From positions 229,896,001-229,960,000 of the forward strand of contig OZ024742.1 of assembly GCA_964016885.1 (NCBI GenBank): 64,000 nt of DNA, given 5' to 3'. This document shows positions 1 through 64,000 of this stretch, in pieces; position 1 is the first letter of the stretch; every line of letters begins with the position of its first letter. This DNA is from Eledone cirrhosa (lineage: Eukaryota). Position numbers and translations under genes: made by a program. The notes below the pieces were generated by a model. That model was not told the origin of the DNA, made no database searches, and was given only the letters and a program-made list of their open reading frames with translations.

Positions 1-5
1 ACTTC

Positions 6-236
6 GTGCCCATTTCCTGCTCGACTTGCCGACATATCTTCCACAGGATCTGCAGCGACCTGACTCGAATACAGAAAAAGAGTCCTCAAGGCTTCGTGTG
101 TGGCTTCTGTCGGGGGAATAATGTTGTGCCTACCATCCGTCCTGCAGCGATCTCCATTCGCCGATGTCAAATCTGCCATGCAAAAATTCTTTCAGACAAC
201 ACGCCCCTCTTATGCTCTACATGTCTTCTGCGGTGA
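6..236 (+). pseudogene. PHD-finger-like coding fragment, probably from the ORF1 of another LINE
   Basis: CSTCRHIFHRIC...FVCGFC fits the second half of a PHD finger and is followed by CQIC...CSTC, the start of a second one. Unlike the Tx1 ORF1s elsewhere in the window. Confidence 0.45.
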
Positions 237-399
237 TGGGAGGAGTCGTCTGAACACATCTGGCTACGATGCATTGGCGATCGAGAGAAACCATCACCAA
301 CTGGGCACATCCTTAGAGGAATTAGTCCGTCTCCCAGTTGCTTCTCTAGCGCTTCTGAGGAGGATCTTCAGGCGCCTGAGGTGATTAAAAGAAAGAAGA

Positions 400-3300
400 A
401 GAAGCGACAGCAGTGGCGGCATCACTAACAGTCGCAGTAGCTACACCGGCGCCAAAATCGCCGGAGCGGGCTCCACTACCGCCACCAATAGCAGTGGAGC
501 TCATACCCCTGCCAGACGCCACGGAATCCGACATATAGTATGAGGCGGGATGGAAGTGGCAAACGGTCTGCCAAAAAAGCAAATAAGGAAAATCCCCTTA
601 GCTTCACCCTCCAAAAGCGAAGGCAAACAAGAGGGTAAAGGCTGCAATGAGACTTGCAGCAATCCCACCACCATCACCATCACAAACATCACCACCACCA
701 ACAACCACACCACCACCAGCACCACCAAAAACACCAATATCGCAAACACAACAAAACACACACACCCAACAGCAACAACAAGAAAACAGCAACAAAATCA
801 CCCCTCCCTCCAAAACGTACGTAGCCATAAATATGGCAAATAAAAGAACTCTTACCACATATAAAGCAGCACACAGACATCACAGAAAAAAACTACTACA
901 CCCCACCAACACCAAGAACTCTCCCGAAAAACATAAACATCATTAAAAGAAAAATTCCCAACGTAGTTGGAGACTTCAGAAGGTCTGTTACCAAGAGGAT
1001 ATACACCGACATCCCCTTGGAAACACCCATGACCAACCAAAGGGACGGTTCTACTGTCCCTTCACCACACGATCAAGGTAAGTGATCCTTTCTCACTTAG
1101 CCCGTTTCTCACCCAACATGACCGTATTAGAATATGCAGTATAAATGTACGTGGCCTGGGATCATCTTGGAAGCAGGGTCACATGCTCAACGACCTCAGG
1201 TTACTAAACATAAATGTGTTGGCCATCAGCGAGACCAGAATCTTCAAAGCACGAGCCTTCGCAGCGATCTTCGGCGGCTACGATATATACAAATCTCCAA
1301 GCCGTCCAGGATCGGGGAGAGGGGTTGCCGTGCTTTTTCGGAGAGGCTTGGATCTCGCCATACAAGCCATCTTTCTGGACCCAGAATGTAAGTCGGTGGT
1401 GCCGACAGAGGCAGGGCGGCCAGATTTCTTCAGACGTCTTGAGACCTTTCTTGGAACGTCCCGCTCTTTAGTATTAGTGGGCGACTGAAATGGTATCTCA
1501 GATGCATGCTGGGATTATGTGGGGCTAGTAGACAGGGAAGGAGGGTGTAAAAGCCTCAAGAACCTGCTCAGACGTTTTGAACTCTCTGACAGGTATAGAC
1601 TGGATTATCCGAATGTTCCAATGTGCACATGGGCAAATCGCATCGGGTCATCCAGATCGTATTTAGATAGGGTATTCTGTAGGGAAACAGATAAGGCTAG
1701 CGTAGGCTGTCCTCAATTTAAAGTAGCCGGATCAGAAATTTTTGATATGTGAAGTTGACTTAGATAAAATCCATAGGCAAGGGCTCAGCTACGTCGTTCC
1801 CGGCGCGCAAAGCTTACAGAGACCGGATTAGCAAATTAGTTAAGTGTGCGTTGACGGGTGCGATCGTCAACAACAGGTGTTGGTTTACCCTGAAAAGGGC
1901 TATTAGAGTAGAATCGATAACGTTTAGCAAAGGAGTAGTGATAGAGGAAAATAGAGTAGAGGGAGAGTTAGTTAGACAGCTAGAAGGGGCGTTTAGGACA
2001 GTCATCGCAACCGACCTGCTTGCGGCGAGATTGGCACTCGACCAATTCTTCAACGCACAGCATGAAGGCTGCGTTGTCAGAGTTAGAGCGCGTGCTCTAA
2101 GAAACGAGGGGACGAAAGCCGTTCAATGGGCCCGGGTGGTGGAGGCGCGCGACGTGGCAATAAGTCCACAATTCGGTCTTTGCCTAATCAAAACGGGCGC
2201 ATGTTGCTCGAACCCGAGTAGGTGTGTGCAGCTTTTCAACAGCACTTTGCTCAATTGTTCGGGAGCGGCGGCGGACCGGATCGGAGTATGGACCTCGGTG
2301 CGTACCTTGACGGACTGCCGCGGCCCTCGACGACCGCAGCGCAGTGCTGCGAAAAGCCGATAACAGCAGGTGAAATACGGGAAGCGATGTCTGACTGTAC
2401 CAGGGTAAATCGCCAGATTTGGATGGTCTGCTCTACGAGCTTTATGCGTATATGCCAGACTTGTTCGGCGACCTCTTGGCAGATGTCTACTGCAACTGGC
2501 AGCAGAACGGGATTATTCCCAGTTTTGTGAGCCGGGGAGCGGTGGCGCTGCTGAGAAAAGACCCGAACAAGGGGGACGTTACAGACAACTTCAGGCCCAT
2601 AACTTTGTTAAACGCAGAGTTTAAGATTTTGGCCAAGGTGTTAGCAAAGACATTGGCGCTTGTCGTCGGTGATCTGATGGGAGAGGCGTAGACATGCGCC
2701 ATCCCGGACAGATCTATCCACGACAACCTCCATTTCAGGCGATACATTATAGAGAGAGTGGTTAGGAAACCTGGCACGAGTGGGGCCCTGATCAACTTGG
2801 ATCAATCTAAAGCATTTGATAGGGTCGACCATCGGCACCTGGCTGCGGTCCTCGAGGCGGCCGACTTCGGGCTCGTTTTTAAGGGCTGGATCGCTCCGAT
2901 GCACAGCGACATCGGCTCGATTGTGAGGGTAAATGGTCACCTGTCGCAGCCTTTCAGCATCATGCGCTCGGTCCGCCAGGGTTGGCCCCTCTCGTCTCTC
3001 TTGTACGTACTGGTCCTAGATTGGAGACGTTTTGGGGGGTCCCACGCGAACTGGGATGCGGGAGATCCGTGTCAGCTTACGCCGACGACGTCACCGTGGT
3101 GGTGTCGAGCACCAAACACGTCCAGATGCACGGCACCCCTCTCAAGGAATACGAAGCTGTGACAGGTGCAAAGATAAACCTGGAAAAGTCGGTCCGCTTG
3201 CAAATCGGCAACTGGAGAGGCAAGTCCATGCCGTCCGACAGCTTCCTGGGGCGCTGGACGGAAAGATCTATTAAATTGCTCGGGGTCTGGTTCGCTCCGG

Positions 3301-4702
3301 CCCTCCAGATGAAGAAAAACTGGAGCGAGGTGACGAGCAGGGTGGCCTCTCTCACCCAGAAATGGGCCGAGAGGAGGCTGTCTCTGAAAGGTCGGTCGGA
3401 GGTTGCGAATAGCGTACATAGCGTCCGTCATCCGCTACCGCCTGACCGTCATACCTTGCCCCCGCCCAAATCTGACCAAAATGGAGCACCTTCTATTCCG
3501 CTTTTTGTGGAAGGGACGTGCTCCCATGGTCAGATGATCCATTTTCTGTCGCACCCGTTGCGTGTAGCACTAGGCATTCTGTGGCTGATGATGCGCTAAC
3601 ATGCGCTGAGTCTGCGACATCTCTGGTGCTTCCTTGACGGTGAACAGGTGTGGTCGCCGTTTGCCAGACGCGCTTTTCCCCAGCTCGTCTCCTTGACTGA
3701 GCTGCAGTCCTGGATCAGGAGAAGACCGAGGAATAGCGCTTGGAAGCTGGAATGTCTCCAAGCGCTCACCGCCCTCTACCAGCTGGGCAGTAGTATCGGT
3801 GGAACTTCCACCTCAGCGTTCTATAGAGGGCTAGTGGAGGGAAAGAGCGACGAAGCTCTCGGGGAGACCCTGGGCGTCGAAGAGGATCAGCTGTTCGCTC
3901 TCTTCAAGAGAACTTTCAGACCGGGCATATGGATAACTTCCAGAAATCCCTGGCCTGGCAGTGGTACTGGGGAGCGTTGCCGGTTCGGGATAAGCTTTAC
4001 AGGCACGGAGGTGCTGTCAGCTGAGCCTGTCCGAGATGCATGCAGGGCGACGAAACCGTCCTACATGCACTCGTTCAGTGCCCGAGGATTGCTGACTTGT
4101 GGAGCTATGTCGAACCGTTGCTGTCGCCTGTAGGACGGATCCGATTATCGACTGAGTCCATTGTGCAGATAGCCCCGCCATCCTCTTTAAAGGAGGAATG
4201 CAGGTACTTTTCATCTGCCTGGTGGCCATGGCGAAAAACATTGTGTGGTGGACAAGTTTGAAAGGATTGAAGACGGATACTTTCCTCTCCGGCCAATCCC
4301 TGATTAACTTTTTCAAGTTTCACTTGAAGAGGAAAATCAGGGTGGAGAGGCAAGTGCTGTCTTCTAGTAAGTTGAAAGGTGGGTGAAAGTAGCGAGTCTG
4401 GTCCGAGAGAACGGGCCCCCTCTGAGTATACGCCTGTAGACTGAGGAGTTGGAAAAGTGAAAGAAGGCGCTTGCCCTGGTGATCAGGGTGGCCGTGGTCT
4501 TTTGTGTAGTTTTCACCACGAGTTACCCTCGGAGGTTTCCCACTTCTTCGGGAATTTTTGTTGTTTGAGTTTTTTTTATTTCTAGCCCGATTTTGTTATA
4601 ACCTGTTTACAGGACCAAAACCCACTTTGCATCCTCCTGTACTATTCTATGCCGTCTCTAATGTTTTTCTCCGTGTCAGCCCTTGTGGCCAATAAAGAAA
4701 TC
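400..4702 (+). mobile_element. Tx1/L1-clade non-LTR retrotransposon, copy A (degenerate, 5' part missing)
   Basis: Thr/Pro-rich ORF1 C-terminus ending at ~1085. Disrupted APE-RT ORF2 1118-4439 (AISETR, FRPITLLN, LDQSKAFDRV, YADD). 3' end cccttgtggccAATAAAgaaatc followed by (ATT)n. Confidence 0.9.
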
Positions 4703-4721
4703 ATTATTATTATTGTTATTT

Positions 4722-5368
4722 TTATTTTCTTTCATTAATGTCTCTGAGATATATGCCGAGTGTCTTCCTGACACCTAGGGCAAATAAATTCACAGTGTGC
4801 ATTGATAAGCCAGTTGATACAGCACATTGATTATAATTTAAAAAAAACAAAAAAAAAACAGTATACATATATACACATGTGCATATGCATATGTAAATAA
4901 AAGAAGGGATATCAATCTTACAGAGATAGTGCTCTTCTTAACACGTGTGCAGTACCAGTCAAAACAATTTTTGCAACCAGGAACCATTCGCAAATATTGT
5001 TCTGTTCCTTTCTTGATCATTCCCAGTCCTCCCACAATCACTGGTATTGTAACGGCCTTGAGGTGCCACATTTTCTAAATTTCAATAAGCAGATCTTTAT
5101 ATTTTCGTAGCTTGTCAAATTCTTTTGCCGCGATATTGTGATCACATGGGATGCTCATATCTATCACTAGACAGACCTTGTTATGTTGATCTTTTACAAT
5201 GATGTCAGGTCTATTTGCTTTTATGGTCCTGTCAGTATGTACAGGAAATTCCCAGAGAATTGTTACTTTTTCTCCTTCAGTTACAGCCTCAGGGTGATGA
5301 TTGTACCACTTGTCTTCAGCTTTGATTTTGTAATGCCGACATATTACCCAGTGTAGATATTGGCCAAC
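4722..5368 (-). mobile_element. R4/Dong-clade 3' fragment (RLE domain), 5'-truncated, family distinct from the main Dong family
   Basis: Minus strand encodes ...HWVICRHY...NRPDIIV...IDMSIPCD...KYKDL...MWHLKAVTIPVIVGGLG (PD..D..K endonuclease). Bounded by ATT-type tracts. Confidence 0.85.

Positions 5369-5435
<67 letters not shown>
5369..5435. repeat. (ATT)n microsatellite at element junction
   Basis: Pure ATT run between an R4 fragment and the Tx1 5' end gaatgccatgg. Confidence 0.98.
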
Positions 5436-8385
5436 GAATGCCATGGTTGACGGAGGCTAGGCTCTGTAAGGTATACTAATTTTTTACCGCTATAACAATT
5501 GTAAATTGTTTAAAACTTGAACCAAATTGTAGATAAAAATACTCTCCTCCTCGTGAGAGGGTTCTTTCTGCCCGTTATTTGGCCCTTCGGGGTTAAACAA
5601 CCGCTTATTGGGGTTTTGTGCCCAATATTCATTTTAAACCGTAAAAAAAACATGGCTACAAAAAAAATGTTCACAAGTCACTGCCACTCTTTCCGTCTTC
5701 TTCTTCCTCAATCGTCATTACATCAGAGAGAAGATTGTCTCTATCCCTCCCTTCTCTAAATGTGGTGTCACCTCTTTCGCAAGCAACGCCATTAAAGAAA
5801 AAGAAAAATATAGTTTCTGGTAGCTTTCACCAAGAGAACGTGCATACCGTGGAACATTTCTCCACGACGACGACAACGACGAAACATGTGTGCGGTAAAT
5901 ACGGAAAGCCATTTCATTCGTCTGACGTCATGAAGAATAGCAGCAGCAGCCGTAATAACAGCAACAGCAGCAGCAGCAGCAACAGTGACAAAGAAAATAG
6001 TAGTAGCAGCCGCAACAACATCAGCAGCAGCATAAACAACAACAGCAGCAACAGCAACGACAACAGCAGCAACAGCAACAACAACAACCACAGCAACAGC
6101 GGCGGCGGCAGTAGTGGTAGTACCTGCAGCAACAACAAAAGTAACAGCAGCTCTGACGACAACAACAACAACAACAGCAGCAAAAAAAACCAATCTCGTT
6201 TGCAGGTATCGCAAAGAACTTGGAAACCATCCTTATAACAAATGAGGAATTACAGGAAGAAAAGAAGATGGTGAGGAAAACCGGACACCGAGCAATCTGG
6301 TGTGGCAGCGGAAAACGCATATCACCCGAGGCAAGAAATATGCCACCGTGGACGTGCTTTTTTGCCACACCCCAGGAGGCAAAGGCTCAATCCTTAGTGA
6401 CCCTAAGGAGCGAGGAAATGGTGTTGGTCCCCTCCTACTGCGGGCAAAAATTTGTGAGGGCCCCTTCTTGGCTGGCCGCGTCTGTCCTCGTCGGAATCGA
6501 GGACAAAACAACTGTACTGCAAGTACAGAAAAAAGTACGAGAAGATTGGGTCGGCGCCTCCATTGAGATGTTAATTCAAACCAACCAGGAGTGCATCGAA
6601 GCTATCTCGGATTTGATAGACTTCGATAACGGCACTCAACTGCCCATAAGTGTTGAGGGCAAACGCCCGAAATGCTTTCGCTGTGGGTCGAAGACTCACC
6701 TCAGGGCCTTCTGCAATGAGAAGACCCTGAGAAAGAAGAAAACCCCCCTCCTTCCTAAACCGGCTCCACTGCTACCAGCAACAGGACAGGTGACAAGTAG
6801 GAAGGATAGGTCCGTGGCACTCATACCCACGCCACGGAAATCAAAAACAGCAGCAGCAGTGGAAGTATTAACAACAGCAACAGTAATACCAACTGCAGCT
6901 GCAACAGAGACTCCACTGTAACCATCACCAACAAGAACAAGTGAAAGAGTGGAGCTGGTACACCTCCCCGACCTCACAGAATCGGACATGGAGTGTGAGG
7001 TGGGAGAGGGATGACAAAAGGTCGCAAGAAACACAAACGCAGAAGGAGTGCATCGTCTTCTTCGAAAAGGGAGGGAAGAAATGAAATAAGGGTGAAGGCT
7101 ACTGCAAAGAGACTTACAGCAGCAACACCACCAACACCATCACCACCCACACTAGCACCACCATCACCAACGGCGGCATCCCCACCGCCAACAACAACAA
7201 CACCTTCAACACCACCACCACAAGCACCAACATCGCAAACACAACAAAACACGCATACCCAGCATCAACGACAAGAAAATAGCAGAACCACACCCCATCC
7301 CCAGAAAGAGAAATGCACAGCAATAAATACACACAACAAGAAACTAATGACTTACATAATTGAACACACAGACATTTCACAGCACGACTACATAATACCA
7401 AGACCATAACGAACATAAGACTGGTGAGAATAGCACAGAAACAATACACATACATTAAAGTGAAATTCCCCAACGCAGTTGATGATTTCAGAGACCTAGG
7501 AGAGACACTCAACCGGAGAGTATATTCAAATATACTCACAGAAGAGCCGACGTCCAGCTGAAGCGACGATTCAACGGTCCCTTCACCAGGCGATCAAGTG
7601 AAAAGGGATGGATAAAACACACTTCCTCTACGAGAAGTAAGGTAAGTGGTCTTTCCCATCTTTTCCACTCCATTTCAAAATGACCTCACTCAGAATAGGC
7701 AGCATAAATGCGCGTTGCTTGGGGTCGTCATGGAAGCAGGGCCACCTGCTCAAGGATCTCAGGTTACTAAACATAGATGTGGTGGCCATCAGCGAGACCA
7801 GCATCTCCGAGGCACGGGCCTTCGCACCGATCTTCGGCGGCTACGATGTGTACGCATCTCCCAGCCGCCCTGGATCGGGGGGGGGAGCACTTGCATGCTT
7901 TTTCGAAGAGGTTTGGATCTCGCCATACGGGCCATCTTCCTGGACCCAGAAAGTAAGTTGATGGTGCTGTACGTGACCAGCGGAGACGGGCAAGCTTTCA
8001 GGTTAGTATCCGTCTATGCCCCGACAGGAGCAGGGCGGCCTGATTTCTTCCGGCGTCTGGAGACCTTTCTAGGAACGTCCCGCTCTTTAGTGTTAGTGAC
8101 GACTGGAACGGACTCTTAGATGCACGCTGGGACTGTGTGGGATTAGCGGATAGAGGAGGAGGGTGCAAGAGCCTCACCAACCTGCTCAGGCGTTTTGAAC
8201 TGTCTGACAGGTACCGATTGGATTTCCCGAATGTGCCAATGTGGACTTGGACAAACCGTATCGGGTCATCCAGATCATATCTATATAGAGTATTTTGTAG
8301 GGAAATAGATAGGTCTAGCATAGGCTGTCCACAATTCAAGATAGTCAGCTACACAGACCACAAACTCCTGATCTGTGTGGTTGAT
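5436..8385 (+). mobile_element. Tx1 copy B, 5' end present, 3'-deleted
   Basis: Same 5' UTR as copies C and D. Frameshifted ORF1 5652-7645 with CFRCGSKTHLRAFC knuckle. ORF2 APE domain from 7680 breaks off after YTDHK. Confidence 0.92.
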
Positions 8386-11300
8386 TTCTCCTTGTTGTCA
8401 TTTCCTCCTTGGACATCCCTTGGTCTATTGTCCTCTCCTTCAGTACAATTCTGAGCATTGGCTCCCCACTATCAGTCACGTATTTGTGTAGGTTGTTTTT
8501 CTCCATCTGAACAAAGTCCTCTATGCTGATAGAATCACTTCCACCTTCAGATCTCCTTAAGTAGAGTCTATCGACATCACTCCTCTTGTGGAACATGTTG
8601 TAGATAGTCAATAGCCTCCTAGTCTTCCTATCCATTTCTATTTGTTCAGCAACAATATATCTCAGAATTCCCGCACTGTGCCTAATAATAGACACAGCTC
8701 GGGAATTTACTGCACTTATGGCATTCCTACTGTTCAGATGTGACTTTAATACGCTCCTTACTCTCCAAATGTATTCAGATCTTATCAATTCCTTCATTTT
8801 TTTGTTCTTGATGTCATCAGCCTCCAGAAAACCTAAATATTTGTATCCTTCTTCAGTATCAATATCCTTTATCATCTCACCTGTTGGTACCTGGATTCCG
8901 TTGCTTCTGCTCAATTTACTCCTCTTCATCACAAGGACTCCACAGTTGCTAGTACCAAATTGCATACATATATCATTGCTGAAAATACGGACAGTGTCAA
9001 CAAGCACATCCAACTCCTTCTCACTCTTCCCGAAGAGCTTAAGATCGTCCATGAAGAGGAGATGATTGATGGTAAGCTCTCCCTTTCCCAACTTGTATCC
9101 TGCTCTCACTTTTCGCAGTATAATGGTCAGGGGCATCATGGCAAGGACAAACAACAGAGGGGACAAACTCTCTCCCTGGAAGATACCTCTCTTGATCTTC
9201 GCGCCTCCCAAGGATTCTCCGCCCGATGTTAACTCTGTTTTCCAGGACTTCATACTTTTGCTCAACAACTGCCTGATGTTATCTGCCACCTTGAAGATCT
9301 CCAGGCTTTTGGTGATCCAAGAATGAGGCACCATGTCAAATGCCTTTTTGTAGTCTATCCATCCCATGGCAAGAGCAGTGTGTCTCCTCTTGCAATTCCT
9401 CATTACCATCTTATCAATAAGTAACTGGTCCTTTGTACCACGGGACTTATTTCGGCCTCCTTTCTGTTCGTCCGGTAACAAATTGTTTATGTGGAGGTGA
9501 TAGTAGATTTCCTCATACACAATGCTTGTCAACAGTTTCCACATTACGGACAGACATGTGATAGGTCTATAGTTGGTAACATCATTACCCTTGGTTCGGT
9601 CTTTCATTACCAGAACTGTGGTACCTTTTTTCAACCACTCTTGTACCTCACCCGACATCAAGCAGTCATTGAACATGTTTGTCAGTTTCGGGTGGAGGGA
9701 TGTTATATTTTTAATCCAATACCTCTGCACACCATCTGGGCCTGGTGATTTCCAGTTGGTTAGTTTCCTGGCCTGCCCCTTAAGAGTTTCAACTGTGATA
9801 CTCAAATCAGTTTGTTGGCGTGCCTGTTCACTAATCTCCTTCTGTACTGTCTCAATCCACACTGCCATGTCATTATGTTTAACATCCTTCTCTCATATTC
9901 CTCTCCAGAATGTTTTAGTTTGTTCCGCCTCAGTGATCAAGTCGTTCCCTCTTCCTTTCCCTTCAAGCTGTCCAAACAACATCTTCTGGTTGTTGTCAAA
10001 CATGCGGTTGTGTCTATACTGGCTGACTCTGTTCTCGTATCGCCTAATATTTGCGCTCTTTGCTACTATGCGTTGCTTCAGTTCCTCTATGATAATATTT
10101 AGCTTTTTCCTCCTTGTTTTGTACTGTATTTCCAGGCTATTGTTAGTGTTTAAGTTTTGTATTGTCCCATTCAGTAGGGACTCAAGCTTTCCAATGTCAT
10201 TTCTCATTTCCCTGATTTGACCATTCAGTCGTTTCTTTCACCAAGGTTCTGATCTTTCTTGTTTGTTGTTTCCTCTCGCTTTTGTGTCAAGTAATTTCCT
10301 CACTGCATTTGCTGTTGCTTTGGGGATATTTGTGCACTGCTGAAGGTTCCTCGCCTCAAGGTATGTGATGACTTTGTTTACCTTAGCTGTTGTTTCTTTT
10401 AACTTTTTCCTGTCTACAAATATTAGGTTCATAGGTTTCCCACGATCATTGTTCATTTGAAATAGCTTGCTTTTGTTTTGGACTGAAACATTTTTGTATT
10501 TTATTCGTACGAGAATTTTTTAAAGAATCTAAGATAACTTGATTTGGCCCAGTAATCTACTGATATCAAAATCAGTAGTATATTGAAGAATGGAAAAATA
10601 GGGGGGGGGGGGGGCGTTTTGTGATTTCGAGGGTTGAGAACCTAAAATGGGTTGAGAACGCTAAAATCACCGGGGCTGATGAAATCACTGGGGGCGGTAA
10701 AATCACCGGTGGTTATGTAACCATACATTCACAAATCCTCGATATGAGTGTTTAAATGTCGAACCTAAGTTTACCACTAAGTTTAGGATATCAACCGAAT
10801 CTTGTCCTAGCCCGTCAGCATTCATTTCCTCAATGGCCGTATCTTTGTTCCAGGTATTATTTATTTCAGCATTTAGATCATTGTCTGATTCGGATGCTTC
10901 CTGCGTTCTCTCAACCTCTTCACATTCATCTCCCACTTGCTCGTTTGCCTGGCATACTCCAATCTAATCTCTCTGCTGAGTTCCTCCAGTTCCAGCTTGC
11001 TTATCCACCCATTAGTTCTTATTACCCGAGCCTGCCCGGCTAATTTTTGTTAATCTAATTTAAATAGTGCAATCTCGTTCCAGATGCTATGCATCCGTTT
11101 CCTATAGCCTTTTTCCTTGGGGTTACTCTTCATGTAACATTGCATAACAGTTCTATTCAATTCTTTCGTCCAGTTGGTTCTTGTCCCTTTCCTTCTTCTT
11201 CTTCCTCTAACACCACCAGTATTTGGATGACAGCCATCTCCCTGCTGCTGGGCCAGGGAGCACCTGGTGGGTGAGAGTCTGTCACATGACACTCCAGTCT

Positions 11301-11430
11301 CCACTTCACCGTTATTCGAATTGTTTAGGTTCGACATTTAAACACTCATATCGAGGATTGCTGAATGTATGGTTACATAACCACCGGTGATTTCACCGCC
11401 CCCAGTGATTTCATCACCCCCGGTGATTTT
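8386..11430 (-). mobile_element. R4/Dong copy 1, coding part (3'-deleted, degenerate)
   Basis: ORF starts at 11337 (MSNLNNSNN...NWTKELNRTVMQCY). RT motifs [45 protein letters not shown] in 8345-9868. Collinear with the copy at 29891-34835. Confidence 0.92.
10456..10768 (+). repeat. ~310-bp inverted duplicate of 11325-11630 inserted in the Dong ORF
   Basis: tttgaaatagcttgc...gtcgaacctaa is the near-exact reverse complement of ttaggttcgac...gcaagctatttcaaa. Confidence 0.92.
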
Positions 11431-11962
11431 ACCGTTCTCAACCCATTTAAGTTCTCAACCCTCGAAATCAAGACCCCCCCCCCCCCTATTTTTCCATTCT
11501 TCAATATACTACTGATTTTGATATCAGTAGATTACTGGGCCAAATCAAGTTATCTTAGATTCTTTAAAAAATTCTCGTACGAATAAAATACAAAAAGTTT
11601 CAGCCCAAAACAAAAGCAAGCTATTTCAAATTATATATTTTTGAAATAAAAAAAAACATTTGATCTCAGTCGAAAAAGCATTTTTTTTTTTTAATTCTAT
11701 ATTTCACTGTTAGCTGTTGTAATATTTTGAGTGGATAGACAATTGAAACTGCAAAGTAAAAATACAAAAGATGCAAAATATGAAGAATTTCTTACCTTTC
11801 TCTGAAATCACAAACTCAGGGGAAAAATAGTACCTTGCAAAATAATATACCTCATAGCAAAATAAGTAGTAAGGAATGAATTGAGAAGCTTGGTGACTGA
11901 GAAAGCAATATTTTTTATCCCTTATATATAAACATAGATAGACACACACACACACGCACACA

Positions 11963-12004
<42 letters not shown>

Positions 12005-12140
12005 CACACACACAAACTTGTGTGTGTGTGTGCCTTGGTACAGAAGAATTTCGTCTACAGTTTTTTATTGCCAGGTCAAAAGCTACAGCTCTTTTCAACA
12101 ACGCCAAATAACAACGCTCCACACATACACACACGCACAT

Positions 12141-12173
<33 letters not shown>

Positions 12174-12234
12174 AATGAAGAGAAAAAGAGGGAGGGACAG
12201 AGAGAGCAAAAAATGTGTGTGTGTTTGGTACACG

Positions 12235-12271
<37 letters not shown>

Positions 12272-12370
12272 TTATCTCCAACAGGGGGCTCACACATGCG
12301 GCCTGCGAACTACTTATCTGTGGCCCGTGGTAGAACCAATATTTCATATCGCATTATAACTGGTGAAAAT

Positions 12371-12583
12371 AAGGCGGCGAGCTGGTGGAACCGTAGTACA
12401 TCTGGTGAAGTGCTTAACGGTACTTCTTCCGTTTTTACGTTCTGAGTTCAAATTCCGCCGATCTCAAATTTGACTTACATCCTTTTTGGGTCGATGAATT
12501 AACTACCAGTTGTGTACTAGGATCGATGCAATCGACTGAACCCTAAACCCCAAATTTCATGCCTTGTTCATATAGTAGAAATG
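12371..12583 (+). mobile_element. tRNA-derived SINE with 18-bp TSD
   Basis: Head ggcggcgagctggtggaac, B-box-like gagttcaaattcc, central catcctttttgggtcgatg..taccagt. TSD attataactggtgaaaat at 12353-12370 and 12584-12601. Confidence 0.85.
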
Positions 12584-12686
12584 ATTATAACTGGTGAAAA
12601 TGTTCACCCACCACCACGTTTGGCCCACTGTGCCTCTCCTCCAGGACGTAATAGCCCTTTTGTGTCCTTGAGCTTGAGACCCCTCT

Positions 12687-12745
<59 letters not shown>

Positions 12746-12809
12746 CCCCACCCCACCCCACCCACACACACACATACACACACATATATATTTTTCTTTT
12801 TTTCTGTCT

Positions 12810-13061
12810 CTGGACTACGCCCATGCTGGAGCATCACCTTGGTAAGTTATGGGGCACCTTGATAAATTATGGGGACGTCAACAAACCAACAAGCATTGGT
12901 GGGAGTGGGCAAACGCAAAGACACACACAAACATTTATACATATATACGACGGGCTTCTTTTAGTTTCCATCTATCAAATCCACTCATAGGGCTTTGGTC
13001 AGCTCGGGCAGTGGGACTGAACCCGGAAATATGTGGTTGGGAAACAAGCTTCTTGTCACAC

Positions 13062-13062
<1 letters not shown>
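12810..13062 (-). mobile_element. Degenerate tRNA-derived SINE-like repeat
   Basis: Minus strand begins tRNA-like: gtgtgacaagaagcttgtttcccaaccac...ccgggttcagtccc (B-box-like). Boundaries approximate. Confidence 0.5.
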
Positions 13063-13105
<43 letters not shown>

Positions 13106-13204
13106 AACCAGTAAGACCCCGACAGCTGAGCTCAAGCCGTTTCGACGGCTAATATTCTATATACGATATTAAATAAATGGAAACTACATTTATAAAACCA
13201 TATT

Positions 13205-13270
13205 TATTTCATTATATATATTTCAGGGATATCATATTAACAATATGCTATGCCTTCCTCAGACAAAATA
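13205..13270 (-). ncRNA. Type I hammerhead ribozyme in the 3' pLTR
   Basis: Reverse complement of the motif at 17095-17160. Confidence 0.8.
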
Positions 13271-13604
13271 CAATATAGACAGTTTTATAGATAAATAGAT
13301 TTGACATACCGTTCAACATCGACTTGTATTTGAAAAGTTGATTTGGCAGTGAAAAATTGTAAACAGAAAGAAAGAAAGAGAGAAAGAAGGAAAGAAAGAA
13401 AAGAAAGAAAGAAAACGAAGAAAAAGAAGAAAAAGAAGAAATGCATGTAACAAAATAGAGAGATGGAAAGATAGATAAAGAGAAGAACTTCATGTAAAGA
13501 AACAGAGAGAGATATATATAGAGAGAGGAAATAGATAGAGATAGATATATATAGAGAAAAGTAGGTAGTTGGACATCCGTTGAATAAACGTATCAATGAT
13601 ACAT

Positions 13605-13635
<31 letters not shown>

Positions 13636-14598
13636 GCTCTAGTATTAATGTAAGGGAGATATATGTGGTTAGGAGAGAAACCAGCTGTTATATAGAGAGA
13701 AAAATGAAAAGTAACCAGACATAGGCGAGGCATAAAAACCCTATGTTTTAATGTAGAAGTATTAGTATGTATAAAAACCAGGCACTATAATGTAAATATC
13801 AGTATTCCTGAATGAGACACGTATCCATAATGTGTGAAAAGTAATGATCTTATGTTTAGTTTTAAAAATTCATATGTTTATATGATAACTACAAAGATCG
13901 ATGTGAATTTACGTGATCAACTCTGCAAACCCCAATTTCACACGGAGAACATTCTCATTGTGCTATAAAAATTTAAGTATACATATATGTGTATATATAT
14001 ACACATATATATAGAGTCTATATTAATTTTAACAATACTATTCTTGTCTTTACTCTACAAGATTATCTATCAAGCAGAAATAGAGAACAGATTTCAATAT
14101 ATTAATAAAAAATATCAGAAACAAAAACAAAAAAATAATAATAATAATAATAATAAATAATAATAAAATAGAAAACTAAAAAATATTACGAAAAAATATT
14201 ACATATTAAAAATAAAAATATTAGAAAATACTACAATAATAAAAATAAACCACAAAGATCAACCCTTCAAAATTAATTGACAATATATTGCCAAGTTCAT
14301 TATAAGCATCAGAGTCGAAAACAGATAAAGCTAAAAATTATTTAACAAATCGCGTCTAGCAAAAATCGTTTCAAAAAGTTTAGGATGCCCATTTGGTCTA
14401 CATGTGTTCTTATATTTAATATAGAAGTTTATCTAGTGTAACGTTTATTCGAAATATTTGGAGCATCAACTTTTAGGGTAGTTTAATTTTTCATGAAGAA
14501 TGTTTAAATAAAAATAAAAATAAAAAGAAGAATAAAAAGAAGAAATCGAAAGATTTATCGGCTAGTTTCCCAAATAATTATAAATCAAACTAAATATA

Positions 14599-16457
14599 CT
14601 ACATTTTAAATTTAAATTTATATTTAAAAGTTGAGTTTAATCTATGTTTGCAGCAACTGAATAAATTTGTCCGTAGATTAAGGGAATTTTTAGATTTTAG
14701 TATAAAGAATATCTCCTCTGCGCAGAGGTCACATGTCTCAGAGGATGAATTAAAGGGAATCCCTCTTGAGACTATATTCCAAGCCGTCGAATATCTAACG
14801 TTATCTAGCTTAAATTGCCAGAGTACGCCTGATAGTGCTGTTGAAGATTTTTTGCTTGGATCTGTGAAAGAATATCTTGTGGTTATTATAGCGAAGTTTA
14901 AATTCCGTCGATGTGGAACCGACGTAGTTAAAAGAATTAGAGTCAGTTTTAACATTACAATTGTATATTATATTTTTAACTAAGCAGTTGTTATTTAACG
15001 GACATTTAGATCTATCTCTACAGTTACATTTGTTAACTTGTATATTATTTATGCTATTACCACTAGGTTTTAAGTTCCTATTATTTATTCTATTAATATT
15101 TTGTGCTAAATTTTTGGTGGATGAGTAGGTTAATTTTATAGTATGTCTATTGAAAATTGAGTGATACCTATGTGTTCTAGGGAAGCGATTATCAAGAGCT
15201 TTAAAAAATAGTTTAGCGATGTGGGTTTTAATGTTTAGTGAGAAAGGGGGGGGGGGGGGGGCAAACCAAATTATGTTCCTAGTTCTATTTCTTTTTTGGC
15301 TTTTGGAATTATTGTAATGCTTTCTATTATAGTTGTTAAGGTTGTTGCCGTAATTAAAATAGTTGTTATTTTGTTTAGTTTGTCTATCATTATCTATGTA
15401 CATAATCTTATCACTATATCCTGCTCTAGCTAACGCTTCATTGTAGTACTGGGCTTTTTCGTCGAAAATCTTTCTATTAGACGAGATTCTAGAGATACGT
15501 TTTTGAACAGAGTTTACTATAGTGTTTTTGACAGATCTGGGGTGGTTAGAGTTAAAGCTGACATAGTTTAAGTTTTCATTCAACTTGTGAAAAGGATAGT
15601 GAAGACATGTGTTGAGATTTAATGTTATATCTAGGAAATTGACTATTCTATGGTTGTTTTCAATTTCTATTTTAAGATTAAAGTAATTAAAAAATTGTGT
15701 AATTTGTTTACTTTTTCTATTTAGTTCAGAGTTATTATTATCAATAAGTAAAAGCATGTCATCTCTATATAAACCTCCGGTAGTACCAGGTATTTTCCTA
15801 TGTAGCGAATTGATTAAAAATAAGCCCACAAGGTCAGTTACCTGAGCTGAGTCGGATGAACCCATAGTAATGTCAAAATTGCTATCTCTATCTGCTCTGG
15901 TCCATAGTTGGTCATTAAATTCTATCAATGTTTTCCTAGCCGATAATATAATGTGCATTTCATTGCTAGTTAGGTCTGTATGTTTGAATGCGTAATTTAG
16001 TGCCTTATTTAGTAGATTAGGGGTAAAAGAAGAATAATAGTTAGCAATATCAAGTTGAATAAACTTATTATTGTTATATTTAATTTGCTTAAATCACTCA
16101 ACAACCTCTCCAGTTCCCTTCCACAAGCTCAGGTTAGGTAAACAATTCAAGTTCTTAATTTGCTGTATCACCCTGTCAAGAATGTTTTTGCTTAATTTGC
16201 CCAGGTCCGATTTTGATGGTGCGATCAATCTAACTGGCAAGTCATTTTCAAAATTCCTTTTGTGATCTTTCATATTGATCTTCGGTTTCCTGGGCACGAA
16301 AGGTTGTGTTCTGTTCTCAATTTCCAACTCGTGCATTATACTCGATGCTTCGACATTCATTTTCTCAAGCTCGGCCTTATCTGCTACCTTGTACTTTTTC
16401 CTCAGTTCCTTCAGTATGAGGCCATTATACATGTCTTTCTGCACTCCATAGAGGTTG
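14599..16457 (-). pseudogene. PLE reverse transcriptase / GIY-YIG endonuclease (disrupted)
   Basis: KDHKRNF..VRLIAPSKSDLG, FIQLDIANYY, TMGSSDSAQVTDLVGL, GLYRDD, CNCRDRSKCPLNNNC finger, NIIY..YVGST..RYNNH, CDLCAEE..LNLR..CCKH. In-frame TGA at 16094-16096 and a frameshift at ~14876. Confidence 0.9.
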
Positions 16458-16729
16458 TTCACATCGATGTTTGTAGTTATCATATAAACATATGAATTTT
16501 TAAAACTAAACATAAGATCATTACTTTTCACACATTATGGATACGTGTCTCATTCAGGAATACTGATATTTACATTATAGTGCCTGGTTTTTATACATAC
16601 TAATACTTCTACATTAAAACATAAGGTTTTTATGCCTCGCCGATGTCTGGTTACTTTTCATTTTTCTCTCTATATAACAGCTGGTTTCTCTCCTAACCAC
16701 ATATATCTCCCTTACATTAATACTAGAGC

Positions 16730-16760
<31 letters not shown>

Positions 16761-17094
16761 ATGTATCATTGATACGTTTATTCAACGGATGTCCAACTAC
16801 CTACTTTTCTCTATATATATCTATCTCTATCTATTTCCTCTCTCTATATATATCTCTCTCTGTTTCTTTACATGAAGTTCTTCTCTTTATCTATCTTTCC
16901 ATCTCTCTATTTTGTTACATGCATTTCTTCTTTTTCTTCTTTTTCTTCGTTTTCTTTCTTTCTTTTCTTTCTTTCCTTCTTTCTCTCTTTCTTTCTTTCT
17001 GTTTACAATTTTTCACTGCCAAATCAACTTTTCAAATACAAGTCGATGTTGAACGGTATGTCAAATCTATTTATCTATAAAACTGTCTATATTG

Positions 17095-17160
17095 TATTTT
17101 GTCTGAGGAAGGCATAGCATATTGTTAATATGATATCCCTGAAATATATATAATGAAATA
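17095..17160 (+). ncRNA. Type I hammerhead ribozyme in the inverted pLTR
   Basis: Stem I UAUUUUGU/AUGAAAUA; core CUGAGGA (17103-17109); stem II AGG..CAUAUU-guu-AAUAUG..CCU; GAAA (17141-17144); palindromic stem III A-UAUAUA-U. Predicted cleavage after A17152. Confidence 0.8.
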
Positions 17161-17676
17161 AATATGGTTTTATAAATGTAGTTTCCATTTATTTAATATC
17201 GTAAATATACTCCAAATACTTGTTGAGTGCTTTTATATCAGTTATAAATATTTACTAGTTGTAACCCAACAATTTAAATATAACTTTCCATATATATATA
17301 TATATATATTTGGCTTGGGTGGTTAATGCCTTCTTGACCACCTTTTCAGTTTTGTATGGCTTCTTAACACATTCTTTAGTTCTGGTTTTTAACTATGGAC
17401 CACTTTGCCAGTATCATTTCTGATTTTTGCGTTTCGCTTCGCTTTTCCTGCCCGCCGAAATGCGATTGTCGCTGAATATTTATTTGTATATAACCTTACA
17501 CACTTAAATATAAATGCATGTATATATATACAAATGTATAAATGCATAGCTATATAAATACGTAAATGTATGTATGTATATATGTATGTATGTAGATTTA
17601 TATATATATATATATGTATGTATGTATGTATGTAGATTTATATGTACATATATATATAAATATATGTATGTATGTA

Positions 17677-17768
<92 letters not shown>

Positions 17769-17776
17769 TGTATATT

Positions 17777-17807
<31 letters not shown>

Positions 17808-17874
17808 CGTAAAATAAGAAAATATCTTTTAAAAAAATTTTTTTTTAATTTTTTACTTACTTACTTAAATTTTC

Positions 17875-17956
17875 ACTCCAACTAATTAGTTTCTGCAATG
17901 GGATAAAGACAGTTACGTAATCCAACTGTCGAGAATTCATTGCGTCATCAGGGAGT
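17875..17956 (-). ncRNA. Type I hammerhead ribozyme, array unit 1
   Basis: Minus strand: ACUCC-CUGAUGA-c-GCAAUG..GACAGUU/AACUGUC..CAUUGC-a-GAAA-CUAAUUAG-UU-GGAGU. Palindromic stem III ACUAAUUAGU, GUU cleavage triplet, C-A mismatch at the base of stem II. Confidence 0.8.
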
Positions 17957-18432
17957 CTATTCTCAGTTAAGTCTCCAGGCAATGCGCGGACACTGGCGGC
18001 TCATATAAAAATAATAATAATTCGGTAGATCGAACAGCTGGCGAGGACTGGATTCTATGTACCGAAATTCTCACTGCTTCAGGTCAAATGGCCGATTCTA
18101 AAGAATCAATCACGTGACACAGAGGCTAGTTAGAAGGAATGGGATGGTAAGATGACTGACGCCTACTAACACCCCAAAAAATTTTTTTTAGAAGTGGTTT
18201 TGGCAAGTTTGCTCGACAAATCAGTGATTTGGAGATAAATATAGATAATTTAATATATCAACTAACATAAGCGCACAGATGCACGCCCATGCTAGCAAAT
18301 ACACAGGTTATGTCATAGTACCTAGGTGGTTCAATGCAGGAGAATGCAGAACAATAATATAAAAGACGTAAAATAAGAAAATATCTTTTAAAAAATTTTT
18401 TAAATTTTTTTTACTTACTTACTTAAATTTTC

Positions 18433-18514
18433 ACTCCAACTAATTAGTTTCTGCAATGGGATAAAGACAGTTACGTAATCCAACTGTCGAGAATTCATTG
18501 CGTCATCAGGGAGT
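18433..18514 (-). ncRNA. Type I hammerhead ribozyme, array unit 2
   Basis: Same motif as unit 1. Confidence 0.8.
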
Positions 18515-18991
18515 CTATTCTCAGTTAAGTCTCCAGGCAATGCGCGGACACTGGCGGCTCATATAAAAATAATAATAATTCGGTAGATCGAACAGCTGGC
18601 GAGGACTGGATTCTATGTACCGAAATTCTCACTGCTTCAGGTCAAATGGCCGATTCTAAAGAATCAATCACGTGACACAGAGGCTAGTTAGAAGGAATGG
18701 GATGGTAAGATGACTGACGCCTACTAACACCCCAAAAAATTTTTTTTAGAAGTGGTTTTGGCAAGTTTGCTCGACAAATCAGTGATTTGGAGATAAATAT
18801 AGATAATTTAATATATCAACTAACATAAGCGCACAGATGCACGCCCATGCTAGCAAATACACAGGTTATGTCATAGTACCTAGGTGGTTCAATGCAGGAG
18901 AATGCAGAACAATAATATAAAAGACGTAAAATAAGAAAATATCTTTTAAAAAAATTTTTTAAAGATTTTTTACTTACTTACTTAAATTTTC

Positions 18992-19073
18992 ACTCCAACT
19001 AATTAGTTTCTGCAATGGGATAAAGACAGCTACGTAATCCAACTGTCGAGAATTCATTGCGTCATCAGGGAGT
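18992..19073 (-). ncRNA. Type I hammerhead ribozyme, array unit 3
   Basis: Same motif; one A>G change in distal stem II gives a G-U pair. Confidence 0.8.
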
Positions 19074-20296
19074 CTATTCTCAGTTAAATCTCCAGGCAAT
19101 GCGCGGACACTGGCGGCTCATATAAAAATAATAATAATTCGGTAGATCGAACAGCTGGCGAGGACTGGATTCTATTTACCGAAATTCTCACTGCTTCAGG
19201 TCAAATGGCCGATTCTAAAGAATCAATCACGTGACACAGAGGCTAGTTAGAAGGAATGGGATGGTAAGATGACTGACGCCTACTAACACCCCAAAAAATT
19301 TTTTTTAGAAGTGGTTTTGGCAAGTTTGCTCGACAAATCAGTGATTTGGAGATAAATATAGATAATTTAATATATCAACTAACATAAGCGCACAGATGCA
19401 CGCCCATGCTAGCAAATACACAGGTTATGTCATAGTACCTAGGTGGTTCAATGCAGGAGAATGCAGAACAATAACATAAAAGACGTAAAATAAGAAAATA
19501 TCTTTTAAAAAAATTTTAAAAAAATTTTTTACTTACTTACTTATGTAAGTATGTATATATATATGTATATATGTATGATTGTAAGTAGATTTATATATAT
19601 ATATATATAAATCTACATATATATATATATATATGTAGATTTATATATATATATATATAAATCTACTTACAATCATACATATATACATACATTTACGTAT
19701 GTACATAACTATGCATTTATACATTTGTATATATACATGCATTTATATTTAAATGTGTAAGGTTATTGATATGATCTATGTCTTCTTTTTTTGGTAAGGA
19801 GAAAATTTTTCTTGCCAGATTTTATTACCTAGCGAGATTAAATACCACACTTCTGGCTGAAAGCTGACCAGGTTCTCAACTTCATCAAACACTAACGCCG
19901 GCCTGTGTGTGTATATATGTGTGGGTGTGTATGTGTGTGTATGTATCTGTATATATGTGTGTATGTTCACCACCATTGCTGCTCCTTGTCATTTCTGTTG
20001 AAGTAGTCCTTACATTCATTCTCTTTAATTTCTTTTGATTTTCTTTTATCTCCCTAGGGAAATCGTTGACAAGCTTCTTTAATTAGTTTATCAGGCTTCT
20101 TTGTTTTCCTCATTCAAATCACTGACTGTCTAAGAGACGTACCAGTATGACTTATAAAACTTACCAAACTAAACGAGCTTCTAGCGCCCTCAAAGTTTCA
20201 AACTTACTGCATAACGCCCCCTAACGCCCCCCTTACTGCATAACGCCCCTCTGGGGAAATGAAACGCCCCCCCCCCCCCTCCGTTGAGAACCTTTA

Positions 20297-21025
20297 CTGT
20301 AGACGAACATAAATAAATAAACAAATAAATAGGTAAAAACTTTAAAAAATAAGCATAAGTTTCATTGTAATGTAATATTTGAATGTCTGACTTAGTTTGT
20401 TTGTTTATTTGTTTGTTTGTTTTTCTTTTCTTTACGTTTTTCCTTGGTGCTGTGGTGTTTTGATTTTGATTTTTGATTTTTTGATTTTTTGATTTTTTGA
20501 CCGGGTCATCAAATCAGTCTATTTATATCTTTTGATACCTTCCCCACTTAGTGGGAATACTAGTATCCCTCTGTCTTAGCAGGAGGTAGTGGGAGACAAT
20601 AGCGGCGGTAGCGATAATGACGCAGTGGTGGAGCTGATAGTACTAGTGTAGTGATAGTGTTGAAGTTGAAGTAGAAATAGAAGTTGAAGTAACAGATGGC
20701 TTGGCTAGATCTTTTGTGTGGTAGTGGTGATGGTGGCGGCGACGGTGGTGGTGGTGGTGTTGGTGGTGAAATTATTTGCCTGTCAGTCCAAGTAGCGATT
20801 TTCCTCTTTTTTTACTATAACATTTCTGATCCATAATTAAATATTAAATATTGGGGTCCTATGCCGTAATGTGATGCGTTGTCGCTTTCTGAGAGTTAAA
20901 AACTGTAATCTTACGTTTCATTTGTAATAAGAATTATTCTATCACAGTTGTTTTCAATATGTAAATATCAAAAACTTACGGGAGCGATTCCATAACACTA
21001 TATCCACCATGTGCGTCTCCTTCCC
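20297..21025 (-). mobile_element. Detached 5' leader of Dong copy 1
   Basis: Homologous to 33521-34835 (ctgtagacgaac..., aagcataagtttcattgtaatg, ...aaaacttacgggagcgatt...tatccaccatgtgcgtc) with an internal ~570-bp deletion. Confidence 0.8.
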
Positions 21026-21035
21026 TATTCTTCTT

Positions 21036-21103
<68 letters not shown>

Positions 21104-21140
21104 GATTATTATTATTATTATTATTATTGTTATTATTAAT
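21026..21140. repeat. Compound (TTC)n-(TTA)n microsatellite
   Basis: Directly visible; separates two Dong-derived segments. Confidence 0.97.
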
Positions 21141-21902
21141 CCTTGAATCTCAGTCATTGATGTTGGTTAACTGGAAAGTCCGTTGGAATGAATATCAAGC
21201 CACTACCTGCAGCCTCAGATATTCAGGACGTATCGGAGGGTTCTTGCTGTTCCCAGCAAGCATGCCTTTTGAAGAGTTCCAAAAAGCGTGAAGGGGCCGA
21301 TTTTCTTTAACCATCCCTGGAAACTTTTGGAGATAGTCCCCAGTGCGCCTATGACAATCGGGATCACTTTGACTTCATGGCAGTTCCAAATCCTTTTTAC
21401 CTCCCACTTTAAGTCCTGGTATCGGTTAATTTTCTCCCTCTCCTTCTCTTGCACTCTCGTGTCGAATGGGCAGGCCACATCCACAATCAGACACGATCTT
21501 TTTTCTTTGTCCACAACCACCAGGTCAGGTCTATTGTGTTCCAGTTTCTTGTCCGTCTGTATCCTAAAATCCCACAGCACCTTCACCTGATCGTTCTCCA
21601 TCACCGCCTCTGGCCTATGCTCATACCATTTCTGAGAATGTGGTAAATTTTTTACTTTGCACAGGTGCCAGTGGATCACCCTGCCCATCACATCGTGTCT
21701 CCAGCCCTTATAGTGGGTCTGGGCTAGGTGTTTACCCTCGGATACAATGTGATCAACAGTCTCCTCTCTCTCTCCACAGATCCTGCACAGTGGGCTAGCC
21801 TCCTCCTTGTAAATATGGTGATTCAACCACTTCGTTTTGAGGGCCTGCTCCTGCGCAGCCATTAACATTCCTTCTGTAGCCTTTTTGAGGTGTCCTCTTC
21901 TC
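21141..21902 (-). mobile_element. Dong 3' fragment F1 (zinc finger + RLE), 5'-truncated
   Basis: CRICGEREETVDHIV, RHD, RPDLVV..IVDVACP..KINRY; 3' UTR ends in (AAT)n on the element strand. Confidence 0.93.
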
Positions 21903-22135
21903 TTATTATTATTATTATTATTGAATGCCATGGTTGACGGAGGCTCGGCTCTGTAAGGTATAGTAATTTTTAACCGTTAAAACAATTGTAAATTGCTTAA
22001 AACTTGAACCAAATTGTTGATAAAGACACCCTCCTCCTCGTGAGAGGGGTCTTTCTGTCCGTTATTTGGCCCTTCGGGGTTAAATAACCAGTTATTGGGG
22101 TTTTGTACCCAAAATTTCATTTTAAACAAAAAAAC

Positions 22136-24235
22136 ATGGCTACCAAAAAAAAAAAATTTCATACGTCACTCCCACTCATTCCGTCTTCTTCTTCCTCAAT
22201 CATCACTACAGGAGAGAGAAGATTGTCTCTCTCCCTCCCTTCTTTAAATGTGTCTCTCTCCCTACCTTCTCTTTCGCAAGCGACGAAAGAAAAGAAAAGT
22301 CTCGTGCAAAGCGTGCAAGGTTTCTCCACGACGACGACGACAGCGACGAAACAGGTGTGCGGGAAATACGAAAACCCAGTTCATTCGTCTGACGTCAGGA
22401 ATAATAGCAGTAGCAGCCGTAATAACAACAGCAACAGTGACAATGAAAACAACAGTAGCAGCCGCAACAGCATCACCAGCAGCATAAACAACAACACCAT
22501 TAGCAGCAGCAACACCAACAACAACCACAGCAACAGCGGCGGAGGCAGTAGTCGTAGTACCTGCAGCAACAACAAAAGTACCAGCAGCTCTGACGACAAC
22601 AACAACAGCAGAGAAAAACCAATCTCATTTGCAGGTATTGCGAAAAACCTGGAAACAATCCTCATAACAAATGAGGAATTAGAGGAAGCGAAGAAGATGG
22701 TGACAAAGAACGGACACCGAGCAATCTGCAAGGCAGCGAAAAATTTTTTCGAAACCCAAGAGCACTGTACGGTCACGTACCGTACAGTAAGTACAAAATC
22801 CCGTAGGGTGGAAAGAGCCACAGAGGCCCAAATACAAAAAGCCTTGGGGTCTGTGTGGCAGAGGAAAACGCACATCACCCGAGGCAAAAAATACGCCACC
22901 GTAGACGTACTTTTTGCCACACCCCAGGAGGCAAAGGCCCAATCAGTAGTGACCCTAAGGAGCGAGGAAATGGTGTTGGTGCCCTCCTACTGCGGGCAAA
23001 AAATTGTGAGGGTCAAACTGACCCACGTCCCCCCCGGAATGACCCCTTCTTGGCTGGCCGCGTCTGTCCTCGTCGGAATCGAGGACAAAACAACTGTACT
23101 GCAAGTACAGAAAAAAGTAAGAGAAGATTGGGTCGGCTCCTCCATTGAGATGCTAATACAAACCAACCAGGAGTGCATCGAAGCTATCCCGGATGTGATA
23201 GACTTCGATAACGGCACTCAACTGCCCATAAGTGTTGAGGGCAAACGCCCGAAATGCTTTCGCTGTGGATCGAAGACTCACCTCAGGGCCTTCTGCAACG
23301 AGAAGACCCTGAGAAAGGAGAAAACCCCCCTCCTCCCGAATCCGGTTCCACGGCTACCAGCAACAGGACAAGCGGCAACCAGGAACGATAGGTCCGTGGC
23401 ACCCATACCCACTCCACGGAAATCAAAGACAGCAGCAGCAGTGGAAATATTAACAACAACAACAGCAATACCAAATGCAGCTGCAACAGAGACTCCAGTG
23501 CAAACATCACCAACAACAACAAGTGAAAGAGTGGAGCTGGTACCCCTCCCCGACCTTACAGAATCAGACATGGAGTGTGAGGTGGGAGAGGGATGGCAAA
23601 AGGTCTCAAGAAGGCACAAACGCAGAAGCAGCGCATCGTCGCCTTTGAAAAGGGAGGAAAGAAATGAGAAAAGGGTAAAGTCTACTGCAAAGAGACCCAC
23701 AGCAGCAACACCACCAACACCATCACCACCCACACCAGCACCACCATCACCACCGGCGACAACCCCACCGCCAACAACACCTTCAACACCACCACCACAA
23801 GCACCAACATCGCAAACACAACAACAAAACACACACACCCAGCAACAACGACAAGAAAATAGCAGAACCACACCCCACCCCCAGAAAAACAAATGCACGG
23901 CAATAAACACACACAACAAGAAACTAATGACTTACATAATTGAACACACAGACATTTCACAACAGGACTACATAATACCAGCACCAATCAAAACGCCAAC
24001 TAACATAAGACTGCTAAAAATAGCACAGAAACAATACACAAACATTAAAACGAAATTCCCCAACGCAGTTGGTGATTTCAGGGACCTAGGAGGAACCATT
24101 AATCGAAGAGTATATTCAGACATTCTCTTAGAAGAGCCGACGACCAGCCGAAGGGACGATTCAACGGTCCCTTCACCAGACGATCAAGTGAAAAGGGATG
24201 TAAAAACCATCCCTCCTCTACCAAAAATACGGTAA
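22136..24235 (+). CDS. Tx1 ORF1 nucleic-acid-binding protein (~699 aa, CX2CX4HX4C knuckle)
   Basis: First ATG at 22136; Ser/Asn-rich N-terminus, central conserved domain, CFRCGSKTHLRAFC, Pro/Thr-rich tail. Confidence 0.9.
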   Translation: MATKKKKFHTSLPLIPSSSSSIITTGERRLSLSLPSLNVSLSLPSLSQATKEKKSLVQSVQGFSTTTTTATKQVCGKYENPVHSSDVRNNSSSSRNNNSNSDNENNSSSRNSITSSINNNTISSSNTNNNHSNSGGGSSRSTCSNNKSTSSSDDNNNSREKPISFAGIAKNLETILITNEELEEAKKMVTKNGHRAICKAAKNFFETQEHCTVTYRTVSTKSRRVERATEAQIQKALGSVWQRKTHITRGKKYATVDVLFATPQEAKAQSVVTLRSEEMVLVPSYCGQKIVRVKLTHVPPGMTPSWLAASVLVGIEDKTTVLQVQKKVREDWVGSSIEMLIQTNQECIEAIPDVIDFDNGTQLPISVEGKRPKCFRCGSKTHLRAFCNEKTLRKEKTPLLPNPVPRLPATGQAATRNDRSVAPIPTPRKSKTAAAVEILTTTTAIPNAAATETPVQTSPTTTSERVELVPLPDLTESDMECEVGEGWQKVSRRHKRRSSASSPLKREERNEKRVKSTAKRPTAATPPTPSPPTPAPPSPPATTPPPTTPSTPPPQAPTSQTQQQNTHTQQQRQENSRTTPHPQKNKCTAINTHNKKLMTYIIEHTDISQQDYIIPAPIKTPTNIRLLKIAQKQYTNIKTKFPNAVGDFRDLGGTINRRVYSDILLEEPTTSRRDDSTVPSPDDQVKRDVKTIPPLPKIR

Positions 24236-27200
24236 GTGGTCTTTCCCATCTTTTCCACTCTATTTTAAACATGACCTCACTCAGAATAGGCAGCATAAAT
24301 GCGCGTGGCTTGGGGTCGTCATGGAAGCAGGGTCACCTGCTCAACGACCTCAGGTCACTAAACATAGATGTAGTGGCCATCAGCGAGACCAGAATCTCCG
24401 AAGCACGGGCCTTCGCACCGATCTTCGGCGGCTACGATGTGTACGCATCTCCCAGCCGTCCTGGATCGGGTGGAGGAGTTGCTGTGCTTTTTCGGAGAGG
24501 TTTGGATCTCGCCATACGGGCCATCTTCCTGGACCCAGAGGGTAAGCTGGTGGTGCTGGACGTGACCAGCGGAGACGGGCAAGCTTTCAGGCTAGTGGCC
24601 GTCTATGCCCCGACAGGAGCAGGGCGGCCTGATTTCTTCCGGCGTCTGGAGACCTTTCTTGGAACGTCGCGCTCTTTAGTGTTAGTGGGCGACTGGAACG
24701 GGATCTTAGATGCACGCTGGGACTGTGTGGGATTAGCGGATAGGGGTGGAGGGTGCAAGAGCCTCACCAACCTGCTCAGGCGTTTTGAACTGTCTGACAG
24801 GTACCGATTGGATTTCCCGAATGTGCCAATGTGGACTTGGACAAACCGCATAGGGTCATCCAGATCATATCTAGATAGAGTATTTTGTAGGGAAATAGAT
24901 AGGTCTAGCATAGGCTGTCCACAATTCAAGATAGTCAGCTACACGGACCACAAATTCGTGATCTGTGTGCTTGACTTAGATAGGCTTCATAGACGAGGAC
25001 CCGGCTACTGGAAGCTAAACGCGTCCTTACCAGCGCGCAAGGCCTACAGAGACCGGATTAGCGAACTAGTTAAGCGGGCGTTGACGGGGGCCATCGTCAA
25101 CAACAAGTGGTGGTTTGCTCTGAAAAGAGCGATTAGAATAGAATCGATTAGGTTTAGTAAGGCTTTAGCAATAGAGAAAAATAGAGCAGAGGGAGAACTA
25201 GTTAGAAAATTAGACGAGGCGCTTAGCAAAGGCATTGCGACCGACGTGCTTGCGGCGAAATTGGCCCTTGACCAATTCTTCAATGCAAAGCACGAAGGCT
25301 GCGTTGTCAGAGCTAGGGTGCGTGCTCTCAGACACGAGGGGACGAAAGCCGTTCAATGGGCCCGAGTGGCGGAGGCGCGTCGCGGCAACAAAGCCACGAT
25401 CCGGTCTTTGGTGGACCACGACGGGCGCATGCTACTCGATCCCGGGCAAATGTGTGAAGCTTTTCAGCGACACTTCGCTCAGCTGTTCGGGGGCAGCGGG
25501 GGGCCGGGTAGAGGGATGGACTTTAGTGTCTACCTCGACGGACTGCCGCGGCTCTCGGCCACTGAGGCGAAGTGTTGCGAAAAGCCGATAACAGCCGCTG
25601 AAGTAAGGGAGGCAATGACTGGCTGCACAAGGGGTAAATCGCCTGGTTTGGATGGTCTGCCCTATGAACTTTACGTACAGATGCCAGACTTGTTCGGAGG
25701 CCTCTTGGCGGACGTCTACTGCAACTGGCAACAGAACGGGAGAATTCCCAGTTCTGTGAGCCGAGGAGCGGTGGCACTGCTGAGAAAGGATCCGAACAAG
25801 GGGGATAACATAGACAATTTCCGGCCCATAACTCTGCTAAACACAGAGTTTAAGATTTTGGCCAAGGTGCTAGCAAAGAGGTTGGCGCTTGTCGTTGGTG
25901 GTCTGGTGGGAGAGGCGCAGACATGCGCCATTCCCGACAGATCCATCCACGACAACCTCCACCTCATGCGATACATCGTAGAGAGGGTAGCTAGGGAACC
26001 TGGCACGGGTGGGTCCTTGATCAATTTAGATCAGTCGAAAGCTTTCGATAGGGTCGACCATCGTTACCTAGCGGCAGTCCTGAGGGCGGCTGGCTTTGGG
26101 CCCGTCTTCAGAGGCTGGATCGCTGCCATGCACAGCGACATCTGCTCTGTGGTGAGAGTGAACGGTCACCTGTCGGAACCGTTCAACATCATGCGCTCGG
26201 TCCGCCAAGGATGTCCCCTCTCGTCCCTCTTGTACGTATTGACTCTCGAGCCATTACTGCACAAACTGGAGACGTTGAGGGGAGTCCCGCGCGAACTAGG
26301 ATGCGGAAGATCCGTGTCAGCATATGCGGACGATGTCACCGTAGTGGTGTCGAACGCCAAACACATCGAGGCGATCGGCACTACACTAAGAGAATACGAA
26401 GCGGTGACAGGAGCAATGATCAACCAGGAAAAGTCAGTGGGCCTGCAGCTCGGCACCTGGAGAGGCAGGTCCATGCCGTCCAACAGCGTCGTCGGGCGCT
26501 GGACGGACGGACCGGTTAAATTGCTAGGGGTCTGGTTCGGTCCGGACCTCCAGACGGACAAAAACTGGGACGAGGTGACGAGCAGGGTGGCTTCTCTCAC
26601 CCAGAAATGGGCGGAGAGGAAGCTATCCCTGAAAGGTCGAGCGGAGGTGGCTAACGCGTACATCGCGTCTGTCATCTGCTACCGCCTAACCGTCGTACCT
26701 TGTCCTAAGCCTCGCCTGACTGCGCTGGAGCGTTTGCTCTTTCGCTTTTTGTGGAAGGGACGTGCTCCGATGGTCAGGCGGTCCATCTGTTGTCAACACC
26801 CGCTACGTGGAGGGCTGGGCATGCCGTGGCTGATGATGCGCAGGCACGCGCTCAGGCTACGACATCTCCACCTCTTCCTCGACGGTGATCAGGTGTGGTC
26901 GCCGTTTGCTAGACGCGTTTTTCCCCAGCTCGTTTCCTTGACGGAGCTGCAGTCCTGGGTCAAGCGAAGACCGAGAGGGAGCGCCTGGAGACTGGAATGT
27001 CTTCAGGCGCTCACAGCCCTCGACCAATCGGGCAATGTGATCGGTGGAAACTCCACCTCGGCGTTCTATAGAGGATTAGTGGAGGGGAAGAGCGACGACG
27101 TACTTGGGGAAACTCTAGGCGTCGACGAAAATCAACTAGCCAATCTCTTCGGAAGAACTTTCGGGCCAGGGCCTATGGACAACTTCCAGAAATCTCTGGC

Positions 27201-27867
27201 CTGGCAGTGCTACCGAGGAGCCTTGCCAGTTCGGGATAAACTCTACAGGCATGGAGGTGCCGTCAGCCGGGCATGTCCGAGATGCGCGCAGGGCGACGAA
27301 ACCGTCCTGCACGCACTCGTCCAGTGTCCGAAAATTGCTGACTTGTGGGTTTATGTCGAACACCTGCTGTCGCGTTTAGGACGGATCCAGCTATCATCTG
27401 AGTCTATCGTGAGGATTGCCCCGCCCTCCTCCTTTAGCCGGGAAGGGCAGGCAGTTTTTATCTGTCTGGTGGCCATGGCGAAAGAGATAGTATGGTGGAC
27501 ACGTTTGAAAGGGCTGAAGACGAGCACTTACCTCTTCGGTGATGCTCTGATTGACTTTTTCAAATTTCATTTGAAAAGGAAAATCAGAGTAGAGAAGGAA
27601 GTGCTCTCTTTCCAGCATTTTGTTGAAAGATGGGTGAGAGAAGCAAGAATGGCCCGAGTGAATGGGCCGACTCTGAGTATATATCTGTAAACTAAAGGTG
27701 GAAAACTGGGAGAGGGCACTTGCCTTGGTGGTCAGGGTCATTGTGGCTTTTTACTGGGCTTTCTCCACAAATGTCCCTCCGAAGTCTCCCCCCTATTGGG
27801 GAATTTTTCATTGTTATTTTCATTGTTATTTTTGTTACATCCTCTGTTTTTGTTTTTTTACACGCAG
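24232..27867 (+). other. Predicted GT-AG intron enclosing all of ORF2
   Basis: Donor CG|GTAAGT overlaps the ORF1 stop codon. Acceptor ctctgtttttgtttttttacacgcAG| lies in the 3' UTR. The donor recurs in all six Tx1 copies and the acceptor in A, D and E. No transcript evidence. Confidence 0.55.
24271..27690 (+). CDS. Tx1 ORF2, APE endonuclease + reverse transcriptase + C-terminal zinc finger (1139 aa)
   Basis: APE: SINARG, ISETR, VGDWN, YLDR, TDH. RT: SPGLDG, FRPITLLN, LDQSKAFDRV, VRQGCPLS, YADD. Finger: CPRC..ETVLHALVQC. Confidence 0.96.
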   Translation: MTSLRIGSINARGLGSSWKQGHLLNDLRSLNIDVVAISETRISEARAFAPIFGGYDVYASPSRPGSGGGVAVLFRRGLDLAIRAIFLDPEGKLVVLDVTSGDGQAFRLVAVYAPTGAGRPDFFRRLETFLGTSRSLVLVGDWNGILDARWDCVGLADRGGGCKSLTNLLRRFELSDRYRLDFPNVPMWTWTNRIGSSRSYLDRVFCREIDRSSIGCPQFKIVSYTDHKFVICVLDLDRLHRRGPGYWKLNASLPARKAYRDRISELVKRALTGAIVNNKWWFALKRAIRIESIRFSKALAIEKNRAEGELVRKLDEALSKGIATDVLAAKLALDQFFNAKHEGCVVRARVRALRHEGTKAVQWARVAEARRGNKATIRSLVDHDGRMLLDPGQMCEAFQRHFAQLFGGSGGPGRGMDFSVYLDGLPRLSATEAKCCEKPITAAEVREAMTGCTRGKSPGLDGLPYELYVQMPDLFGGLLADVYCNWQQNGRIPSSVSRGAVALLRKDPNKGDNIDNFRPITLLNTEFKILAKVLAKRLALVVGGLVGEAQTCAIPDRSIHDNLHLMRYIVERVAREPGTGGSLINLDQSKAFDRVDHRYLAAVLRAAGFGPVFRGWIAAMHSDICSVVRVNGHLSEPFNIMRSVRQGCPLSSLLYVLTLEPLLHKLETLRGVPRELGCGRSVSAYADDVTVVVSNAKHIEAIGTTLREYEAVTGAMINQEKSVGLQLGTWRGRSMPSNSVVGRWTDGPVKLLGVWFGPDLQTDKNWDEVTSRVASLTQKWAERKLSLKGRAEVANAYIASVICYRLTVVPCPKPRLTALERLLFRFLWKGRAPMVRRSICCQHPLRGGLGMPWLMMRRHALRLRHLHLFLDGDQVWSPFARRVFPQLVSLTELQSWVKRRPRGSAWRLECLQALTALDQSGNVIGGNSTSAFYRGLVEGKSDDVLGETLGVDENQLANLFGRTFGPGPMDNFQKSLAWQCYRGALPVRDKLYRHGGAVSRACPRCAQGDETVLHALVQCPKIADLWVYVEHLLSRLGRIQLSSESIVRIAPPSSFSREGQAVFICLVAMAKEIVWWTRLKGLKTSTYLFGDALIDFFKFHLKRKIRVEKEVLSFQHFVERWVREARMARVNGPTLSIYL

Positions 27868-27950
27868 AAATGCCCATTTGTACCGTCCTGCATTGTCCTG
27901 CACTGTCCTTAATGTCTACTTTATGTAAACCCTTGTGGTTAATAAAGAAA

Positions 27951-28015
<65 letters not shown>

Positions 28016-28790
28016 GTTACTACTCTTTGAGTCTCAGTCATTGATGTTAGTTAACTGGAAAGTTTGTTGAGATGAATATCAAGCCACTACCTGCAGCCTC
28101 AGATATTCAGGACGTATCGGAGGGTTCTTGCTGTTCCCAGCACGCATGCCTTTTGAAGCGTTCCAAAAAGCGTGAAGGGGCCAATTTTCTTTAACCATCC
28201 CTGGAAACTTTTTGAGATAGTCCCTAGTGCGCCTATGACAATCGGGATCACTTTGACTTCATGGCAGTTCCAAATCCTTTTTACCCCCCCCCCCCTTTAA
28301 GTCCTGGTATCGGTTAATTTTCTCCCTCTCCTTCTCTTGCACTCTCGTGTCGAATGGGCAGGCCACATCCACAATCAGGCACGATCTTTTTTCTTTGTCC
28401 ACAACCACCAGGTCAGGTCTATTGTGTTCCAGTTTCTTGTCCGTCTGTATCCTAAAATCCCACAGCACCTTCACCTGATCGTTCTCCATCACCGCCTCTG
28501 GCCTATGCTCATACCATTTCTCAGAATGTGGTAAATTGTTTACTTTGCACAGGTGCCAGTGGATCACCCTGCCCATCACATCATGTCTCCAGCCCTTATA
28601 GTGGGTCTGGGCTAGGTGTTTACACTCGGATACAATGTGATCCACAGTCTCCTCTCTCTCTCCACAGATCCTGCACAGTGGGCTAGCCTCCTCCTTGTAA
28701 ATATGGTGATTCAACCACTTCGTTTTGAGGGCCTGCTCCTGCGCAGCCATTAACATTCCTTCTGTAGCATTTTTGAGGTGTCCTCTTCTC
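28016..28790 (-). mobile_element. Dong 3' fragment F2 (mosaic)
   Basis: RLE region; same 5' breakpoint as F1, but 3' part like the copy at 29891. Confidence 0.92.
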
Positions 28791-28828
28791 TTATTATTAT
28801 TATTATTATTATTGTTGTTGTTGTTATT

Positions 28829-29843
28829 CCTTGAATCTCAGTCATTGATGTTGGTTAACTGGAAAGTCCGTTGGAGTGAATATCAAGCCACTACCTGCAG
28901 CCTCAGATATTCAGGACGTATTGGAGGGTTCTTGCTGTTCCAAGCAAGCATGCCTTTTGAAGCGTTCCAAAAAGCGTGACGGGGCCGATTTTCTTTAACC
29001 ATCCCTGGAAACTTTTGGAGATAGTCCCCAGTGCGTCTATGACAATCGGGATCACTTTGACTTCATGGCAGTTCCAAATCCTTTTCACCTCCCACTTTAG
29101 GTCCTGGTATCGGTTAATTTTCTCCCCCTCCTTCTCTTGCACTCTCGTGTCGAAAGGGCAGGCCACATCCACAATCAGACACGATCTTTTTTCTTTGTCC
29201 ACAACCACCAGGTCAGGTCTATTGTGTTCCAGTTTTTTGTCCGTCTGTATCCTAAAATCCCACAGCATCTTCACCTGATTGTTCTCCATCACCGCCTCTG
29301 GCCTATGCTCATACCATTTCTCAGAGTGTGGTAAATTGTTTACTTTGCACAGGTGCCAGTGGATCACCCTGCCCATCACATCGTGTCTCCAGCCCTTATA
29401 GTGGGTCTGGGCTAGGTGTTTACACTCGGACACAATGTGATCCACAGTCTCCTCTCTCTCTCCACAGATCCTGCACAGTGGGCTAGCCTCCTCCTTGTAA
29501 ATATGGTGCTTCAACCACTTCGTTTTGAGGGCCTGCTCCTGTGCAGCCATTAGCATTCCTTCTGTAGCCTTTTTGAGGTCTCCTCTTCTCAAGCAGTTCC
29601 ATGTCTGTGGATCTCTAAATTCAGTTTTCTCAAAGAAGGTACTATGAAGGGATTTTCCCTTAAGGCTGCTCTTCCCCCTTGATGTTATTTCCTCATTGGA
29701 CATCCCCTGGCCTACTGTCCCCTCCTTCAGTACAGTTCTGAGCATTGGCTCCTTACTATAGGTCACGTATTTGTATAGGTTATTTTTCTCCCTCTGAACA
29801 CAGTCCTCTATGCTGATAAGACCTCTTCCACCCTCAGATCTCC

Positions 29844-29846
<3 letters not shown>
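28829..29846 (-). mobile_element. Dong 3' fragment F3, 5'-truncated
   Basis: Open frame from RSEGGRGL through the RLE to the stop at 28903; ATT-type tracts on both sides. Confidence 0.93.
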
Positions 29847-29890
<44 letters not shown>

Positions 29891-32800
29891 GTTACTACTC
29901 TTTGACTCTCAGTCATTGATGTTAGTTAACTGGAAAGTTTGTTGAGATGAATATCAAGCCACTACCTGCAGCCTCAGATATTCAGGACGTATCGGAGGGT
30001 TCTTGCTGTTCCCAGCACGCATGCCTTTTGAAGCGTTCCAAAAAGCGTGAAGGGGCCAATTTTCTTTAACCATCCCTGGAAACTTTTTGAGATAGTCCCT
30101 AGTGCGCCTATGACAATCGGGATCACTTTGACTTCATGGCAGTTCCAAATCCTTTTTACCCCCCCCCCCCCCCTTTAAGTCCTGGTATCGGTTAATTTTC
30201 TCCCTCTCCTTCTCTTGCACTCTCGTGTCGAATGGGCAGGCCACATCCACAATCAGGCACGATCTTTTTTCTTTGTCCAAAACCACCAGGTCAGGTCTAT
30301 TGTGTTCCAGTTTCTTGTCCGTCTGTATCCTAAAATCCCACAGCACCTTCACCTGATCGTTTTCTATCACCGCCTCTGGCTTATGCTCATACCACTTCTC
30401 AGAATGTGGTAAGTTGTTTACTTTGCATGGGTGCCAGTGGATCACCCTGCCCATCACATCATGTCTCCAGCCCTTATAGTGAGTCTGGGCTAGGTGTTTA
30501 CACTCGGATACAATGTGAGCCACAGTCTCCTCTCTCTCACCACAGAACATGCACAGTGGGCTAGCCTCCTCCTTGTAAATGTGGTGTTTAAACCACTTCG
30601 TTTTGAGGGCCTGCTCCTGCGCAGCCATTAACATTCCTTCTGTAGCCTTTTTAAGGTCTCCTCTTTTCAACCAGTTCCATGTCTGTGGATCTCTAAATTC
30701 AGTTTTCTCAAAGAAGGTACTATGAAGGGATTTTTCCTGAAGGCTGCTCTTTCTCCTTGATGTTATTTCCTCCTTGGACATCCCCTGGCCTATTGTCCCC
30801 TCCTTCAGTACAGTTCTTAGCATTGGCTCCTTACTATCAGTCACGTATTTGTGTAGGTTGTTTTTCTCCATCTGAACACAGTCCTCTATGCTGATAAGAC
30901 CTCTTCCACCCTCAGATCTCCTTAAGTAGAGTCTATCGACATCACTCCTCTTGTGTAACATATTGTAGATAGTCAATAGCTTCCTAGTCTTCCTATCCAT
31001 TTCTTTTTGTTCAGCAACATTCCATCTCAGAATTCCCGCACTGTACCTAATAATAGACACAGCTCGGGAATTTACTGCACTTATGGCATTCCTACTGTTC
31101 AGATGTGACTTTAATACGCTCCTTACTCTCCGAAGGTATTCAGTTCTTATCAATTCCTTCATTTTTTTTGTTCTTCATGTCATCAGCCTCCAGAACGCCC
31201 AAATACTTGTATCCTTCCTCAGAGTCAATTTCTTTTATCATCTCACCTGTTGGTATCTGGATTCGGTTACTTCTGCTCAACTTACCCCTCCTCATCACAA
31301 TGACTCCACACTTACTAATACCAAATTGCATACATATATCATTGCTGAAAATACGGACAGTGTCAACAAGCACATCCAACTCCTTCTCACTCTTCCCGAA
31401 GAGCTTAAGATCGTCCATGAAGAGGAGGTGATTGATGGTAAGCCCTCCATTTCCCAACCTGTATCCTGCTCTCACTTTTCGCAGTACACTGGTCAGGGGC
31501 ATCAGGGCAAGGACATACAACAGAGGGGACAACAGACTATCTCCCTGGAAGATACCTCTCTTGATCTTCACGCTTCCCAAGGATTCTCCAGTTGATGTTA
31601 ACTCTGTTTCCCAGGACTTCATACTTTTGCCCAACAACTGTCTGATGCTATCTGCGACCTTGAAGATCTCCAGGCTTTAGGTGATCCAAGAATGAGGCAC
31701 CATGTCCAATGCCTTTTTGTAGTCTATCCATACCATGGCAATACCAGTGTGTCTCCTCTTGCAATTCCTCATTACCATCTTATCAATAAGTAACTGGTAC
31801 TTTGTACCACGTGACTTCTTTCGGCATCCTTTCTGTTCGTCCGGTAACAAGTTGTTTGTGTGGAGGTGATGGTAGATTTCCTCAGACATAATGCTTGTCA
31901 ACAGTTTACACATTACGGACAGACATGTGATAGGTCTATAGTTGGTAACATCATTACCCTTGATTCGGTCTTTCATTATCAGAACTGTGGTACCTTTTGT
32001 CAACCTCTCTGGTACCTCATCTGACATCAAGCAGTCATTGAACATGTTTGTCAGTTTCGGGTGGAGGGATGTTATGTTTTTAATCCAATACCCCTGCACA
32101 CCATCTGGGCCAGGTGATTTCCAGTTGGTTAGTTTTTTGGCCTGCCCTTTAAGAGTTTCAACTGTGATACTCAAATCAGTTTGTTGGCGTGCCTGTTCAC
32201 TGATCTCCTTCTGTACTGTCTCAATCCACACTGCCTGGTCATTATGTTTAACATCCTGCTCCCATATTCCTCTCCAGAATGTTTTAGTTTGTTCCGCCTC
32301 AGGGATCAAGTCGTTGCCTCTTTCTTTCCCTTCAAGCTGTCCAAACAGCATCTTCTGTTTGTTGTCGAACATGCGGTTCTGTCTATACTGGCTGACTCTG
32401 TTCTCGTATCGCCTGATTTTTGCACTTTTTGCTACGATGCGTTGCTTCAGTTCCTCTATGATAATATTTAGCTTTTTCCTCCTAGTTTTGTACTTTATTT
32501 CCAGTCTATTTTTAGTGTTTATGTTTTTTAGTGTCCCATTCATTAGGGCCTCAAGCTTTCCAATGTCATTTCTCATTTCCCTGATTTGACCACTCAGTCG
32601 TTTCTTCCACCAAGGCTCTGCTCTTTCTTGTCTGTTGTTTCCTCTCGCTTTTATACCAAGTAGTTTCCTCACCGTATTTGCTGTTGCTTTGAGGATATTG
32701 TTGCACTGGTGAAGGCTCCTCGCCTCAAGGTATGGGATGACTTTATTTACCTTAGCTGTTGTTTCTTTTAACTTTTTCCTGTCTACAAATCTTAGGTTCA

Positions 32801-34834
32801 TAGGTCTCCCACTATCATTGTTCAATTCATCTACCACTAAGTTTAGGATATCTACCAAATCTTGTCCTAGCCCGTCAGCATTCATCTCCTCAGGTGACGT
32901 ATCTCTGTTCCAGGTATTATTTATCTCAGCATTCAGATCATTGTCTGTTTCTGGTGGTTCCTCCGTTCTCTCGACCTCTTCACCTTCATTTCCCACTGGC
33001 TCGTTTGTCTGGCATACACCACCCTCCATCTCCAAGCTAATCTCTCTGCCCAGTTCCTCCAGTTCCAGCTCGCTTATCCACCCGTTAGTTCTTATTACCC
33101 GAGCCTGCCCGGCCAGTTTTTATTCATCTAATTTAAATGGACCAATCTCGTTCCAGATGTTATGCATCCTTTTCCTATAGCCTTTCTCCTTGGGGTTACT
33201 CTTCAGGTAACATTGCATAACAGTTCTATTCAATTCTTTCGTCCAGTTGATTCTGGTCCCTTTCCTTCTTCTTCTTCCTCCGACACCAGCAGTATTTGGT
33301 TGACAGCCAGGTCCCTGATGCTGAGCCAGGGAGCACCTGTTGGGTGAGAGTCTGTCACATGACATTCTAGTCTCCATTTCACCGTTATTCGAACTGTTTA
33401 GGTTCGACATTTAAACACTCTTATCGAGGATTGGCGAATGTATGGTTACATAACCACCGGTGAATTACTTGTCTCCGGTGGTTTCGTCACTCCACGTGAC
33501 TTTTGTGTGGAATTATCACGCTGTAGACGAACCCAAACAAACAAACAAACAAACAGGCAGAAAAAAACCCCAAAATGAATAAGCATAAGTTTCATTGTAA
33601 TGTAGTGTTTGAATGTCTGACTTAGTTTTTCCCTTCCCTTCTCTGTCCGTCCGTTTGTTTTTCTCTTCATTTTTATTTCCTTTACGTTTTTCGTTGTTGC
33701 TGTGCTGCTTTGATTTTTATTTTTGTTTTTTTTTTATTTTGACCGCGTTATCAATTCAGTCTATTTATATATTTTGATGCCTTCCTCTTTTAGTGGGGAT
33801 TCTACAATGTAGCAGGGGGTAGTGGGAGAGAATAGCGGTGGTAGTGATAATGAGGCAACGGTGGTGGTGGTGGTGGCGGTGCTGTGCTAGCAGCAACTAG
33901 CAGGAGGTAGTGGGAGAGAATAGTGGCGGTAGCGATAATGAGGCAGTGGTGGTGGTGATGTGGTCGTATTACTGTAGTGATGGTGTTGAAGTTGGAGTAG
34001 AAATTTGAGTCGACTTGACCAGAGTTTTCATCGTGGTAGTGGTGGTGGTGTTGGTGGTGAAATCATTTTGTCATTTTCCTCCTTTTCGACTCTAACATTC
34101 CTGATCCAAAATTAAATATTAATCTTGTTTATTAATATTGTCTAGTGATACCGCCATCTTCCCCTTTCGTAAGTTAACAGAAGGTAATGGGGGGATAGCG
34201 GTGGTAGCAATGAAGTAGTGGTGGCGGCGGTGATGGGATAGTGGTAGTAATGATGGATGGGCGCCGGCGGGGGTGACTGTAGTGATGGCGTTGTCGTTAC
34301 TGAGTTTTGTTGAATAGACTGTATTTTGTTTGATCGGTGAATCTATGGGGTTAGTCTCGTATATGTGTTGACATATTACTTTAATATTGGAATTAACCAT
34401 TTTGTAAAAACTTGAGACAATAATAATAGTAATTATTATTATTATGCTGAGATTGGTGGTGGTGGTGGTGAAATTGCCGTTATCTTGCTGTTGTGTTTAG
34501 TGTACACAGAGGGGTGATGGGGTAGGTGGTGTATCTAGTTCCTGGTGTTGGTGAAATTGCTGTTATTTGACTGTTCTATATAGTGTAGACAGAGGGGGTT
34601 TTCTTCCATTTATAACCATTTTCTTTTTTGAATATAAAATGTATAATACAAAATTGAATATTTGAGCGATATAACAATATATTATGGATCCGAATTATTT
34701 TGGGACTCAAGCCGGATGCTTTATGTATCATTTGTACTAAGAATTGTTATTTCACAATTGATTTAAATATGTTAAAAATCAAAACTTACGGGAGCGATTT
34801 CACGACCTTCTATCCACCATGTGCGTCTTCTTCC

Positions 34835-34835
<1 letters not shown>
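29891..34835 (-). mobile_element. Full-length R4/Dong copy 2 with ~1.4 kb 5' leader
   Basis: Single frameshifted ORF 33410->29974 (N-terminal NWTKELN..CY, RT, CCHC, RLE). Both ends abut (ATT)n. Confidence 0.9.
29974..33410 (-). pseudogene. Dong RT-RLE polyprotein (frameshifted)
   Basis: ORF pieces 33120-33410, 31677-33035, 31140-31637 and 30134-31162 are collinear parts of one protein. Confidence 0.9.
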
Positions 34836-34883
<48 letters not shown>

Positions 34884-37800
34884 GAATGCTATGGTTGACG
34901 GAGGCTCGGCTCTGTAAGGTATTGTAAATTTTGAACGCTATAACAATTGTAAATTGTTTAAAACTTTTACCAACTTGTAGACAAAAACACCCTACTCCTC
35001 GTGAGAGGGGTCTTTCTGCCCGTTATTTGGCCCTTCGGGGTTAAATAACTGCTTATTGGGGTTTTGTGCCCAATATTTATTTTAAACAAAAAAAAAAACA
35101 TGGCTACGAAAAAGAATTTTCATAGGTCACTCCCACTCATTCCGTCTTCTTCTTCCTCAATCGTCACTACAGCAGAGAGAAGATTGTCTCTCTCCCTCCC
35201 TTCTTTAAATGTGTCTCTCTCCCTCCCTTCTCTTTCGCAAGTGACGAAAGAAAAGAAAAGTCTCGTGCAAAGCGTGCAAGATTTCTCCACGACGACGATG
35301 ACAACGACGACGAAACAGGTGCGCGGGAAATACGAAAACCCATTTCATTCGTCTGACGTCAGGAATAATAGCAGTAGCAGCCGTAATAACAACAGCAACA
35401 GTGACAATGAAAACAACAGTAGCAGCCGCAACAGCATCAGCAGCAGCATAAACAACAACAGCATTAGCAGCAGCAACAACAACAACAACCACAGCAACAG
35501 CGGCGGAGGCAGTAGTCGTAGTACCTGCAACAACAATAAAAGTAACAGCAGCTCTGACGACAACAACAACAACAACAGCAGCAAAGAAAAACCAATCTCG
35601 TTTTCAGGTATCGCGAAGAACCTGGAAACAATCCTCATAACAAATGAGGAATTAGAGGAAGCGAAGAAGATGGTGACAAAAACCGGACACCGAGCAATCT
35701 GCAAGGCAGCGGAAACATTTTTCGAAACCCAACAGCACTGTACGGTCACGTACCGTACAGTAAGTACAAAATCCCGTAGGGTGGAAAGAGCCACAGAGGC
35801 TCAAATACAAAAAGCCTTGGGGTCTGTGTGGCAGCGGAAAACACACATCACCCGAGGAAAAAAATATGCCACCGTAGACGTACTTTTTGCCACACCCCAG
35901 GAGGCAAAGGCTCAATCCGTAGTAACCCTAAGGAGCGAGGAAATGGTGTTGGTGCCCTCCTACTGCGGGCAAAAAATTGTGAGGGTCAAACTGACCCACG
36001 TCCCCCCCGGGATGGCCCCTTCTTGGCTGGCCGCGTCTGTCCTCGTCGGAATCGAGGACAAAACAACTGTACTGCAAGTACAGAAAAAAGTAAGAGAAGA
36101 TTGGGTCGGCACCTCCATTGAGATGTTAATCCAAACCAACCAGGAGTGCATCGAAGCTATCCCGGATGTGATAGACTTCGATAACGGCACTCAACTGCCC
36201 ATAAATGTTGAGGGCAAACGCCCGAAATGCTTTCGCTGTGGATCGAAGACTCACCTCAGGGCCTTCTGCAACGAGAAGACCCTGAGAAAAGAGAAAACCC
36301 CCGTCCTTCCGAAACCGGCTCCATGGCTACCAGCAACAGGACAAGCGACTACCAGGAACGATAGGTCCGTGGCACCCATACCCACGCCACGGAAATCAAA
36401 AACAGCAGCAGCAGTGGAAGTATTAACAGCAACAACAGCAATACCAAATGCAGCTGCAACAGAGACTCCAGTGCAAACATCACCAACAACAACAAGTGAA
36501 AGAGTGGAGCTGGTATCTCTCCCCGACCTCACAGAATCAGACATGTAGTGTGAGGTGGGAGAGGGATGGCAAAAGGTCGTAAGAAGGCACAAACGCAGAA
36601 GCAGCGCATCGTCGCCTTTGAAAATGGAGGTAAGAAATGAAAAAAGGGTAAAGTCTACTGCAAAGAGACTCACAGCAGCAACACCACCTACACCATCACC
36701 ACCCACACTAGCACCACCATCACCACCGGCGACAACCCGACCGCCAACAATAACAACACCTTCAACACCACCACCACAAGCACCAACATCGCAAACACAA
36801 CAACAAAACACACACACACCCAGCAAAAACGACAAGAAAATAGCAGAACCACACCCCGCCCCCAGAAAAACAAATGCACGGCAATAAATACACACAAGAA
36901 ACTAATGACTTACATAATTGAACACACAGACATTTCACAACACGACTACATAGTACCAGCACCAATCAAAACGCCAACTAACATAAGACTGCTAAAAATA
37001 GCACAGAAACAATACACAAATATTAAAACGAAATTCCCCAACGCAGTTGGTGATTTCAGAGACCTAGGAGGAACTATCAACCGAAGAGTATATTCAGACG
37101 ATCAAGTGAAAAGGGATGTAAAAACCATCCCTCCTCTACGAAAAGTACGGTAAGTGGTCTTTCCCAACTTTTCCACTCTATTTTAAACATGACCTCACTC
37201 AGAATAGGCAGCATAAATGCGCGTGGCTTGGGGTTGTCATGGAAGCAGGGTCACCTGCTCAATGACCTCAGGTCACTAAACATAGATGTAGTGGCCATCA
37301 GCGAGACCAGAATCTCCGAAGCACGGGCCTTCGCACCGATCTTCGGCGGCTACGATGTGTACGCATCTCCCAGCCGTCCTGGATCGGGGGGAGGAGTTGC
37401 TGTGCTTTTTCGGAGAGGTTTGGATCTCGCCATACGGGCCATCTTCCTGGACCCAGAGGGTAAGTTGGTGGTGCTGGACGTGACCAGCGGAGACGAGCAA
37501 GCTTTCAGGCTAGTGGCCGTCTATGCACCGACAGGAGCAGGGCGGCCTGATTTCTTCCGGCGTCTGGAGACCTTTCTTGGAACGTCCCGCTCTTTAGTGT
37601 TAGTGGGCGACTGGAACGGGATCTTAGATGCACGCTGGGACTGTGTGGGATTAGCGGATAGGGGTGGAGGGTGCAAGAGCCTCTCCAACCTGCTCAGGCG
37701 TTTTGAACTGTCTGACAGATACCGATTGGATTTCCTGAATGTCCCAATGTGGACTTGGACAAATCGCATAGGGTCATCCAGATCATATCTAGATAGAGTA

Positions 37801-40800
37801 TTTTGTAGGGAAATACATAGGTCTAGCATAGGCTGTCCACAATTCAAGATAGTCAGCTACACGGACCACAAATTCGTGATCTGTGTGCTTGACTTAGATA
37901 GGCTTCATAGACGAGGACCCGGCTACTGGAAGCTAAACGCGTCCTTACCAGCGCACAAGGCCTACAGAGACCGGATTAGCGAACTAGTTAAGCGGGCGTT
38001 GACGGGGGCCATCGTCAACAACAAGTGGTGGTTTACTCTGAAAAGAGCGATTAGAATAGAATCCATTAGGTTTAGTAAGGCTTTAGCAATAGAGAAAAAT
38101 AGAGCAGAGGGAGAACTAGTTAGAAAATTAGACGAGGCGCTTAGCAAAGGCATTGCGACCGACGTGCTTGCGGCGAAATTGGCCCTTGACCAATTCTTCA
38201 ATGCAAAGCACGAAGGCTGCGTTGTTAGAGCAAGGGTGCGTGCTCTCAGACACGAGGGGACGAAAGCCGTTCAATGAGCCCGAGTGGCGGAGGCGCGTCG
38301 TGGCAACAAAGCCACGATCCGGTCTTTGGTGGACCACGACGGACGCATGCTACTCGATCCCGGGCAAAAGTGTGAAGCTTTTCAACGACACTTCGCTCAG
38401 CTGTTCGGGGGCAGCGGTGGGCCGGGTAGAGGGATGGACTTTAGTGTCTACCTCGACGGACTGCCGCGGCTCTCGGCTACTGAGGCGAAGTGTTGCGAAA
38501 AGCCGATAACAGCCGCTGAAGTAAGGGAGGCAATGACTGGCTGCACAAGGGGTAAATCGCCTGGTTTGGATGGTCTGCCCTATGAACTTTACGTACAGAT
38601 GCCAGACTTGTTCGGAGGCCGCTTGGCGGACGTCTACTGCAACTGGCAACAGAACGGGAGAATTCCCAGTTCTGTGAGCCGAGGAGCGGTGGCACTGCTG
38701 AGAAAGGATCCGAACAAGGGGGATAACATAGATAATTTCCGGCCCATATCTCTGCTAAACACAGAGTTCAAGATTTTGGCCAAGGTGCTAGCAAAGAGGT
38801 TGGCGCTTGTCGTCGGTGGTCTGGTGGGAGAGGCGCAGACATGCGCCATTCCCGACAGATCCATCCACGACAACCTCCACCTCATGCGATACATCGTAGA
38901 GAGGGTAGCTAGGGAACCTGGCACGGGTGGGTCCTTGATCAATTTAGATCAGTCGAAAGCTTTCGATAGGGTCGACCATCGTTACCTAGCGGCAGTCCTG
39001 AGGGCGGCTGGCTTTGGGCCCGTCTTCAGAGGCTGGATCGCTGCCATGCACAGCGACATCTGCTCTGTGGTGAGAGTGAACGGTCACCTGTCGGAACCGT
39101 TCAACATCATGCGCTCGGTCCGCCAAGGATGTCCCCTCTCGTCCCTCTTGTACGTATTGACTCTCGAGCCATTACTGCACAAACTGGAGACGTTGAGGGG
39201 CATCCCGCGCGAACTAGGATGCGGAAGATCCGTGTCAGCATATGCGGACGATGTCACCGTAGTGGTGTCGAACGCCAAACACATCGAGGCTATCGGCACT
39301 ACACTAAGGGAATAGGAAGCGGTGACAGGAGCAATGATCAACCAGGAAAAGTCAGTGGGCCTGCAGCTCGGCACGTGGAGAGGCAGGTCCATGCCGTCCA
39401 ACAGCGTTGTCAGACGCTGGACGGACGGACCGGTTAAATTGCTAGGGGTCTGGTTCGGTCCGGACCTCCAGACGGACAAAAACTGGGACGAGGTGACGAG
39501 CAGGGTGGCTTCTCTCACCCAGAAATGGGCGGAGAGGAAGCTATCCCTGAAAGGTCGAGCGGAGGTGGCTAACGCGTACATCGCGTCTGTCATCTGCTAC
39601 CACCTGACCGTCATACCTTGTCCTAAGCCTCGCCTGACTGCGCTGGAGCGTTTGCTCTTTCGCTTTTTGTGGAAGGGACGCGCTCCGATGGTCAGGGTTC
39701 CATCTGTTGTCAACACCCGCTACGTGGAGGGCTGGGCATGCCGTGGCTGATGATGCGCTGGCACGCGCTCAGGCTACGACATATCCACCTCTTCCTCGAC
39801 CGTGATCAGGTGTGGTCGCCGTTTGCTAGACACGTATTTCCCCAGCTCGTTTCCTTGACGGAGCTGCAGTCCTGGGTCAAGCGAAGACCGAGAGGGAGCG
39901 CTTGGAGACTGGAATGTCTTCAGGCGCTCACAGCCCTCGAACAATCGGGCAATGTGATCGGTGGAAACTCCACCTTGGCGTTCTATAGAGGATTAGTGGA
40001 GGGGAAGAGCGACGACGTACTTGGAGAAACTCTAGGCGTCGACGAAAATCAACTAGCCAATCTCTTCGGAAGGACTTTCGGGCCGGGGCCTATGGACAAC
40101 TTCCAGAAATCCCTGGCCTGGCAGTGCTACCGGGGAGCTTTGCCAGTTCGAAATACACTCTACAAGCATGGATGTGCAGTCAGCCGGGCATGTCCGAGAT
40201 GCGCGCAGGTCGACGAAACCGTCCTGCACGCACTAGCCCAGTGTCCGAAAATTGCTGACTTGTGGATTTATGTCGAACACCTACTGTCGCGTTTAGGACG
40301 TATCCGGCTATCATCTGAGTCCATCGTGAGGATTGCCCCGCCCTCCTCCTTTAGCCGGGAAGGGCAGGCAGTTTTTATCTGTCTGGTGGCCATGGCGAAA
40401 GAGATAGTATGGTGGACACGTTTGAAAGGGCTGAAGACGAGCACTTACCTCTTCAGTGATGCTCTGACTGACTTTTTCAAATTTCATTTGAAAAGGAAAA
40501 TCAGAGTAGAGAGGGAAGTGCTCTCTTCCCAGCATTTTGTTGAAAGATGGGTGAGAGAAGCAAGAATGGCCCGAGTGAATGGGCCTACTCTGAGCATATA
40601 TCTGTAAATTAAAGGTGGAAAACTGGGAGAGGGCACTTGCCTTGGTGGTAAGGGTCTTTGTGGCTTTTTACTGGGCTTTCTCCACAAATGTCCCTCGGAA
40701 GTCTCCCCCCTATTGGGGAAATTTTCATTGTTATTTTTTGTTACATCCTCTGTTTTTGTTTTTTACACGCAGAAATGCCCATTTGTACCGTCCTGCATTG

Positions 40801-40855
40801 TGCTGCACTGTCCTTAATGTCTACTTTATGTAAACCCTTGTGGTTAATAAAGAAA

Positions 40856-40857
<2 letters not shown>
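34884..40857 (+). mobile_element. Full-length Tx1 copy D (inactivated)
   Basis: Near-identical to copy C. ORF1 35100-37153 and ORF2 37189-40607 with stops at 36548, 38277 and 39315 plus frameshifts. (ATT)n on both sides. Confidence 0.95.
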
Positions 40858-40890
<33 letters not shown>

Positions 40891-43800
40891 GGCGACCTAC
40901 GTAGTAAATCGTATCATCGTGAGCTCCGCAAAGGTTTGTTATTTCCGTTTGTTAAAAATTGCCATTTATGGAAAATTTTATTGTTAACTGTTTATAAGCA
41001 CACATACATTGTTTTCCGAAAAGGACACCCAAAAAGATTGGGGCCTTGTGCCCAAAAATTTAACTTTTATTATTATCCAAAAATTTCTTTGAAAAAAAAA
41101 TGGCTAATTCCCCTCTGCACGAAGCAGCTGAAAGCCTTCCTCACAAAATAACACCTCACACCGACACCACCATTGTAAATGTTACTACGTTTGCCAACAC
41201 AAAAAAAAATATAAGCAGTAGCAATATTTTAAATTTGTCTCAGGCAGACATTTATTTCCCGCCATTACCAATGACTGCAGGTGTAAAAGCCTCCACCACT
41301 ACCACCACCGCGACAACCACCACCCCCACCACCACCGCGACAACAGAAACAAAAGAAGAAAAAAATAAATTAACTCGTGATGTCGAAATGAAATTAAGCA
41401 AAATGGACTCTTCCGCACCAAAGACGACTGACGTCACCACCACCACAACTGAAACTATAATTAATATTAACACAAATAACGATAGCAACAACAACAACAA
41501 TGACATTATAAAACCGACCCTCAGTTTCGCCATAGTGGCAAAACAATTCGAAGCATTCACGGTATCTCAAGAGGATTTAGAAAATACCAAACAAATGGTA
41601 AAGAAAGATGGGTTCAGGGTCAGCCTCACCCCCCCCCCCTAATAAAATGGAGCATCGGCGCCTATGCACCGTGTCGTATAGAACAATAAATGTAAAATCG
41701 CGCCGAGTGGAACGGGCATCCGAGTCCCAAATCCAAAAAGCTTTGGGACATGTGTGGGCAAGAAAAACCCACATCAGACGTGGGCAAAAGTATGGAACCG
41801 TGGATGTGTTCTTTGAAACACCAGAGGAGGCTAGAGAACACTCCATGGCCCCATTAAAAAGTGACGACTTCACACTCGTCCCAAGCTATTGTGGCCAGAG
41901 ACTCGTAAAGATCAGAGTGACCCACGTTCCACCGGCCATCGAAATTCCCTGGCTAATAGCGGCTGTCCTCGCCGGCATCGAAGCCAACACGAAAATAATA
42001 GCAATAGCAAAAGAAAAGCAGGAAAACTGGTCCGGATCTGGGATGGAGCTCCTAATCCAAGCGGACCAAAAAAGCATTGAGGAGATCCCAGAGGTAATAG
42101 ACCTCACTGACGGCAGCCACCTCACGGTAATTGTCGAGGGCAGAAGACCTAGGTGTGTCGTTTGTGGTGAAGGAACCCACCTAAGGGCTTTCTGCCCTCA
42201 GGCTAAAAGGTTGAGGCCACCTCTCCTACCCACCCCAGTGACACAACCATCAACACCACCAGTAGCAGAGATGGCAACAACAACTGTAGCAGCAACAACA
42301 GAAGCAACTATAACAGCAACAACCCCAGCAACAGTAGCAAAACCAACACCACTACCACCACCAGCAAAACCAACACCACCACCACCCAACGCTTCAGAAC
42401 TAGCACCAGCGCCTACACCATCCACCACACCACAACCAAAACTAACGGCTGTGGAGGATTTTCCACTCCCCGGCCTATCACAACTGGAGACAGATTGTGA
42501 CGACGAGGAGTGGGAAACGATATCCGGAAAAAAAAAAGAAACCAAAAAAGAAAAAATTCTCTTCCTTCCCCCTCCAAAAACAAAATACAGAGGGAAACAA
42601 ATAAACTAAGAAACAAAAAAGTTAGGACAGATATGCCACCATCCACACCAGCATCACCAACCCCATCAACCCAAACACCAACACCATCACCATCATTAAC
42701 TCCAACACCACCATCACCTACACCACAAAAGTCACCAAAATGCGAAACAGAAACAAACCCACAACAAACGCAAACAAAACAAAACAACCAAAACGATACA
42801 CACTACACAGCATTAAATTTGAACAACAAGCAATTATTACACTACATCCAACAGAACACCAGCATCACAGAAAAAGACTACACAACAACCCCAAAATTCA
42901 CACCACCTCCACACATACAAATCACTCGCATCACACAGAAAACGTACATGACACTAAAACAAAAATTCCCCAAAGACATCGGAGACTTCCGACAAGCACT
43001 CTCCAGGAGGATTTATAAGGACATCCTTCCTGAGGAGGCCACAAGCAGTGAAAAGGATGGAAAAGCCGTCCTTCCCCTACGAGAAGTAAGGTAAGTGGTC
43101 TTTCCCATCTTTTCCACTCCTTTTCAACATGACCTCACTCAGAATAGGCAGCATAAATGCGCGTGGCTTGGGGTCGTCATGGAAGCAGGGCCACCTGCTC
43201 AACGACCTCAGGTCACTAAACATAGATGTAGTGGCCATCAGCGAGACCAGAATCTCCGAAGCACAGGCTTTCGCACCGATCTTCGGCGGCTACGATGTGT
43301 ACGCATCTCCCAGCCGTCCGGGATCGGGGGGAGGAGTTGCTGTGCTTTTTCGGAGAGGTTTGGATCTTGCCATACGGGCCATCTTCCTGGACCCAGAAGG
43401 TAAGTTGGTGGTGCTGGACGTGACCAGCGGAGACGGCCAAGCTTTCAGGTTAGTGGCCGTCTATGCCACGACAGGAGCAGGGCGGCCTGATTTCTTCCGG
43501 CGTCTGGAGACCTTTCTTGGAACGTCCCGCTCTTTAGTGTTAGTGGGCGACTGGAACGGGATCTTAGATGCACGCTGGGATTGTGTGGGATTAGTGGATA
43601 GGGGTGGAGGGTGCAAGAGTCTCACCAACCTGCTCAGACGTTTTGAACTGTCTGACAGGTACCGAATGGATTTCCCGAATGTACCAATGTGGACTTGGAC
43701 AAATCGCATAGGGTCATCCAGATCATATCTAGATAGAGTATTTTGTAGGGAAATAGATAGGTCTAGCATAGGCTGTCCACAATTCAAGATAGTCGGCTAC

Positions 43801-46727
43801 ACGGACCACAAATTCGTGATCTGTGTGCTTGACTTAGATAGGCTTCATAGACGAGGACCCGGCTACTGGAAGCTAAACGCGTCCTTACCAGCGCGCAAGG
43901 CCTACAGAGACCGGATTAGCGAACTAGTTAAGCGGGCGTTGACGGGGGCCATCGTCAACAACAAGTGGTGGTTTGCTCTGAAAAGAGCAATTAGAATAGA
44001 GTCCATTAGGTTTAGTAAGACTTTAGCAATAGAGAAAAATACAGCAGGGGGAGAATTAGTTAGAAAATTAGATGAGACGCTTAGCAAAGGCATCGCGACC
44101 GACGTACTTGCGGCGAAATTGGCCCTTGACCAATTCTACAATGCAAAGCACGAAGGCTGCGTTGTCAGAGCTAGGGTGCGTGCTCTCAGACACGAGGGGA
44201 CGAAAGCCGTATAATGGGCCCGAGTGGCGGAGGCGCGTCGTGGCAACAAGGCCACGATCCGGTCTTTGGTGGACCACGACGGGCGCATGCTACTCGATCC
44301 CGGGCAGATGTGTGAAGCCTTTCAGCGACACTTCGCTCAGCTGTTCGGGGGCAGCGGTGGGCCGGGTAGAGGGATGGACTTTAGTGTCTACCTCGAGGGA
44401 CTGCCGCGGCTCTCGGCCACTGAGGCGAAGTGTTGCGAAAAGCCGATAACAGCCGCTGAAGTAAGGGAGGCAATGACTGGCTGCACAAGGGGTAAATCGC
44501 CTGGTTTGGATGGTCTGCCCTATGAACTTTACGTACAGATGCCAGACTTGTTCGGAGGCCTCTTGGCGGACGTCTACAGCAACTGGCAACAGAACGGGAG
44601 AATTCCCAGTTCTGTGAGCCGAGGAGCGGTGGCACTGCTGAGAAAGGATCCGAACAAGGGGGATAACATAGATAATTTCCGGCCCATAACTCTGCTAAAC
44701 ACAGAGTTCAAGATTTTGGCCAAGTGCTTACAAAGAGGTTCGCGCTTGTCGTCGGTGGTCTGGTGGGAGAGGCGCAGACATGCGCCATTCCCGACAGATC
44801 CATCCACTACAACCTCCACCTCATGCGATACATCGTAGAGAGGGTAGCTAGGGAACCGGGCACGGGTGGGTCTTTGATCAATTTAGATCAGTCGAAAGCT
44901 TTCGATAGGGTCGACCATCGTTACCTAGCGGCAGTCCTGAGGGCGGCTGGCTTTGGGCCCGTCTTCAGAGGCTGGATCGCTGCCATGCACAGCGACATCT
45001 GCTCTGTAGTGAGAGTGAACGGTCACTATTCGGAACCGTTCAACATCATGCGCTCGGTCCGCCAAGGATGTCCCCTCTCGTCCCTATTGTACGTATTGAC
45101 TCTCGAGCCATTACTGCACAAACTGGAGACGTTGAGGGGGGTCCCGCGCGAACTAAGATGCGGAAGATCACTGTCAGCATATGCGACGATGTCACCGTAG
45201 TGGTGTCGAACGCCAAACACATCGAGGCGATCGGCACTACACTAAGAGAATACGAAGCGGTGACAGGAGCAATGATCAACCAGGAAAAGTCAGTGGGCCT
45301 GCAGCTCGGCACCTGGAGAGGCAGGTCCATGCCGTCCAACAGCGTCGTCGGGCGCTGTACGGACGGACCGGTTAAATTGCTAGGGGTCTGGTTCGGTCCG
45401 GACCTCCAGACGGACAAAAACTGGGACGAGGTGACGAGCAGGGTGGCTTCTCTCACCCAGAAATGGGCGGAGAGGAAGCTATCCCTGAAAGGTCGAGCGG
45501 AGGTGGCGAATGCGTACATCGCATCCGTCATCTACTACCGCCTGACCGTAGTACATTGTCCTAAGCCCCGCCTGACTGCGCTGGAGCGTTTGCTCTTTCG
45601 CTTCTTGTGGAAGGGACGCGCTCCGATGGCCAGGCGGTCCAGCTGCTGTCTACACCCGCTACGTGGAGGGCCGGGCATGCCGTGGTTGATGATGCGCAGA
45701 CACGCGCTCAGGCTACGACATCTCCACCTCTTCCTCGACGGTGATCAGGTGTGGTCGCCGTTTGCTAGACGCGTTTTTCCCAGCTCGTTTCCTTGACGGA
45801 GCTGCAGTCCTGGGTCAAGCGAAGACCGAGAGGGAGCGCTTGGAGACTGGAATGTCTTCAGGCGCTCACAGCCCTCGACCAATCGGGCAATGTGATCGGT
45901 GGAAACTCCACCTTCGCGTTCTATAAGGGATTAGTGGAGGGGAAGAGCGACGACGTACTTGGAGAAACTCTAGGCGTCGACGAAAATCAACTAGCCAATC
46001 TCTGCGGAAGGACTTTCGGGCCGGGGCCTATGGACAACTTCCAGAAATCCCTGGCCTGGCAGTGCTACCGAGGAGCTTTGCCAGTTCGGGATAAACTCTA
46101 CAGGCATGGAGGTGCCGTCAGCCGGGCATGTCCGAGATGCACGCAGGGCGACGAAACCGTCCTGCACGCACTCGTCCAGTGTCCGAGCATTGCTGACTTG
46201 TGGGTTTATGTCGAACACCTGCTGTCACGTGTAGGACGGATCCGGCAGTTTTTATCTGTCTGGTGGCCATGGCGAAAGAGATAGTATGGTGGACACGTTT
46301 GAAAGGGCTGAAGACGAGCACTTACCTCTTCGGTGATGCCCTGATTAACTTTTTCAAATTTCATCTGAAAAGGAAAATCAGGGTAGAGAGGGAAGTGCTC
46401 TCTTCCCAGCAATTTGTTGAAAGATGGGTGAGAGAAGCAAGTATGGCCCGAATGAATGGGCCTTCTCTGAGTATGTGTCTGTAAATTAAAGGTGGAAAAC
46501 TGGGAGAGGGCACTTGCCCTGGTGGTCAGGGCCACTGTGGTCTTTTAATGGGCTTTCTCCACAAATGTCCCTCGGAAGTCTCCCCCCTATTGGGAAATTT
46601 TTCTTTGCTATTTTATTTCATCCTCTGTTTTTTTTACACGCAGAAATGCCCATTTGTACCGTCCTGTATTGTCCTGTACTGTCCTTAATGTCTACTTTAT
46701 GTAAACCCTTGTGGTTAATAAAGAAAA

Positions 46728-46728
<1 letters not shown>
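40891..46728 (+). mobile_element. Full-length Tx1 copy E: variant 5' UTR/ORF1 on a C/D-type ORF2
   Basis: ORF1 41100-43094 is diverged (CVVCGEGTHLRAFC). ORF2 43129-46484 and the 3' UTR are near-identical to C but disrupted. Confidence 0.93.
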
Positions 46729-46779
<51 letters not shown>

Positions 46780-49135
46780 GTTCTTTGAGTCTCAGTCATT
46801 GATGTTAGTTAACTGGAAATTTTGTTGAAATGAATATCAATCCACTACCTGCAGCCTCAGATATTCAGGACGTATCGGAGGGTTCTTGCTGTTTCCAGCA
46901 AGCATGCCTTTGAAGCGTTCCAAAAAGCGTGGCGGGGCCAATTTTCATTAACCATACCTGGAAACATTTTGAGATAGTACCTAGTGCACCTATGACAATT
47001 GGGACCACTTTGATTTCATGGCAGTTCCAAATCCTTTTTACCTCCCATTTTAAGTCCTGGTATCGGTTAATTTTCTCCCGCTCCTTCTCTTGCAATCTCG
47101 TGTCGAATGGGCAGGCCACATCCACAATCAGGCACGATCTTTTTTCTTTGTCCAAAACCACCAGGTCAGGTCTATTCTGTTCCAGTTTCTTGTCCGTCGG
47201 TATGCTAAAATCCCACAGCACCTTCAACTGATCGTTTTTTATCACCGACTCTGGCTTATGCTCATACCACTTCTCAGAATGTGGTAAATTATTTACTTTG
47301 CATGTGGCAGTGGATCACCCTCCCAATCACATCATGTCTCCAGCCCTTATAGTGAGTCTGGGCTAGGTGTTTACACTCGGATACAATGTGAGCCACAGTC
47401 TACTCTCTCTCTCTCTCCACAGATCCTGCACAGTGGGCTAGCATCCTCCTTGTAAATATGGTGTTTCAACCACTTCGTTTTGAGGGCCTGCTCTTGCGCA
47501 GCCATTAGCATTCCTTCTGTAGTCTTTTTAAGGTCTCCTCTTTTCAACCAGTTCCATGTCTGTGGATCTCTGAATTTAGTTTTCTCAAAGAAGGTACTAC
47601 GAAGGGATTTTTCCTGAAGGCTGCTCTTCCTCCTTGTTGTCATTTCCTCCTTGGAAATCCCTTGGTCTATTGTCCTCTCCTTCAGTACAATTTTGAGCAT
47701 TGGCACCTTACTATCAGTCACGTATTTGAGTAGGTTGTTTTTCTCCATCTGAACACAGTCCTCTATGCTGATAAGACCTCTTCCACCTTCAGATCTCCTT
47801 AAGTAGAGTCTATCGTCATCACTCCTCTTGTGGAACATGTTGTAGATAGTCAATAGCTTCCTAGTCTTCCTATCCATTTCTTTTTGTTCAGCAACATTCC
47901 ATCTCAGAATTCCCGCACTGTACCTAATAATAGACACAGCTGGGGAATTTACTGCACTTATGGCATTCCTACTGTTCAGATGTGACTTTATTACGCTCCT
48001 TACTCCCCGAATGTATTCAGATCTTATCAATTCCTTCATTTTTTTTGTTCTTGATGTCATCAGCCTCCAGAACGCCCAAATACTTGTATTCTTCTTCAGT
48101 GTCAATTTCCTTTATCATCTCACCTGTTGGTACCTGGATTCCGTTGCTTCTGCTCAATTTTCCTCCACTTCATCACAAGGACTCCACACTTACTAATACC
48201 AAATTGCATACATATATCATTGCTGAAAATACGGACAGTGTCAACAAGCACATCCAACTCCTTCTCACTCTTCCCGAAGAGCTTAAGATCGTCCATGAAA
48301 AGGAGGTGATTGATGGTAAGCCCTCCCTTTCACAACTTGTATCCTGCCCTCACTTTTCGCAGTATAATGGTCAGGGGCATCAGGTCAAGGACAAACAACA
48401 GAGGGGACAGACTATCTCCCTGGAAGATACCTCTCTAGATCTTCACGCCTCCCAAGGATTCTCCAGCTGATGTTAACTCTGTTTTCCAGGACTTCATACT
48501 TTTGCCCAACAACTGTCTGATGTTATCTTCCACCTTGAAGATCTCCAGGCTTTTGGTGATCCAAGAATGAGGCACCATGTCAAATGCCTTTTTGTAGTCT
48601 ATCCATCTCATGGCAAGACCAGTGTGTCTCCTCTTGCAATTCCTCATTACCATCTTATCAATAAGTAACTGGTCCTTTGTACCACGGGACTTCTTTCGGC
48701 ATCCTTTCTGTTCGTCCGGTAACAAGTTGTTTGTGTGGAGGTGATGGTAGATTTCCTCAGACATAATTCTTGTCAAGTTTACACATTACGGACAGACATG
48801 TGATAGGTCTATAGTTGGTAACATCATTACCCTTGATTCGGTCTTTCATTACCAGAACTGTGGTACCTTTTGTCAACCACTCTGGTACTTCACCTGACAT
48901 CAAGCAGTCATTGAACATGGTTGTCAGTTTCGGGTGGAGGGATGTTACATTTTTAATCCAATACCCCTGCACACCATCTGGGCCGGTGATTTCCAGCTGG
49001 TTATTTATTTCTTTTTTTAGGCCTGCCCCTTGATAGTTTCAACTGTGATACTCAAATCAGTTTGTTCGTGTGTCTGTTCACTAATCTCCTTCTGTACTGT
49101 CTCAATCCACACTGCCAGGTCATTATGTTTAACAT
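46780..49135 (-). mobile_element. Dong copy, 5'-truncated, degenerate
   Basis: RT and RLE fragments collinear with copy 2; ATT tracts at 46729-46779 and 49139-49167. Confidence 0.92.
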
Positions 49136-49167
49136 AACATTATTATTATTATTATTATTACTATTAT

Positions 49168-52100
49168 GGCCGCACATGTGTTAAGACAGTACAAATCTGC
49201 GGGGGAAAAGTTTCGTAACATGAAGCTGTTTTAAAGTGTCATTTTTTGTATTTTCTTGTCGTTAACGAAACTTAAGGTACACATCTTGATTTAAAGAGAG
49301 GGATACCTCTCAATATTCGGTCTTTAAGTCCGAATATTTAGATTTAATTTTAAAAACTTCGAAAAACAATCACTTCCCCACCAAAAGAAAATTATGGAAA
49401 TTTTCGACCTTGAAACGGTAAACAACGTTCAGGTCAAAAGTTTAACGGCAGCCACTGTAGATTTCACCACGACTGCGACGGCTACAGTCATGCCTGTCAT
49501 CCACTCTACTGAATGTGAAGGCAAAACTCAAAAGCTACCATCACAACCTTCTACCATAGCAGCAGTATCATCTGAAAACGACATCACCAGCACCGCCACC
49601 ACCACCACCACCACAACAACAACTCAGAGCAATAACGACAATAACACTGACAGCTTCAATGTAAACAAGGATGGCGGTGGCAACACCAATAACAACAGCA
49701 AGAATGACATCAACAACAATAAGAGCATAAGAAACAGCACATTTGCTGCAGCAGCAGCAAAAACAAAGCGCTTATTGAATATTGATATTGATATTAGCGA
49801 TAAAGACGAACAGTTGGCCAAAGCGTGGAGGCTAATTAAACGGGAGAAGTCCTGGGCAAACCTGACCATCCCGGACGAGGCAATAGCGGCCATGCAAAGG
49901 AGGGCGGTGTTCTTTCGATGTATTTCGGTGCAGACACGAAAAGTGGAACTTGCGAGCCAAGCAGAGGTAGAGGCTGCTTTGGAGTACATCGGAAGTAACA
50001 TAGAGTACAAAGCAAGAGGCAAACAGTTCGGTTCCATCTCGGTACTGTTCAAAACCGAGGCCCTCGCTATTAAGCACTCGGTGACCCCCTGCAGAACGGA
50101 ACGCATTATCATGCATGCGTCCTATATGGGTAAAAGGACAGTGAAGGTACGCATTCCCAGCATCCCACCAGGAATGAACATATGGTGGCTGCTGGGATGC
50201 GTAATCTAGGAGGGGGCAGATACTACCCTCCTGGACATCAAAAGAACAGAGAGAGAGGACTGGTCCGGAATGGATTTGGAGATTCTTCTCCAAATGAAAC
50301 CGGAGGATATGAATAACATCCCGGATTTTGCCCGCCCGCAGGACGGGACAACAATCCAACTAATGATTGACGGAAGAAGGCCACGCTGCTTCGTCTAAGG
50401 GGAAGCAACGCATCTTCAAGCCTTCTGCCCTCAACGCAAAAATGCAGGGGGTCGCAAACCTCCTTTGTTGCCAACGCCAGTGTCAGCATGGAAAGCTACA
50501 CTACCACCACCACCAAAAACATCAACAAAAACACGGACACCAACATCAAAAGCAGCCGGATCACCACCAACACCAAAACCAATCCAAGGAGAAAACGAAG
50601 AAAGCTCTCCCACTCCCTCTACCCCCCCCCCCCCCCAATTATACACATAGAAAAAACAATAAACGCACACACAGACACAGAGACACTCATAGACACAGAC
50701 CCTTTGTCTTCCAGCAGCGAAGATGAAGGAAAACCCAAAAGTGCAAAAAAACAGAGAAAACTCACAAAAAAAAACAAGCACCAACAAAACACGAAAACAC
50801 ACACAACAAAAACTACAGACACCACTAACGCAAACACTTCGCCAATAACATCATCACCAACAGCAACATCGACACCACCTCCACAATCCCCGAAACGCAA
50901 ACAACCTAAACAAACAGAAGTACAAATAAACACACAAATACCTGAAATTGCAGAGACCACACCTACAACAAACATATACATACCCGAAACAACACCATCT
51001 TCACCAAAACGAAAACAAATAAAACCACACCAACAAAATGTTAAAAACTTCGTGCTTGTCAGAAGGGCCAACGATAAACTGATGGCCCTCTTAGCGCGAA
51101 GCGAGGACATTCAAACAGAGGGGGAGATTTTTGAAATGAGCACATTTTGCGTGCCAGAAGATTTGCTTCTGGTCCGAATGTCACTCAATTCCTTCAAAGA
51201 AATTCGAGAGAGCTTTCCTCAAGACGTGGGAACCCCGAATGTGAAACCCACATCAAGACTTTTAAAGGGGTTCCCAAAAGAAACCCCACCAACCATGGAG
51301 ATCGAACCACCCGACCTTCACGAGACCCGGGAGGTAAGTAAACCTTCCCTCTCTCTCTCTTAGTTTACCTATATGGCCATATTAATAGTAGGAGGTTTAA
51401 AAGTTCGCGGCCTGGGGTCTCCCAGGAAGCAGGGTCGCCTGCTCAACGACCTCCGGTTGGTGGAAATGGATGTGATTGCCGTAATCGAGACCAGAATTTC
51501 CGACACGCGCGCACTAGCCCCCATTTTCGACGACTATCAGATCTTCGCATCTGTTAGCAGGTCGGGAATGGGGGGTGGGGTGGAAATGCTGTTTAGGAAA
51601 GGACTGGATCTCGAGGTAAGTTCGATCTTCCGGGACACGGACGGTAAGTTGCTGGTCTTGGATGTGAGCAGTAGCGAAGGTGGTGCCTTTAGACTGCTGG
51701 CCGTCTACGCCCCTACAGGGGCCGGACGACCTGACTTCTTTAGGCGCCTGGAGACCTTTCTGGGTACGTCTCGCCCTTTACTGTTAGCGGGGGACTGGAA
51801 TGGCATCTTAGACGCACGCTGGGATTGTATGGGAGTAGCCGATAGGAGCGGGGGGTGCAAAAGCCTCAAGCACCTACTCAGCCAGTTCCAACTGTCTGAC
51901 AGGTATCGACTAGATTTCCCCAATGTGCCAGTATGGACATGGACCAACCGAATGGGGTCATCTAGATCGTATATAGACAGGATCTTCATTAGGAAAATAG
52001 ATAGAAATAGTGTGGGCTGTCCACTTTTTAAAACGGTCGCCTATTCAGATCACAAATTTGTGATCTGTACGGTCGACCTAAATAAAACGGGTAGGTTAGG

Positions 52101-55056
52101 ACTTGTTACTGGAAGCTGAACATGTCATTTCCGGCACGTAAGGCTTACAGGGACCGAGTCAACAATTTAGTTAAGCAAAAGTTGACAGGGGGGATCATCA
52201 ACAACAGATGGTGAGTGGCTCTCAAAAGAGAGATTAGCGTAACTTCGATAGAGTTCAGCAAAGAACTAGCGTTAGAGAAAAATAGAAAGGAGGGGGAGCT
52301 GGTAGATAAGTTAGACGAGGCTATTTGTAGTGGCATCGCAACTGACGTGCTAGCGGCGAGAATGGCATTAGACCATTTCTTCAATGCCAAACACGAAGGT
52401 TGCATTGTCAGAGCCAAGGCGCGTGCGCTGAGAAACGAGGGAACTAAAGCTGTTCGATGGGCCCGCGTGGCGGAGGCGCAGCGTGGTAATAAAACCACAA
52501 TTCGGTCGTTGGCGGACCGAGACGGACACGAGATAAGCGATTCCAAGCGGATGTTTGAGGCCTTTCGGAAGCACTTTGCTCGGTTGTTCAGAGAGAGTAG
52601 CGGATTTCAGTCCCTACCTTGACGGCTTGCCGCGCATCTCGACGGTCGACGCTCAGCGGTGCAAAAGGCCGATTACTTCAGCCGAATTTCAGGACGCCCA
52701 TGTCGGCTGCATGAGGCGCAAGTCACCCGGTTTGGATGCCCTGCCCTACGATCTTTACGTAAATATGCCAGACTTCTTCTCCGAACTCCTCGAAGCACTC
52801 TACTGCAACTAGCAGCAGAATGGGAGTATTCCCAGTTCTGTGAGCAGGGGAGTGGTGACGCTAATAAGGAAAGACGAGAACAAGAGGGATACATTAGACA
52901 ACTTCAGGCCCATAACTCTGCTCAACACAGAGTTTAAGATTTTGGCCAAGGTGTTAGCAAAGAGATTGGCGCTTGTCGTCGAGTATTTGGTTGGGGAGGC
53001 GCAAACTTGCGCAATCTCAGCCAGGTCCATACACGACAATCTCCACCTCATGCGATACATCATAGAGAGGGTAGGGTGTAAACCTGGCTACGGTGGGGCA
53101 CTGATCAATTTAGATCAATCGAAAGCATTCGATAGGGTCGACCATCGGTATATGGAGTTTGTCCTCAAAGCAGCTGGCTTCGTCCCTGTCTTTAGAAGCT
53201 GGATCGTTGCAATGCACAGCGACACATGCTCGGTGGTCCAGGTTAATGGCCACCTCTCGGAACCATTTCGGCTCTCCCGATCGGTCCGTCAAGGGTGCCC
53301 TCTTTCTTCCCTTCTGTACGTATTGACTCTCGAGCCTTTACTGCGGAAGCTGGAGCTGTTGCAGGGCATCCCGCTCGAACCGGGACGTGGAAAGGCGGTT
53401 TCGGCTTATGCGGACGACATCACCGTGATGGTGTCGAACACCTCAGAAATCGAGGTCGTCGGCACCTTATTGAAGGAATATGAAAGGTTGACAGGAGTCA
53501 AACTTAACCCGGAAAAGTAGGTGGGCTTGCAGCTGGGAACCTGGAGGGGCAAGCCCATGTCGTCCAACAGCGTCGTGGGGTGCTGGACGGACGGACCAGT
53601 AAAGTTGCTCGGGGTTTGGTTCGGACCAGACCTCCAGGTGGAAAAGAATTGGGACGAGGTAACGAGCAGAGTAGCCAGTCTCACCCACAAATGGGCTGGG
53701 AGGAAGCTATCACTGAAAGGTCGCGCGGAGGTGGCGAATGCGTACATCGCGTCCTTCATCTACTACCGCCTAACCGTCGTGCCTCGCCCCCGTCCGCGCC
53801 TCGTCAAGCTGGAACGGCACCTCTTCAAATTCTTGTGGAGGGGACAAGTTCCGTTGGTGAGGCGGTCCATCTGCTGCCATCACCCTCTACGCGGAGGGCT
53901 TGGCATGCCGTGGCTAATGATGCGCAGACATGCGTTGAGGCTGCGACATCTCCATATATTCTGCCTCAACGGTGAACAGGTGGGGTCGCCGTTTATCAGA
54001 CGGGCCTTTCCGCAGCTCATTTCTTGGACTGAGCCGCAGTCCTGGGTCAAGAAGAGACCGATAGTGGGTGACTGGCACCTGGAATGTTGCCAGGCACTCA
54101 CTGCCCTCCACCAAGCGGGCAATGCGATCAGTGGAACTTCCACTATCGAGTTCTATAGAGGATTAGTGGTGGGCAAGTGCGATGACGCACTCGGAGAAGC
54201 TTTGGGCCTCGACGAAGTCGAACTGACCAGTCTGTACCGGAGGACTTTCGAGCCAGAGACGATGGACAATTTCCAGAAATCCCTCGCTTGGCATTGCTAT
54301 CGGGGGGCACTGCCGGTTCGGGATAAACTCTACAGGCACAGAAGTGCTGTCAGACGGACCTGCCCAAGATGCGCACAATTAGACGAAACCGTTCAGCACC
54401 CACTTGTCCAATGTCCGTGCATTACTGACTTGTGGAGTTATATCGAACTGCTACTGTCGCGTGTGGAACGAATCCGGCTATCGGCCGAGTCCATAGTGAA
54501 GATCGCTCCACCGCCTTCCTTAGGTCAGGAAGAGCAGGAAATTTTCCTCTGCCTGGTGGCAGTTGCGAAAGAGATTATATGGTGGACCAGGTTGAAAGGA
54601 CTAAAGACAGACACTTTTCTCTTCGGCCAATCCCTCATCAACTTCTTCAAGTTTCACCTGGAAAGGAAGGTGAGGGTGGAGAGAGAAGTGCTGCCCCCCA
54701 GTACATTTGCTAAAAGGTGGGTGAATGTGGCGAGAATCGCTCGTGTGAATGGGCCTACTCTGACCATGCGCCTATAGGCTGGCTAACTTGAGGAGAGGGG
54801 TGCTCTCCCTGGGTGCCCTAGAAGCGCAGGGTGGTTCAGGACTGGTGGGGTACCTGAAGCACCCCAGGGTTGTACACCCCCTATCAGGGAATTTATTTTG
54901 TTATATTTATGCATAGTTTATTTTATATTTTTATATTTTCATTGTTAAATTAGTCTTGCCTTTGTGCACTTTTACTCCACCTTATTGTAAACACCCACTG
55001 TCCCTGTCTTTGTATTGTGCCCTACATGTCGGCCCTGGTGGCTAATAAATGAAATC
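49168..55056 (+). mobile_element. Full-length Tx1 copy F, divergent family (inactivated)
   Basis: Distinct 5' UTR and ORF1 49394-51363. ORF2 51373-54777 has the same motifs with many substitutions and stops. 3' end ggtggctAATAAAtgaaatc followed by (ATT)n. Confidence 0.92.
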
Positions 55057-55083
55057 ATTATTATTATAATTATTATTATTATT

Positions 55084-58000
55084 ACAGTAGCATTTATCTT
55101 GCTTTATGTTTATACGAGTTATCACCATGTCACAACCAGTGACCTCAAGAGACAACAAGGTCCGCCATGTTCAAGAAAGAACATACATACTCACACATGC
55201 ATCTTTAGGTGTTTAGACTTGTGATGTACTTATATTGACAGAATCTTCCTTAGTATATGGGCAGTTCCCATTAGTACTATCTTTTGTATTTCTCCTATAC
55301 GCGGGTTTCCTGGGATTCTCATAGCGCCCTCAACCACTGGTATTGTTTTAGTTCTCAATTTCCACATTTTTCCAATTTCTATCTCCAGGTTCTTATACTT
55401 ACTCAATTTTTCAAATGTTTTTATAGATACATTCTTGTCTATTGGAACGGACATATCAATTAGCAGGCATACCCTCATTTTAAAGTCCTTCAATATTATA
55501 TCAGGTCTATTTGCATCTATGTTTCGGTCTGTTTGGATGCTAAAGTTCCACAAGATTGAGATGTGATCTTTTTCAAGTATGGGAGGTGGTTGATGCTCCC
55601 ACCAATTCTTTTGATGGGGCAGGTCAAAATGCTTACACATTATCCAATGTATGTATTGTGCAGCTCTGTCATGCCTGTTTAGGTATTTGGTTGGAGCTAT
55701 AGGACTGCACATTGAAATTATATGGTCAATGGTCTCTGGTTGTTTTTTACATACACGGCATAATGGGCTGCATCCATTTTTTATTATGTTGGCTTGGTAA
55801 TTTTTTGTTGGGAGACACTGATCTTGTGCTGATATAATCAGTCCTTCAGTCTCCGATTTCAGTCCAGAGGATGCCAACCACTGATGGGTTAAAATTTTGT
55901 CAACATCAGGATTGTTAGCTCGTTCTGGGTATTTTCCATACAGAGGCTTTTCTTGCCATTTCTTAGCCAGTTTCTGTAGCATCTCTTTCTTTGCAGTTAC
56001 TTTTACCTGCTTTGCTTTTTCTGTGTTTTCCATTTCAGCAGTAAATGGGACTTCTGAAATGTGTAGTCCATTACTGTATCTTTGTGCATCTTTTGTAATG
56101 GAATATGATCTTTTGATGCTTTCGTGTTTCAAAACGAGTTTGATCATCCAATCATGTGATTCCCTTAGATATGTAGATAATCCAATTGTTGCAGTTTTCA
56201 ACGCAATGTCTAACAGGACTAACCCACGTCCTCCTTCTTTCCTAGGGAGATATATTCTATCTATATCTGCCTTAGGGTGATGCATTCTGTGCATGGTTAA
56301 GAATTTTCGAATTTTTGTATCGAGCCTACGGATCTCTGTGCTTGACCAGTTGATGACATTGTAACTGTAGGTTACTACTGGTATGGCAAGCGTGTTTATG
56401 GCATCGATCCTATTCCTTGCATTCAATTCCGTTCTTAAGATTGCTCTTACTCTGCGGTAACATTCCTTCCTTATCCTTTCCCTCATTGTCGAGTGCTTGA
56501 TTCCGTCTCCTTCACAAACACCTAGATATTTGTAAGTTTTTTCTTGATCAAGTTCTCTTACCACGTTCCCCCCGATCAAGATTAATGTCTGAACTCTTCA
56601 GCAGCTTTCCTCTGGTGAACGTTGCTTTGGCGCATTTATCTAGTCCAAACTCCATTTTAATGTCATCACTGAACTGCTCCACAGTGGATAATAGCCCTTG
56701 CCATTGTTCATCATTTTTTGCAAATAGTTTCAGGTCATCCATGTAGAACAAGTGATTAATGGTTTTGTCATAGACTCTATATCCATGTTTTGTTTCATTG
56801 AACATTTTACTTAATGGTATAAGTGCGATGCAGAATAAAAGCGGTGATAAAGAGTCACCCTGAAAAATTCCACAATTAATATTAACTTCTCCAGCTTCCA
56901 GTGATTTTGTTTCACTATTCAAAAGGAGTGTCGTTTTCCATGTCTTCATACTGAATGACAAAAACCTCCTGACAAAGGGGGATATTTTGAAAATCTCTAA
57001 ACATTTTTCAATCCAACTGTGTGGCAAACTATCGAATGCTTTTTTATAATCTATCCAAGCAATTGATAGATTTTTGTGTCTATTATGACAATCTTCCAGT
57101 ATCATTTTGTTAACCAAAAGCTGATCCTTACAGCCATATGAGCCTCGTTTACACCCTTTCTGCTCAATGGGAAATAGGTCATTTGTTATCAGGTGGTCAT
57201 ATGTGTATTCAGTTAGGACTGATGTTAAAATTTTATACATTGTGGTCAAGCAAGTTATCGGTCTGTAATTTTTGGGATTGTTTGTCTCATCATTCTTCGG
57301 AAGCAGGAATGTAATGCCGTTAACTAGCCATGATGGTATCTTTTCTGGCTCCTTAACTATTTCATTGTAAAGTTGGGCTAACAGCTCATGAGACTCTGTG
57401 AAGGCATTTATCCAAAACTTTTGTATTTTGTCTTTTGCTGGGGATTTCCATTTGCTGGTTTTTCTTAGAGCCAAGCGCAACTGTTCAACTGTTATGTTTT
57501 CCCATATTTGTTCCTCAAGGTGAGCTGTATCTTTCATTTGTCTGTCTATCCATGGGGCATGTATGTTATGAACTTTTTCTTCGGCCCAGATCTTTTCCCA
57601 GAATTCTTGCACTTCCTCCTTGGGTGGTATTGATTTATCAGTTATTGTTGACTTACCAATTTTTCTGTAGAAGTTTCTTTGGTTGTTTTTGAACATATTA
57701 TTGTCCTTATAGAATCTAGATCGTTTTTCAAAGCGCCTTATACGAGCAGCTTTGGCCGACACTTTTTGCTTGATTATTTCTATCAGCATGTCTATGTCAC
57801 TTGTTGATTTTATACTATACTTTCTTTTCAATTTTCTAAGTTTAGTTTGTTTAACATGTTCACCTACTTTATAGTTTGTTAAAATTTCTATGTCAGATCG
57901 GAGAAGGTTTATTTGGCGATTGATGTTCTCTTGCCAAGTAGATTTCTTTTGTGAATTCCTTTGTTTTTTCATCTTCACTCCACATAAGTGAGTGGTGACT

Positions 58001-58950
58001 TTAGCCGATGCATAATAGAGATGATTTAAATCAGTAATGTTTAGTTTGTTTGTGATGATAATTTTTTTGAGAATTATGTTAGTCTTGTGTATTATCTTTT
58101 GGTTCTGTTTGGAGTTCTGGATCTTAGGGAGGGTGTCTCGTTGCCCCATGTCAGATTCTTTCATTTTCATTCATTCGATCTTAAGCATGCACTCCCTCCA
58201 CTTTTTCGATCCTTTCTTTAATTTGTTCTGTTGCCAGTGATTCCGCCCCAACCCTGTGATTCGAAGTGTTACAATTTACCTCGTTTTCACTGACACATGT
58301 TTCATTTTCCCTTCGCTGACTTTGTGCTAATAGCTTGATCTGATCAATTTCTATATCAGTTAGTAACTTTTTTTTTACAATATTTCTTCGTATATTGGCT
58401 AGTTTGTTACTGTCAATATAGCCTCTGTTTTCGGGATGTTTCTTTTTCCAGTTGATATATGTCTGTTCTGTATTCGATGTATTTGATGGGTAGTACATGG
58501 CAGTGTAGAAAGCCTCAAGGTCTTCTTTATTATCTTCCCTTGACCATTTTTCTCTCTTTTTCTTTGGATTTTTTGGTGGTGAGCATGGAGGGCCAACAGT
58601 AGGAGTATTCCGGTTATGGGAGGTCTCCAGCTCCGAAGTGATGGGAAGGTTTGAACCATTAGCTGATTTTTCGACCCCAGTCTGGTTTCTCTCTGAGGGA
58701 CGCGGCCCTTTTTTACCCGGGTGACGGCCGATCCGGTATGAGATTTTATCATTAGACATTTACTTTATTTTGTCGCGTTTTATCCTTATCCGCCAAGGGG
58801 TAATCATTTCGTGTTACCACTTCTAGAACGAGTGTCAACCAAGACTAGAGGGGTCGTTCTCCCCTAGAGACACGGCTATTCCCCGCCGGCCGCCATCCCG
58901 GTATTTCTTGGTCACAGGGTTTTCTTTTTTGTTGTTTTTTTAAATTGTTA
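55084..58950 (-). mobile_element. R4/Dong-clade element, third family, near full-length
   Basis: ORF pieces 58181-58759 (KWSREDN..AFY), 56548-58170 (YRPITCL, DYKKAFDS, GIFQGDSLSPL, YMDD) and 55230-56579 (CRVC..ETIDHIISMC, RHD, RPD..IDMSVP). 5' boundary approximate; ATT tracts on both sides. Confidence 0.92.
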
Positions 58951-59037
58951 TTATCATGAGTGGTTCCTTAATGTGAGCATTGCGTGGCTTAAGAATGAAA
59001 TTATTAATTTATTATTATTATTATTATTATATTTGTT

Positions 59038-59160
59038 ATTCCGCCGAGGTTAACTTTGCCGTTCATCCTTACGGGGTCGATAGAATAAAGTACCAGTAAT
59101 ACATTAGGACAATTGCTGGTCTTGTGCCAAAAGTAGAAACAATTATTATTATCATTATTA
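59038..59160 (+). mobile_element. 5'-truncated SINE with (ATT)n tail
   Basis: ttccgccgaggttaactttgccgttcatccttacggggtcgatag..taccagt, homologous to the SINE at 12371. Confidence 0.75.
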
Positions 59161-59878
59161 ACATTTTGTTGAATTTAGTGCGCTTGTACTTTGCTGTATC
59201 TCTTTATTGATATTAACAATGGAAATATTACACCCTATTCCATAGTATAAATCATTTAAATTATACACTGTCCTTGAATGAATAACTTTAAGCTCTCTAT
59301 CAAGTGTAATTCTATATAAAGAAAAATCTAAAACATGTTAGATAATAATAACTTTACTTTAATTATATAGAAATATATTTAAAGACATCATTTCATATTT
59401 CAGCATTATATTTTTCCTCTGTTCTTTTTTCTGTCCACATATAACGCGACAAACAACAACATGCTATCGTACACACACAATCATATTCTCACAATAGTGC
59501 CGTATTTGTCGCGTGTTTAACAGTTGTCGCAAAGTATTGTGTGAGTGATATGAGATCGGGGACACCTGATTTAAAATATCTGAACTGTTGTTAAATGACA
59601 TTTATTATAATCGATTCCACTTTACGACCACTAGTGAGCATAGGATCAATACAATACAAGCCCAATGTAAACAGGTTGTATTTGAAGATGGATTCGTGAC
59701 GATCTCGGAACGTAATATAAACATGGATTTTCGAATGCTACTCTTCAAACCACGGATAAACAACTTTACGAAAACTTAATGGAAATGATCAAACTGTGGC
59801 ATAGTCACACACACATTTTCTCTCTCACTCTCTCTCTATCTCTCGTGCACACACACAGACACACATACACATATATAT

Positions 59879-59942
<64 letters not shown>

Positions 59943-59950
<8 letters not shown>

Positions 59951-60851
59951 TAATATATATGAGTAATATATATGATGACACAGATACCAACACATCTGTA
60001 TTTATATTGCAAAAGAAAATTAGCCAGAATGAAGAATATTAATTATTTTACTACAGTTCGTCCACATCGATTTAAAATAATAAATCGACAAAAACTAGCT
60101 GCGCTGCCAAAAGGCTATGATGTTTAGATACATTTAAATTTCAAAATCAAACCTGTTCCGTAGATAATTTTAAACTTTAAAATCCAAACATGTTTCGAGA
60201 TGAATAAGTGTATAAGTGTAGGAATATCATGCCACTGCTCTCCTCAGTAAACATCCAGAGACAATTGATAAGCTTCACTTCTAAATAATTTAAAAGACTG
60301 TATGACGCACATGGGTTCACTTTTGACGCACATAGGTTCACTTTTGAGCTAATTCCATTGTAAAAGAATTCATTACACTTAATAATATATAACTGCTCCT
60401 GGCTGAGCTGAAATTCGCCTCATATATACGACTGTTATTTCTAGCAGTACGGTTATGAGACTAGCTTGAATCTGTGAACCCATGTGCGTCACACAGTCTT
60501 TTAAATTATTTAGAAGTGAAGCTTATCAATTGTCTCTGGATGTTTACTGAGGAGAGCAGTGGCATGATATTCCTACACTTATACACTTATTCATCTCGAA
60601 ACATGTTTGGATTTTAAAGTTTAAACTTATCTACGGAACAGGTTTGATTTTGAAATTTAAATGTATCTAAACATCATAGCCTTTTGGCAGCGCAGCTAGT
60701 TTTTGTCGATTTATTATTTTAAATCGATGTGGACGAACTGTAGTAAAATAATTAATATTCTTCATTCTGGCTAATTTTCTTTTGCAATATAAATACAGAT
60801 GTGTTAGTATCTGTTTCATCATATATATTACTCATATATATTACTTTTATA
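59943..60851. repeat. 378-bp inverted repeat (59943-60320 / 60474-60851), probable inverted-pLTR remnant
   Basis: Near-perfect reverse-complement arms with a ~153-bp spacer. Left end abuts (TA)n. Each arm carries a hammerhead-like core. Confidence 0.85.
60541..60612 (+). ncRNA. Hammerhead-like motif (mirror copy at ~60182-60253 on -)
   Basis: GUUUA-CUGAGGA-GAG...CUC-GAAA-CAUG-UU-UGGAU with palindromic stem III ACAUGU. Stem I relies on G-U pairs and stem II is weak. Confidence 0.5.
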
Positions 60852-60933
60852 CACGGCTCAGGAATATTTCCTTTTGAGCTAATTCCATTGTAAATGAATT
60901 CATTACACTTAATAATATATATATATATATATT

Positions 60934-61061
60934 TATTTAGTATAGAAATGGCTTCTACAGGACTAGAACTGTTTCATTCGGGAGAAATCATCAGGGCTCC
61001 CTTATGATTTCTCCTGAATGAAGCAGTTATAATCCTGTAGAAGCCATTTCTATACTAAATA
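60934..61061. repeat. ~63-bp-arm hairpin with degenerate hammerhead-like cores head-to-head
   Basis: atttagtatagaaatggcttctacagga...tcctgtagaagccatttctatactaaat. Minus strand has CUGAUGA-u-UUC-uccc-GAA-u-GAAA. Confidence 0.7.
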
Positions 61062-62982
61062 TGTATATTCTGCTATGTATTGAGTACCTTACTTACTGTG
61101 GTTTCCCGCGATTGAACCCGGGATAACCCCCACACACAGACACACACACATATATATATATTAAAGCGATAGAAACCTGATGGCGAGCCCTAACGCTTTA
61201 ACGTTTTTACACAAACTATTTGAAGAGAATTTACCTCTTCAGTATACCCATTCAGGACTACCCGTTCTTCGCACTGCAGACAACCTAAGAACATACGTAT
61301 TCGGGAAATCATTATTATGTTACCCATAATAATGCACCCGTCGTTATAACTGGTACTCTCATCGAACCTCAAGCCCAACTACTGGACAGAAATCACTGCT
61401 TGGAAGTGTGTTGGCCTGTAGAAGTGATAAGAAGAAAATAAACGGGACAAGATCACACAAATCTTTTAACCACAACCGGTCTGAGAACTGAAGAGCTAAA
61501 AAGATGTATGTGTGTGTGTGTCTATGTAGTGTGATCTTTTCTCCTTGATTTTCTTCCTTCACTTCTTTCTTCCAATTGTTCTGCGAGCCAACACATTTCT
61601 AGCCATTCATTTCTGTCGTTTGAGGAATTATTCCCCGTTGCTGTTATTGACGAGATTTTGCTGTTTTAACAGTTATTCTTGCGCTGAGTTTTTTCTCATT
61701 AGTCGATGAATTCTAATACACTCACGCTCCACCTTGTTTATATTTCTATCATAGCTTTATTAGCTTTCTATTTTAGACAGATATCTTGGCCTGAGGTTCG
61801 TTTACCCTTTTTCTTTCTTTCTTTCCTGCTTTCTTTTATTCCTTCTTCTTCCGTCCTTTCTCTCGCTTCTCCTGCTTGCTGCTTCTTTTCTTCTTCCGTC
61901 CTTACTCTCTATCCACCACTCTTTTCTTCCCCTTCACCTACCCATCACTCTGCTTTGTTACTTCCACGTGCTGCCACTTCTACCGCGCCAGGGCTTTTCT
62001 TGTCCATAGCCGGCCTGAGAGTTTACGAGGTTAAAAGATGTGTATGATATTGTCTCGTTCATTTTCATAGATGAAAAAATACGTATTTAAACACCAGAAA
62101 ACCCTTCCACAGCACTAGCATTTCTACCAAAATAATATTAATGATACAATGCTTGAAGAAGCGTATAAGCTAGAGTTTCACAATTATTTTCTCCGTCCAC
62201 TTCGAATTTCGAATATAGCATGGTATGTAGTCTCATTCTGAATTGCCACACCGCTCTTTCAAGAAAACTGGAATAGATGATGCAGGAGAATTTCTCGCAG
62301 CGTATTGTTAGTAAATATGTTATGAATTAAAGAAGAATGAAATACCAAATCAGTTTTTTTCCCGAACATCAACACTATAATAATAATTACATGTTACAGA
62401 AAAACGATACATTCATTCCTCTTCCGCGAATATATTCTAAACCAGGAGGAGCTCTTGTCGTCAGACAATGTCCAACGTTTACTAGTTATTTCACCATAAC
62501 ACCTCTTCGACATGAGTTGTGAGTGAAATTAGTTAAAAGAAAACTGGATCTGGAACCAAATAACCAATGCTGAATTTCCCTGGGAATATCGTAAGGAAAG
62601 CACAGAACTATGGAATATTCATCTATTTGCATGTGAACTTCATGAGCAGCTTGTTCCGTTAAATGACGACCTGGAACACGTGCCTTCGAAAACGACGGAG
62701 GTCCATTCAGTTTTTATCGGAAGGATGAATGGTTAAGTTGACCTTCATTTGAATTCAGAACGAAAAGAGCCATGAGTAATTCCACAAAGCATGTTGTTCC
62801 TTTATTCTGAAAATTCCGTCAATCGCATAATAAAATAAGGATGATGATGATGATGATGATGATAGTAAAGAGAAGTGGAGTTAACAGGAGGATGACATTC
62901 GATTATGATGATGATGAAGCCGAAGATTATGGTATTATTAAATATGATGATGTTGATCATCATCCTTGTCATGGTTTCTAAT

Positions 62983-63178
62983 GTAATTGTTTCTACTTTC
63001 TAGCACAAGACCAGTAATTATCCCAGTGCATTACTGGTACTTTATCTTATCGACCCCATAAGGATGAAAGGCAAAGTTAACCTTGGCGGGGTTGAACTCA
63101 GATAGTAAAGGGCCGTAACTCGATGATGCAAAGCATGGCGTCCGACCCTCTACTGATACTCACAATCCACCGCACTCT
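62983..63178 (-). mobile_element. tRNA-derived SINE with 11-bp TSD
   Basis: Reverse complement of the SINE type at 12371 and 59038. TSD tggtttctaat at 62972-62982 and 63179-63189. Confidence 0.8.
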
Positions 63179-64000
63179 TGGTTTCTAATATAATGACAGC
63201 ATTTTTAAAGGAGGTGTTGTAACGATTATATCGACTAATATACGGAAGGATGAATAGAATGTTGATCTCGGTGGGAATTGAACTGAGAACGTAAATGGCA
63301 GTCAGCTGTAATGATAGCTGTTTGTATTTAGAAACGTACGTTTTTTCACATCTCGTGTTATAATTGTGAAACTATGCCGTCCATATAGTATCATACTTTC
63401 ATTTATCTCTGCAAATCAAACTATTCTAATAGATATGTTTCTTCAATATATATTTCTATTTCATGTATTCTTCGATATCTTTGCTATATTATATACAATT
63501 CTCGAGGATATCCCATTTTAATAAGGAAGCCAGCGTGAATATAATATTTAAATACAAATATGAAAATAATTCTCAAAGCCTCGATTTATATTAAGATTAC
63601 GTTAATAAAACATACATAGAGGATATTAGGTTTGTATCGTTCCAAGATGTTCAAGATAAAGCAGATTTGTAGTGTAGATACACTTTCAACACAAGAAAGA
63701 ATCTTTATGGGTTGATTCAGATAAAAGCCAAAGCACTGCATTAGTAAAGCTTCATAGTTTTACACCTTCCACACAGGGCCACGCATAAGAAAGCAAATAT
63801 ATAAGTAAATGGTATGTTAGGCATAAAGAAATAATTTTCAGACAGTAAGCAACCACACACTTGTCTTATATCCAGGATAACATTATTAGTTGGGTGTTTT
63901 ATTGTAGACAGTGGAAATATAATTGATACATTCACATTCATGAGTGGGGAACCTATTGGTTAGCAATTTCAGATATCTCACTTGACCGAAGCAACAAGTC

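Follow-up and report, generated by a model that had tools for sequence, protein, structure and literature searches.

Tx1-like and Dong-like LINEs in opposite orientation at (ATT)n tracts of the Eledone cirrhosa genome

Composition of the array

The stretch analysed here (the window) comprises 64,000 nucleotides of the Eledone cirrhosa genome, and its features are listed in Table 1. Copies were called by self-BLAST and tblastn. Six APE-RT copies (L1-group, Tx1-like) are all on the + strand and eight RT-RLE copies (Dong/R4-like), from three families, are all on the - strand, in agreement with an earlier note on this DNA. The 13 tracts listed in that note are all in place and all read (ATT)n on +, and 13 of the 14 element-to-element joints are of this kind, which upholds its statement that nearly every element boundary is ATT. 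Its further statement that the copies end in such tails without exception is wrong, because two copies have lost their 3' ends at 8385; 5 of the 6 Tx1-like and 7 of the 8 Dong copies end in a tail. Runs of at least (ATT)5 and at least (AAT)5 on + number 13 and 1 in the window, compared with 15 and 16 in a 600-kb grid sample. Four of the ATT joints are head-to-head, so the joint tracts are not merely tails; a reading of the tracts as tails only was rejected on these joints, on truncated copies and on empty sites.

Table 1. Features of the window; positions count from its first nucleotide.
Positions	Strand	Feature	Remarks
1..4702	+	Tx1-like, old subfamily TD	about 81% to TA; 5' end 1695 bases left of window behind (ATT)6; 3' end AATAAA..GAAATC, then ATT tail
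4703..4726	+	ATT tract	tail-to-tail joint between the 3' ends of Tx1 and Dong
4727..5369	-	Dong-like family B	5'-truncated; only the RLE end is present
5370..5435	+	(ATT)22	head-to-head joint; not the tail of the element on either side
5436..8385	+	Tx1-like TA	5' end complete, 3' half deleted
8386..11430	-	Dong-like family A, body	3' end lost by deletion; other part of the copy at 20297-21027
11431..20296	.	Foreign block outside ATT array	Penelope-like element and 558-bp tandem repeat
14134..14164	-	Unoccupied ATT tract	within Penelope-like element; paralogous tract at C1:22.04-22.05 Mb
20297..21027	-	Dong A, 5' UTR half of split copy	
21028..21138	+	(TTC)12, then ATT tract	Dong head-to-tail joint
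21139..21902	-	Dong A	5'-truncated
21903..21922	+	ATT tract	head-to-head joint
21923..27952	+	Tx1-like TA, young, full-length	ORF1 22136-24235 (CCHC knuckle), ORF2 24271-27690 (APE, RT, zf-RVT), both open
27953..28028	+	(ATT)21 tract	tail-to-tail joint
28029..28790	-	Dong A	5'-truncated
28791..28828	+	ATT tract	Dong head-to-tail joint
28829..29845	-	Dong A	5'-truncated
29846..29904	+	(ATT)15 tract	Dong head-to-tail joint
29905..34835	-	Dong A, full-length	frame broken by stops; RT, CCHC, PD-D endonuclease
34836..34883	+	(ATT)16	head-to-head joint, two full-length 5' ends
34884..40857	+	TA, full-length	3' part 96.5% to 21923-27952
40858..40890	+	(ATT)11	Tx1 tail-to-head joint
40891..46728	+	TB, full-length	different 5' end and ORF1 on TA-like ORF2
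46729..46784	+	(ATT)17 tract	tail-to-tail joint
46785..49138	-	Dong A	5'-truncated
49139..49164	+	ATT tract	head-to-head joint
49165..55056	+	TC, full-length	3' part about 79% to TA
55057..55083	+	ATT tract	tail-to-tail joint
55084..58999	-	Dong-like family C	first part of 5' UTR absent
59009..59030	+	ATT tract	at 5' break of Dong C, followed by SINE piece on +

The 60-kb array, which holds four Tx1-like subfamilies and three Dong families, has its left edge at the (ATT)6 tract 1695 bases outside the window. The 3' parts of the Tx1-like copies are 78-97% alike, and one copy is identical to copies on other chromosomes, sought with the end of ORF2 as query; the TA copy at 21923-27952 and one on C7 share 99.97% identity across 6030 bases. 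The copies thus differ in age. An assembly artefact was rejected, as copies of very different ages are involved and the same rule holds at hundreds of loci. At 8385, the Tx1-like copy that starts at 5436 is fused to the Dong copy whose end is at 8386 with no tract between them, and one deletion removed the 3' ends of both. The foreign block has no ATT borders and splits one Dong copy (8386-11430 and 20297-21027). The Dong copies at 21139-21902 and 28029-28790 are truncated at the same base, and the latter is a mosaic of two neighbours.

The Tx1-like ORF2 matches Pfam Exo_endo_phos, RVT_1 and zf-RVT, the L1-group architecture of N-terminal APE, RT and C-terminal zinc-binding region, and its best solved relative is human L1 ORF2p (E 3e-52, vs 1e-21 for R2). 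ORF1 carries a CCHC knuckle (CFRCGSKTHLRAFC) and gave no match to vertebrate L1 ORF1 in Pfam. Elements of the Tx1 clade have two ORFs with a gag-like CCHC knuckle in ORF1, and the family also has the target-sequence preference of that clade, seen in 2383 of 2471 5' ends, in truncated copies and at empty sites. The APE catalytic residues are invariant in the endonuclease alignment. The hairpin loop is as long as that of L1, and the Tx1L graft in PDB 2v0r has two residues more; the form of this loop follows the target and does not mark the clade. A quick tree holds unnamed or other L1-group relatives and no named Tx1 reference, and its row L245 is labelled ATT, though the L245 tail turns into TATC.

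For the Dong-like elements, an intact family A ORF of 1141 aa at locus L262 contains RT, CCHC and PD-D motifs, the single-ORF architecture of R4/Dong, with neither an APE nor an N-terminal zinc finger. Its Pfam matches are RVT_1 and zf-RVT only, and the best solved relatives are R2 proteins (E 2e-30, vs 6e-14 for L1). At the protein level, the other two families in the window are 35-40% and 36% identical to the main one, and two of the three have a common 5' UTR head. The copies show the (TAA)n target of R4/Dong, with the repeat in the element sense. A divergent N-terminal Myb/SANT domain has been seen in this clade with HHpred (PMC7998251), and Pfam detected none in the Dong protein here. Bombyx Dong has an HDV-like ribozyme at its 5' end (PMC3774820); Rfam matched nothing in the window, and a crude home-made HDV descriptor gave unconvincing matches only, none of them at the Dong A head. 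Protein searches and a cluster look-up returned no named Tx1, Kibi, Koshi, Dong or R4 sequence, and no named Dong or R4 was among the 120 matches listed for the Dong protein. The names Tx1-like and Dong/R4-like are putative assignments, taken purely from architecture.

Target and polarity across the genome

Across the 3.0 Gb of the genome, 2471 5' ends were counted for TA, the youngest Tx1-like family; 2383 of them lie directly behind in-phase (ATT)3 and none behind in-phase (AAT)3, with a single junction phase in 96% of copies. At least (ATT)3 precedes 26 of 30 TC copies and 11 of 11 TB copies. Exact (AAT)3 occurs within 0-2 nt of 843 of 1482 Dong heads and is lacking at 43%, a count made in the (AAT)3 sense; the opposite sense was scored in the first 30 heads by position, where 26 have at least (AAT)3 close upstream and none has at least (ATT)3. 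By chance, at least (ATT)3 on a given strand is found in 0.2% of 171,000 25-nt windows of the grid sample. Truncated 5' ends sit on at least (ATT)3 in 11 of 18 Tx1-like copies and on at least (AAT)3 in 47 of 64 Dong copies, against this background of 0.2%, with none reversed among the rows kept; 34 rows (L028 included), judged to be internal inversions or deletions, were left out of the tally, and in many of the junctions retained the tract is also that of the element by which the locus was chosen. Among junctions not used for locus choice the figures are 3 of 4 and 9 of 20, respectively; the other 11 of the 20 Dong breaks lack at least (AAT)3, and one (L028) adjoins (ATT)4 in the wrong sense. 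At L280, a compound ATC/TTC/ATT tract lies between Dong and TA copies that have the same orientation.

Paralogous sites show that the tract was present before insertion and was entered from both directions. In one dispersed host repeat, a motif search found the tract empty at L048 and L338; it is filled in the forward direction by TA (L004/L067), TC (L054) and a TB piece with three TA copies (L353/L085), and in the backward direction by Dong (L185, L321). The tract inside the Penelope-like element is empty in the window and holds two TA copies in its C1 paralogue. One site has 7 perfect units when empty and 8, 8 and 13 units after two insertions. An automated empty-site hunt for ten TA loci returned none, with one spurious SINE row, and among the joints listed for contigs of four sequencing runs at a solo TA locus none crosses the element, such contigs breaking at repeats. 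Taken together, it is highly probable that both clades sit in (ATT)n in fixed opposite orientation genome-wide, likely through target-primed reverse transcription on opposite strands. The genome-wide counts and the empty and filled paralogues bear out what the earlier note had proposed for both clades, and the outcome it had named as contrary, non-ATT 5' flanks or random orientation in most copies, was not found genome-wide.

Arrays grow by serial insertion with some tandem duplication. Position-ordered Tx1-like 5' ends adjoin another Tx1 or Dong copy in register in 22 of 30 cases, compared with 13 of 31 long ATT tracts in the grid sample that border such elements, which favours the self-renewing growth suggested previously; insertion as its sole source does not hold, as arrays are also built by tandem duplication. 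Identical breakpoints recur in the repeated units at C1:55.4 Mb and C1:118.9 Mb, and on C28 three equal (ATT)6 spacers separate four TA copies; these, with the shared break of 21902 and 28790, mean that duplication inflates the counts. A check of chromosomal position found such arrays dispersed over the chromosomes, and the locus in the window is not special; a telomeric or single-locus trap was rejected, the window lying at 230 of 379 Mb and the copies being dispersed. The arrays are likely a selfish-element by-product without shown host function.

A sister Tx1-like clade, with about 60% endonuclease and 70-78% RT identity to the ATT families, uses (TATC)n, and both have intact young copies. 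Of its 30 distinct tails, 19 are TATC, 3 TA, 8 other and none ATT, and its 5' flanks are TATC or TA at 9 of 16 breaks. This is a natural specificity switch, new here.

Mechanism and alternative explanations

The fixed opposite orientation likely arises because each LINE copies into the opposite strand of the tract. The Tx1-like endonuclease would nick inside the tract, and the (AUU)n RNA tail would pair with, and prime from, the AAT strand; the Dong restriction-like endonuclease would make its own nick, and the (AAU)n tail would prime from the ATT strand. We infer opposite-strand nicking by the two enzymes from target-primed reverse transcription, and base pairing between RNA tail and primer might alone be enough to set the polarity. 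The repeat would be chosen by the endonuclease, with tail pairing likely helping to set the direction. Every insertion divides one tract into two and adds tail units, as seen at the site with 7 units when empty, so that later copies of either clade land beside earlier ones. Some units were duplicated, probably by unequal crossing-over or read-through retrotransposition, and some joints were lost through deletions.

A possible but rather unlikely alternative is that tail pairing does nearly all of this: nicking would be loose and AT-rich, with TpA steps on both strands, and only nicks pairing with an (AUU)n or (AAU)n tail would be used, so that target and polarity are written in the RNA tail and not in strand-specific enzymes. 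The target always matches the tail (ATT in the ATT families, TATC in the sister clade), yet an abundant SINE with a short ATT-like end, its partner LINE unassigned, lies mostly outside ATT tracts. The hairpin loop with which human L1 reads DNA shows just two differences between the ATT and TATC families, as such a tail-driven choice would allow, whereas a second surface loop differs strongly. Loop grafts change nicking, although RNA-DNA pairing may contribute to site choice (PMC1950540), and reviews credit the endonuclease mainly for target choice (PMC4494074, PMC3812793). Truncated 5' ends show a mean microhomology a little higher than expected by chance (1.4 vs 0.7, n=8; 1.5 vs 1.0, n=40), in keeping with pairing, but the one phase of the TA 5' junction argues the other way. 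A wider reading, in which target and direction lie mostly in the RNA tail, a young radiation moved from (ATT)n to (TATC)n with few endonuclease changes, APE and RLE elements together built thousands of bipolar, self-extending arrays and tail-to-tail pairs are dispersed dual-strand small-RNA sources for both clades, is distinctly unlikely as a whole.

It is very improbable that the arrays come mainly from tandem duplication and recombination at ATT tails, with the polarity derived from a few founders. The earlier note had allowed that the polarity might reflect duplication or accident, and some duplication did occur, as identical-breakpoint units in three arrays and the mosaic Dong copy indicate; the empty and filled pairs nevertheless largely refute this origin. 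Also against it are the thousands of loci scattered through the genome beside differing neighbours, solitary copies flanked by ATT at each end (L329, L331, L332), dozens of distinct truncation points on tracts and the presence of four Tx1-like subfamilies and three Dong families in one array. That the 5' (ATT)n belongs to the element, as a copy of a read-through transcript, with repeats at both ends and insertion anywhere, is extremely unlikely. The almost invariant in-phase TA junction would suit it, as would Bombyx Dong, which is cut from a co-transcript starting in TAA repeats (PMC3774820), but 5'-truncated copies show the same flank and the tract already exists in empty paralogous sites.

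Relation to known systems and meaning

Dong targets (TAA)n (PMC3812793, PMC7998251), which is said to hold in most insects, molluscs and cnidarians (PMC7998251), and in Bombyx (TAA)n lies upstream in the element sense, as a primer sequence in PMC3774820 shows. The Dong-like copies here have the same polarity as Bombyx Dong (PMC3774820), and resemble Dong of Bombyx mori, DongAg, DongBg and Darwinula Dong1/2 in their single ORF, RT with C-terminal restriction-like endonuclease and (TAA)n target; they differ in that three families at 35-40% identity have a common target and are interleaved with a reversed APE element. Koshi on (TTC)n, Kibi on (TC)n and crocodilian Tx1 on (TTCC)n/(TTTC)n (PMC4494074) are likewise APE-type L1-group elements specific for a microsatellite. 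The target here, (ATT)n, is one base off Koshi's unit, and neither it nor the (TATC)n of the sister clade is given for Tx1 in the available part of PMC4494074. SART and TRAS enter Bombyx telomeric repeats in opposite orientation and form arrays (PMC10088271), so that two families share a short tandem repeat as here; both are telomeric R1-clade APE elements, whereas here APE and RLE elements meet in an interstitial, dispersed microsatellite. Keno (APE) and Utopia (RLE) reached the U2 snRNA gene in parallel (PMC4640811), also a case of both lineages at one target, but their same 3' flank gives the same direction, and the target is a low-copy gene without bipolar self-extending arrays. Targeting of (TAA)n by Dong and of microsatellites by Tx1 is already published, as is the sharing of one repeat in opposite orientations. 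An ATT-specific Tx1-like lineage sharing the Dong target in reverse was not found in the available parts of the literature outside Repbase, and the target figures in the supplement of PMC4494074 could list an ATT-type Tx1.

Since many long ATT microsatellites here border these elements, as in the grid sample above, caution is advised when developing markers, assembling this genome or calling insertions. Swaps between the ATT and TATC sister families make a long-standing question testable, namely the shares of endonuclease and RNA tail in LINE site choice, which is relevant to the use of retrotransposons for inserting genes at specific sites. The arrays represent a class of transposon hotspots explained by a simple rule, in which each insertion is a new target for two unrelated clades.

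Organization of the array in the window

Self-comparison of the window and tblastn recovered six APE-RT copies on the + strand and eight RT-RLE copies on the - strand, as the earlier note had counted, and a check of the sequence found all of the tracts it had listed, each reading (ATT)n on the + strand. The + copies represent four subfamilies of an L1-group, Tx1-like LINE (three copies of TA, the youngest, together with TB, TC, and TD), and the - copies represent three Dong/R4-like families with a restriction-like endonuclease. The window is G000:C3:229,896,001-229,960,000 of a 3.0-Gb assembly; the left end of the array lies 1.7 kb outside it and the right end near 59030, with only scattered copies in the 100 kb on either side. 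ATT tracts are present at 13 of the 14 borders between elements, but not at 8385, a TA/Dong fusion in which the 3' ends of both elements are gone; the earlier claim that all copies end in such a tract has an exception here. The tracts at joints 5370, 21903, 34836, and 49139 are flanked by two 5' ends and are therefore the tail of neither neighbor. The 3' parts of the copies are 78-97% alike, indicating many insertions into the array over a long time.

The foreign block has short inverted ends similar to the terminus of a hAT DNA transposon, and its left border recurs in inverted form at 10455-10768. Within the Penelope-like element, the 427-aa frame lies between 750-bp inverted repeats that are 99.5% alike (13158-13907 and 16458-17207), and Atlas neighbors carry RVT_1, GIY-YIG, and HTH_animal. 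The 558-bp tandem unit has no match in Rfam.

Features of the window and related loci (L numbers) elsewhere in the genome
TA, two open frames	21923-27952	ORF1 with CCHC knuckle; ORF2 with APE, RT, and zf-RVT
Foreign 8.9-kb block	11431-20296	splits one Dong copy
Penelope-like element	13158-17207	427-aa RT/GIY-YIG-like frame at 14810-16093 (-)
Tandem repeat	17798-19543	three copies of 558-bp unit, 98% alike
(AAG)n runs or repeated Dong bases	21028-21065; L020, L022, L161, L165, L303	
TATC sister families	L214-L256 (e.g. L248, L254, L255); 600-kb sample, L108, L111, L119, L125, L150	

The closest solved relative of TA is human L1 ORF2p, and none of the catalytic residues of APE varies among 24 relatives. 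The TA copy with two open frames shares 99.97% identity over 6030 bases with a copy on chromosome C7 and is thus young. In Dong A, one intact ORF of 1141 aa (L262) lacks APE but has a CCHC knuckle, an RT, and the PD-D motif of an endonuclease; R2 proteins are its closest solved relatives. Protein searches and a cluster look-up matched no protein named as Tx1, Kibi, Koshi, Dong, or R4, so the labels Tx1 and Dong/R4 reflect architecture and target rather than a tree. TB has a different 5' end and ORF1 joined to a TA-like ORF2. Ahead of its body, Dong C has the initial 700 bases of the Dong A 5' UTR and a SINE 3' remnant (L009, L158, L296, L303, L308, L314); the bodies of Dong C and Dong A are only 35-40% alike in protein, and the Dong C head is thus a case of distant families swapping a 5' UTR.

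Flanks, polarity, and growth of the target tract

Genome-wide flanks, counted by exact pattern matching over the whole assembly, support the earlier claim of (ATT)n targeting with fixed opposite polarity. In-phase (ATT)3 lies directly upstream of 2383 of 2471 TA 5' ends, with no in-phase (AAT)3 upstream of any, and exact (AAT)3 lies at 0-2 nt in 843 of 1482 Dong heads, a count that pools families A and C, which have this head in common. Among the first 30 Dong heads by position, 26 have (AAT)n of at least three units close upstream and none has (ATT)n of that length; the remaining four have (AAG)n, degenerate or short tracts (two cases), or an internal duplication. TC heads adjoin at least (ATT)3 in 26 of 30 cases and TB heads in 11 of 11. 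Truncated 5' ends cannot carry a fixed head; they adjoin at least three units in 11 of 18 Tx1-like (ATT) and 47 of 64 Dong (AAT) cases against a background of 0.2%, with no reversed polarity, in a tally that leaves out 34 internal deletions or inversions and was partly ascertained via shared tracts. In the subset without this bias, 3 of 4 TA and 9 of 20 Dong ends adjoin the expected tract, and one case (L028) is reversed. L280 is the second polarity exception: Dong and TA run in the same direction there, on the two sides of a compound ATC/TTC/ATT tract. Some Dong 5' ends are set off from their AAT tract by (AAG)n runs or repeated first Dong bases, as if the RT slips on joining the 5' end.

A dispersed host repeat with an internal ATT tract is unoccupied at L048 and L338, whereas elsewhere the tract holds forward insertions of TA (L004/L067), TC (L054), or a TB piece plus three copies of TA (L353/L085), or backward insertions of Dong (L185, L321). 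Likewise, the tract at 14134-14164 in the Penelope-like element is unoccupied, whereas that of its C1 paralogue holds two TA copies. The empty site has 7 perfect ATT units and the filled site 8, 8, and 13 around the two copies, in agreement with the proposal that insertions enlarge their target. Comparison of empty and filled paralogues thus indicates that the tract is older than the insertion, that the two clades enter it from opposite sides, and that it grows.

Duplication also acts in array growth. In two arrays a unit is repeated with identical breakpoints. Two Dong pieces in the window, with ends at 21902 and 28790, have both a break and a private end in common, and one of them is a mosaic. 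Such units could be made by read-through retrotransposition or unequal crossing-over. Four TA copies at L341-L344 (G000:C28:122.86-122.90 Mb), with a 6048-bp period and three equal (ATT)6 spacers, represent either duplication or an assembly effect. At L325, L339, and L340 (G000:C1:109.20-109.23 Mb), two arrays of opposite polarity stand back to back, and their outer flanks mirror each other; this pair is an inverted duplication centered in a Dong C copy. Of 30 TA heads taken in order of position, 13 face a Dong 5' end, 9 come after a Tx1-like tail, and 4 after a SINE tail; three have no known neighbor and one is L280. In the 600-kb genome sample, just 13 out of 31 long tracts adjoin Tx1-like or Dong elements. 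A very abundant SINE of ~210 bases, with a 3' end loosely like the Tx1-like one (L094-L153 in the sample; window 59030-59150), lies mostly outside ATT tracts; its ATT tail seeds arrays, as 4 of the 30 TA heads come after one.

Mechanism, precedents, and a sister clade with another target

Target, polarity, and tract growth are demonstrated by these data. In target-primed reverse transcription the primer is the strand complementary to the RNA 3' end, and hence the AAT strand would serve as primer for Tx1-like copies and the ATT strand for Dong. The endonucleases would choose the repeat, and the polarity may come from either strand-specific endonucleases or an RNA tail selecting among nicks. Truncated ends show little more microhomology than chance would give. 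Pairs that meet tail to tail might give rise to dsRNA or piRNA, as the earlier note proposed.

The repeat landscape here is like that of coleoid cephalopods. Dong-R4 and L1-Tx1 elements are listed as abundant and recently active in that group (PMC13282606, PMC8967140); the available text of cephalopod repeat papers, including these two, contains no target analysis, and that of PMC3747384 adds nothing. Dong on (TAA)n is already published, molluscs included (PMC3812793, PMC7998251), with the polarity seen here (PMC3774820), as are Tx1 targets (TC)n, (TTC)n, (TTCC)n, and (TTTC)n (PMC4494074). Like the Tx1-like and Dong elements, SART and TRAS take opposite orientations within one repeat (PMC10088271), and Keno and Utopia are APE and RLE elements at one site (PMC4640811). 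Our literature search turned up neither a Tx1 specific for ATT or TATC nor any bipolar arrays of Tx1 and Dong; Repbase, subscription journals, and the supplements of PMC4494074 were outside its scope and may hold such a family. The sharing of ATT is real and general, a combination of known parts not found in print.

The 600-kb sample also contains Tx1-like sister families, ~70% alike in DNA and with a similar 3' end, whose tails are (TATC)n. They stack in tandem and both end in and enter (TATC)n, sometimes (TA)n: 30 distinct tails comprise 19 TATC, 3 TA, 8 other, and no ATT, and 16 5' breaks inside loci include 7 at TATC, 2 at (TA)n, and none at ATT. Their endonucleases share 57-63% identity with that of TA. 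ATT and TATC families differ at two places in the hairpin, located by alignment to human L1, whose endonuclease uses it to read DNA (PMC1950540), and at several places in a second endonuclease loop. In an RT tree from a quick search, with SH-aLRT support only and no bootstrap, the TATC families form one clade (95) next to TC (88), a position that weakly suggests that ATT is the older target. The TATC sister clade is a useful natural switch in specificity.
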